Assembly: GCA_002421785.1 (NCBI GenBank)
Contig: DIRZ01000002.1
Coordinates: 300,001-332,000 of the forward strand
DNA: 32,000 nt
Origin: Candidatus Saccharimonadota bacterium
GTDB lineage: Bacteria > Patescibacteriota > Saccharimonadia > Saccharimonadales > Saccharimonadaceae
Direction of reading: 5' to 3'
Part shown: piece after piece, positions 1-32,000 of the stretch
How positions within the stretch are numbered: position 1 is the first letter of the stretch
How the letters are laid out: the number at the start of each line of letters is the position of its first letter
Position numbers and translations under genes: made by a program
Notes under the pieces: model-generated
Seen by the model: the letters and a program-made list of their open reading frames with translations, nothing else
Told to the model about the DNA's origin: nothing
The model's database searches: none

Positions 1-2
1 TG

Positions 3-1691
3 CTACGCAACCTGCCCCAGCATATGCAAAGCGACGCTAGTTCTAGCGTGGGCACACCAGACATGGTGTCGGTGGAGGCGAGCGAGGATGTGAGCGGGAA
101 TAGTGCGAAAGCACTGTTGCTGATGGCGAAAGAACTTGTGGTTTATTCTGTTGATGATGATGTGTGGTTGAGCCACGAGCGGGGAAAAGTTGCCAAAGTG
201 AGCATGGCGGAAGCGGCTGAGTTGCTGGCGCATGTGCCACTCGTAGGGCACGACACCAAAGTATTTTTGAAGCGTATGCTGAGTGCGGGTTACGACACGC
301 TTCCAGAAATACATCATGATACAGCCCAGGGTTCGTTCCTACTAAACCCACTGCGCAAATCTCGCGAGCTAGCCGATCTTGTGGGCATGGAATCGATTGA
401 TGACCCCAAACTTGGCATTAGTGCGGTATGGGCGCTGTATGAGGAGCAGGCAAAAGCGCTCGACGAACTACCAAAGCTTGCTCACGTGGCGCGTGCTATC
501 GACTTTCCGCTCATTCGGGTACTGGCACGCATGGAACACCGCGGTATCAAGCTGGACGTCAGCCACCTAGATGCCATGAACGTGGAACTAACAAGCAACA
601 TTGCTCGTATTCAGCAGGAAATGTTTGATATGGTTGGGTATGAATTTAACATCGCGAGCCCTGCCCAGCTGGCCGAAGTCTTGTTCACAAAACTACAACT
701 ACCGACTGTCGGAGTGAAGCGCGGCAAAACAGGGTTTAGTACGGGGCAAAAAGAGCTCGACAAGCTTCGTGGCCAGCACCCGATAATTGAATTGATTGAA
801 CAATTCCGTGAACTCACCAAGCTGCAAAATACCTATGTGGAAACGCTGCCAGCGCAGGCAGACGAGCATGGTCGCATCCATACTGTATTCAACCAAGACG
901 TGGCGGCAACAGGACGACTGAGCAGCACTGATCCTAACTTGCAAAACATCCCCATTCGCACCGAGCTGGGGCGTAAAATTCGCGATGCGTTTGTGCCGGA
1001 AAAGGGGAATGTATTTGTGAGCGCAGACTATAGCCAGTTCGAATTACGCCTGGCTGCGGTACTGGCGGGCGAAGAAAAAATGATAAATGACTTTAACGCT
1101 GGCACGGATATTCATTCCAAAACAGCGAGCGAAGTGTATCATATTCCGCTTGATGATGTGACTAAAGACATGCGCCGCGCTGCCAAGGTGATTAATTTTG
1201 GCGTGCTGTATGGCATGAGCCAGCATGGGTTAGCTGCGGCTGCCGGGATGAGTTTTATCGATGCAAAAAACTTTATTGACGAATACTTCCGTATTCGTCC
1301 TCGCATCCGCCAATACATCGACGCCACGATTAAGAAGGCGCATGACGAAGGTTTTGTGGAGACGCTTTTCGGCCGCCGCCGCCCTACGCCAGATGTAAAA
1401 TCGAGTAATTTTGTTGTTCGCTCGAGCGCCGAGCGCGCCGCAGCTAATATGCCGATTCAGGGGACAGAAGCCGACCTAATGAAGATGGCAATGCTGCGCG
1501 TTGACGAGCGTTTGGACGGTATGGGTGAGCAACTGCTGCAAATTCATGACAGCATACTGATTGAATGTCCTCGCGAGAACGCCGAACGGGTAAGTACGAT
1601 GCTCGTAGAAGCGATGGAGCAGATTTACCCAGAGCTTGGCGTGAATCTGCAGGTGGACGTGCACACTGGTAATAATTGGGGAGAGGTGTAG
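3..1691 (+). CDS. polA: DNA polymerase I (family A); N-terminus lies outside the window
   Basis: The frame is open from nt 3 with no stop before the ATG at 24, so the gene is 5'-truncated. Family-A motifs are readable: motif A DYSQFELRLAA, motif B RRAAKVINFGVLYGMS, motif C LQIHDSILIE. TAG stop at 1689-1691. Confidence 0.95.
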   Translation, partial: LRNLPQHMQSDASSSVGTPDMVSVEASEDVSGNSAKALLLMAKELVVYSVDDDVWLSHERGKVAKVSMAEAAELLAHVPLVGHDTKVFLKRMLSAGYDTLPEIHHDTAQGSFLLNPLRKSRELADLVGMESIDDPKLGISAVWALYEEQAKALDELPKLAHVARAIDFPLIRVLARMEHRGIKLDVSHLDAMNVELTSNIARIQQEMFDMVGYEFNIASPAQLAEVLFTKLQLPTVGVKRGKTGFSTGQKELDKLRGQHPIIELIEQFRELTKLQNTYVETLPAQADEHGRIHTVFNQDVAATGRLSSTDPNLQNIPIRTELGRKIRDAFVPEKGNVFVSADYSQFELRLAAVLAGEEKMINDFNAGTDIHSKTASEVYHIPLDDVTKDMRRAAKVINFGVLYGMSQHGLAAAAGMSFIDAKNFIDEYFRIRPRIRQYIDATIKKAHDEGFVETLFGRRRPTPDVKSSNFVVRSSAERAAANMPIQGTEADLMKMAMLRVDERLDGMGEQLLQIHDSILIECPRENAERVSTMLVEAMEQIYPELGVNLQVDVHTGNNWGEV

Positions 1692-2128
1692 TGAAGGTTG
1701 CGATTACCAGGCTCCATAGCAAGGCTGAGCATCCGCTGTACCAGACTGAATATGCGGCTGGCATGGATGTGACAGCGTGCATCGATCAGCCACTAACTAT
1801 TGCGCCACACGAGCGGGCGGTTATTCCGACGGGTTTTGCGATTGCGTTGCCGCCAGGTTATGAGGCACAAATTCGCGCACGAAGTGGGATGGCGGCGAAG
1901 TACGGCATTATGCCCGCTAATGGTGTGGGAACGATTGACGCTGATTATCGCGGGGAAGTGGGAGTGATTCTGCTCAACACCAGCAATGAAGCATTTACTG
2001 TCGAGCCGGGCATGAGGATTGCGCAGATGGTGGTGACGACCTATGAAACGGTTGAATGGGATGAAGTGGAAGTACTCACCGAGTCCAAGCGCGGTACGGG
2101 TGGCTATGGCAGCACTGGAACCAACTAG
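1691..2128 (+). CDS. dut: dUTP diphosphatase (dUTPase)
   Basis: dUTPase motifs AGMDV, RSGMAAKYGI, GTIDADYRGEVGVILLN, RIAQMVV and C-terminal RGTGGYGSTG. The preferred GTG start at 1691 shares its G with the polA stop (TAGTG) and follows GGGGAGAGG. The ORF-track TTG at 1676 is the alternative. Confidence 0.9.
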   Translation: MKVAITRLHSKAEHPLYQTEYAAGMDVTACIDQPLTIAPHERAVIPTGFAIALPPGYEAQIRARSGMAAKYGIMPANGVGTIDADYRGEVGVILLNTSNEAFTVEPGMRIAQMVVTTYETVEWDEVEVLTESKRGTGGYGSTGTN

Positions 2129-2471
2129 CCCAAAGGAATTTTTGCAGCAGGCCACGCATATTATCGTGGCGGTTGTTGATGATGAAGGAAAGCCCTGGGC
2201 GGTGCCATTGGGACTGAAGAGCTACAAACACCGTACCTTCCAGTGGTTTAGTGCCGTAGACACCGTGCACAGCAGAGCGATTGCGCGGAACCCTGAGGTT
2301 GCAGTGACAGCCTATATGGCGGACCCGACCTATGGCGTGTGCGCACGAGCCCATGCCAAAAAACAGCTCACGTTACCTGGTGGCTTTGCTTTGTACAGCG
2401 CTGAGATATATGAGGCATGGTATAATACGGGAAAACGTATTAAAACAAACATCGACGTAAAGGACCTGTAG
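2106..2471 (+). CDS. pyridoxamine 5'-phosphate oxidase-like (FMN-binding split-barrel) family protein
   Basis: The stretch ATHIIVAVVDDEGKPWAVPLGL...FQWFSAVDTVHSRAIARNPEVAVTAY matches the PNPOx-like N-terminal strand pattern. Start set at ATG 2106, overlapping the dut end by 23 nt; the longer ORF from 2043 would lie inside dut. Confidence 0.6.
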   Translation: MAALEPTSPKEFLQQATHIIVAVVDDEGKPWAVPLGLKSYKHRTFQWFSAVDTVHSRAIARNPEVAVTAYMADPTYGVCARAHAKKQLTLPGGFALYSAEIYEAWYNTGKRIKTNIDVKDL

Positions 2472-2474
2472 TAC

Positions 2475-3449
2475 ATGCAACATCGGTTTAGGAAATACTG
2501 GCGACACTTCCGTCCGCACTTCCGGAGGAATCGCCGTTACGGCAATCATCAATATAAATATCGCGACGTTCGGCACGATGAACCACACTTGGTTCCGCGT
2601 GAAGATGTGCAGTTTGTTTGCAATAGTACGGATTTTTTTGACTGCGCCGAAGAAGAAGTAGTCAGCATGCTGCAGCGACGCCCTGAGGTGCACGACCTCG
2701 ACCGCGATATCGATAGGTTGCGCAAAAGATTTGCTCGCACAAAGTTAGCGCATGACGGCATGGTGGCCCTACTAGCACAGGCGCCGAGGGCAAGTCTGGC
2801 GCAAATCCAAATGGATCAGCACCCTCATGGGTATCGCAACAAAAAAGAACGATTGTATGAACTGATCGATTTTAACGACACGCTTGTCGACACGGTGCAG
2901 CAAGTTGGCGAGCATGACCGCGAGCGGTTTGGCGAGGCGACTAAAGTAGCTGCCGATCGTGTATGTAAGCGCGTAGGTGCTCCATGTTTTACGGATGATC
3001 AGTGGCGAGCAATCATTCGTGGGCTCACGAGGGAAGTCGCCGTGTATTGGGCAGCGGTGAACAATGGCTTGAACGCGACGATGACGAGCCGCGCGCAGGA
3101 TGCATTGGGCATTGACATTCAGGTGCAAGACCCCGAAACAAAACGGTATATTAATATCGATGTAAAAACGCCGTCGAGCTTTCGGTATAGGCTTGAAAAG
3201 CTAGTCCAGGAAAATCGCCTGAGCGAACACGAACTGTACGAAGCAGATGAACGAAGTTATGCGGTTGAACATAATGGCCACGGGACAAACCATGCCACGA
3301 TTATTTTGCTGTGTATCTTGCCTGATATTTTTGGGGACTTCGCGGCGTTTCGCTTTGTTGATGAAGCTCCCATGCGAGATAAGCTCAACCAGCTCATACG
3401 AGAGCATGGGTTGAGCGACGGTTTGTACGGTGTTCCAACTTCTTCATAA
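2475..3449 (+). CDS. hypothetical protein with a PD-(D/E)XK nuclease-like motif
   Basis: 324-codon ORF. The core reads LTREVAVYW...DALGIDIQVQD...KRYINIDVKTPS, i.e. E ... D ... D-x-K in helix/strand/strand order. The first ~64 codons are unusually R/H/Y-rich, so the true start may be ATG 2667 (MLQRRPEV). Confidence 0.5.
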   Translation: MQHRFRKYWRHFRPHFRRNRRYGNHQYKYRDVRHDEPHLVPREDVQFVCNSTDFFDCAEEEVVSMLQRRPEVHDLDRDIDRLRKRFARTKLAHDGMVALLAQAPRASLAQIQMDQHPHGYRNKKERLYELIDFNDTLVDTVQQVGEHDRERFGEATKVAADRVCKRVGAPCFTDDQWRAIIRGLTREVAVYWAAVNNGLNATMTSRAQDALGIDIQVQDPETKRYINIDVKTPSSFRYRLEKLVQENRLSEHELYEADERSYAVEHNGHGTNHATIILLCILPDIFGDFAAFRFVDEAPMRDKLNQLIREHGLSDGLYGVPTSS

Positions 3450-3454
3450 AATAC

Positions 3455-3483
3455 TTGCGTTTATGGCGTACTAGGTGTATTAC
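3455..3483 (+). promoter_or_regulatory. sigma70-type promoter candidate TTGCGT-N17-TATTAC
   Basis: -35 TTGCGT at 3455-3460, a 17-nt spacer, and -10 TATTAC at 3478-3483. Downstream SD AAAGGA lies 6 nt before ATG 3530. Confidence 0.45.
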
Positions 3484-3529
3484 ATAAAGTGTAGCTAACA
3501 TAAAACACACAATCCGTGAAAGGACTGCT

Positions 3530-4279
3530 ATGACCGCTGTATCGCACGAGATGTGCACCGACGTGCATCATGAGACACTTCTTGATGAAGGGCTGCTCGA
3601 CGCGGCACAGTACATGATTAACCACCCTCGGCAGCGTGAAATACTCGCGCAGTTCATGAGTGGCGAGATTCACGAACAATTCGGCGGTTCCATTGTTACG
3701 CAGCGCGGCCATAATGAGCCGCCTATTGTTTATTGGCACGATCACGGTACTTTTGTTGCACCGGATGGCTCAATTTATCAACCACGCACCGATGACTACG
3801 ACATTAACAGGCAGATGTTTATGTCAGCCGTTGATGGTCGGGGGAGTGGTCTCCCGTGTATTCAGCCGTATACGTACGACGGTTATACTGGCCCGCATAG
3901 CATTTCAATGCGATTTGATTTTGTAAACGGAAAGCATCGCTGTGCGCCACAAAACACGCCCGAAGAAGCCGCATTACTACACCGTGAAGGCCGTGATCCG
4001 GTTGCGCCGCGCCACAAGGAGTGGGTAGCATCCGATCGCGATAGCTTGTCGTTAAAAAAGTTTGAAGATGGGCACATCGAAGGTGTTCTGCATGATAGCG
4101 TAACGAATACCGATACGAAGCTTTATTCACCTGAAATGGTCATGGCAGCTGTTTCTATGTTAGATGACATGCAGGCGGATATTGATAGGCTGACAAGTGA
4201 CACAGAGCGGAGTCGTCAACAAATCATTGCACGATACCTCGGTGACGCTGGCGTGGCCGGCGCAAACTTGGGCGAATAA
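3530..4279 (+). CDS. hypothetical protein (no recognisable domain)
   Basis: 249-codon ORF with a good SD (GTGAAAGGA) and its own upstream promoter. The product is acidic and soluble-looking, and I recognise no motif. Confidence 0.6.
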   Translation: MTAVSHEMCTDVHHETLLDEGLLDAAQYMINHPRQREILAQFMSGEIHEQFGGSIVTQRGHNEPPIVYWHDHGTFVAPDGSIYQPRTDDYDINRQMFMSAVDGRGSGLPCIQPYTYDGYTGPHSISMRFDFVNGKHRCAPQNTPEEAALLHREGRDPVAPRHKEWVASDRDSLSLKKFEDGHIEGVLHDSVTNTDTKLYSPEMVMAAVSMLDDMQADIDRLTSDTERSRQQIIARYLGDAGVAGANLGE

Positions 4280-4295
4280 GCTCGCCGTCGCCTGA

Positions 4296-4324
4296 TTGAC
4301 TATTTGTGACACTAGTGGCAAGAT
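4296..4324 (+). promoter_or_regulatory. promoter candidate TTGACT-N17-CAAGAT with TGn extension, 6 nt from the ATG
   Basis: -35 TTGACT at 4296-4301; TGG at 4316-4318 precedes -10 CAAGAT at 4319-4324. ATG 4331 follows after only AGGGGT, which implies a leaderless or near-leaderless transcript. Confidence 0.4.
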
Positions 4325-4330
4325 AGGGGT

Positions 4331-4936
4331 ATGTATAGAGGATCAGGTCCACGTATATTCCCGATAATTGTCGTTATTTTAGTGATAGCCCTTGTTATTG
4401 CCGCGCTCGTGTCAGTAGGGCGCATGATTTTTAGCGGCGGCGATTCGTCTGAGTCATCAAGTGGTGAGTCCACGGCTAACGTTGTGGCAGCGCTGCAGAA
4501 TATCAATGATTCGCGCGGGGTCCGCTGGACGGTTCGTGGACCAATTGTTGCCGATGAAGACTTTAGGAGTTACCAGATTACTGTGACACCAACTGAACGT
4601 AAGTTCGTCACGTACGCTGGCTACCTCGATCAAATCGTTGACGTCAAGTCGTACTCTAACAACACCGAAGCGTATGAGCAGTTTGTGTACGCCCTGGATA
4701 AAGCCAATGCTGGCACGACTAGGGAAGCAAGTGACGAAGATTTCCGAGGGGTCTGTGCAACCCAAGGATTTGCTTACAAGTTCGAGACGCTCAGCGACGA
4801 GCTGCCCGATCACATGCTGTGGACAACGACCTGCAAAGGCTCGAAGGGGACATTAGCTGCGAATACAACACAGGTTCATGCATTGTTTGTAAATCAGATT
4901 CCCGATTTTAAACCAGTCTTTACCCAGATTTACTAG
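4331..4936 (+). CDS. membrane-anchored hypothetical protein (N-terminal TM helix, extracytoplasmic domain)
   Basis: N-terminus MYRGSGPRIFPIIVVILVIALVIAALVSVG is a signal-anchor, followed by a Ser-rich linker and a ~150-aa globular region. TAG stop at 4934-4936. Confidence 0.7.
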   Translation: MYRGSGPRIFPIIVVILVIALVIAALVSVGRMIFSGGDSSESSSGESTANVVAALQNINDSRGVRWTVRGPIVADEDFRSYQITVTPTERKFVTYAGYLDQIVDVKSYSNNTEAYEQFVYALDKANAGTTREASDEDFRGVCATQGFAYKFETLSDELPDHMLWTTTCKGSKGTLAANTTQVHALFVNQIPDFKPVFTQIY

Positions 4937-4950
4937 TACAATAGAACTAT

Positions 4951-5526
4951 ATGATAAAGGGAATAATTTTTGATTGCTTTGGCGTGCTATATGGCGGGAG
5001 CCTTTCGACGCTCACATCTCTGTGCCCGCCGGAGCGTTACGAAGAGCTACGGAGCCTCAATAAGCAGGCGGACTACGGCTTTATTAGTGGCGAGGACTAT
5101 ATACAGGGACTGTCTGAAGTTCTAGGGATGTCGTATGGCGATGTGGCTCAGGTGATGGCCCGGAAGCATCACCGCAACGAGGAGCTTGTGGAGTTTGTGC
5201 GAGCGCTACGAGCGGATGGCGCTTATAAAATCGGTCTCCTCAGCAATGTGGGGAGCGGTACGGTAGAGCAGTTATTCGGTGATGATCTACGGCAATTATT
5301 CGATAGCGTCGTGCTGTCGTATCAGGAGAGTCTGGCTAAACCTAACCCAGGAATCTACACGCTTGCAGCGGAGCGCATGGGACTGAATGCGAGTGAATGC
5401 GTGATGATAGACGACCTGGAGCCCAACTGTGATGGAGCCGAGATCGCAGGGATGCAAAGCATACTGCACATCACTAATGACACCACGCGGCGTGAACTTG
5501 CAAGAATACTGAAAGAAGGTGCTTGA
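4951..5526 (+). CDS. HAD-superfamily hydrolase (subfamily IA-like)
   Basis: HAD motifs are present: I IIFDCFGVLY, II LLSNVG, III AKPNPGIY, IV MIDDLEPN. The Asp+2 position of motif I reads Phe, so classic phosphatase chemistry is uncertain. Confidence 0.85.
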   Translation: MIKGIIFDCFGVLYGGSLSTLTSLCPPERYEELRSLNKQADYGFISGEDYIQGLSEVLGMSYGDVAQVMARKHHRNEELVEFVRALRADGAYKIGLLSNVGSGTVEQLFGDDLRQLFDSVVLSYQESLAKPNPGIYTLAAERMGLNASECVMIDDLEPNCDGAEIAGMQSILHITNDTTRRELARILKEGA

Positions 5527-5551
5527 CATAGCATAAGCGGAGTGGGATAAT
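5523..5551 (+). promoter_or_regulatory. sigma70-type promoter TTGACA-N17-GATAAT heading the surface-protein island
   Basis: -35 TTGACA at 5523-5528 overlaps the HAD TGA stop. Exact 17-nt spacer, then -10 GATAAT at 5546-5551. SD AAAGGAAAC lies ahead of ATG 5587. Confidence 0.65.
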
Positions 5552-5586
5552 TTGGGCAGATAGTAACAAAAAGGAAACAAACAACC

Positions 5587-6177
5587 ATGAAACAACCAAT
5601 AAAATCAGCTCTTGCACTGAGTAGCGCAGTTGTCGCTGTCGTTGGACTTGTTCTTGCGCCAGTCGCCGCAGACGCTGCAAGCACAACTACTGTGACGGCG
5701 GTTCTTTCGGGAAGCGCATCTGTCTCATCGACAGGCACAACAGTATCACTTCCAATCACCCCAACAGTGAGCGGATCGTTTACGGCTGCTGCTGACACAG
5801 TTGTTGCGGGTACAAACAACCCAACAGGTTATAAGCTACAAATTAGTGGTACGCCAACAGCATTGACCAAGGGTGCCGATACTATTGCTGCATCATCTGG
5901 TACTCCTACAGCTGCTATCGCTCTTGCACCAAACACCTGGGGCTACCATGTTGATGGTCAATACAACTTTGCAGGAAGCGGCGCAGCTGTTACTAACCAG
6001 GCAAGCCTTGCGGGTACTTGGGCAGGCGTGACTGGCACGGCGGTTGATATTAAAACTGTTGCGACAGCTACTGCTTCAGACTCAACATCTGTCTGGTTTG
6101 GTGCTGGTGCAACCACTGCAAAGCCTGCGGGTAACTACGCGGCCGTTGTCACTTATACAGCAGTAACAAACCCATAG
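5587..6177 (+). CDS. secreted surface protein, WxL-domain-like layout
   Basis: Signal peptide MKQPIKSALALSSAVVAVVGLVLAPVAADA. The mature part is T/A/G/S-rich and Cys-free. GYKLQIS and NTWGYHV sit mid-domain, and the C-terminal strand PAGNYAAVVTYTAVTNP resembles the terminal aG-Y-x-x-LTWTL-x-x-P strand of WxL proteins with W replaced by Y. Confidence 0.75.
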   Translation: MKQPIKSALALSSAVVAVVGLVLAPVAADAASTTTVTAVLSGSASVSSTGTTVSLPITPTVSGSFTAAADTVVAGTNNPTGYKLQISGTPTALTKGADTIAASSGTPTAAIALAPNTWGYHVDGQYNFAGSGAAVTNQASLAGTWAGVTGTAVDIKTVATATASDSTSVWFGAGATTAKPAGNYAAVVTYTAVTNP

Positions 6178-6190
6178 GCACATTAGACGC

Positions 6191-7102
6191 ATGATTCAAG
6201 TGAACTATCACCGATTACTACTAGGGCTGGCAACAGCCCTAGTATTCGTCGCGGGCACTACAGTACCTGTCGGTGCGGCAGAGGATTTACGCGAGGGGAT
6301 GACGATATCACCGACCGAGAGGCGCTACAAGGCTAATCCTGGTGACACAATTACGGATTCATTTCAGATTCTTAACGATGGTCAGACCGCATACAACTTT
6401 ACGGTCTACGGCGCTCCTTATGGTGTGACCGATAGGGCGTACAATACAGTATACGAAGAGAGCAAGCCGCGTTCCGACGCCTACCGATGGGCACAATTTA
6501 GCCAATCAAACTGGCACGCAGAGGCGCGTGAAACGGTCACGATACCATTTACACTGCGTATTAGCGAGAATGCCTCACCTGGCGGCCACTACGGGGTGAT
6601 ATTTGCCGAGACTCAGCCTGCACCTAGTGATAGTGGCATTACGCGCAAAAAGCGGCTTGGTATGGTGCTGTATGTCACAGTGAGTGGTGATGTAAAAACC
6701 GAGGGAAAAGCCACAGGGCTCACTATCAATAGCTATCAGCCTGTTGCGCCCTTGCGTGCGAGCGCAAGCATCGAGAATACCGGCAATGTTGACTACGAAG
6801 CTACTTCTGTATTTGAAGTTTCTGACGTATTTGGCGGGGTGAAGTACAGAACCGCAGGGACGCATACTATTTTCCCTGCGACTACAAGGGATATTGAATT
6901 TACCTGGGATAAATCACCATGGTTTGGCCTTTACAAAGTCCATGCCGAAGTGACCGTGCTTGGTAAGCGCACCGTTCGCGATTCATACGTAGTGATTGCA
7001 CCAAACTGGCTACTATTCACCGCGCTTATCGCCATACTTATAGGGGGAATAAATGCGATTCGTCGTCGCCAGACTAAGCAGCGCCGTACGAAGCGCTTCT
7101 AG
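6191..7102 (+). CDS. CscA/DUF916-like cell-surface protein (signal peptide, two beta-sandwich-like domains, C-terminal TM anchor)
   Basis: Signal peptide LLLGLATALVFVAGTTVPVGA. MTISPTERRYKANPGDTITDSFQILNDGQTAYNFTVYG fits the DUF916-type opening. C-terminal TM WLLFTALIAILIGGINAI is followed by the basic stop-transfer RRRQTKQRRTKRF. Confidence 0.7.
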   Translation: MIQVNYHRLLLGLATALVFVAGTTVPVGAAEDLREGMTISPTERRYKANPGDTITDSFQILNDGQTAYNFTVYGAPYGVTDRAYNTVYEESKPRSDAYRWAQFSQSNWHAEARETVTIPFTLRISENASPGGHYGVIFAETQPAPSDSGITRKKRLGMVLYVTVSGDVKTEGKATGLTINSYQPVAPLRASASIENTGNVDYEATSVFEVSDVFGGVKYRTAGTHTIFPATTRDIEFTWDKSPWFGLYKVHAEVTVLGKRTVRDSYVVIAPNWLLFTALIAILIGGINAIRRRQTKQRRTKRF

Positions 7103-7886
7103 ATACCTTATCGTCGGTATCAGTATCGGCGTTCTCTTAGCTTGTATCCCTACATCTGCATCTGCACAAGGGACGACAGTCTCTGTGCCCTTGTGCGATG
7201 TAGCTCCGGCAACAATTGCTATTTCTACACCATTAAACAATAGCGTGTTCGACCAGCCTGCAGTCACCCTCACGGGTACTGTTTATCGTCTTACGCAAGT
7301 ACAACTTTACTTGAATGACAATTACGTTGCGACAGTCCCGCTAGATAGCGGAGCAACAACATTTACGACCGAGGTATACCTTTATCAGGGTACAAATAGC
7401 GTAAAACTCGTTGGTATTGATTTTTGCTCTCCGGCCAACCCAGAGGCTACTTGGACGATGATTTATGCGCCCGGGGCTCAGCCGACTGTCCAGCCGAAGC
7501 CCCCTGGAACGCTCCCTCGGCCCGTCCAGGCGGTAGTTGATTCATCAGCATACCTGCAAGAGCAGATAGACGTGGCATCACAGACCACGCCTGCACAGTC
7601 ATTTAGTGGGGCATTATACGAAGCGCTCGTAGCGCTTGATATCGCTCCGAAGAACGCGCCGCAAGAACAAATGAACCGTATGCTGCTTCGTATGGTTCTG
7701 ATTGTAACTGGAACGGCACTTTTGCTGTTCGCGAGCCCGTTCATATCACTGTACCACTGGGTGCGGTATAAGATTCTTCAGTGGAATATTCATGCGCTCC
7801 CTGAGCTAGTGCATCACCATGCGACACTTGTACTACGACTACTTGGTATCGTGCTTATCGCTATCCCATTCTTGTTCCTTGGCTAG
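7053..7886 (+). CDS. Ig-like-domain membrane protein (signal peptide plus two C-terminal TM helices)
   Basis: ATG 7053 overlaps the preceding gene by 50 nt. Signal peptide LIVGISIGVLLACIPTSASA. Ig-like stretch ISTPLNNSVFDQPAVTLTGTV...VQLYLNDNYVATVPLDSGATTFTTEVYLYQGTNSVKLVGID. Pro-rich linker, then hydrophobic helices LIVTGTALLLFASPFISL and LLGIVLIAIPFLFLG. Confidence 0.65.
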   Translation: MRFVVARLSSAVRSASRYLIVGISIGVLLACIPTSASAQGTTVSVPLCDVAPATIAISTPLNNSVFDQPAVTLTGTVYRLTQVQLYLNDNYVATVPLDSGATTFTTEVYLYQGTNSVKLVGIDFCSPANPEATWTMIYAPGAQPTVQPKPPGTLPRPVQAVVDSSAYLQEQIDVASQTTPAQSFSGALYEALVALDIAPKNAPQEQMNRMLLRMVLIVTGTALLLFASPFISLYHWVRYKILQWNIHALPELVHHHATLVLRLLGIVLIAIPFLFLG

Positions 7887-7902
7887 GGATTCCTGCTATA
7901 CT
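7872..7902 (+). promoter_or_regulatory. internal promoter candidate with extended -10 TGCTATACT
   Basis: TTGTTC at 7872-7877 and TGC+TATACT at 7894-7902. ATG 7912 lies 9 nt downstream with no SD. The same 10-mer TGCTATACTA recurs at 16267-16276. Confidence 0.4.
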
Positions 7903-7911
7903 AGAAATACC

Positions 7912-9237
7912 ATGAGGGGTATTGTTAGGCGCATAGTACTAGCTGGCGGCGCGATCGCCATTTTGGGCGGATTCTACGAGGTTTCGGCAGATACCTTTAG
8001 CTCGACAAACTACGTGATTAATGCGAGTGTCATGAACAGCACCGGTGGCCTGGGCACATCGACGAGCTACAAGCTAGTGAGTAGCGCGGGCGAGAGCGTA
8101 ATCGGAGATGGAGCAAGCGGTAGCTACAAAATGAGCGCAGGCTACGTCGCGCAACTGCAGCAGGCTGCTCCGCAGTCGATGACACTTGCGGTGCAGCCGA
8201 GCGGGCTTGTCGGGTATTATCCGCTGGACGAAAATACAGGTACGGTAGCGGGTGATGACTCTTCTAACGCTGCTCACGGCACACTTGTCGGTTCACCAAC
8301 CTGGGCAACGGGACAAGTGGGCTCTGCGTTGACATTCAACGGTTCGTCACAAGCGGTATCGGTGGGGAATAACTCACAAACACAGCTAACGAACGGCACT
8401 GTTTCCGCGTGGGTTAAGTCGACGGCCAGCACTGGTACTCGCGCCATTGTGCACAAACTAAATAGCTATTATCTCCAGTTTAGTGCTGGTAAAGTTGCAC
8501 TGTACGATTGGACGGGGGCAACCACCTGTGCGGCGACTGCTAGCTCTACGGATGGCAACTGGCATCATGTGGCAATGACGCTGCAAAGCGGGGTATCGAA
8601 TGGCACTACCCTGTATGTTGATGGCGCAGCAGTAAAAACATGCACGTGGACGCCCGTTAGCCAAACGGGGAGCCTGGTTATTGGGGCGGCGTACTCCGGT
8701 TCGTATAGTGACTACTTTGATGGAACGATTGACGAAGTAAAGTTGTTTAGTCGCGTGCTCAGCGCAGACGAAGTTGCGGCAGAACGATCGGCGGGCGTCG
8801 CTGGGTTCCCGGCCGGCGTTGCTATCAGTAATATCATTCCAGGCAGTCCGGCAAGCGTAACGGCGGATGCAATTGTAGAAACAGTAAACGTACCAAATTA
8901 CACGCTCACCATCAATCAAGATCACGATTTGCAAAATGGCGGCAACACTATCGCGGCGATTAGCGGTTCGATTGCATCGCCGGCGGCATGGTCGAATGGC
9001 ATCACTAAGGGGTTTGGTTTCACGCTGGTTTCTGCGCCGGGGCTGGACGGCAAGTGGGGAAGTGGGGCTAATTACGCGGCGGCACCTGGCTCGGCAACGA
9101 CGTTCTATACCCGGACTGGGGCGAGCAACTCTGTGAAAGACGTGGTGGCAATGCGACTTAAAGCCGACACAACACTCAGCACTCCAGCTGGCCAGTATAC
9201 CAATCAGCTAACGATAACAGGGACAATTACACCGTGA
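7912..9237 (+). CDS. LamG/concanavalin-like lectin-domain surface protein with a WxL-like C-terminal module
   Basis: Signal/anchor MRGIVRRIVLAGGAIAILGG. LamG-type signature: GYYPLDENTG, GTLVGSPTWATGQVGSALTFNG, VSAWVK, WHHVAMT, LYVDGA, YFDGTIDEVKLFSRVLSADEV. The last ~130 aa parallel the 5587 product and end PAGQYTNQLTITGTITP. Start trimmed to ATG 7912; the ORF-track 7819 start would overlap the upstream gene. Confidence 0.8.
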   Translation: MRGIVRRIVLAGGAIAILGGFYEVSADTFSSTNYVINASVMNSTGGLGTSTSYKLVSSAGESVIGDGASGSYKMSAGYVAQLQQAAPQSMTLAVQPSGLVGYYPLDENTGTVAGDDSSNAAHGTLVGSPTWATGQVGSALTFNGSSQAVSVGNNSQTQLTNGTVSAWVKSTASTGTRAIVHKLNSYYLQFSAGKVALYDWTGATTCAATASSTDGNWHHVAMTLQSGVSNGTTLYVDGAAVKTCTWTPVSQTGSLVIGAAYSGSYSDYFDGTIDEVKLFSRVLSADEVAAERSAGVAGFPAGVAISNIIPGSPASVTADAIVETVNVPNYTLTINQDHDLQNGGNTIAAISGSIASPAAWSNGITKGFGFTLVSAPGLDGKWGSGANYAAAPGSATTFYTRTGASNSVKDVVAMRLKADTTLSTPAGQYTNQLTITGTITP

Positions 9238-10079
9238 GTCGCTATTGGTTGGCCATCATTTTTGCGCTGGGTTTGACCTTTTTATGTAACAGTTCACCCG
9301 CAGCCGCCTCATCAATCCGCCTCCAGCCCGCAATTGTTCGTGGCGAGCTTGAGGGTGGCGAAAAACAAAAAGGCTATATTGACGTCATTAACCCTGATTC
9401 CTCAAAGATTGTCGTGTCGTTTAGTGTGCAGGCATTTCGGCAAAAGGACGACAGTGGGGCGGTTGAGTTCTATGAGGATGCGCAGCTGAGCCGGGGCCTA
9501 TTACTCGATTTTAACGAAGTGGAGCTAGGCGGTCACGAGGCACTCAGGCTTTATTACCAGGCGGATGCAGCGCTACTACCGGCCGGGGACGTACTCGCGG
9601 CTATCTTTGCTACGGTGAAGCCCGTTAAGGATGCGCCGGCTGCCCAAGCGGTGCGCGTCGGTACCTTGCTGGTGTTGCAGAATACTAGTACGCCCAAGCG
9701 CCAGCTCGCAGTGGCGGAACTGTCGGCAAGCCCGTTGCAGTTTGGTTCGGCCCTCCAGGCCGAGTTTGCTTTGCGGAATGATTCTCCACCTGTCAACGCG
9801 TTCTTCCCACAGATTACCGTGAGCACTGCGCCCTATGGGAAGCAGGTTGTAGAAGGCCCATTGGTGACGTCGGGGCGTCAGCGAACCATTAGCTATGTAA
9901 AACCAGGTGATTATTTAGGCCCCGTTAAGGTAACGGTAAGTGTTGATGGCGGCCAAAAATCGGCGTGGATTTTTGCTATAACAGGTTTCTGGCAGTGGCT
10001 GTTTCCGCTGCTGCTTGGCATTGTTGCAACAATCTTTGCGATATTCCGTATGCGAACTGTTTATAACAGGGGTAGATAA
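9234..10079 (+). CDS. second CscA-like / chaperone-like beta-sandwich protein with a C-terminal TM anchor
   Basis: GTG start overlaps the LamG gene stop (GTGA), suggesting translational coupling. Signal peptide LAIIFALGLTFLCNSSPAAA. SIRLQPAIVRGELEGGEKQKGYIDVINPDSSKIVVSFSVQAFRQ has the same architecture as the 6191 product. C-terminal TM WQWLFPLLLGIVATIFAIF plus RMRTVYNRGR. Confidence 0.7.
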   Translation: MSRYWLAIIFALGLTFLCNSSPAAASSIRLQPAIVRGELEGGEKQKGYIDVINPDSSKIVVSFSVQAFRQKDDSGAVEFYEDAQLSRGLLLDFNEVELGGHEALRLYYQADAALLPAGDVLAAIFATVKPVKDAPAAQAVRVGTLLVLQNTSTPKRQLAVAELSASPLQFGSALQAEFALRNDSPPVNAFFPQITVSTAPYGKQVVEGPLVTSGRQRTISYVKPGDYLGPVKVTVSVDGGQKSAWIFAITGFWQWLFPLLLGIVATIFAIFRMRTVYNRGR

Positions 10080-10082
10080 CGC

Positions 10083-10111
10083 TTGCGTTTATACTAGGTA
10101 CGCAATATAAT
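10083..10111 (+). promoter_or_regulatory. sigma70-type promoter TTGCGT-N17-TATAAT for the giant beta-helix gene
   Basis: -35 TTGCGT at 10083-10088, exact 17-nt spacer, consensus -10 TATAAT at 10106-10111. This leaves a ~90-nt 5' UTR containing AAAAGAGG at 10168-10175. Confidence 0.6.
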
Positions 10112-10205
10112 TTATAGTGAGCCACCGTGTACCAATGTGTAGGCGTGTGGAGAAATTAAAAAACATAAAAAGAGGTAAACAATAATAAACACGCTTAAAA
10201 AGTCC

Positions 10206-13200
10206 GTGTTGTTATTCTTCGTGCTACCGGCGTTAGCCACTGCAGTAGCACTTGTTTGCTTTGGTCAAACTGCCCAGGCAGTGCAGACCGTCCCCTATAA
10301 AATGAACTTCCAAGGCCGCCTAACTGATGCCGTTGGCACGCCAAAACCTGATGGTATCTACAACATTAAATTCCGCATCTACAACGCCGCCAACACTGCC
10401 GTTTGGACGGAAGACCGTTTAGTCTCTGCCAGCCAAGGTGTCCAAGTCACGGGTGGCCTATTTACCGTCCAGCTCGGGAGTATTACTCCTCTCGACCCCG
10501 CACTCTTTAACACAGCTACCACCAACCAAAACGGCATGACCCTTGAAGTTGAGCTGCCAACCCCCGCGACTGCTACCTCCAGCTCCCCAAGCTGGACAGA
10601 AGGCGCCATGACGCCTCGTAGCCCCCTGGCTACCAGCGCCTATGCGTTCAATAGCGATACGCTGGATGGGTTGGATAGCACTGATCTCGTCCGTAACCAA
10701 AACTCCGCCCAGCAAACTGCCAGCAACTTCTGGATTAGCGGCACAGGCCGTGCTGACACCGCCCTCCAAGCTCCCCTCATCGACACTGCCACTGCGACCG
10801 CCCTTAACATCGGTACTACCAATGCCACCCTCATCAACCTCAACAAAGACGTCGCCGTCGCCGCAGGCAAGAGCCTCACCCTCGCCGGTGGCACCACCGC
10901 CAGCCGCCCAGGCACGCCAACCGAAGGCATGATCTACTACGACACCGACACCAAACAACTCCTGACGTATGCGAATGGGAAGTGGCAGGCGGATGGCAAA
11001 GAAGCCATCATTGTGGCAGCAAGTAACTCTAGCGATGCCGACAAGGCAAGTGCCGACTACGTAGCAGACGGCAACACTGCTGCCGCTGCAGATGGTGATC
11101 AGGTGCAGATCAATAACGCGCTGACCGCAGCAGCGGGTAAAAAGGTTGTCTTGCTGGCCGGAACCTATACTGCCGACGCGTCCATCCTTATTCCGAACAA
11201 TACGACGCTGGCTGGGGTAGGCAAAGGGACCTTAATCAAGCTAGCCGATATTGATGTCACTGAGAACTTGATTGAAAACAGCGACACCACGACTGGTGCG
11301 GGCATTGTCATACGTGAACTGATGATAGACGGGCAAAAAGCTTTGAACACGGTGGGAATACAAAACGGTATTTATTTGAACGGAGTTGGGGATGGTACGG
11401 GCACTCGAAATGGAGCATCTGTTATTAACATCAGCGCTAGTGACTTTAATAATTACGGGATAGCGCTCTCGAATTCCAACAACTCTCTTATGACTGGGAA
11501 TACGTCACGTGGCAGTGTCGCTGGTATTATGTTAACTACGTCGTCGACGGTTAACACGGTCAGCAATAACATAGTACAGGGAAACGTCTATGGTATAGCT
11601 GTATTCAGCAATTCCAATAACAATACAATCAGTGCAAATCAGTTTAGCGGTAACACTGGATATGGCATCAGCCTACAGAGCGCCCACAACAACACAATCG
11701 ATACGAATATGCTGCAGGGCAACTCTTCAAGCATATCCTTGATCACAAGCACCTCCAATACTGTAACGGGCAATACGGTTCAGTCGGGCACGTCAAATGG
11801 GATTACTGTGTCTAATAGCGCGGACGGCAATACTGTAACGGGCAATACGGTAGTAAATAGCGCTTCAAATGGCATTGCGGTTAGCTTGAGTTCAAAAAAC
11901 ACAATTACCGGAAACACGATTCAAAGTAGTGTCTCGCGGGGTATATATCTTTTTACTGCGCATAACAACACCGTGAGTGGTAATGCGATACATGATAGCG
12001 CGGGAGCGGGAAATAACTTTGGAGTTATGGCGGATGCTGCGGATTCTAACACAATTACCGGAAACACCATTACCGATACTGCTGCAACCACTAACTATGC
12101 CATTAGTATCGCTAATTCCACCTCCGACAAAAACTACCTTGCTGACAACGTTTTTAGTAGTACCCCTGGCACAGCGACCATTGAAGATCTCGGCACTGGT
12201 ACCACCTACGCCAACCAGCCGCGAGCAGAGAATGGCACCAGGCTTACCACTCGCACCACCAACAACACTGAAGCATTCGTTATTCAAAACGCCTCTGGCG
12301 CCAACCTGCTAACTGCCGATACAGCTAACGGTGAGATCGAACTTGGCTCGGCGTCGCTTGCTGGAAAACTTGTAGTGTCTGATGGCACCTCAAACACACT
12401 TACCTTGAGTGTCGCAGCCTTAGCCGGCAACTACACGGTCACTATCCCGACTATCACTGGAAACGATACTGTTTGTTTGCAGGCACTAGGTAACTGTGGG
12501 GGGGCTCCTAGTGGTACTACCGCTAGCCGCCCCGCAAGCCCCAGCGAAGGCATGATGTATTACGATACCGATACCGACAGCCTCGTGATTTATAGCAACG
12601 GAAGATGGCAAGCCGACAGTAAATCTACAACTTTTATTGTAGCCGCAAATAACTCTCCTCAGGCAGTTAAGGACTCGGCCGACTATGTCGCAAATGGGGA
12701 GGATAGCGTGGGTTCGGGTATTGGGACGCTCGACGGTGATCAGGTGCAGATTAACGATGCGATTAATGCTGCCGCTGCCGCAAGTCCTGCTGGCGGTACC
12801 GTGTATCTCTCAGAAGGTGTCTATACGTTGGATGGGCCGATTGTGATAAAGAATAATATTACATTGGCGGGATCGGGCATGGGGACGGTGATTCAGTTCG
12901 GTAACTTTGGCGCAACAGCCACGAATGTAAACATGGTCACAAACTTCGATACGAGCACAGGAACCGGTGTTATAGTGCGGGATATCCGCCTAGATGGGCG
13001 TGATGGCATCAATACAAACGGCACGCAAAACGGCATATATTTTACAGGTATGGGTGCGAATAGTGGGCCGAGCGCGAGGAGTGGGGCTACTGTTACCAAT
13101 ATCTATGCCAGGGACTTAAAAAATACCGGGGTATATGTTGGCGGTGCAAATAACAAATTGGCCAACAATACAGTTCAAGGAAGTGATACTGCTATATGGT

Positions 13201-15752
13201 TGCAGGTAACTTCGAATACATCTGTCACGAACAATACTGTTCAGGGGAATGGCACCTACGGAATATACCTGGTCTCGTCACTGGATAATACGCTCGCCGG
13301 TAACGTAGTTCAGGGGAACACGTATGGAATTCATTTGGCAACATCTTCAACCGGTAATGCAATTTCGTCAAATACTGTTCAGGGAAATACGAACTCGGGT
13401 ATATATATTGCATCGTCATCGGCGAATAATACAATTTCTTCAAACACCCTAACAGGAAACTCTACATACGGCGCTTACCTTGCAACATCTAACAATACAG
13501 TTACGGGCAACACTATACGAACAGGGGCGACTGGCCTTTACTTGACGGGCGCTTCAAATAACGGAATCACTGGTAACAACTTTGTCGGCAATACAGTGGC
13601 GGGAGTATCGCTCGCTGCATCATCAAACAGCAATGCTATCGCGAGCAACAAGGTGGATGGTACAGGTGGCTCGACTGGTAATAACGGCATATACTTGGCC
13701 GCATCTGACCTGAACAGCATTAGCAACAATGATATTACTGATGGCGCGGCTTCTGGGTCGAATCATCCAATAAACATTAGCGACGCAGGCTCTGATAACA
13801 ACTACTTGGCGAGTAACCGCTTTAGCACGACACCTGCGAATGCGACAATAAATAACCAGAGTACAACCACGAAATTATCAAATCAACCACTCGCAGAAAA
13901 TGGCGGTCAAATTGCTAATCGTACCAATAATGATGCAGCTGCTTTTAGCGTGCAGACTGCTGGTGGCGTCAGTGTCATGACTGTTGATACGGCTAATAGT
14001 GAGGTTGAAGTCGGGGGCGCGATTATTGCAAGTGGCGCAATCAACGGGCTAACGGTATCTTCTGGAACGATTTCGGTTGGCACCTGGCAGGGATCACAAA
14101 TTACAGATGGATATATCTCTGATACGTTAACATCATCGAAGTTTATCGGTAGCGGATCGACTACTGATGGTGTAGACTTGGGCTCTGCTGAGGTAAGCGG
14201 CACACTTGGGGCGACAAGCGGCGGCACTGGCCAAACAACGACTGCAGTAGGTGATTTGCTCATTGGTGCCGCAGGAAATACATGGAACAAGCTTACTATT
14301 GGAGGTAATGGCACTTGCTTAACGTCGAACGGCACGACTGCAGCATGGATTGCATGTGGCGGCAGTTTACAGGCATCATACGCAGCTGATGCCGACGGTA
14401 GTGACGCCATCATCGCCCTCACGGCAACAGACGGTGGCATACTCCTGCAAGACGCAGCCACGCCGCTTGCGACTGCATTTGCGGTGCAAAGCAACGGCGG
14501 TACCGCCACCTACTTCAGCGCATCATCAACTGGCGTGGTCATGCAGGACGCCGCAGGGAACAGCGGATTACTATTTGACTCAACCACGAGCGAACTCCGG
14601 GTTTATGAAAACGTGGCTTCACCAACACGTTATGCCAAGGTGTACTATGATACCGCAACCAACACCGCAATCTTTGGGGCGAGTAGCGGCGCCACACAGA
14701 TTGGCAACTCGGGAACGGGTGGCGACATCAACCTTTCTCTCACTGGATCAACCAATGATAAGCTCAATGCAAATAAAACATTTACACCTACGAGTGGCTA
14801 CTCAGGCTCGGATTTCAACTTTACTCGCAACTTCACAGGTACGGCATATGCGTTGACGGGAAATCTCATGAAGATAGAAGACACGAGTACGTTCACGGGC
14901 GGCTCTAGCGCGCCAAACTTGCTGTATATCAACCAGAACAACACCGGTGCGACAGGCAATCTTATTTTGGCCCGGACGGGCGGAGCAGCAGACAAATTTA
15001 AGGTTGATGTTGCAGGTAACATGACCACTGCAGGCACGGCAACGGTTGGCGGCAATGTGTCGATTGCAGCAGGAGCTTCGTATACAGGTGCCGGTGCTGT
15101 CACAGTGTCGTCTGCCGCCGGGACGAACCTTACGCTTTCTGCGAGCACCGCCGCTCGCATCGTACTCGACAGCACCAATAGCAGGGTCGCAATCGGAACA
15201 TCAGACACGACGGGTACATTGCTGGTGCTCGACACAAAGACAGATGCTTCTGAGCCTACGGCTGTAGCAGGTGGTATGTACTATAACAGTAATATTGGCG
15301 GGGGCACATTCCGTTGTAGTGTAAACGGTAGCACCTGGGAAAATTGTTTGAATGACGTTGTGACATACAGGTTGTTTGCTACTGTCGCCCCTAACACGGT
15401 TGGCACAACTGCCGTACCTGCCGATACTGTAGCTGCTACAAACTTGGGAACTACGGCTAAATACTTTGGCGCACCAATCTTAGCAAAAATGGATGGCTAC
15501 ACTACAATAAGGGTAATATTCCGTGGAGCTAATGCAGGTAGACAGTCAGGTACGGTAACGTATAAAATTAGGAACATCACGGATAGTACCGACTTAATTA
15601 CAGGCACCTTTAGCGATACAACAGTTTCAACTCGCGAGGCGTCGGCTGCGGTTTCGCTGACGGGTATTAAACGGCTAAGCTTTACGGCGGCTTCTTCAGT
15701 GACAGCGGATGACCCATTGTTTGGTGATGTGATGGTGCAGCTAGAGCGATAA
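10206..15752 (+). CDS. giant secreted parallel beta-helix (PbH1/NosD-type repeat) surface protein, adhesin-like
   Basis: 1848 codons. Signal peptide LLFFVLPALATAVALVCFGQTAQA. Two long arrays of 22-23-aa turns such as NNTISANQFSGNTGYGISLQ, NNTIDTNMLQGNSSSISLI and SNTVTGNTVQSGTSNGITVS. Composition is T/N/S/G/A-rich and almost Cys-free. The start codon is uncertain (GTG 10206; see findings). Confidence 0.85.
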   Translation: MLLFFVLPALATAVALVCFGQTAQAVQTVPYKMNFQGRLTDAVGTPKPDGIYNIKFRIYNAANTAVWTEDRLVSASQGVQVTGGLFTVQLGSITPLDPALFNTATTNQNGMTLEVELPTPATATSSSPSWTEGAMTPRSPLATSAYAFNSDTLDGLDSTDLVRNQNSAQQTASNFWISGTGRADTALQAPLIDTATATALNIGTTNATLINLNKDVAVAAGKSLTLAGGTTASRPGTPTEGMIYYDTDTKQLLTYANGKWQADGKEAIIVAASNSSDADKASADYVADGNTAAAADGDQVQINNALTAAAGKKVVLLAGTYTADASILIPNNTTLAGVGKGTLIKLADIDVTENLIENSDTTTGAGIVIRELMIDGQKALNTVGIQNGIYLNGVGDGTGTRNGASVINISASDFNNYGIALSNSNNSLMTGNTSRGSVAGIMLTTSSTVNTVSNNIVQGNVYGIAVFSNSNNNTISANQFSGNTGYGISLQSAHNNTIDTNMLQGNSSSISLITSTSNTVTGNTVQSGTSNGITVSNSADGNTVTGNTVVNSASNGIAVSLSSKNTITGNTIQSSVSRGIYLFTAHNNTVSGNAIHDSAGAGNNFGVMADAADSNTITGNTITDTAATTNYAISIANSTSDKNYLADNVFSSTPGTATIEDLGTGTTYANQPRAENGTRLTTRTTNNTEAFVIQNASGANLLTADTANGEIELGSASLAGKLVVSDGTSNTLTLSVAALAGNYTVTIPTITGNDTVCLQALGNCGGAPSGTTASRPASPSEGMMYYDTDTDSLVIYSNGRWQADSKSTTFIVAANNSPQAVKDSADYVANGEDSVGSGIGTLDGDQVQINDAINAAAAASPAGGTVYLSEGVYTLDGPIVIKNNITLAGSGMGTVIQFGNFGATATNVNMVTNFDTSTGTGVIVRDIRLDGRDGINTNGTQNGIYFTGMGANSGPSARSGATVTNIYARDLKNTGVYVGGANNKLANNTVQGSDTAIWLQVTSNTSVTNNTVQGNGTYGIYLVSSLDNTLAGNVVQGNTYGIHLATSSTGNAISSNTVQGNTNSGIYIASSSANNTISSNTLTGNSTYGAYLATSNNTVTGNTIRTGATGLYLTGASNNGITGNNFVGNTVAGVSLAASSNSNAIASNKVDGTGGSTGNNGIYLAASDLNSISNNDITDGAASGSNHPINISDAGSDNNYLASNRFSTTPANATINNQSTTTKLSNQPLAENGGQIANRTNNDAAAFSVQTAGGVSVMTVDTANSEVEVGGAIIASGAINGLTVSSGTISVGTWQGSQITDGYISDTLTSSKFIGSGSTTDGVDLGSAEVSGTLGATSGGTGQTTTAVGDLLIGAAGNTWNKLTIGGNGTCLTSNGTTAAWIACGGSLQASYAADADGSDAIIALTATDGGILLQDAATPLATAFAVQSNGGTATYFSASSTGVVMQDAAGNSGLLFDSTTSELRVYENVASPTRYAKVYYDTATNTAIFGASSGATQIGNSGTGGDINLSLTGSTNDKLNANKTFTPTSGYSGSDFNFTRNFTGTAYALTGNLMKIEDTSTFTGGSSAPNLLYINQNNTGATGNLILARTGGAADKFKVDVAGNMTTAGTATVGGNVSIAAGASYTGAGAVTVSSAAGTNLTLSASTAARIVLDSTNSRVAIGTSDTTGTLLVLDTKTDASEPTAVAGGMYYNSNIGGGTFRCSVNGSTWENCLNDVVTYRLFATVAPNTVGTTAVPADTVAATNLGTTAKYFGAPILAKMDGYTTIRVIFRGANAGRQSGTVTYKIRNITDSTDLITGTFSDTTVSTREASAAVSLTGIKRLSFTAASSVTADDPLFGDVMVQLER
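10890..14020 (+). repeat. in-frame tandem duplication of a ~1.6 kb (~540 aa) module inside the beta-helix gene
   Basis: Module heads: ASRPGTPTEGMIYYDTDTKQLLTYANGKWQAD (from ~10899) and ASRPASPSEGMMYYDTDTDSLVIYSNGRWQAD (from ~12523). Both continue with DGDQVQIN, a beta-helix array and a tail: NQPRAENG...AFVIQNASG...TADTANGEIELG versus NQPLAENG...AFSVQTAGG...TVDTANSEVEVG. Confidence 0.8.
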
Positions 15753-15759
15753 CACCGGG

Positions 15760-16221
15760 CTATTTTTTGAAAGAAGTGGCAATGGCTACGAAATCGGCAT
15801 ACTTCATAGTTGTAGGGCCGGTCAATATAATCCAGTTGTCGTCAATCTGCATGCTGGCCGTAAGTCTACCCCTGATCTGACCGATAGTGGCATTATTGAT
15901 GGTTTCCGGTAGGCCGAGCTGTTCTTTTTCGAACTTCTCTATAATCGCGCGGTCGGGTTGGGGTTGAATACTAACATTTAACAGTTCGGAGGCTGTTTTA
16001 ATAATATATACGGTCGCTGAGCTTGTTTGGCTGAGGCTACTTTGGTCTACGGTGTAGCCACTCGGCAAGGCAGAAGGGTAATAAACGGCAGCTTGGGTGG
16101 ACTGAGCGTTTTGTACTACTTGGGGTTTAATAAAAACCCTATTTGTCAGTGCCGCTCCAGCTAAAATCGCAATGGATAACACGGCTACTGCGGCAAAAAA
16201 TAGTTGCTTTTTCTTGGACAT
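15760..16221 (-). CDS. membrane-anchored hypothetical protein on the opposite strand between the two giant genes
   Basis: MSKKKQLFFAAVAVLSIAILAGAAL is a signal-anchor, followed by a ~125-aa extracytoplasmic domain. ATG at 16221 is preferred; GTG at 16239 is the alternative. It lies 7 nt from the beta-helix gene stop, in convergent orientation. Confidence 0.6.
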   Translation of the reverse strand: MSKKKQLFFAAVAVLSIAILAGAALTNRVFIKPQVVQNAQSTQAAVYYPSALPSGYTVDQSSLSQTSSATVYIIKTASELLNVSIQPQPDRAIIEKFEKEQLGLPETINNATIGQIRGRLTASMQIDDNWIILTGPTTMKYADFVAIATSFKK

Positions 16222-16266
16222 GTTTTTATTGTAGCGCACAACAACCTGTTATATGCATGTGCTTTT

Positions 16267-16275
16267 TGCTATACT
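16267..16275 (+). promoter_or_regulatory. extended -10 element TGCTATACT upstream of the Kelch giant
   Basis: TG at 16267-16268 and TATACT at 16270-16275, in the 16240-16307 divergent intergenic region. No good -35 is present. Confidence 0.4.
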
Positions 16276-16319
16276 ACTTGCATATAGATATAGGGGTAGA
16301 GCGACTTGTGTTTAAACTG

Positions 16320-19300
16320 ATGTTGAGGCCTGTGAAGCGGCAAGCTGGGAATCGGATACGGTACAATACTAAGCGCGGAAGGCGCGTTATAGATCGAGTA
16401 TTTCATATGGTCGCAAACTTTTATAATGCAGTGGCTGCGCCATTACAAACGCGACACCAGCATCTTATGGTTAAGCACGCGTTTATGCGCACCCTCTGGT
16501 TCCGTACCATCTTGCACCTCTCGGTCATCCTGCTCATCATCTCACCACTCTATGCTGTGTTAGATTACGTCCTGAAAGACATCAGCTACCGCATATCCGA
16601 CAAAGAATCCGCCCTCGTCAGCGCCTCGACCGTGGATAGCGACTTCATTAAACAATCCGACACCGCCATTACCTACAACCGCGCGGACGAAGCAGCAGGA
16701 GACAAAGACCTCCAAACCGTCCTGACGCTCGCTGCCAACAAAGAAGACGCCACTGGCAAAAAACCCTACCAAGCCGAACTTTCCAAAAACGCCAAACAAG
16801 GCATTACCTTTAGTGACAGCGAAGGTGACCGCAGCGTCACCTTAACGCCTACCTTTACCGTAGGCGAAGCTCGCCTGCAGGACAACCGCGTGGTCTACCC
16901 GGCCAGCACCACCGAAAAGCACATCTACAGCTTTAAGAACAACGGCATCAAGAGTGACATCTTGCTCACCCAAGCGCCCGGCACTAACACCAAAACCTAC
17001 AGTTGGGACCTTGGTCTAGACAGTACTCTTGAAGCCCGTATGCTGCCTGACGGGGGAGTGGGTATCTACTCAGCTGACCCAACTCTCTACAGCAACCTCC
17101 AAATCTCTGACCAAAAGAGCCAAGAGCTCGTCGACAAAGCACGCACCAATGCCCAAAAGAACACCTTGGTCTTCGAGCTGCCACGTCCCTTCATTCTCGA
17201 CGCCAACAACAAACAGATTTACACTGGTGTGAGCTACGGCCTGACCAACGACAAAGCCGACGACAAAGGCAACAAAAACAACGCCACCACCCTCACTCTG
17301 ACAGCCGCCAACCTCAAACAGCAAGCCTATCCACTCAGCATCGACCCAACCATTACAGTCACCACCACCGCGGACTTCCGCCAAAACACCGGCGATACGG
17401 GCAATGTGGACTTCGGGACGGATGGGGAGATTAGGAGGGGAGCTGGTGGCTCGGGTGCACTTGCTACTGCTGTCCAGCAGAACGGCATATTTTCGCCGGC
17501 GCGGAGTGGCCACACTTCCGTCGCCTACAACGGCTACCTGTACATTATCGGAGGGACAAATGGTACGCGCCAGAATGACATCCAGTACTGCTCACTTGGA
17601 TCAGACGGTGCGGTCGGTAGCTGTACGCAACAAGCTAACGCTTTTACGACCGCCCGCGAGCTTCATACTTCCGTCGCCTACAACGGCTACCTGTACATCA
17701 TTGGAGGTGATGGTGGCTCAAATCTTAACGATGTGCAGTATTGCCCTTTAAACTCCGATGGCACTGTCGGTGCGTGCGCGTCGACAACTAGCTTCACAAC
17801 TGCCCGTTCTAGCCATACATCCGTCGCCTACAACGGCTATTTGTATGTGATCGGAGGAGTGCACGCCGCTTCTGATACTGCTTGTAATGGGGCTGCCTCT
17901 GTTTATTGCTCCGATGTTCAGTATGCTCCCTTTAATGCCGATGGCACGCTCGGTACCTGGACTGCCACCACTAGTTTTACTACCGCTCGCTCCGAGCATA
18001 CCTCCGTCGCCTATAATGGTTACTTCTATGTTATAGGTGGTAGAGACATCTCAGATATTACTAATATCCAGTATGCTCCCGTCAACGCCAACGGCACAAT
18101 CGGTACGTGGACTGCTACGACAAGTCTTGACAAGGTCAGAAGCGGGCATGCATCAACAATCGCTAATGGCTATCTGTACGTATCGGGCGGACACAATGGT
18201 CTTGGTCTTGAGGACACAGTGGTAGGTGCTCCGCTAAGGGCTAACGGTACTATCGGTGACTGGAATCTCGGCAATGTCTTCACTACTGGGCGAGGGTTTC
18301 ACGCCTCCGTTTCGCATAATGGATACATGTACATAATAGGTGGAACTGACGGAGGGGCTGACCAAAATGACATTCAGCGCCTCAAGGTCAACCCACTCGT
18401 AGTAGGCGGCTCGATCTCCCAAGGTACTATCCTTACTGCTCGCCAGGGGCACACGGCAGTTGCCTATAACGGTGCAATCTACATCGCTGGCGGTTGCTCA
18501 TCAGTCTTTATTACCTGTAACGGCTATCGTAGCGACATTCAGCGCTGTCCGCTCAACGCCGACGGCTCAGTGGGGACGTGCGTGAACCAGACGGCAACCA
18601 TAACCGGGGCTCGCGAAGGTCATGGCTCGATTATCTATAACGGCTACCTATATATCATCGCAGGTACTACTGGTACGAGGCAATCAGATATACAAAACTG
18701 CAATATTGCCGCAGACGGCACTATTGCTTCATGCAGTCAACAAACAAATCGCGTAGTGACGGCACGTGATGGGGTGGGTGAAGCGGTCGCAGTTAGTGAC
18801 GGGTACCTATATCTTACGGGTGGCAATACCGATTCGCTGCAAAATGACATTCAGCATTGCAAAATAAATACTGATGGAACAGTGGATGTTTGCACGCAGC
18901 AGACTGCTATGTTTACAACTGCCAGACGCGGTCACTCCACGGTGATATATAACAACTACATCTATATCATTGGTGGCCTGACTGGCTATTTGCGCGACGT
19001 TATCCGTTGCTCAATCAACCTGTCGACCCACGCCGTGAACAACGACTGTACTCAGCAAGCCAATATACTAAACCAGGGTCACGGTGATTTCAGCGCTTTT
19101 GTTCACAACGGGTACCTCTACTCTGTCGGTGGTACGTATTCCTCGGGCAACTACCTTAACACTGTCGAGTATTGCCCGTTCAATAGTGACGGCTCGATCG
19201 GTGCCTGTACCACCCAGACCGCCGTATTTACGACGGCTCGTCAGAACCAAGCGACCGTGCTCTGGAATGGCTTCATGTACATCATAGGAGGGTATGGCGG

Positions 19301-21059
19301 TAGTCACCTCGGCGATATACAGCGTATGCAAATAGGTCGCCCAAACGGTGTGGCGGGCGCAGCTACGCAGCAAACGAGCGCATTTGCCACGGCGCGTCAG
19401 GGACAAAGCTCGGTGGTCGCAGGTGGCTATTTGTATATCATCGGTGGTACGGATGGCACCCGGCGCAACGACATCCAATACTGTGCGATGGGTGCAGACG
19501 GGCTGGTGGGGGCATGCACCTTGCAATCAGGCGCGTTTACCACGCCTCGCGACGGGCATACGAGTGTGGTGTATGATGGCTATTTGTATATTATCGGGGG
19601 GCAGAGTGGGGCATCGGCATACGAAAATGATATCCAGCGCTGTCAGATACTGAGCAATGGTTCAGTCGACACCTGTACCCAGCAAACTGGCGCGTTTACA
19701 ACCGCGCGTACAGAACACAGTTCTGTCGTCTATGATGGCTATTTGTATATTATCGGGGGCACCAACGGTACTGCGCAGAACGACATTCAGTATTGCGCGA
19801 TTAACGCTGACCATACTGTAGGCACGTGCACGCAGCAAACGAGTGCTTTTGCGACGGCTCGCTACGCACATACCTCACAAGCGTATAACGGGTATCTGTA
19901 TATTACGGGTGGCTATCACGACACTAGTGACACGCTATGTAGCCCGACGACGAGTTCCAATTACTGCTCGGATATTCAATATTGTCAACTCAACACGAAC
20001 GGTACCGTCGGTGCGTGTCTTACGCTGTCAGGCGCGTTCGTTACTCCGCGCTCCGACCACTCAACTGTTTTTTACAATGGCTATCTGTACGTGATGGGCG
20101 GCACTAATGGGACGAAACTCGGTGATATCCAGTATTGCCCCGTGAGAGCCGACGGCGTCGTGGAGTCATGCGTGGTGCTTGGGAGCGGTTTTAGCCCGGC
20201 TCGTTCGGGGCATAGCTCGGTTGTGTATAGTGGACGTATCTACATTATTGGGGGTGAGCAGGCGACGGCCAACATTGCCTGTAATGCAAGTTCCTCGGTG
20301 TATTGTTCTGATATCCAACGAGTTTCGGTCGGCAATATAACAGACGATGCTCGTTATGAGCGCCTGATCAAGATAGGTGAGTCAGAAACTAAGTTGAGTT
20401 CATTTACGGTTAGCGGCGACGCTACTTGTCGGTATGTCGTAGTCTATAAAACTGCTGGCGATGATGGGGTGTTTGGGTCGGTGACAAGACTAGACAATGT
20501 TATACCTGGTGCCGCACAGTCGCTCGGTGATATTGTTAAAAAGTATATCCATATCACCGTTGAGTTGCAGGGTGCCTCCTGTGGTGGTAGTGCGAGCGTT
20601 ACGAGTATCGCTGTCGCGTACATTTCAGCCCCAACTGCGCCGACTCTCATCAGCCCAGCTGACGCGGCGCTGGACGTTAGTTTATCCCCCGAGTTCAGCT
20701 TGTCTACTACAGACGGAGATGGCGATACCATCAAATACAAAATCGACATCTGCAGCGTGAGCGACTGTGCATCTGTCGTGCGCAGTATCGATCAAACTGT
20801 TTCAGCAACGGGTTGGTCGGCAGCCAGCTATGCGAGTGGCGCAACGGCTACCTATACTCTTGTAGCACCCGCACTCAACGAAACAACGCAGTACTGGTGG
20901 CGAGCGGCTGCTATCGATGAAGCCGGCTCAAACACGTGGAGCGTTTACTCTCCTATATCTACATTTACAACGCTCAGATCCACCACGCCGACGGATATAT
21001 CCATATCGGGTGGCGGTGTGACTATCTATGGTGGGTCAGAGCTAACAACAGGGAACTAG
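16320..21059 (+). CDS. giant membrane-anchored Kelch-repeat (18-blade) surface protein with a C-terminal FN3-like domain
   Basis: The start is uncertain: GTG 16308, ATG 16320 or ATG 16407. The ORF-track start 16143 overlaps the divergent gene and is rejected. TM helix TILHLSVILLIISPLYAVL. 18 blades of the type ARSGHTSVAYNGYLYIIGG...DIQYC...DG.VG.C. The C-terminal module APTLISPADAALDVSLSPEFSL...IKYKIDIC...TQYWWRAAAIDEAGSNTWSVYSPISTFTT is FN3-like. Confidence 0.85.
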   Translation: MLRPVKRQAGNRIRYNTKRGRRVIDRVFHMVANFYNAVAAPLQTRHQHLMVKHAFMRTLWFRTILHLSVILLIISPLYAVLDYVLKDISYRISDKESALVSASTVDSDFIKQSDTAITYNRADEAAGDKDLQTVLTLAANKEDATGKKPYQAELSKNAKQGITFSDSEGDRSVTLTPTFTVGEARLQDNRVVYPASTTEKHIYSFKNNGIKSDILLTQAPGTNTKTYSWDLGLDSTLEARMLPDGGVGIYSADPTLYSNLQISDQKSQELVDKARTNAQKNTLVFELPRPFILDANNKQIYTGVSYGLTNDKADDKGNKNNATTLTLTAANLKQQAYPLSIDPTITVTTTADFRQNTGDTGNVDFGTDGEIRRGAGGSGALATAVQQNGIFSPARSGHTSVAYNGYLYIIGGTNGTRQNDIQYCSLGSDGAVGSCTQQANAFTTARELHTSVAYNGYLYIIGGDGGSNLNDVQYCPLNSDGTVGACASTTSFTTARSSHTSVAYNGYLYVIGGVHAASDTACNGAASVYCSDVQYAPFNADGTLGTWTATTSFTTARSEHTSVAYNGYFYVIGGRDISDITNIQYAPVNANGTIGTWTATTSLDKVRSGHASTIANGYLYVSGGHNGLGLEDTVVGAPLRANGTIGDWNLGNVFTTGRGFHASVSHNGYMYIIGGTDGGADQNDIQRLKVNPLVVGGSISQGTILTARQGHTAVAYNGAIYIAGGCSSVFITCNGYRSDIQRCPLNADGSVGTCVNQTATITGAREGHGSIIYNGYLYIIAGTTGTRQSDIQNCNIAADGTIASCSQQTNRVVTARDGVGEAVAVSDGYLYLTGGNTDSLQNDIQHCKINTDGTVDVCTQQTAMFTTARRGHSTVIYNNYIYIIGGLTGYLRDVIRCSINLSTHAVNNDCTQQANILNQGHGDFSAFVHNGYLYSVGGTYSSGNYLNTVEYCPFNSDGSIGACTTQTAVFTTARQNQATVLWNGFMYIIGGYGGSHLGDIQRMQIGRPNGVAGAATQQTSAFATARQGQSSVVAGGYLYIIGGTDGTRRNDIQYCAMGADGLVGACTLQSGAFTTPRDGHTSVVYDGYLYIIGGQSGASAYENDIQRCQILSNGSVDTCTQQTGAFTTARTEHSSVVYDGYLYIIGGTNGTAQNDIQYCAINADHTVGTCTQQTSAFATARYAHTSQAYNGYLYITGGYHDTSDTLCSPTTSSNYCSDIQYCQLNTNGTVGACLTLSGAFVTPRSDHSTVFYNGYLYVMGGTNGTKLGDIQYCPVRADGVVESCVVLGSGFSPARSGHSSVVYSGRIYIIGGEQATANIACNASSSVYCSDIQRVSVGNITDDARYERLIKIGESETKLSSFTVSGDATCRYVVVYKTAGDDGVFGSVTRLDNVIPGAAQSLGDIVKKYIHITVELQGASCGGSASVTSIAVAYISAPTAPTLISPADAALDVSLSPEFSLSTTDGDGDTIKYKIDICSVSDCASVVRSIDQTVSATGWSAASYASGATATYTLVAPALNETTQYWWRAAAIDEAGSNTWSVYSPISTFTTLRSTTPTDISISGGGVTIYGGSELTTGN
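17490..20340 (+). repeat. array of 18 Kelch-type blade repeats (48-62 codons each), partly identical at the DNA level
   Basis: Counted in translation; see finding. Perfect 32-nt direct repeat ACTTCCGTCGCCTACAACGGCTACCTGTACAT at 17514-17545 and 17667-17698. Perfect 29-nt repeat TATGATGGCTATTTGTATATTATCGGGGG at 19572-19600 and 19731-19759. Confidence 0.85.
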
Positions 21060-21064
21060 CGTGC

Positions 21065-21094
21065 TTGTCGCGGTTATCACGCTCGTGGTATGAT
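21065..21094 (+). promoter_or_regulatory. promoter candidate TTGTCG-N18-TATGAT with TGn extension
   Basis: -35 TTGTCG at 21065-21070. TGG at 21086-21088 plus TATGAT at 21089-21094, just after the Kelch gene stop. Confidence 0.45.
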
Positions 21095-21112
21095 TAACAG
21101 AGTTAATTAGTG

Positions 21113-21646
21113 ATGTATGGGGGTATGATGGAAGGAATTGGACGACCGGTGCAACATACTGCAAAACCAGTGCAAGCAGCACGCTTAGCACAGCATGATA
21201 CGGGCGAGCCTGTACGGGCCAGGAAGAAGCCTCGGACAAAGAAGCCGATGGTGTTTATCGGTATCATCGTAGCACTGTTGCTAGTGGTGGGCGGTTGGTT
21301 TGCGGTGCAGTACTACACCTACAGGGGTATCGATACTAGTCGTTACCAGGCCGTATACCTGGACAACGAGAATGTTTATTTTGGCAAAGTACAGTACATG
21401 CTGAACGGTGACGTGTTGCTTGATGATGTATTCCGTGTACAAGCAGGTGAGGCCACGGCAGCCGAGGGTGAGGGCGCGGCTACCGCAGCTGACATTCGCC
21501 TCATCAAACCAGGCAACGAACTCCATGCGCCAGATGACACGATGCGGATTACGCGATCTAAAGTTGTGTTCATCGAAAACCTCAAGACTGACGGCAAGGT
21601 AACGCAGGCCATCACTGATTACCTAAAAGACAAAAGTGTTAAGTAG
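21113..21646 (+). CDS. membrane-anchored hypothetical protein
   Basis: Basic N-terminal segment (RARKKPRTKKP), then TM MVFIGIIVALLLVVGGWFAV, then a ~115-aa outside domain. Several in-frame starts are possible (21110 GTG, 21113 ATG, 21248 ATG). Confidence 0.6.
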   Translation: MYGGMMEGIGRPVQHTAKPVQAARLAQHDTGEPVRARKKPRTKKPMVFIGIIVALLLVVGGWFAVQYYTYRGIDTSRYQAVYLDNENVYFGKVQYMLNGDVLLDDVFRVQAGEATAAEGEGAATAADIRLIKPGNELHAPDDTMRITRSKVVFIENLKTDGKVTQAITDYLKDKSVK

Positions 21647-21667
21647 CCAAAGGCTACTGTTGCACAT

Positions 21668-22543
21668 ATGCCAGAGCTACCAGAAGTTGAAACGATTCGC
21701 AGAGGGCTTAGCTCTCTGCTTATTGATAAAGTCATTGCTCGTGCGATAGTCCATGATTCGCCCAAGAGTTTTCCGAATGACATCGCGTCGATTGAACAAT
21801 TTTTGTATGCCGCTAAGGTTGTAGCCGTACGTCGCCGGGCAAAAGTGCTCATTATCGACCTGTCATCGCAGTACAGTCTGGTTGTACACTTAAAAATGAC
21901 GGGGCAGCTGGTGTACCGGGGCACTGAAGTGTTTGGCGGCGGTCACCCGACGGATAGTTTGATAGGGGAGCTGCCCGACCGCTCGACACGCGTGACGCTG
22001 ACCTTCAGCGATGGGTCGCATTTGTTCTTTAACGACCAGCGTAAGTTTGGATGGATGAAGCTCATGCCAACGATTGAGATACCGAACCTAGATTTTATGA
22101 AAAAAGTAGGGCCCGAGCCATTGGAAGATAGTTTTACCGCGCAGGAATTCATTCCACGCGTGCGCAGGCGGAACAATACTTCAATCAAAGCCGCGCTACT
22201 TGACCAGACAGTCTTTGCGGGGGTCGGGAACATTTATGCCGACGAAAGTCTGTGGGGTGCAGGCATCCACCCTGCACAAAAAGTACGGGAGGTAAGTGAC
22301 GAACAGTTAGCGTCACTCTTACACGAAGTAAAATACGTTATGAACCTCAGCATTGCAAAGGGCGGAAGCACCGATCGTAACTACGTGAATGCCGAGGGCA
22401 AGCGTGGCAGCTACATCGATTTTGCGCGCGTGTTCCGCCGCGAAGGGCTGAGCTGTCCTCGGCACCCTGATGTACTGGTAGAAAAACTGAAGGTTGCGGG
22501 CCGTGGGACGCATATCTGCCCCGTTTGTCAGGTGATACAATAA
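21668..22543 (+). CDS. mutM: formamidopyrimidine-DNA glycosylase (Fpg/MutM)
   Basis: Diagnostic N-terminus MPELPEVETIRRGL (catalytic Pro2, Glu3). H2TH region NIYADESLW. C-terminal zinc finger CPRHPD...GRGTHICPVCQ. Confidence 0.93.
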   Translation: MPELPEVETIRRGLSSLLIDKVIARAIVHDSPKSFPNDIASIEQFLYAAKVVAVRRRAKVLIIDLSSQYSLVVHLKMTGQLVYRGTEVFGGGHPTDSLIGELPDRSTRVTLTFSDGSHLFFNDQRKFGWMKLMPTIEIPNLDFMKKVGPEPLEDSFTAQEFIPRVRRRNNTSIKAALLDQTVFAGVGNIYADESLWGAGIHPAQKVREVSDEQLASLLHEVKYVMNLSIAKGGSTDRNYVNAEGKRGSYIDFARVFRREGLSCPRHPDVLVEKLKVAGRGTHICPVCQVIQ

Positions 22544-23478
22544 GACTAGTGTTACATCTAGTCACGGGAGAGAATACCTATCAGGCCGAACAGGAAGTTC
22601 GGTCAATTGCGCGTGCAAGCAAGGGTGAAGTACGGTGGGTGAGTGGCGACACGTTGACCCTAGACGGACTAGCAGATATCCTGATGGGTGTTTCGCTGTT
22701 TGCAAGCAGCGAAGTGACCGTCCTGACGCATGTAGGTGATACGCCGGCAATCTGGGAGAAACTGGGCGAGTGGGCGGAGCGCGTGGACCCAGGCAAAACA
22801 ATTATTGTCTGGGAACCAAAGCCCGACAAACGCACGCGTGCCTATAAGTCGCTAGCGGCCCATGCCCAGGTACACACTTGTCCGTCATGGACCGACAGGC
22901 AGGATGGGCTTGCTCGTGAATGGCTCGCCAAACGCGCCCGCGAGAGTGGAGTGAAACTATCGCCTGGTCAGGTGGCAAGCATGGTGAGCCGTGCGACTCG
23001 TCCGACCGATGCGCCGGGTATTTCGGTTATTGATCAGCGACAGCTCCATAATGCGCTGACAGCACTTTCGGTCGTCGATGATATTACCGACGATGCCATT
23101 ACAGCTACTATGCCGGCTCTTCCGGCGGAGAATATCTTTCATTTGCTGACCTACGCCGTGGAGCGTGATGTGGCTGCGGTGCAGCGCATGATTGCGGAAC
23201 TCCGCGCCACGGACGACGCGCACCGAACCTTTGCGCTGATTGCGGGGCAGTGGTTTCAGCTGATGTCGCTCGCGCTGGTGCCAGCGGGAAGTGCGGAAAG
23301 TCTGGGAATTAAACCATACGCGGCTCGTTCGCTTTCAGGCCTGGTGCGCCAGGTGAATCGTGCGCAGCTGCGCGACCTCACGCAACTATGCGCCGACATC
23401 GATGCTGGCATGAAGCTTTCGCAGTTTGAGCCCTGGGACGGCGTCGAGCGATTTTTACTTGGTATCGCGCTCCGTTAG
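22525..23478 (+). CDS. holA: DNA polymerase III delta subunit
   Basis: The N-terminal LHLVTGENTYQAEQEV pattern, the size (~310 aa) and the helical C-terminal half are typical of HolA. The TTG 22525 start overlaps mutM by 19 nt; GTG 22549 is the non-overlapping alternative. Confidence 0.75.
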   Translation: MSGDTIRLVLHLVTGENTYQAEQEVRSIARASKGEVRWVSGDTLTLDGLADILMGVSLFASSEVTVLTHVGDTPAIWEKLGEWAERVDPGKTIIVWEPKPDKRTRAYKSLAAHAQVHTCPSWTDRQDGLAREWLAKRARESGVKLSPGQVASMVSRATRPTDAPGISVIDQRQLHNALTALSVVDDITDDAITATMPALPAENIFHLLTYAVERDVAAVQRMIAELRATDDAHRTFALIAGQWFQLMSLALVPAGSAESLGIKPYAARSLSGLVRQVNRAQLRDLTQLCADIDAGMKLSQFEPWDGVERFLLGIALR

Positions 23479-23483
23479 TGCGC

Positions 23484-23512
23484 AAAACCCCACTTCCTAG
23501 GTGAAAGTGGGG
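23484..23512 (-). terminator. rho-independent terminator for rpsT, between convergent holA and rpsT
   Basis: 8-bp stem CCCCACTT (23488-23495) / AAGTGGGG (23505-23512) with a 9-nt loop. On the minus strand the stem is followed by TTTT (A-run 23484-23487). Confidence 0.6.
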
Positions 23513-23539
23513 CATAAGGTATGCGGTAGTCGCGGGGGA

Positions 23540-23944
23540 CTATTTCTTTGCAGCAGGCTTTTTGGCAGCAGGTGCTTTTTTCGCAACTGGCTTTTTAGCC
23601 GCAGCTGGTTTTTTGGCGGCAGCAGGCTTAGCGGCGACGGCTTTTTTAGCAGGAGCAGCTTTTGCAGGTGCTTTTGCTTTTGCGGCTTTCGCTTCGAAGG
23701 TAACGCCAGATGCTTTTGCAAGCTTTGCAAGACCGGCTTTGCGGCGGCTAGCAGTCGCTTTTTTTAGCAATCCTTTTTTAACAGCAGTATCGATTTCGCT
23801 TTGCGCAGCACTCAGGCCGGCAGCGCTTGGCTTAGTGGTGAACGCCTTTACCGCGCCTTTGATATCGCGTTTGATACCAACATTGCGCTCGCGGCGCTTT
23901 GCGGTCTGCTTCATTCGTTTGATAGCTGATTTGATGATTGGCAT
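23540..23944 (-). CDS. rpsT: 30S ribosomal protein S20 with a ~49-aa Lys/Ala/Pro-rich C-terminal extension
   Basis: N-terminus MPIIKSAIKRMKQTAKRRERNVGIKRDIKGAVKAF is canonical S20. The tail reads AKAAKAKAPAKAAPAKKAVAAKPAAAKKPAAAKKPVAKKAPAAKKPAAKK. SD AAGAAGGA lies upstream. Confidence 0.92.
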   Translation of the reverse strand: MPIIKSAIKRMKQTAKRRERNVGIKRDIKGAVKAFTTKPSAAGLSAAQSEIDTAVKKGLLKKATASRRKAGLAKLAKASGVTFEAKAAKAKAPAKAAPAKKAVAAKPAAAKKPAAAKKPVAKKAPAAKKPAAKK

Positions 23945-23990
23945 ATATGTCCTTCTTTGGTTACTAGCTTGCTATTTCAATCAACGGTTG

Positions 23991-24019
23991 ATTATAGACG
24001 AAATACCTCTGTTTGTAAA
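23991..24019 (-). promoter_or_regulatory. sigma70-type promoter TTTACA-N17-TATAAT for rpsT
   Basis: On the minus strand: -35 TTTACA (plus coordinates 24014-24019), 17-nt spacer, -10 TATAAT (23991-23996). Confidence 0.65.
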
Positions 24020-24033
24020 GTGGTCGTGAATTG

Positions 24034-24063
24034 TTGACGGAGGGAAACCACTTATGGTATAGT
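24034..24063 (+). promoter_or_regulatory. promoter TTGACG-N18-TATAGT with TGn extension for the DHH-like gene
   Basis: -35 TTGACG at 24034-24039; TGG plus TATAGT at 24055-24063. It is divergent from the rpsT promoter. Confidence 0.6.
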
Positions 24064-24101
24064 GAGGCCAAACTCTGATAAAAGAAAAACAGGATAAACG
24101 A

Positions 24102-25889
24102 ATGGCAGACACCAGCGTCAAACAACAGATTGTCGACAAGATAAAAGACAGCAACAACGTGTTGGTGACGGTTAATAGCAATCCTTCGGTTGACGAACTC
24201 AGCGCTGCGCTTGGTATTACGCTGCTCATTAACAAGCTCAACAAACACGCCACAGCAGTGTTTAGTGGGGCCATTCCATCTGCTATCGAGTTTTTGGAAC
24301 CAGAAAAGACGTTTGAAAATACGGTAAATAGCCTGCGAGATTTCATCATTGCCCTCGACAAGGAAAAGGCCGACCACTTACGCTATAAAGTAGTGGACGA
24401 CATGGTGAAGATATTTATTACGCCGTACCGCACGACTATCAATGAGAATGATCTTGATTTTAGCCAAGGCGATTACAACGTCGAAATGGTACTTGCCATT
24501 GGTGTCAAAAAGGAAGAAGACCTGGACAAGGCACTTGAAAGCCATGGTCGTATTCTTCATGACGCCACTGTGGCGGCAATATCGCTCGATACGCCTAGCA
24601 ACCTGGGCGGCATTGAGTGGGTAGATAGCAAAGCGAGTAGTTACAGCGAAATGCTGGTTGCTCTTGCTGACGCGCTCAAGAATGACAAGCGCCTGATTGA
24701 TGAGCAAATTTCAACGGCATTTTTGACGGGCATTGTGGCGGCAACCGACCGATTCAGCAACGAGAAAACATCGGCGAACGTCATGACCGTTGCTGCTGAG
24801 CTAATGGCCGCCGGGGCAAACCAGCAATTAATTGCCATTAAACTCGAAGAGGGGAATTCGATTAGCGCTTCTGCACCTGCTCCGTCAAGTGACGGTGAAC
24901 TTCGGGAAGGCGAGTCAACCAAGGTGAATCGAGTCGAGGAAAGTGTTCCGCTAAAGCCCGCGAAGGCAAGCGATGGTTCAGGAGCGCTGACGATTTCACA
25001 CTACCCAGAGGGCGACGTGGACGAAGTTGCAGCACAAGTGGCTGCGGACAATTCCCAGCAGGCAGCCAACCGCGCCGAAGAAGAACTTGCTAAGCACACA
25101 GCTGCTGTGGATACGCATGATGATGCCGTGGAAGCAGCAGAACAGAAATTTGCCGAACAACTCGCAGCAACCGCACCAGTTGTGCCACCACTACCGACCG
25201 CTGCTGACTTTGCGGCACCCGGCCCTGCTATCGAACCACTCCGTGGCGCAGTGCCATCGCATCAGTGGCGTGCTCATGCTGATACTGAAGCAGGGGAGCC
25301 AACGCTAGGCGGCACCTTGAACGCTACCACTGAGCAAGCCGAAGAAGCCAAACGCCAGGAACTTGCTGACGATCGGAATCGAACTATTTTAAGCCACGGC
25401 GGCGGCGGATATGTTGCTGGTGAGCCAACGTACCAAGCGCCGTTAAACGCTGCTATGGATGACGCCAACAAGGAGCCTGAAGTACGGGATATCTTTGCGA
25501 GCGGAGCTCAGACCGAAGCGACGTCCCACGTCAACGCAATCCAACCACCGATGCCGACTGTCCCTGCGCCAACACTTGCCGAAATTGATCAACAGAACCG
25601 TCACCATAGCGATGCCATGAGTGCAGTGAACGCTGCATTTGACAGTCCTGCACCCACCCCTGCCGCACCGTTTGGGCAATCAGTTTCTCCGGAGCTTCCT
25701 CCGCTTCCTCCAATGCCTGATTTCTCAACGCTTCCTCCGCTTCCTGGCGCGCCTGCTCCTGAGCTTGCGGCAACCCCTGTGTCGGTGCACGAAGAACTCG
25801 GCAATCTATTGCCTCCACTTCCTGCGGAACAGCCAGTTATTGGTTCAAACCCTGTTGATCCTGCACAGTTCAAAATCCCTGGCCAGTAG
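24102..25889 (+). CDS. DHH-phosphoesterase-like protein with degenerate catalytic motifs and a ~330-aa Pro/Ala/Glu-rich tail
   Basis: The N-terminal ~260 aa follow the NrnA-like layout: NVLVTVNSNPSVDELSAALGITLLINKLNKHATAVFSG, IIALDKEK, MVKIFITPYR. The expected DHH triad reads FIT. The remainder is low-complexity and ends LPPLPPMPDFSTLPPLPGAPAPE. Confidence 0.65.
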   Translation: MADTSVKQQIVDKIKDSNNVLVTVNSNPSVDELSAALGITLLINKLNKHATAVFSGAIPSAIEFLEPEKTFENTVNSLRDFIIALDKEKADHLRYKVVDDMVKIFITPYRTTINENDLDFSQGDYNVEMVLAIGVKKEEDLDKALESHGRILHDATVAAISLDTPSNLGGIEWVDSKASSYSEMLVALADALKNDKRLIDEQISTAFLTGIVAATDRFSNEKTSANVMTVAAELMAAGANQQLIAIKLEEGNSISASAPAPSSDGELREGESTKVNRVEESVPLKPAKASDGSGALTISHYPEGDVDEVAAQVAADNSQQAANRAEEELAKHTAAVDTHDDAVEAAEQKFAEQLAATAPVVPPLPTAADFAAPGPAIEPLRGAVPSHQWRAHADTEAGEPTLGGTLNATTEQAEEAKRQELADDRNRTILSHGGGGYVAGEPTYQAPLNAAMDDANKEPEVRDIFASGAQTEATSHVNAIQPPMPTVPAPTLAEIDQQNRHHSDAMSAVNAAFDSPAPTPAAPFGQSVSPELPPLPPMPDFSTLPPLPGAPAPELAATPVSVHEELGNLLPPLPAEQPVIGSNPVDPAQFKIPGQ

Positions 25890-25895
25890 GCCTAT

Positions 25896-26585
25896 CTACT
25901 CGATAACGACGTAATGATTGATGCACAGCGTATCGCCACGGTTTTTTAGGTGTGATTCGCAGTCTTGGCGCTGGCTATGGTGCGCGCGCATGCAGCGAAC
26001 GACGACGTCACGATACTCACTTGCATCGATGGTTTCGTCAATTTCGCCTAACTCACGACCCGCCGGCGCATAGCGCCAATCGGTGTTCGGTAGCGGCTGC
26101 TGTTCTTTTGTTATGCATAACATTCGGACACGCATTGCGATAGCGGGGAACCGCGCGGCCAGCCGATGGTAGGCAAGCAGCGTCGCATGACTAGCGACGA
26201 TATGATCAATATGGCCGCTCCAGCCATTGGGGTCAAACGTAATGAAGTCGAGAGTTGCTACAGAAGTATCGTTTTGCAGCCGAGCAGCAATCGTCGCAAT
26301 AATCGAGTCAACGATGGGGTCGATGTCGGTATTGCAGAGGGTGCCGTCGCGGTAGCCCAGGTACGAGTTGCTGGTAGCGCCAATGATTCCCGCACTTTGC
26401 TGCCATTCTTCGAGTCGTAAAGCCCCTAGGTCGGCCACGTTATCTGGGTTGACGCCCGCGTCGCCCGCTGTTAGGGCAATCAGGTGGATTTCGGCACCTT
26501 CGTGGCGCTCTTTGATAAGCGTGGGACTCACGCCAAAAGCTTCATCATCCGGGTGGGCAAAGATTGCATACAATAGCTTCGACAT
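25896..26585 (-). CDS. PIG-L/LmbE-family N-acetylglucosaminyl deacetylase
   Basis: MSKLLYAIFAHPDDEAFG carries the AHPDDE zinc-site motif, with downstream HIDH and HHSQ. Start trimmed to ATG 26585; the longer ORF to 26723 would overlap truB. Confidence 0.85.
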   Translation of the reverse strand: MSKLLYAIFAHPDDEAFGVSPTLIKERHEGAEIHLIALTAGDAGVNPDNVADLGALRLEEWQQSAGIIGATSNSYLGYRDGTLCNTDIDPIVDSIIATIAARLQNDTSVATLDFITFDPNGWSGHIDHIVASHATLLAYHRLAARFPAIAMRVRMLCITKEQQPLPNTDWRYAPAGRELGEIDETIDASEYRDVVVRCMRAHHSQRQDCESHLKNRGDTLCINHYVVIE

Positions 26586-26597
26586 ATCTTTAGTATA

Positions 26598-27266
26598 ATG
26601 GGTGCAATGACAGACGGCACTATATTGATTGATAAACCGGCGGGCGTGACGAGTTTTGGCGTCGTGGCGCGGATTCGCCGTGTGCTGAGCTGTGATGCGG
26701 GTAAAAAGGTAAAGGTGGGCCACACCGGCACGCTCGACCCGTTTGCGACGGGGCTAATGATACTCGTCGTGGGTAAAGAATGCCGAAATGCCGGAAATTA
26801 CAGTAAGCTCGACAAAGTGTATGAAGCGACGTTCCGCCTAGGCCAGGTGAGTACCACTGGCGACCCTGAGGGCGAGCTGACAGGTGTTTCAGACAGGCGG
26901 CCGACGCGCGAAGAGGTTGAGCAGGTTGCTGCTCGCTACGTAGGCAAGATTATGCAGCGCCCGCCCATTTTTAGCGCGATCAAAATCAATGGCCAGCGCG
27001 CCTACAAACTAGCGCGCGACGGCAAAGAGGTAGAGATTCCTGAGCGCCAGGTCGAGGTATTCTCACTGGAAATCATGCAGTACACCTACCCCGAGCTCAC
27101 CATTCGCACCCATGTGAGCAGCGGCACATACATCCGTAGCCTGTGCGTCGATATCGGTGAGGCGCTGGCTACCGGTGCGTACTGCACGCAGCTCCGACGA
27201 ACCCGCATCGCTGAGTGGGATGTTAACGATGCGCAACAACTAGGTGATTTTGGTATAGAAAACTAG
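26598..27266 (+). CDS. truB: tRNA pseudouridine(55) synthase
   Basis: ILIDKPAGVTSFGVVARIRR and the catalytic-Asp motif KVGHTGTLDPFATGLMILVVG. The alternative start ATG 26607 lies 7 nt after a TATAAT at 26594-26599. Confidence 0.92.
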   Translation: MGAMTDGTILIDKPAGVTSFGVVARIRRVLSCDAGKKVKVGHTGTLDPFATGLMILVVGKECRNAGNYSKLDKVYEATFRLGQVSTTGDPEGELTGVSDRRPTREEVEQVAARYVGKIMQRPPIFSAIKINGQRAYKLARDGKEVEIPERQVEVFSLEIMQYTYPELTIRTHVSSGTYIRSLCVDIGEALATGAYCTQLRRTRIAEWDVNDAQQLGDFGIEN

Positions 27267-27273
27267 GAGGAAT

Positions 27274-27975
27274 ATGGATATCGAGCTATATAGCGGCGCA
27301 ACCAAAGCGATTATTTCGACCAAGGGGGGGTACGTGACGAACCTTTCCGACGATAAGGGCGATGTGCTGTTCCCGAAGCGTGTGCTAACGGCGGCTGATG
27401 GGAGTGAAAAAACGAGGGGTGGTTGCCACGTGTGCCTTCCTAACTTTGGTCCTGGTGGAGACTCAGGGCTGGAGCAGCATGGGTTTGGCCGCGTGCGCGA
27501 ATGGCGCGTCGTCACCCAGTCGCCAAGCTCCGTAGAGCTTGTGCTAGCAGGCGAGGGCGAGTACGCGGATATGGAGTCGTTTTTGCGCTACGAAGTGGCT
27601 GAAGGCCGCTTTACGCTGCAATTAACACTAAAAAACAAGGGGACAGTACCCCTTATTGTGTCACCTGGCTTCCATCCGTATTTTTACCGCGGTAAGCAGG
27701 CGCCTACTATTGAAGGCGCGGTGCACGAAGATCTATCAGCATTTTCAGAAGTCAGATTTATCGACGGTCCTTCCCAGTACATTGTTACTGCAGGTCGCCA
27801 TGTGCAGTTGGAATCGCAGGGTCTGCCACGCTATGCACTGTGGACCGATCAACTTGGGGACTATGTGTGCGTGGAGCCTACTCAGAGCGGAAACGCATTC
27901 CTTGAAGACGTGTCACGAGCCGATACATTGTCGCCCAGTGGTGAGCGAGCTTACCAGTTTGCCATTGCATGGTAG
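27274..27975 (+). CDS. aldose 1-epimerase family protein (hexose-6-phosphate mutarotase-like)
   Basis: GGCHVCLPNFGP...EQHGFGRVREWRV parallels the GGIP-CFPWFG...HGFAR..W signature of YeaD-type mutarotases. A strong SD (AGGAGG) lies 5 nt upstream of the ATG. Confidence 0.7.
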   Translation: MDIELYSGATKAIISTKGGYVTNLSDDKGDVLFPKRVLTAADGSEKTRGGCHVCLPNFGPGGDSGLEQHGFGRVREWRVVTQSPSSVELVLAGEGEYADMESFLRYEVAEGRFTLQLTLKNKGTVPLIVSPGFHPYFYRGKQAPTIEGAVHEDLSAFSEVRFIDGPSQYIVTAGRHVQLESQGLPRYALWTDQLGDYVCVEPTQSGNAFLEDVSRADTLSPSGERAYQFAIAW

Positions 27976-27978
27976 GGC

Positions 27979-28007
27979 TTGAAAATTACCTCTGTAGCTG
28001 CTATAAT
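27979..28007 (+). promoter_or_regulatory. sigma70-type promoter TTGAAA-N17-TATAAT for rpsO (leaderless geometry)
   Basis: -35 TTGAAA at 27979-27984, exact 17-nt spacer, -10 TATAAT at 28002-28007. ATG 28016 follows after 8 nt with no SD. Confidence 0.65.
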
Positions 28008-28015
28008 TGCTAGCT

Positions 28016-28282
28016 ATGATAACAAAAGACGAGAAAGCGAAAGCTATTGCTTTGACTCAGGTTGCCAAAAACGACGTCGGGAGCCCACAAGCTCAGGTGT
28101 CAATTTTGACTGCTCGTATCAAAGAGGTGACTGAACATCTCAAAGCCAACAAGCAGGACCATATGGCCCGCCGCGGTTTGATTCAGATGGTAGGACGACG
28201 TAAACGACTCCTCAAATACCTCGAAAATACGGACTTTGAAGCCTACAGGGCAGTACTAGACAAACTCGGTCTACGCAAGTAG
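28016..28282 (+). CDS. rpsO: 30S ribosomal protein S15
   Basis: GSPQAQVSILTARIKEVTEHLKANKQDHMARRGLIQMVGRRKRLLKYL is canonical S15. Start set at ATG 28016; the ORF-track TTG 28007 is the last base of the -10 box. Confidence 0.93.
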   Translation: MITKDEKAKAIALTQVAKNDVGSPQAQVSILTARIKEVTEHLKANKQDHMARRGLIQMVGRRKRLLKYLENTDFEAYRAVLDKLGLRK

Positions 28283-28292
28283 CCAGCAAACG

Positions 28293-28313
28293 CTCCCCGA
28301 AAGGGGGGTTTTT
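28293..28313 (+). terminator. rho-independent terminator after rpsO
   Basis: CTCCCC (28293-28298), GAAA loop, GGGGGG (28303-28308), then TTTTT (28309-28313). Confidence 0.75.
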
Positions 28314-28346
28314 GGTAGGCGCCTCCTAGACCGGTGACGCTAGGGG

Positions 28347-28355
28347 TGGTATACT
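28347..28355 (+). promoter_or_regulatory. extended -10 element TGGTATACT upstream of the Gre-family gene
   Basis: TG at 28347-28348 and TATACT at 28350-28355, with a weak -35. A 6-bp hairpin ATCCGG/CCGGAT at 28377-28393 lies in the predicted 5' UTR. Confidence 0.4.
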
Positions 28356-28434
28356 AACCTTCATCTTATCGCGCACATCCGGACGAGCCGGATCAATGGC
28401 ATTCTAGTAATCATAATCAAGGACTGTGAGCCCT

Positions 28435-28899
28435 ATGCCGCACGATATTTATTTATTACCCATTGACCGAGCCTACGCCGAAGCACGAATCACAGTGCTC
28501 GAAAAGGAAATTCAGGACCTCGGCCCTGATTTTAACGATGCGTTTACGCAAAGTAGCGAAACATGGCACGATAATTCGCCCTTTGAAGCGGTGCGCGATA
28601 AGCAGTCCATGCTTGCCGCTGAACTCCACAAACTCCGCACGCTGGTGCGTCAGGCGACGCTGACACCACCCAAAGCAAAGCGTGGTACCGTGGGCGTTGG
28701 CCATACGGTCGAGCTGGCCGACGGTCATCGCTACCGCATCGCGGGCGACTGGACCCATCAGGCGGGGCATCACCAGGACGGGACGCATACGGTGAGTTGC
28801 CATACGCCTATCGCAAAAGCGTTACTTGGTAAAAAAGTTGGTGACGAAGTCAAGGTGGCGCGGCTGGATACTGCCATTCATGCAATCACAAAACAGTAG
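28435..28899 (+). CDS. greA: GreA/GreB-family transcript cleavage factor-like protein
   Basis: N-terminal coiled-coil ARITVLEKEIQDLG...SETWHDNSPFEAVRDKQSMLAAELHKLRTLV. C-terminal FKBP-like part GTVGVGHTVELADGHRYRIAG...PIAKALLGKKVGDEV. ATG 28435 lies 11 nt after AAGGA; GTG 28426 is the alternative. Confidence 0.7.
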   Translation: MPHDIYLLPIDRAYAEARITVLEKEIQDLGPDFNDAFTQSSETWHDNSPFEAVRDKQSMLAAELHKLRTLVRQATLTPPKAKRGTVGVGHTVELADGHRYRIAGDWTHQAGHHQDGTHTVSCHTPIAKALLGKKVGDEVKVARLDTAIHAITKQ

Positions 28900-28924
28900 T
28901 CTACTACATCCTTAAATAATGCTA

Positions 28925-28953
28925 TTGTCAAATACAAAAAAATAGGGTAGAGT
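28925..28953 (+). promoter_or_regulatory. promoter candidate TTGTCA-N17-TAGAGT of a short orphan transcription unit
   Basis: -35 TTGTCA at 28925-28930, 17-nt spacer, -10 TAGAGT at 28948-28953. An ATG lies 6 nt downstream. Confidence 0.45.
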
Positions 28954-28959
28954 AGGGGT

Positions 28960-29037
28960 ATGATACGGTTATGTTCATATCAGACGATTGCTAAGCCTTT
29001 CACTGCAATGGTGAATGGCGCGTTTGATATGGCTTAA
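28960..29037 (+). CDS. 25-codon small ORF (possible leader peptide, or the region is a small RNA)
   Basis: ATG 28960 to TAA 29035-29037 encodes MIRLCSYQTIAKPFTAMVNGAFDMA. It sits between a promoter and a terminator and is too short for the ORF track. Whether it is translated is unknown. Confidence 0.25.
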   Translation: MIRLCSYQTIAKPFTAMVNGAFDMA

Positions 29038-29063
29038 TCTTTCCTTATATATTACGAAGCAAG

Positions 29064-29095
29064 ATAGGCCACCGAAGAGTAAAGGCCTATTTTTC
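29064..29095 (+). terminator. hairpin plus T-run upstream of the GNAT gene
   Basis: ATAGGCC (29064-29070) pairs with GGCCTAT (29084-29090) across a 13-nt loop, followed by TTTTT (29091-29095). Confidence 0.55.
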
Positions 29096-29150
29096 TTCCT
29101 CGGTAGTCTGTCTGGCTTCGGAAATACCGGAGCTATAACGGAAAGGAGCT

Positions 29151-29816
29151 ATGATGGCATTCGGGCCAATCATGCAATTTGAGGTAGGAAACCTCACGGT
29201 CCAACTCGCGCCGTTTACGCGGGATGAAACGCAGGCGTTCATTGCCGGCTTACAGCGGGAATCGGTGACACGGTTCCTGGAAATCGGTCCACAGACCATT
29301 GAGTCGGAGCATGCGTGGTTCGACAAGGTGCAAAGTGACCCTTCGAGTGTAACGTGGGGCATCTGGGTGATCGAAGACGGTGAGCGAAAGCTCATTGGTA
29401 ACAGCGCGATTCATCACCTGGAGCGCGCCCATATTCACCAGGGGACGACTGGCTCGGCAATTACCGAGCAGCAGTACTGGGGGCGAGGAATCGCCAGCGC
29501 AGCCCACAAAGCTCGCACCTGGTATGGTTTCGAGAAATTGGGACTGCACCGGCTGCGTTCGGCTGTCATTCAGGGCAACATCGGGAGCCGTACGGCACTC
29601 GAGCGCTCGGGGTACGAGCTGGTCTACGTGGAGCGCAACCATCGGTTTGCCGGGGGTAAGTTGCGACACATGGACAACCTGGAGTGCCTGAACCCTGCCG
29701 AGTGGGCATGGAGCCAGTGGTGGAACGGCGAACGTCCAACTGCCGCAGCTAAGCGCGCTCGCGTACGCACGCAGGTTACGCTTGACTGGGCACGGGCAAA
29801 CGTCACGTTGCTCTAG
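29151..29816 (+). CDS. GNAT-family N-acetyltransferase (RimJ/RimL-like)
   Basis: WGIWVIEDGERKLIGNSAI plus the acetyl-CoA site QQYWGRGIASAAHKARTWYGFEKLGLHRLRSAVIQGNIGSRTALERSGYELV. SD GGAAAGGAG lies upstream. Confidence 0.85.
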   Translation: MMAFGPIMQFEVGNLTVQLAPFTRDETQAFIAGLQRESVTRFLEIGPQTIESEHAWFDKVQSDPSSVTWGIWVIEDGERKLIGNSAIHHLERAHIHQGTTGSAITEQQYWGRGIASAAHKARTWYGFEKLGLHRLRSAVIQGNIGSRTALERSGYELVYVERNHRFAGGKLRHMDNLECLNPAEWAWSQWWNGERPTAAAKRARVRTQVTLDWARANVTLL

Positions 29817-29829
29817 CTTCAATCCGTTA

Positions 29830-29862
29830 GGGGCGCTGGTACGTTGTATCAGCGCCCCCTTT
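29830..29862 (+). terminator. rho-independent terminator after the GNAT gene
   Basis: 9-bp stem GGGGCGCTG (29830-29838) / CAGCGCCCC (29850-29858) with an 11-nt loop, followed by CTTTC. Confidence 0.65.
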
Positions 29863-29890
29863 CATAGGACTGTTTTGCGAGGGGCATACC

Positions 29891-29919
29891 TTGACATATC
29901 ATACCGTTTATGCTAGTAT
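29891..29919 (+). promoter_or_regulatory. promoter TTGACA-N17-TAGTAT
   Basis: -35 TTGACA at 29891-29896, 17-nt spacer, -10 TAGTAT at 29914-29919, 40 nt before ATG 29959. Confidence 0.55.
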
Positions 29920-29958
29920 ACATGCAGATAATTCAACACAAACAGGACCACTACCTCA

Positions 29959-30696
29959 ATGCCAACGCCAGCAGACCTCGCTAAATTTTACGCTCGTAAA
30001 CAGCGCACAGAAAGTAACCGTAATTTAGATAACCCCTATGTTACCGGCGCTTTTACTGATAACTCTGTAGCTGCTACTATTGACCCGACTCAGCTAAAGC
30101 AGCTGGTTGAGTTTCGCAACGCACTCGGCGAAGCACAGCAGGTATTTGGTGATAGGTTCGACGAGCCACAGCTCCAAGACGCCTATACCCGCGTTCGTCA
30201 ACTCGCGATTGGCGAAGCGAGCGAACTGGGCGATGACACGCGCATTTTTCCTGTAATGTTTGCAGCTGATGAGAGTGAACAGTCCGATGATGCCCCTGAG
30301 CGGGTACGGGGAACAAACAGTCGAAGCGGTGAAAGCATCTCTGTCGGTTGCTATATGATCGCCCTGACTCTTTCTGAAGACGGCCCTACGATGATTGCAG
30401 AACCGATTGAGTACGAATACGGTAACGCGACCTATGTGTCACGTGATCCTCGCTGTGGTAAAGCCGATGCATTGGCGAGTGCCGATGGCATGACAAAGGG
30501 TCGGTTTAAAACCGAGACAGGGGCGCTGAGCATTAATCATACTGGTGGAATGGACGCACTGCAGAAGCGAGTCGATGAACTAGCAAGCCTCACACCCGAA
30601 GCCTTTGCGGATGAACGTGCGCGTCGTGAACGTCGAAACCGCGTTCGTCGTACAATCGCTCATCGCGCAGAACAGGCTCACGCCGTCGGCGTATAG
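29959..30696 (+). CDS. hypothetical protein (acidic, basic C-terminal helix)
   Basis: 245-codon ORF with its own promoter and no recognisable motif. The C-terminus ERARRERRNRVRRTIAHRAEQ is strongly basic. Confidence 0.55.
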   Translation: MPTPADLAKFYARKQRTESNRNLDNPYVTGAFTDNSVAATIDPTQLKQLVEFRNALGEAQQVFGDRFDEPQLQDAYTRVRQLAIGEASELGDDTRIFPVMFAADESEQSDDAPERVRGTNSRSGESISVGCYMIALTLSEDGPTMIAEPIEYEYGNATYVSRDPRCGKADALASADGMTKGRFKTETGALSINHTGGMDALQKRVDELASLTPEAFADERARRERRNRVRRTIAHRAEQAHAVGV

Positions 30697-30766
30697 CGCG
30701 TTATAAATGACCGAACACTATAGTGTACCAGTCGAAACAACTCTAGGCCCTTTTCGTATCCGCCGA

Positions 30767-31243
30767 CTAATCGTTAAAGTTATCCAGGACAACAGTTGGC
30801 TGAGGTGTTTCGATGTATGAGCGCAAATCAGCCGTTTGCAGCAAGGCGGGGTAGATGAGTATGGTTGACGGGTCCATGAACCCGCAAAACGCCAGCTCCT
30901 CATTGCCATGAGTGGTGGATGACACGTCAATGTTCAAAAAGTCCTGCGTGTTTGTGACTTCGAAGAAGAACTCCAGCTCCTCGGTGTACCCCTCGCGGTG
31001 TGAATAGAACTGTTGCACGAACAGCAGCTTGCCAACCTCTGCTTGCACGCCTGTTTCTTCCATGACCTCGCGCTTTAGGCCGTCGGCGAGTGACTCGTGA
31101 GGGTCCAGCCCGCCACCCGGCGCCGCATAGTACTCCGAGGCGCTCCCATCGGCCATTTTGTGCTGCACGACAAGTAGTTTGCCGTCACGGTAAATGATTG
31201 CGCGAACGTTAACGCGCTGTTTTGGTACTGTTTGTAGTGACAC
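30767..31243 (-). CDS. NUDIX hydrolase
   Basis: Nudix box GGGLDPHESLADGLKREVMEETG fits GX5EX7REUXEEXGU. GTG start at 31241-31243 and TAG stop at 30767-30769, verified codon by codon. Confidence 0.88.
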   Translation of the reverse strand: MSLQTVPKQRVNVRAIIYRDGKLLVVQHKMADGSASEYYAAPGGGLDPHESLADGLKREVMEETGVQAEVGKLLFVQQFYSHREGYTEELEFFFEVTNTQDFLNIDVSSTTHGNEELAFCGFMDPSTILIYPALLQTADLRSYIETPQPTVVLDNFND

Positions 31244-31376
31244 GGTATCTCCTATAGTTACATTATTGAATGAAGCTAGAGGTAGGGCTCGTCCCTACGT
31301 GCGCGACAGTAAGCGGAACACGCATGATGTTCGTAACTTTACTTAGTGTACCACAGGGAAAGAATCAAACCAGCTA

Positions 31377-31405
31377 TTTACAAAAGTAGACTTATTTGGT
31401 ATAAT
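31377..31405 (+). promoter_or_regulatory. strong sigma70-type promoter TTTACA-N17-TATAAT with TGn extension
   Basis: -35 TTTACA at 31377-31382 and a 17-nt spacer ending in TGG. Consensus -10 TATAAT at 31400-31405. It sits in a very AT-rich spacer. Confidence 0.6.
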
Positions 31406-31418
31406 AACCATCAGTATT

Positions 31419-31526
31419 ATGAATTCACAAGACAATTCTGGTGGGAATTCGGACGTGAACAAACAAATACTCGCTGACCTCGGGAGCCGTTATGGTGACG
31501 ATTCAGTCGAGTATATCTTTACATAG
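31419..31526 (+). CDS. 35-codon small ORF downstream of the orphan promoter
   Basis: ATG 31419 to TAG 31524-31526 encodes MNSQDNSGGNSDVNKQILADLGSRYGDDSVEYIFT. It starts 13 nt after the -10 and has no SD. Translation is unproven. Confidence 0.3.
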   Translation: MNSQDNSGGNSDVNKQILADLGSRYGDDSVEYIFT

Positions 31527-31579
31527 GAGTAAGCCACGCTCATACAAAAGTGTACATCGATGCTTTTGTTGTGGAATTG

Positions 31580-31611
31580 AAAAAAGCCTTGAGCGCGTGA
31601 GCACTCAAGGC
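31580..31611 (-). terminator. rho-independent terminator of the GC-rich minus-strand gene
   Basis: 8-bp stem GCCTTGAG (31586-31593) / CTCAAGGC (31604-31611) with a 10-nt loop. On the minus strand it is followed by TTTTTT (A-run 31580-31585). Confidence 0.65.
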
Positions 31612-31637
31612 GTAGGGTTTGCGAAGGGTGGCTTCGC

Positions 31638-31937
31638 TTAGTTGCCCGGAGGCGGCAGGGGTGATCCCTGGGCTGCGGCGTGCATCTCGGCGCGGCGGAC
31701 CTCCCGCTCATCGCGGTAGGGCTTGATGATTTCGTCGGCCAGTGCTTGCCGCTCCCTGCGATGGACGTCCTTCAGGTCGTCGCGCTCACCGCGCTGGATG
31801 GTGCGCTGCTGCTTGCGCTCGGCGGTCTGGACGGCCTTGAGCTCTCTCAACCGGGCCTTGCCATCGGCGATGCGCTTCACGAGCTCATCGTCGTTGAACT
31901 GCCTCGGATCGACGGCGGTGTTCTGCGTCTCGGACAT
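31638..31937 (-). CDS. small charged coiled-coil hypothetical protein encoded by a GC-rich gene
   Basis: MSETQNTAVDPRQFNDDELVKRIADGKARLRELKAVQTAERKQQRTIQRGERDDLKDVHRRERQALADEIIKPYRDEREVRRAEMHAAAQGSPLPPPGN. ATG 31937 lies 6 nt after AAAGGA; ATG 31943 is the alternative. TAA stop at 31638-31640. Confidence 0.6.
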   Translation of the reverse strand: MSETQNTAVDPRQFNDDELVKRIADGKARLRELKAVQTAERKQQRTIQRGERDDLKDVHRRERQALADEIIKPYRDEREVRRAEMHAAAQGSPLPPPGN

Positions 31938-31971
31938 GGCCATTCCTTTCACTAGGGGGCGACCAGTGTGT

Positions 31972-32000
31972 ATGATAAATATAAGTTGCGTCTTTGTCAA
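31972..32000 (-). promoter_or_regulatory. sigma70-type promoter TTGACA-N17-TATCAT for the GC-rich gene
   Basis: On the minus strand: -35 TTGACA (plus coordinates 31995-32000), 17-nt spacer, -10 TATCAT (31972-31977). It touches the window edge. Confidence 0.55.

Follow-up and report, generated by a model that had tools for sequence, protein, structure and literature searches.

A conserved six-gene cassette of Saccharibacteria related to the Pam pilus system and probably encoding a minimal surface fibre

Saccharibacteria are tiny, epibiotic bacteria. In a window of 32,000 nucleotides from one of them (the whole stretch of DNA that was analysed), seven same-strand genes for exported proteins were found downstream of a strong promoter-like site at 5523-5551, and the identity of the organism agrees with the reduced, probably episymbiotic genome proposed in a preliminary description. 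An ORF check of the window recovered all the reading frames of that description in their places. The features are as follows.

5523..5551, + strand: promoter-like site of sigma-70 type, TTGACA-N17-(TG)GATAAT, ending 36 nt 5' of the first start codon
5587..6177, + strand: minimal pilin-like subunit of 196 aa (ORF, profile comparison)
6191..7102, + strand: membrane-anchored chaperone-like protein of 303 aa, WxLIP / PamC-PamD type (AF2, Foldseek, hhalign)
7053..7886, + strand: PamR-like protein of 277 aa, candidate anchor or terminator (NF058578 match, TM segments)
7912..9237, + strand: PamT-like subunit of 441 aa with LamG lectin insertion; longest ORF from 7819, 472 aa (Laminin_G_3, hhalign)
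9234..10079, + strand: second membrane-anchored chaperone-like protein, 281 aa, GTG start (hhalign)
10206..15752, + strand: secreted parallel beta-helix protein of 1848 aa (NosD, Beta_helix)
15760..16239, - strand: protein of 159 aa with N-terminal membrane anchor (ORF, hydropathy)
16407..21059, + strand: Kelch-repeat protein of ~1550 aa with N-terminal signal anchor; ORF from 16143, 1638 aa (Kelch families)

For the Kelch gene, the start at 16407 is likelier than that at 16143 and agrees with the JGI gene call, giving 1550 aa. The tight packing noted earlier follows directly from the coordinates: the 303-aa and 277-aa genes overlap by 50 nt (7053 against 7102), and the GTG start of the 281-aa gene lies within the stop region of the LamG gene (GTGA, 9234-9237). 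The gap between the 196-aa and 303-aa genes is 13 nt. As had been predicted, all seven same-strand proteins carry a hydrophobic N-terminal signal or anchor segment; C-terminal TM helices were found once each in the 303-aa and 281-aa proteins and twice in the 277-aa protein, all of these calls being made from hydropathy only. A motif search found no LPXTG in any of the seven proteins, and no sortase was found in the locus or window, again in agreement with the preliminary description. Of all sigma-70-like matches in 4900-21300, the promoter-like site ranks first, with 11 of 12 positions and an extended-10 TG, in a region where the total of such sites is not raised (19 against 17.3 in shuffles). 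Among 60 related loci, 33 have a site of at least 10/12 positions no more than 120 nt 5' of the orthologous first gene, compared with 1 of 177 control windows taken from coding DNA, and the promoter is therefore a conserved feature. Since the Kelch gene lies beyond the opposite-strand gene, this single promoter cannot serve it.

The gene order 196 aa, 303 aa, 277 aa, LamG protein, 281 aa and beta-helix N-terminus recurs in ~55 Saccharibacteria genomes (the syntenic loci L005-L066 being from species-representative genomes). The Kelch gene is absent from all 80 related loci except the identical contig L001, and the 159-aa gene is absent from every related locus, so that the supposed 15.5 kb island consists of a ~10 kb conserved cassette with a strain-specific appendix. 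The expected synteny across related CPR genomes thus held for the first six genes, which alone are the conserved unit, but not for the Kelch and 159-aa genes. The Kelch protein, which matches Kelch families with 16 Kelch_1 stretches, is strain-specific at its position and has to be removed from the locus as first described; the 159-aa protein, with no family matches in Pfam, NCBIfam or PHROG, is probably outside the system. Ordinary housekeeping genes flank the cassette. These flanks, the two genes not kept beside the cassette and a giant beta-helix body that is highly variable between genomes could be read as a loose neighbourhood, in which the secreted adhesins (beta-helix, Kelch, LamG) and the membrane proteins are unrelated neighbours that do no joint work. 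Such a neighbourhood is very unlikely, given an order of six genes kept at species level with frames overlapping or coupled, a conserved upstream promoter and components that map one-to-one on homologues of a known pilus system, as described below.

In the 303-aa protein, a signal peptide precedes two beta-sandwich (Ig-like) domains, and a TM helix at residues 272-301 forms the C-terminus. The strand PGGHYG(V/A)(I/L)F is invariant across its family, for which a profile search returned 10,158 representatives at E <= 1e-3. In a Foldseek search, the AF2 model (pLDDT 93.3, pTM 0.79) had as its top PDB match the Enterococcus faecium WxLIP structures 9i1y and 9i25 ("bound to long WxL"; E = 7e-12), followed by RbmA (E = 1.6e-10) and then by the chaperones CfaA, CsuC, EcpB, FimC and Caf1M (chaperone-usher (CU) chaperones, E = 1e-9 to 4e-7). 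RbmA, the biofilm scaffold of Vibrio cholerae, has the same tandem Ig/FnIII fold, but it is a soluble protein of the matrix and lacks a TM anchor, and the TM-scores are low (0.26-0.33). The Pfam family WxLIP_PGBD/DUF916 was matched sub-threshold by 13 of 52 members of the 303-aa family and above its cut-off by a Gracilibacteria relative (33.3 against 27.3 bits); the window proteins themselves match neither DUF916 nor DUF3324. The earlier designation of the 303-aa protein as CscA/DUF916-like is borne out by the WxLIP match and by these family members. Against the chaperones of Pam-type loci, defined as loci containing a protein that scores 132 bits on NF058581 CPR_Pam_pilin_C, the family aligned at 100% in hhalign (E = 1.5e-47). 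The 281-aa protein has two Ig-like domains between a signal peptide and a C-terminal TM segment (both from hydropathy); its similarity to the 303-aa protein is not significant by BLASTP alone, and in hhalign it aligned with the 303-aa family at 99.4% (E = 8e-22), and its family with the chaperones of Pam-type loci at 99.8% (E = 3.6e-28). As judged by profile comparison, the two proteins are paralogous, and homologous to Pam chaperones from a verified locus; each has a two-domain fold of PapD/WxLIP type, which the C-terminal helix keeps tethered to the membrane.

The 196-aa protein, with 96 homologues in its family, begins with a signal peptide and a short N-terminal strand, TTTVTAVL (TTINATV in the family consensus); these precede one domain ending in Y-x3-V-T-Y-x-A-x3-P. 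In the LamG protein, a signal peptide is followed by a STNYVINASV...SYKL...SYKM segment, a ~197-aa insert with the LamG domain (Laminin_G_3, E = 2e-27) and a C-terminal module ending in Y-x3-L-T-I-x-G-x3-P. The proposal that this module is that of the small protein, for which BLASTP gave marginal support (29% over 139 aa, E = 0.055), was upheld by profile-profile comparison in hhalign (97.6%, E = 2.8e-12), where unrelated families of similar composition run as negative controls scored 0.2-12.6%. Pam-type pilin C-domains aligned with the 196-aa family at 98.2% (E = 3e-14) and with the LamG-protein module at 99.0% (E = 3.8e-18). Orthologues of the 196-aa protein match NF058581 over model positions 3-146 of 148 with 18-28 bits against a cut-off of 55, and 35 of 74 pooled module sequences match it at E <= 1; the 196-aa and LamG proteins of the window match no Pam model at E <= 1. 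On this profile evidence, the two proteins share one module homologous to the strand-acceptor domain at the C-terminus of Pam pilins. The same module is by its sequence not the Pfam WxL domain, as none of 61 members of the 196-aa family matches that profile even at E <= 10 and the WxL-like label of the small protein fails in this respect, yet the frame of the WxL C-terminal motif is kept. Weak matches to SCPU, the archaic chaperone-usher pilin domain, were obtained for 9 of the 61. The AF2 monomer (pLDDT 85; residues 1-40 with no confident fold) gave no significant PDB match (best E = 0.12), CU pilins being matched weakly (best E = 0.19).

The SCPU matches and the chaperone fold raise the question of a classical pilus of known class, be it chaperone-usher, sortase-dependent or type IV. 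Gram-negative chaperone-usher pili (Fim/Pap, class 5 CFA/I, archaic Csu) have in common with the cassette the fold of their chaperones, a small Ig-like subunit (~165 mature residues) whose C-terminal beta-strand motif is conserved, and an adhesin joining a lectin domain to a pilin-type domain. However, the locus and window yielded no usher, sortase, LPXTG or type IV pilin/ATPase, there is no outer membrane, the subunit has no significant sequence or fold match to CU pilins, and the chaperones are fixed to the membrane at their C-terminus, whereas PapD/FimC are periplasmic. A classical pilus is thus hardly credible, and the least probable of the readings considered.

The 277-aa protein starts with a signal peptide and the N-terminal strand GTTVSVPLC, followed by a single Ig-like domain with a weak Big_7 match and by a stalk rich in Pro; two TM segments stand at its C-terminus. 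Its residues 49-117 match positions 49-116 of 297 in NF058578 CPR_pilus_PamR (25.5 bits, E = 5e-6; cut-off 300), and 7 of 37 orthologues match the same model. The protein, which has an Ig domain and a membrane anchor, resembles PamR. The N-terminus of its family, [ST][TSE]-[IV]-[GN]-A-[TI]-[IV]-C, is like that of the 196-aa family; a motif phi-(N/D/G)-A-x-phi directly after the signal peptide occurs in the 196-aa (46/61), 277-aa and LamG families and, apart from matches inside signal peptides, not in the chaperones or flanking genes. A 240-aa orthologue that has no LamG domain aligns to residues 8-82 and 280-441 of the LamG protein and matches NF058579 PamT over positions 4-146 of 241 (40 bits; cut-off 240). 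The LamG protein is accordingly PamT-like and a candidate tip adhesin.

The closest described relative of the cassette is the Pam pilus system, reported in 2026 for Ca. [quoted passage not shown] PamA/B/E are two-domain proteins of 39-55 kDa with an N-terminal nine-strand sandwich, and cryo-EM of the filaments showed that donor-strand insertion into the C-terminal domain polymerises the subunits; TM-anchored chaperones and anchoring by PamR were proposed, PamR was described as RbmA-like, and ATP synthase, CorB and MFS genes were reported around the pam operon (bioRxiv 10.64898/2026.03.03.709456). The cassette resembles this system in coming from the same phylum-level group, in its Sec-exported components with neither usher nor sortase, in two TM-anchored chaperones of PapD-like fold, in subunits whose C-terminal acceptor domain is homologous (hhalign 98-99%), in a PamT-like protein, in a PamR-like Ig protein, anchored in the membrane and encoded between the two chaperones as in the Pam system, and in an adjoining giant tail-fibre-like protein. 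It differs in that its proteins stay far below the NCBIfam cut-offs (0-28 against 55, 40 against 240 and 25 against 300 bits), its chaperone is 24-29% identical to those of canonical Pam-type loci, its sole candidate for a repeat subunit is the 196-aa acceptor domain alone with no nine-strand N-terminal sandwich, its PamT-like protein carries the LamG lectin insertion, and its context is housekeeping genes instead of ATP synthase, CorB and MFS genes. Because the Pam system has been described and its NCBIfam models (NF058578, NF058579, NF058581) weakly match the proteins or orthologues, the term "undescribed" used in the preliminary description is no longer accurate for a surface system of this type.

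The cassette is therefore regarded as a minimal, divergent relative of Pam pili and a more distant relative of the Gram-positive WxL/Csc surface clusters, and the genes at 5587-15752 probably make up an operon, conserved among Saccharibacteria, for a thin and minimal adhesive surface fibre of Pam type with a lectin at its tip, assembled by membrane-anchored chaperones with no usher or sortase. In the proposed mechanism, each acceptor-domain protein would be exported by Sec and then held through beta-strand complementation by the chaperone encoded immediately downstream, the 196-aa protein by the 303-aa protein and the LamG protein by the 281-aa protein, with the invariant GGHYGVIF strand as the candidate complementing strand. 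The LamG/PamT-like protein would start the fibre as a lectin tip, and copies of the 196-aa subunit might then polymerise, each donating its N-terminal TT(I/V)xAx(I/V) strand to the one before it. Capping of the base and tethering to the membrane would fall to the 277-aa protein, whose mature N-terminus resembles the donor strand, and the purpose may be attachment to a host bacterium. In favour of this fibre stand the conserved gene order, the fold and homology of the chaperones, the pilin-type module, the PamT-like and PamR-like components, the N-terminal strand motif and the unconfident fold of the first ~40 residues of the 196-aa monomer, the cryo-EM precedent of Pam filaments, the lack of LPXTG and the conserved strong promoter ahead of the small subunit. 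The 196-aa protein, on the other side, has no counterpart of the N-terminal beta-sandwich that stabilises PamA/PamB filaments, all orthologue matches to the Pam models are below the curated cut-offs, and the genes reported around pam operons are missing from the flanks. The putative tip carries the N-terminal strand motif too, so that a simple tip with no donor strand does not fit. An excess of the major subunit is usual in pilus operons; no terminator or attenuator was found in the 13-nt gap after the 196-aa gene, which also counts against the fibre.

A further point against it is the best structural match of the chaperone, a WxLIP-WxL complex, in the literature a surface complex and not a pilus. 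WxL/Csc clusters of Lactobacillales and Bacillales consist of a small WxL protein (CscB), a large WxL protein (CscC) and WxLIP (DUF916, DUF3324 and TM; CscA), and the WxL proteins are described as forming complexes bound to peptidoglycan and not filaments (PMC9772566, PMC10599100). A static complex of this type, close to the wall-bound one first envisaged, would have each WxLIP-like anchor hold one WxL-like protein 1:1 by strand insertion with no polymerisation, the lectin being displayed at the cell surface and the giant beta-helix protein perhaps docked; it deserves attention as the less likely of two workable readings. The cassette indeed has the composition of a published minimal WxL cluster, in which a small single-domain secreted protein and a large one with the same C-terminal domain and adhesive N-terminal or inserted domains stand beside a two-Ig-plus-TM partner, and attachment is non-covalent and needs no LPXTG. 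A chaperone-like gene lies directly 3' of each module-bearing gene, the second pair being translationally coupled; the Gracilibacteria relative bridges the homology to DUF916; both C-termini keep the frame Y-x3-phi-T-aromatic-x-small-x3-P of the distal WxL motif YXXX(L/I/V)TWXLXXXP; and the small subunit bears no sign of differential over-expression. Against a static complex, the eponymous Trp and Leu of that motif are replaced, no family member matches Pfam WxL, and the module has demonstrable homology to the C-domain of Pam pilins, seen to polymerise in cryo-EM structures. Unlike WxL/Csc clusters, the cassette has two WxLIP-like genes and a PamR-like gene, no LPXTG protein of CscD type, and a CPR host instead of a Firmicute, and a PamR-like anchor with a pilin-like N-terminal strand makes most sense where a fibre must be terminated. 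The WxL/Csc analogy therefore stands for cluster architecture and the WxLIP-like partner but not for the WxL domain itself, and a chaperone-assembled fibre appears the likelier product.

The adjoining 1848-aa protein matches NosD (E = 1e-64), Beta_helix (E = 1e-56) and the para_beta_helix repeat, as well as tail-spike families of PHROG (1e-7 to 5e-9). In profile comparison its N-terminus is unrelated to pilin or chaperone profiles. It is a candidate cassette-associated fibre, tail spike- or tail fibre-like, for binding or degrading the host, and in the fibre reading it would serve a second function, host-specific binding or glycan degradation. Its N-terminal ~160-250 aa are kept at the same position in relatives and the remainder is variable, at least 33 syntenic loci matching by the N-terminus only.

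The ORF map confirmed the gene list and coordinates of the preliminary description, in which the locus had been read as a WxL/CscA-like cell-surface complex, and the 50-nt and GTGA overlaps follow from the ORF coordinates. The features, with the LamG, beta-helix and Kelch proteins identified by Pfam as well, are:

5523-5551, plus strand, promoter-like site TTGACA-N17-GATAAT (sigma-70-like match at 11/12 positions, with an upstream TG)
5587-6177, plus strand, 196-aa protein, first cassette gene
6191-7102, plus strand, 303-aa protein
7053-7886, plus strand, 277-aa protein (50-nt overlap with the 303-aa gene)
7819/7912-9237, plus strand, LamG protein (472 or 441 aa)
9234-10079, plus strand, 281-aa protein (GTG start, GTGA overlap with the LamG gene)
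10206-15752, plus strand, 1848-aa beta-helix protein, the giant protein
15760-16239, minus strand (opposite to the others), 159-aa gene
16407-21059, plus strand, Kelch protein, ~1550 aa

The LamG domain expected from the first reading was recovered by Pfam at E = 2e-27, together with NosD/beta-helix families in the 1848-aa protein (1e-64 and 1e-56) and 16 Kelch_1 stretches in the Kelch protein. The proposed promoter was found at its site and is the region's best sigma-70-like match. The total of such matches in the region is not above that in shuffled sequence, and the site owes its weight to conservation upstream of orthologous first genes, a match of at least 10/12 positions lying no more than 120 nt upstream in 33 of 60 related loci versus 1 of 177 coding control windows. 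All products are predicted to be exported, as had been supposed, from an N-terminal hydrophobic segment in every one; C-terminal TM helices number one each in the 303-aa and 281-aa proteins and two in the 277-aa protein. The reported absence of sorting signals held, with no LPXTG in the seven proteins by regular expression and no sortase family in the window. No usher family was detected among the ORFs of the locus or of the whole window, and no tRNA gene or Rfam family at gathering threshold in window positions 1-32000. The classical pilus classes (chaperone-usher, sortase-dependent, type IV) were rejected as readings since their defining components are missing.

The same locus is present on a 208-kb JGI metagenome contig with 99.97% identity to the window. 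Homologues numbered 248 for the 303-aa protein and 96 for the 196-aa protein; none is named, and the labelled ones are from Saccharimonadales. A scan of species-representative genomes yielded 80 loci, from which a synteny table was made by tblastn. The order of an unknown 324-aa protein, a 201-aa membrane protein, a HAD hydrolase, the 196-aa, 303-aa, 277-aa, LamG and 281-aa proteins and the giant-protein N-terminus holds in essentially all Saccharibacteria loci of sufficient length (~55). Gene order in related CPR genomes, a point raised in the preliminary description, is therefore conserved for the six-gene cassette in ~55 Saccharibacteria loci. Because neither the Kelch protein nor the 159-aa gene turns up in any related Saccharibacteria locus by tblastn synteny, the conserved unit spans 5523-15752, and the stretch 15760-21059 is an appendix specific to this strain; the Kelch protein, earlier counted as part of the system, was rejected as a member on the same ground. 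The Kelch protein has an N-terminal signal anchor, Ig/FnIII-like C-terminal repeats and a match to PHROG 12615 (unknown function, 1e-22), while the membrane-anchored 159-aa protein is divergently oriented and adjoins the Kelch gene; among the genomes examined, both genes are unique to this strain's locus. Upstream, at 2475-5526, many relatives keep the genes for the 324-aa protein (no family), the 201-aa protein (N-terminal TM anchor) and the HAD hydrolase in synteny with the cassette. The flanks are housekeeping genes: one side encodes PolA, dUTPase and HAD, the opposite side Fpg, HolA, TruB and GreA.

In the AF2 model of the 303-aa protein (pLDDT 93.3), a signal peptide is followed by two beta-sandwich domains, and residues 272-301 form a C-terminal helix. 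[quoted passage not shown] The protein thus has the fold and the topology (signal peptide, two Ig-like domains, TM helix) of WxLIP, the membrane-anchored partner protein of WxL clusters. The proposed kinship with DUF916 and DUF3324 held only in part: no window protein matched PF06030 (DUF916) or PF11797 (DUF3324) at E <= 1, but 13 of 52 members of the 303-aa family matched WxLIP_PGBD (DUF916, PF06030) below threshold, the best with E = 1.2e-4. Furthermore, a Gracilibacteria relative with 28% identity to the 303-aa protein by tblastn scored 33.3 bits on DUF916 against a gathering cut-off of 27.3, and the same part of the model was matched, below threshold, by chaperone relatives from Actinomycetota and from Pam loci. 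The 303-aa family profile retrieved 10,158 cluster representatives at E <= 1e-3. The strand PGGHYG(V/A)(I/L)F (residues 129-142; window 6575-6615) is invariant in 52 diverse homologues. As a peptide pattern, it was specific enough to fetch 130 related genomic loci.

The 303-aa and 281-aa proteins are not significantly similar by BLASTP, and the small protein meets the LamG C-terminus only marginally; both relationships were resolved by family profiles and not by pairwise comparison. The 303-aa and 281-aa families aligned in hhalign at 99.4% (E = 8e-22). The C-terminal module that the small and the LamG proteins had been said to have in common was confirmed: the 196-aa family aligns (97.6%, E = 2.8e-12) with the last 150 residues of the LamG family, collinearly as far as the C-terminus. 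A 240-aa orthologue of the LamG protein, PamT-sized, aligns to window residues 8-82 and 280-441, so LamG lies in an insertion of ~197 residues, and since other orthologues run to 650-720 aa the insertion site is modular. Such PamT-like orthologues occur with no insert (237-247 aa: loci L012, L015, L019 and L066), with the LamG insert, or with a longer one (650-720 aa: L022, L034, L036, L047 and L050), the variable adhesive module being flanked by a conserved N-terminal segment on one side and by the C-terminal module on the other. Structure prediction bore out the earlier expectation for the 303-aa protein, whose best match is WxLIP, but not for the 196-aa protein, whose monomer model (pLDDT 85; first ~40 residues unstructured) had no significant Foldseek neighbour in the PDB, where chaperone-usher pilins appeared weakly. 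A weak match to SCPU, the archaic chaperone-usher pilin domain, was found in 9 of 61 members of the 196-aa family, and PDB sequence searches with the three cassette family profiles (A1, A2, A3) and with single proteins returned nothing relevant and no Pam or WxL chain.

Right after the signal peptide, the motif phi-(N/D/G)-A-x-phi is found in the 196-aa family (NTTINATV, 46 of 61), in the 277-aa family (e.g. STQINANIC, QTSIGATIC) and in the LamG family (SYIIDASV). It is absent from the chaperones and the flanking genes, except inside signal peptides. In seven small-subunit homologues of alignment A2 (P0167, P0175, P0183, P0191, P0202, P0211 and P0214), a Cys-containing YGSGxYGxCxYGxC replaces the TTINATV strand.

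A weak match of the 277-aa protein to NCBIfam CPR_pilus_PamR led to the Pam pilus of Ca. Mycosynbacter amalyticus. In cryo-EM filaments of PamA/PamB, the C-terminal truncated-Ig domain of a pilin takes the donor strand of the next subunit (bioRxiv 10.64898/2026.03.03.709456). The same work describes two FimC/PapD-like chaperones that end in a TM helix (PamC and PamD), a tip subunit of one domain (PamT), a membrane-anchored terminator resembling RbmA (PamR), and a tail-fibre-like gene as a constant neighbour of pam loci. The cassette was compared with the NCBIfam models and with Pam-type loci identified through those models; the M. amalyticus genome is not among the 80 loci of the scan. Distant loci reached by the 303-aa profile contain operons that alternate 320-380-aa pilin-like genes with TM-anchored chaperone-like genes, and one of these pilins scored 132 bits on NF058581 CPR_Pam_pilin_C (cut-off 55). 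The canonical Pam-type operons, from other Saccharibacteria and Patescibacteria and with two or three pilins (320-380 or ~750 aa), are:

L075, 6692-11769
L072, 7095-16953
L071 and L080, ~4000-11100
L067 and L069, ~7400-15300

None of the chaperones of these operons was matched by the NCBIfam Pam models. In hhalign, the C-domains of Pam-type loci aligned with the 196-aa family at 98.2% (E = 3e-14) and with the LamG C-terminus at 99.0% (E = 3.8e-18), and their chaperones with the 303-aa and 281-aa families at 100% and 99.8%, versus 0.2-12.6% for controls of similar composition (the giant-protein N-terminus and the 277-aa family).

Against the curated models, the window 196-aa and LamG proteins had no match to NF058581 (cut-off 55 bits) at E <= 1; 196-aa orthologues scored 18-28 bits, covering positions 3-146 of the 148 in the model, and 35 of 74 pooled module sequences matched at E <= 1. 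The 277-aa protein reached 25.5 bits (E = 5e-6) on NF058578 PamR, whose cut-off is 300, with the Ig domain at the same positions, and 7 of 37 of its orthologues matched. LamG orthologues scored 38-40 bits on the N-terminal half of NF058579 PamT (cut-off 240), a model that the window LamG protein did not match. These results define a new, widespread and minimal Pam branch, whose subunit has a single domain and whose PamT-like protein bears a lectin, and which falls under every curated Pam threshold; current Pam models leave a whole family branch unannotated. Like the Pam system, the cassette has PapD/FimC-like chaperones with a C-terminal TM helix, as in PamC and PamD, and it is adjoined by the 1848-aa beta-helix protein, which has PHROG tail-spike matches and a syntenic N-terminus and recalls the tail-fibre-like neighbour of Pam. 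Unlike the Pam major pilin, which consists of an N-terminal nine-strand sandwich, a linker donor strand and a C-terminal domain, the 196-aa protein is not two-domain and has only ~20 residues between signal peptide and C-domain; the ATP synthase, CorB and MFS neighbours of pam loci were not found at the cassette flanks.

A WxL cluster comprises a small WxL protein (the domain alone), a large adhesive protein with C-terminal WxL, and WxLIP with DUF916, DUF3324 and a TM helix (PMC10599100, PMC9772566). The cassette has this same layout of a small and a large protein with a common C-terminal domain beside a WxLIP-type gene. The distal WxL motif, at the C-terminus, is YXXX(L/I/V)TWXLXXXP; the 196-aa protein ends in YAAVVTYTAVTNP and the LamG protein in YTNQLTITGTITP, in which the replacement of the WxL tryptophans, as first described, was upheld, with the spacing, Y, phi, T and terminal P kept, W changed to Y or I, and L to A or G. 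The expected match to the Pfam WxL family (PF13731) failed to appear in the 196-aa and LamG proteins at E <= 1 and in any of 61 small-protein homologues at E <= 10, which puts the cassette proteins outside the WxL family as Pfam profiles define it. In a Gracilibacteria MAG (L073, 9084-10867), a 201-aa subunit ending in YLTTVTYTLASG adjoins the chaperone-like protein above the DUF916 threshold, and in sequence this locus links the cluster families of CPR and of WxL. Searching for homologues of this Gracilibacteria subunit, with the aim of reaching Firmicutes WxL proteins, returned only the query. The C-terminal motif frame and the WxLIP fold match suggest a deep common origin of WxL and the cassette. 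The WxL/CscA-like reading was sound in its structural intuition, but among described systems the Pam pilus is the closest, and the word "undescribed" no longer holds.

The cassette probably encodes a minimal fibre of the Pam type. Export signals, a chaperone fold with a membrane anchor, a PamR-like anchor, and a conserved operon and promoter are established, and by profile alignment the module of the 196-aa and LamG proteins is homologous to the domain that accepts donor strands in the solved Pam filaments. Each subunit would be held by the chaperone encoded immediately downstream, the PGGHYG(V/A)(I/L)F strand being the candidate for complementing it; the LamG/PamT-like protein would nucleate the fibre, the 196-aa subunit would polymerise through its own N-terminal strand, and the 277-aa protein would end and anchor the fibre. 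In sequence, the donor-strand idea is best supported by phi-(N/D/G)-A-x-phi, the motif common to the 196-aa, 277-aa and LamG families. The reading has its weak points: the putative tip (LamG) protein also bears the motif, the 196-aa subunit is without the N-terminal domain that stabilises PamA/PamB filaments, and no attenuator was found after the first gene. The chief alternative, less likely than a fibre, is a static complex of the WxL kind, with one module-bearing protein simply displayed by each anchored chaperone-like protein; it agrees with the small-and-large layout, but the acceptor-domain homology and the shared motif favour a fibre.

Relatives of the chaperone were also found in MAGs of Actinomycetota/Acidimicrobiia, at the following loci:

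L076, 8503-15158
L081, 9240-11110
L079, 3603-5564
L084, 8989-15548
L078, 11932-16491

These loci contain a small secreted subunit that ends in ...Y-x3-H-T-Y-T-x, a chaperone-like gene with signal peptide and C-terminal TM helix, and a secreted protein of 1300-1500 aa; one of them lies on a 1.1-Mb contig. Since hhalign gave 99.9% for the Actinomycetota chaperone with the 303-aa family and 97.2% for the subunit with the 196-aa family, the system is not confined to CPR bacteria. The evidence that ties Pam chaperones to WxLIP/DUF916 and to Actinomycetota relatives is new, and through the WxLIP fold, the Gracilibacteria DUF916 match and the Actinomycetota relatives it bridges CPR pili and the WxL/Csc clusters of lactic acid bacteria and enterococci. 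Tentatively, and at somewhat less than an even chance, the cassette, CPR Pam pili, Firmicutes WxL/Csc clusters and the unannotated Actinomycetota loci may form one ancient superfamily of monoderm surface systems that rely on membrane-anchored chaperones and strand complementation. The WxL domain and the Pam pilin acceptor domain would then be homologues, as would DUF916/WxLIP and PamC/PamD, and the Saccharibacteria cassette would be the minimal form, its single-domain subunit polymerising in chaperone-usher fashion without an usher. If this is true, Pam-type systems are not exclusive to CPR, and WxL clusters, whose role to our knowledge has been unclear since 2006, become testable for donor-strand-type assembly.

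As far as we know, every cultivated Saccharibacterium lives attached to a host bacterium, and little is known of how the host is recognised and held. The cassette is widespread (~55 species-level genomes; in public data the chaperone family has over 10,000 representatives), and behind a conserved strong promoter it combines a putatively chaperone-dependent subunit with a lectin and a hypervariable tail-spike-like protein; for these reasons it is a concrete candidate, accessible to genetics, for a role in host attachment and host range. The giant protein is conserved over its first ~160-250 residues and variable in sequence and length (~400-1300 aa) in its body. This pattern fits a host-specific binding or depolymerase function in a protein that may dock to the same apparatus, though hhalign shows no relation of its N-terminus to the pilin module. 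On the JGI contig (L001), two single-base indels break up the 1848-aa gene (14016-19524), which is called there as 149-aa and 1680-aa genes, and the window copy (10206-15752) is intact.

Follow-up and report, generated by a model that had tools for sequence, protein, structure and literature searches.

An N-terminally anchored Kelch-array protein of Candidatus Saccharibacteria with a predicted arrangement of three six-bladed propellers

A predicted surface protein from a Candidatus Saccharibacteria (Patescibacteria) bacterium, of the ultrasmall, epibiotic kind, has 18 Kelch repeats that most likely form three six-bladed propellers, as judged from the sequence and from an AF2 model. The gene lies within the window, the whole 32 kb stretch of DNA that was analysed, on the + strand at about 16485..21059, and encodes 1524 aa from the ATG at 16485. 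Its open reading frame spans 16143..21059 and the start is uncertain, with other in-frame ATGs at 16467, 16407, 16320, and 16257. The protein would be type-II-like, anchored in the membrane at its N-terminus and otherwise extracellular, with a predicted order of membrane helix, beta-rich domain (about 240 aa), three abutting six-bladed Kelch propellers, beta-sandwich, FN3-like domain, and short Gly-rich tail. The overall explanation favoured here, with a probability of roughly 0.6, is that of an anchored extracellular protein of three propellers, each with a 'velcro' closure and mostly stapled by Cys pairs, which would act as a binding platform.

The repeats are 50 to 63 aa each and occupy residues 453-1402 of the ORF (17499-20348, +). 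An earlier note on this DNA had read 18 Kelch-type blades from the sequence, and all 18 were recovered in the translation. The Kelch HMMs, which it had proposed as a check, gave scores far above the Pfam cut-offs: 226 bits against 20.1 for Kelch_1 (PF01344; E 1.5e-68, in 16 stretches of the protein) and 263 bits against 50 for PF24681 (E 2.5e-78). Kelch_6 matches at 175 bits. A Pfam match to the FLYWCH zinc finger sits on a Kelch blade and is regarded as spurious. The Gly-Gly doublet is present in 17 of the 18 blades, the remaining one having AG, and the Arg of the strand 4-1 loop, at blade position 2, and the Tyr of strand 3, at position 15, are almost invariant (entropy 0.57 and 0.08 bits). 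The Trp of strand 4, a common but not essential mark of Kelch repeats, is found in blades 3-5 only; in 12 blades its place is taken by the second Cys of a pair, and neither residue is present in blades 6, 12, and 18. Were three such blades placed at random, the chance of their falling on exactly these positions would be 1/816. The motif DIQR[LMV]x[VI] without a Cys pair had been claimed for these three blades only, and the regular expression matches there and in no other blade. Bare DIQR is also found in blades 7 and 14, as DIQRC.

In the AF2 model, which has a mean pLDDT of 85.9, there are four strands per blade, and the blades are predicted to be arranged as closed propellers of four-stranded antiparallel blades. 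Each propeller would begin with an orphan segment resembling strand 4, continue through five blades, and end with strands 1-3 of the sixth. The three orphan strands lie at ORF residues 443-447, 757-762, and 1073-1078. Propeller 1 (17457..18392, +) would consist of the segment ALATAVQQNGIFSP, blades 1-5, and strands 1-3 of blade 6, with Cys pairs in the hairpins of the first two blades and Trp in those of the next three. Propeller 2 (18408..19337, +) would be made of GGSISQGTILT, blades 7-11, and strands 1-3 of blade 12, and propeller 3 (19356..20330, +) of GAATQQTSAFAT, blades 13-17, and strands 1-3 of blade 18; in both of these the five hairpins all have Cys pairs and the sixth blade has none. 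A strand-4-like segment is thus present ahead of blade 1, and there is none after blade 18.

Four independent lines of evidence agree on this grouping and therefore support the three six-bladed propellers that the earlier note had proposed. Within the array, the pLDDT of the AF2 model falls below 50 only at model residues 313-317, 628-633, and 960-965, immediately beyond strand 3 in blades 6, 12, and 18, respectively. The first two of these stretches are low-confidence linkers ahead of propellers 2 and 3. In Foldseek, crystal structures of entire six-bladed Kelch domains can be laid over the model with a TM of 0.80-0.83 (target-normalised) and an rmsd of 2.5-2.8 A, so that structure prediction, suggested as a check on the grouping, agrees with it. 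In relatives, the interval between blades with neither a strand-4 aromatic residue nor a Cys is most often 6, with 70 cases compared with 12 at an interval of 5 and 5 at an interval of 7. The commonest number of blades is 18, and smaller peaks lie at 12, 24, and 30. Finally, the blades of giant relatives come in blocks of exactly six ('WWWWW.'), up to 13 blocks in one protein, with spacers of 50-70 aa or more between them. In relatives P0077, P0033, P0084, and P0073 inserts are found solely at multiples of six blades. The period-six mark is not universal, since some relatives, P0010 and P0004 among them, have Trp in all blades except the last. An orphan strand still carrying Trp would fit this pattern.

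The absence of a Cys or Trp pair from blades 6, 12, and 18 is probably due to their outer strand being supplied from upstream of the propeller. In a 'velcro' closure of this kind, the orphan outer strand (strand 4) at the start of the propeller would complete strands 1-3 of the sixth blade. The sixth blade would then have no strand 3-4 hairpin and therefore no pair, which is proposed to generate the period-of-six signature. The alternative that the period reflects a recent duplication of six blades was ruled out. The overall similarity between blades has no period-six signal, the mean identity at lag 6 (41.6%) not being above that at other lags. In addition, the repeats have a DNA identity of 60-80% and TRF made no tandem-repeat call on them. 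The Kelch repeats are old at the DNA level, and the period of six is visible only in the strand-4 and Cys features of the blades.

The Cys pairs had been counted as 12, and the regular expressions gave the same figures, with C-x10-C in 11 blades (1, 2, 7, 8, 9, 11, 13, 14, 15, 16, and 17) and C-x12-C in blade 10. Trp stands at the column of the second Cys in blades 3-5 (GTLGTW, GTIGTW, and GTIGDW), as had been claimed. Most blades in the wider family have Trp at this position, so the column of the second Cys corresponds by homology to the Kelch Trp. Across the two pair positions of 1915 homologue blades, 1110 have Ala and Trp, 335 have Cys at both, and 22 have a lone Cys, these counts not being phylogenetically independent. 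The spacing is x10 in 304 of the 335 pairs. The conservation of the pairs, another check that had been proposed, is seen in the nearest homologues as the pattern CCCCC. repeated 2, 3, or 4 times, and the two positions covary almost perfectly. Extra two-Cys inserts had been described for blades 3, 7, 16, and 18 and are indeed present in the strand 2-3 loop of each, with the correction that 'TCNGYRS', given for blade 7, covers one Cys of a pair that is GGC...TC. The same loop in homologue blades has no Cys in 1540 cases, 2 in 351, and 1 in 22. For each of the 36 Cys beyond the membrane helix a local partner can be named (24 in hairpins, 8 in inserts, and 4 C-terminal), and the N-terminal ectodomain has no Cys.

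Such a distribution makes it very probable that the Cys-x10-Cys pair forms a disulfide joining the hairpin of strands 3 and 4. In the five ordinary blades of each propeller this hairpin would be stapled either by an Ala/Trp packing pair or by Cys-x10-Cys, the former being the usual staple of the family and the latter the staple in the present subfamily. There is a small chance that the Cys are instead free thiols, metal ligands, or a neutral non-covalent substitute for Ala/Trp. It is true that the DSSP register of the AF2 model does not obviously place the two hairpin Cys directly opposite one another, in a G-x-C/W region that resembles a beta-bulge. However, the near-perfect both-or-neither covariation, the even number of Cys in each region of the ectodomain, and loop inserts that always bring two Cys argue for disulfides, as does the predicted extracellular location of the segment, beyond the N-terminal membrane helix. 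Two thiols per blade without conserved His or Cys partners make no standard metal site, and locally paired Cys are also found in other secreted proteins encoded nearby in the window.

The array shares its repeat length, its GG, Arg, and Tyr hallmarks, and its four-stranded blades with the six-bladed Kelch domains (PF01344 and PF24681) of KLHL12, KLHL17, KLHL20, Keap1, NS1-BP, and the designed SAKe6, the domains of this type being those that superpose as a whole on the model. It differs from Kelch proteins of the KLHL/Keap1 type in being predicted to be extracellular and membrane-anchored, with three propellers in one chain. There was no Pfam match to a BTB or BACK domain in the protein, the N-terminus being a membrane helix and a beta-rich domain. 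The strand 3-4 hairpin is longer than in the Pfam Kelch consensus, with a Tyr-to-Trp spacing of 12 rather than about 7, and in 12 of the 18 blades the hallmark Trp of ordinary Kelch repeats is replaced by the Cys pair. Several closed propellers in one chain are also found in Limulus scruin (two Kelch propellers) and DDB1 (three WD40-like), which are cytoplasmic eukaryotic proteins; DDB1 superposes poorly on the AF2 model (TM 0.17-0.18). The metagenomic giants P0121, P0126, and P0127 have the same unit, in sixes with no strand-4 aromatic residue in the sixth, but differ from the present protein in their spacers of 50-70 aa or more and in having Trp rather than Cys pairs.

NanM (YjhT; COG3055), which is periplasmic, is likewise a bacterial, extracytoplasmic, six-bladed Kelch protein, and several homologues of the array have been labelled 'N-acetylneuraminic acid mutarotase' by JGI. 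The Pfam 'galactose oxidase central domain' models Kelch_4 and Kelch_3 also match the repeats, and an aldose 1-epimerase gene is present elsewhere in the window (27274..27975). These observations might suggest a Kelch-propeller enzyme, either a sugar mutarotase like NanM or an oxidase like galactose oxidase, yet this is very improbable. NanM consists of one propeller and is about 370-390 aa long, whereas the present protein has three in 1524 aa. The Kelch_3 and Kelch_4 matches are generic matches to the repeats, and the folds that match best are those of protein-binding Kelch domains with six blades rather than that of the seven-bladed galactose oxidase; the galactose oxidase / glyoxal oxidase type has seven blades, an axial copper site, and a Tyr-Cys cofactor, while the array is grouped by six. 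There are no nan genes within the 32 kb window and no sialic-acid gene context. No NCBIfam family, NanM included, matched at E<=0.01, and identity as NanM or another enzyme was rejected on this basis.

On either side of the three propellers the protein has further domains. A single hydrophobic membrane helix, preceded by a basic segment, was found in a hydropathy scan at 16494..16580 (+; ORF aa 118-146), and the AF2 model of the N-terminus has a long helix at residues 2-35. Both are in keeping with the N-terminal membrane anchoring that had been claimed, and the helix is predicted to be an anchor or an uncleaved signal. Homologue alignments begin at the helix, and the N-terminal tails ahead of it are basic and of variable length. 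Beyond it lies a predicted extracellular domain of about 240 aa that is mostly beta (16647..17366, +; AF2 pLDDT 74) and ends in the conserved motif YPLSIDPT. This domain is conserved in 78 Saccharibacteria loci and had no match in a Pfam search. In Foldseek its fold weakly matches the N-terminal or accessory beta-sandwich of carbohydrate enzymes (GH92, PL33, and GH97; E 1.5e-3, TM 0.27), and one unnamed viral protein is also matched (E 1.2e-7, TM 0.42).

C-terminal to the array is an all-beta domain of approximately 95 aa (20346..20624, +), with strands at model residues 964-1056 by DSSP. Its Cys pair (ORF aa 1429 and 1480) is invariant at both positions in alignment A3 of homologues. The next domain (20643..20972, +) is FN3-like or Ig-like, with a C-x4-C pair, the motif YWWRAxAxD...WS...FTT, and seven strands predicted by AF2. 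It had been described as FN3-like, which is weakly supported: FN3 domains top the PDB profile search, at E 0.13-2, but there is no Pfam fn3 match and the one Pfam model to appear, Ig_Rha78A_N (E 0.0037, 17.9 bits), is below its cut-off of 27.4. The protein ends in a Gly-rich tail, ISISGGGVTIYGGSELTTGN (20973..21056, +), that is conserved in alignment A3 and predicted to be disordered (pLDDT <50).

The neighbours of the Kelch gene include other surface proteins as well as fpg, holA, and rpsT. Upstream, at 10206..15752 (+), a giant secreted protein of 1848 aa has two right-handed beta-helix (NosD-like) modules with Pfam and NCBIfam matches. In 43 of 80 related loci the Kelch gene has a homologue of this giant on its upstream side, and the giant is a probable functional partner of the Kelch-array protein. 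Between the two, at 15760..16239 (-), is the gene for a small N-anchored protein, divergent from the Kelch gene and with weakly similar counterparts at the equivalent position in relatives (26-28% identity by BLASTP, E 1e-5 to 1e-7, to genes in the same place in L001 and L002, with a tblastn match also in L006). Directly downstream is the gene for a small membrane protein (21110..21646, +), the position of which is kept in the closest syntenic relative. Its product has 53% identity to that of the gene following the Kelch gene in L001, and there are tblastn matches in 7 loci.

The family is large, unnamed, and nearly restricted to Candidatus Saccharibacteria, being found almost exclusively in MAGs of this group. 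It was absent from the literature searched on Kelch proteins in Saccharibacteria and Patescibacteria, tandem bacterial Kelch propellers, and giant Saccharibacteria surface proteins. The description of the architecture as unusual for a bacterial binding platform needs to be qualified, as multi-propeller Kelch arrays are common in metagenomes, with 937 cluster representatives of uncharacterised proteins at E<=1e-30; it is the Cys-pair form that is the rarer variant. The Cys-paired three-propeller protein is an undescribed variant of a well-known fold.

Variability among blade positions is highest at 3-4 and 20-25, which are the D-A and B-C loops, those that form the ligand-binding top face in Kelch propellers such as Keap1 and KLHL. 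The protein may be a multivalent binding platform, possibly for host envelope glycans. It would be rigid, stabilised by oxidation, and would present three 'top' faces at the cell surface, with loops that are its most variable part. In an epibiotic lifestyle it would act with the neighbouring beta-helix giant to recognise a ligand, most plausibly a glycan, on the cell envelope of the host. The same architecture could alternatively belong to a structural component of the envelope, S-layer-like or a spacer scaffold, rather than to a ligand-binding adhesin, although this is considered unlikely. The propellers would then be rigid building blocks touching each other or the beta-helix protein. Such a role would suit three propellers that abut without linkers and are stiffened by Cys pairs, a chromosomal gene beside the housekeeping genes fpg, holA, and rpsT, and a very widespread family with conserved architecture and partner genes. 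However, the variability of the top-face loops, the gain and loss of their Cys-pair inserts between homologues, and the paralogues and varying propeller number within the clade are more typical of diversifying binding surfaces than of a lattice protein.

There is an experimental precedent for a propeller in host attachment in the same phylum. PilX2, a saccharibacterial protein associated with type IV pili, is needed for efficient host binding and has a surface-exposed beta-propeller (PMC11623550). It differs from the Kelch-array protein in being of the RCC1 family, seven-bladed, and borne on the pilus rather than anchored in the membrane, and there is no sequence relationship between the two. 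It is conceivable, if quite unlikely, that the Kelch-array protein and the beta-helix giant form an apparatus for host recognition and attachment specific to Saccharibacteria, in which the three propeller faces would be interchangeable lectin-like modules for receptor binding and the toggle between Ala/Trp and Cys-Cys in single blades would be an adaptive switch, tuning stability to oxidising or reducing habitats.

The family amounts to a natural experiment in protein science: in one blade after another, the Kelch Trp and its Ala partner are exchanged for what is probably a disulfide. Its sequences further provide a clean rule for counting the propellers of long Kelch arrays, as five stapled blades and one without a staple. 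Attachment to host bacteria is the way of life of Saccharibacteria and of other Patescibacteria, and the molecules by which they recognise these hosts, beyond type IV pili, are largely unknown (PMC11623550). A large and near phylum-restricted family with predicted surface exposure, and with synteny to a giant surface protein, therefore makes a concrete host-recognition candidate, open to testing in the few strains that can be cultivated.

The Kelch array is encoded within one long ORF on the + strand (16143..21059), whose start is likely to be an ATG somewhere in 16257-16485. The start adopted here is 16485, giving a protein of 1524 aa; residue numbering is kept from the ORF, where residue 1 is nt 16143. 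A basic stretch is followed by a single hydrophobic helix at ORF aa 118-146, based on hydropathy, and hydrophobicity indicates no second membrane-spanning segment in the rest of the protein. When split at the hydrophobic-run/GG core, the array resolves into 18 repeats of 50-63 aa (ORF aa 453-1402; nt 17499-20348), and the Kelch assignment by Pfam is far over threshold (Kelch_1, E 1.5e-68 in 16 stretches; PF24681, E 2.5e-78). A regular expression check of the blades matched exactly the motif list of the earlier note. C-x10-C is present in blades 1, 2, 7, 8, 9, 11 and 13-17, C-x12-C in blade 10, and DIQR[LMV]x[VI] is restricted to blades 6, 12 and 18. The Trp at the second-Cys position in blades 3-5 is likewise as described there, as is the additional two-Cys insert of blades 3, 7, 16 and 18, which is placed in the loop between strands 2 and 3.

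Each of the 36 Cys downstream of the membrane helix can be assigned to a local pair (24 in hairpins, 8 in inserts and 4 in the C-terminal part), and the N-terminal ectodomain has none. If placed by chance, the three blades with neither a pair nor a Trp would be numbers 6, 12 and 18 with a probability of 1 in 816. The DNA copies of the repeats are 60-80% identical, no tandem repeat was reported by TRF in the repeat DNA, and a lag-6 excess is absent from overall identity among the 18 blades compared, all of which argues that the period-six mark is structural in origin and not left by recent duplication. Judging from the sequence, the Kelch repeats of this array are old.

The Kelch fold and its velcro-closed six-blade unit are textbook. 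An AlphaFold2 model of ORF aa 439-1638, covering the array and the C-terminus and made from a 42-sequence alignment, has a mean pLDDT of 85.9 and a pTM of 0.49, the latter being expected for several domains with a loosely defined mutual orientation. Inside the repeat array, pLDDT is <50 only at model residues 313-317, 628-633 and 960-965, and, when the blades are aligned with the DSSP string, these stretches immediately follow strand 3 of blades 6, 12 and 18, respectively. In a Foldseek search against the PDB, the complete six-bladed Kelch domains matching the model are designed SAKe6 proteins, KLHL17, KLHL12 and NS1-BP (TM 0.80-0.83, target-normalised; rmsd 2.5-2.8 Å; ~285 columns). Since whole domains superpose, the predicted structure includes closed six-bladed propellers. 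Ahead of blade 1 is a strand-4-like segment, ALATAVQQNGIFSP, with counterparts after the low-confidence linkers that follow blades 6 and 12, and no such segment after blade 18. The array therefore runs from strand 4 to strand 3, the phasing expected if an orphan outer strand completes the last blade of each propeller. Phasing, confidence breaks and homologues together point to closure by this strand.

This arrangement probably accounts for the missing pairs. In ordinary blades, the DSSP overlay places both Cys in one hairpin, one in strand 3 (DIQY-C) and the other in strand 4 (G-x-C). Blades 6, 12 and 18 instead have the inter-propeller linker after strand 3, where their own strand 4 would be; Leu, Met or Val replaces the first Cys, and the orphan strands have Ala or Ser instead of the second. 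These blades would lack the Cys pair because, having no strand 4 of their own, they form no strand 3-4 hairpin, leaving nothing to staple.

A protein search identified 932 relatives among 8000 candidates scored, and those with names are, with few exceptions, annotated as 'hypothetical' or 'kelch repeat' and come from Candidatus Saccharibacteria, Saccharimonadales or Patescibacteria. Homologues were scored with a blade HMM made from the 18 blades. Written as the residue at the second-Cys column, with a dot for a blade with neither Cys nor Trp, the nearest relatives read CCCCC. twice (P0024, P0032, P0043), three times (P0014, P0022, P0002, P0011, P0040) or four times (P0001, P0003). In the wider family this column is Trp, and many members read WWWWW. 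per module. Among 1915 homologue blades, which are not phylogenetically independent, 335 are (Cys,Cys), 1110 are (Ala,Trp) and 22 have a lone Cys; 304 of the 335 pairs have x10 spacing. Among homologue blades, with the same lack of independence, the strand 2-3 loop has no Cys in 1540, two in 351 and one in 22. Such a both-or-neither rule is what a disulfide predicts, and exchange of Ala/Trp for Cys/Cys would be the behaviour of two side chains in contact. The Cys pair that replaces the Kelch Ala/Trp is a probable disulfide.

Family-level evidence, independent of structure prediction, also backs the six-blade modules. The interval between strand-4-less blades in homologues peaks at 6 (n=70, versus 12 at interval 5 and 5 at interval 7). 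The number of blades per protein has its peaks at 18 (51 proteins) and 12 (11), with more cases at 24 and 30, and in four homologues (P0077, P0033, P0084, P0073) the inter-blade insertions are at multiples of six. With propeller 3 as query, an exhaustive HMMER search gave 937 cluster representatives at E<=1e-30. They include giants of 4000-7800 aa in which the blades form blocks of exactly six (WWWWW.) with spacers in between; there are 13 such blocks in P0121 and 9 each in P0126 and P0127. These three and P0130 are distant relatives of 5000-7800 aa with 9-13 six-blade blocks and spacers of either 50-70 aa or several hundred aa, and they appear to be undescribed.

Blades 3-5 (17802-18287) fit the Trp-type family consensus DVQYAPxNAxGTxGTW, and the closest homologues have Cys pairs at those blades. 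Similar Cys/Trp mosaics are found in proteins P0012, P0103 and P0005 and at related loci L027 and L029. The pattern suggests that single blades have switched, or recombined, between copies of the Cys and Trp types.

The N-terminal ectodomain is modelled as beta-rich (pLDDT 74) and has no Pfam family. Its fold weakly resembles the N-terminal beta-sandwich domains found in GH92, PL33 and GH97 enzymes (E 1.5e-3, TM 0.27). The domain (16647-17366) also matches one unnamed viral protein, BFVD A0A5Q2W7D1 (E 1.2e-7, TM 0.42), better than its predicted fold matches any PDB entry. The C-terminal part is all-beta in the model, with two conserved Cys pairs, and the last domain has the signature YWWRA...WS...FTT. 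The FN3-like domain proposed here earlier is plausible but not established, as Ig/FN3 matches are sub-threshold only. The protein ends in a Gly-rich tail, ISISGGGVTIYGGSELTTGN (20973-21056, +), which is predicted to be disordered; homologues share it in the form I-x-I-G-G-G-T-x-I-Y-G-G-T, and it could serve in sorting, anchoring or strand donation.

When one genome was scanned per species, the N-terminal domain together with the Kelch array proved to be encoded at 78 loci, nearly all in Saccharibacteria or Saccharimonadales MAGs and the best 52% identical; some genomes have two or more copies. About a dozen are of the Cys type, the rest being Trp type or mixed. Upstream of the Kelch gene, a giant secreted protein of 1848 aa is encoded (10206..15752, +). 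It has three local Cys pairs as well as two NosD/right-handed beta-helix modules, and apart from these repeats it belongs to no assigned family. In 43 of 80 related loci the Kelch gene likewise has a homologue of it upstream, suggesting that the two are a functional pair. Between them, a small anchored protein is encoded divergently (15760..16239, -); downstream of the Kelch gene are the gene for a small membrane protein (21110..21646, +) and then fpg, holA and rpsT. Neither small protein has a family assignment. Both genes are kept in the closest syntenic contig, L001, and the upstream one also in L002. In L001, L002 and a further locus, L006, the same divergent position is occupied by a weakly conserved counterpart of the upstream protein (26-28% identity); the downstream one has 53% identity to its L001 counterpart.

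Elsewhere, 5587-10079 (+) encodes five consecutive proteins that are predicted to be secreted or anchored. A signal peptide is combined with a C-terminal membrane helix and basic tail in two of them (6191-7102 and 9234-10079), and a third (7819-9237) has a LamG/concanavalin-like domain. The run resembles a gene cluster for the cell surface and recalls the surface-complex loci of Gram-positive bacteria. In a 595-aa protein without a Pfam match (24102-25889, +), the N-terminal half is structured and the long C-terminal half is of low complexity and rich in Pro and Ala.

Multi-propeller Kelch arrays are common among uncharacterised metagenomic proteins. The Saccharibacteria-restricted family, its spacer-less three-propeller form and the systematic swap of the Kelch Ala/Trp pair for a probable disulfide were not found described in the literature searched, and all three appear to be undescribed.

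With regard to function, a NanM-like enzyme is unlikely, there being no NCBIfam match and both the protein size and the gene context being wrong for one; a purely structural role in the envelope is possible. The ligand sites on Kelch propellers are usually the top faces, as established for Keap1 and KLHL proteins. Here the greatest variability is at blade positions 3-4 and 20-25, which correspond to loops on the top face, and the Cys-pair inserts in the strand 2-3 loop are gained and lost between homologues. The beta-helix fold of the conserved partner is common among polysaccharide-binding and polysaccharide-cleaving proteins. PilX2, although a different propeller protein within the phylum, is required for efficient host binding (PMC11623550). 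From the extracellular location, the variable top-face loops and their changing inserts, the conserved partner and the example of PilX2, we infer that the Kelch protein is a surface binding platform for a putative ligand.
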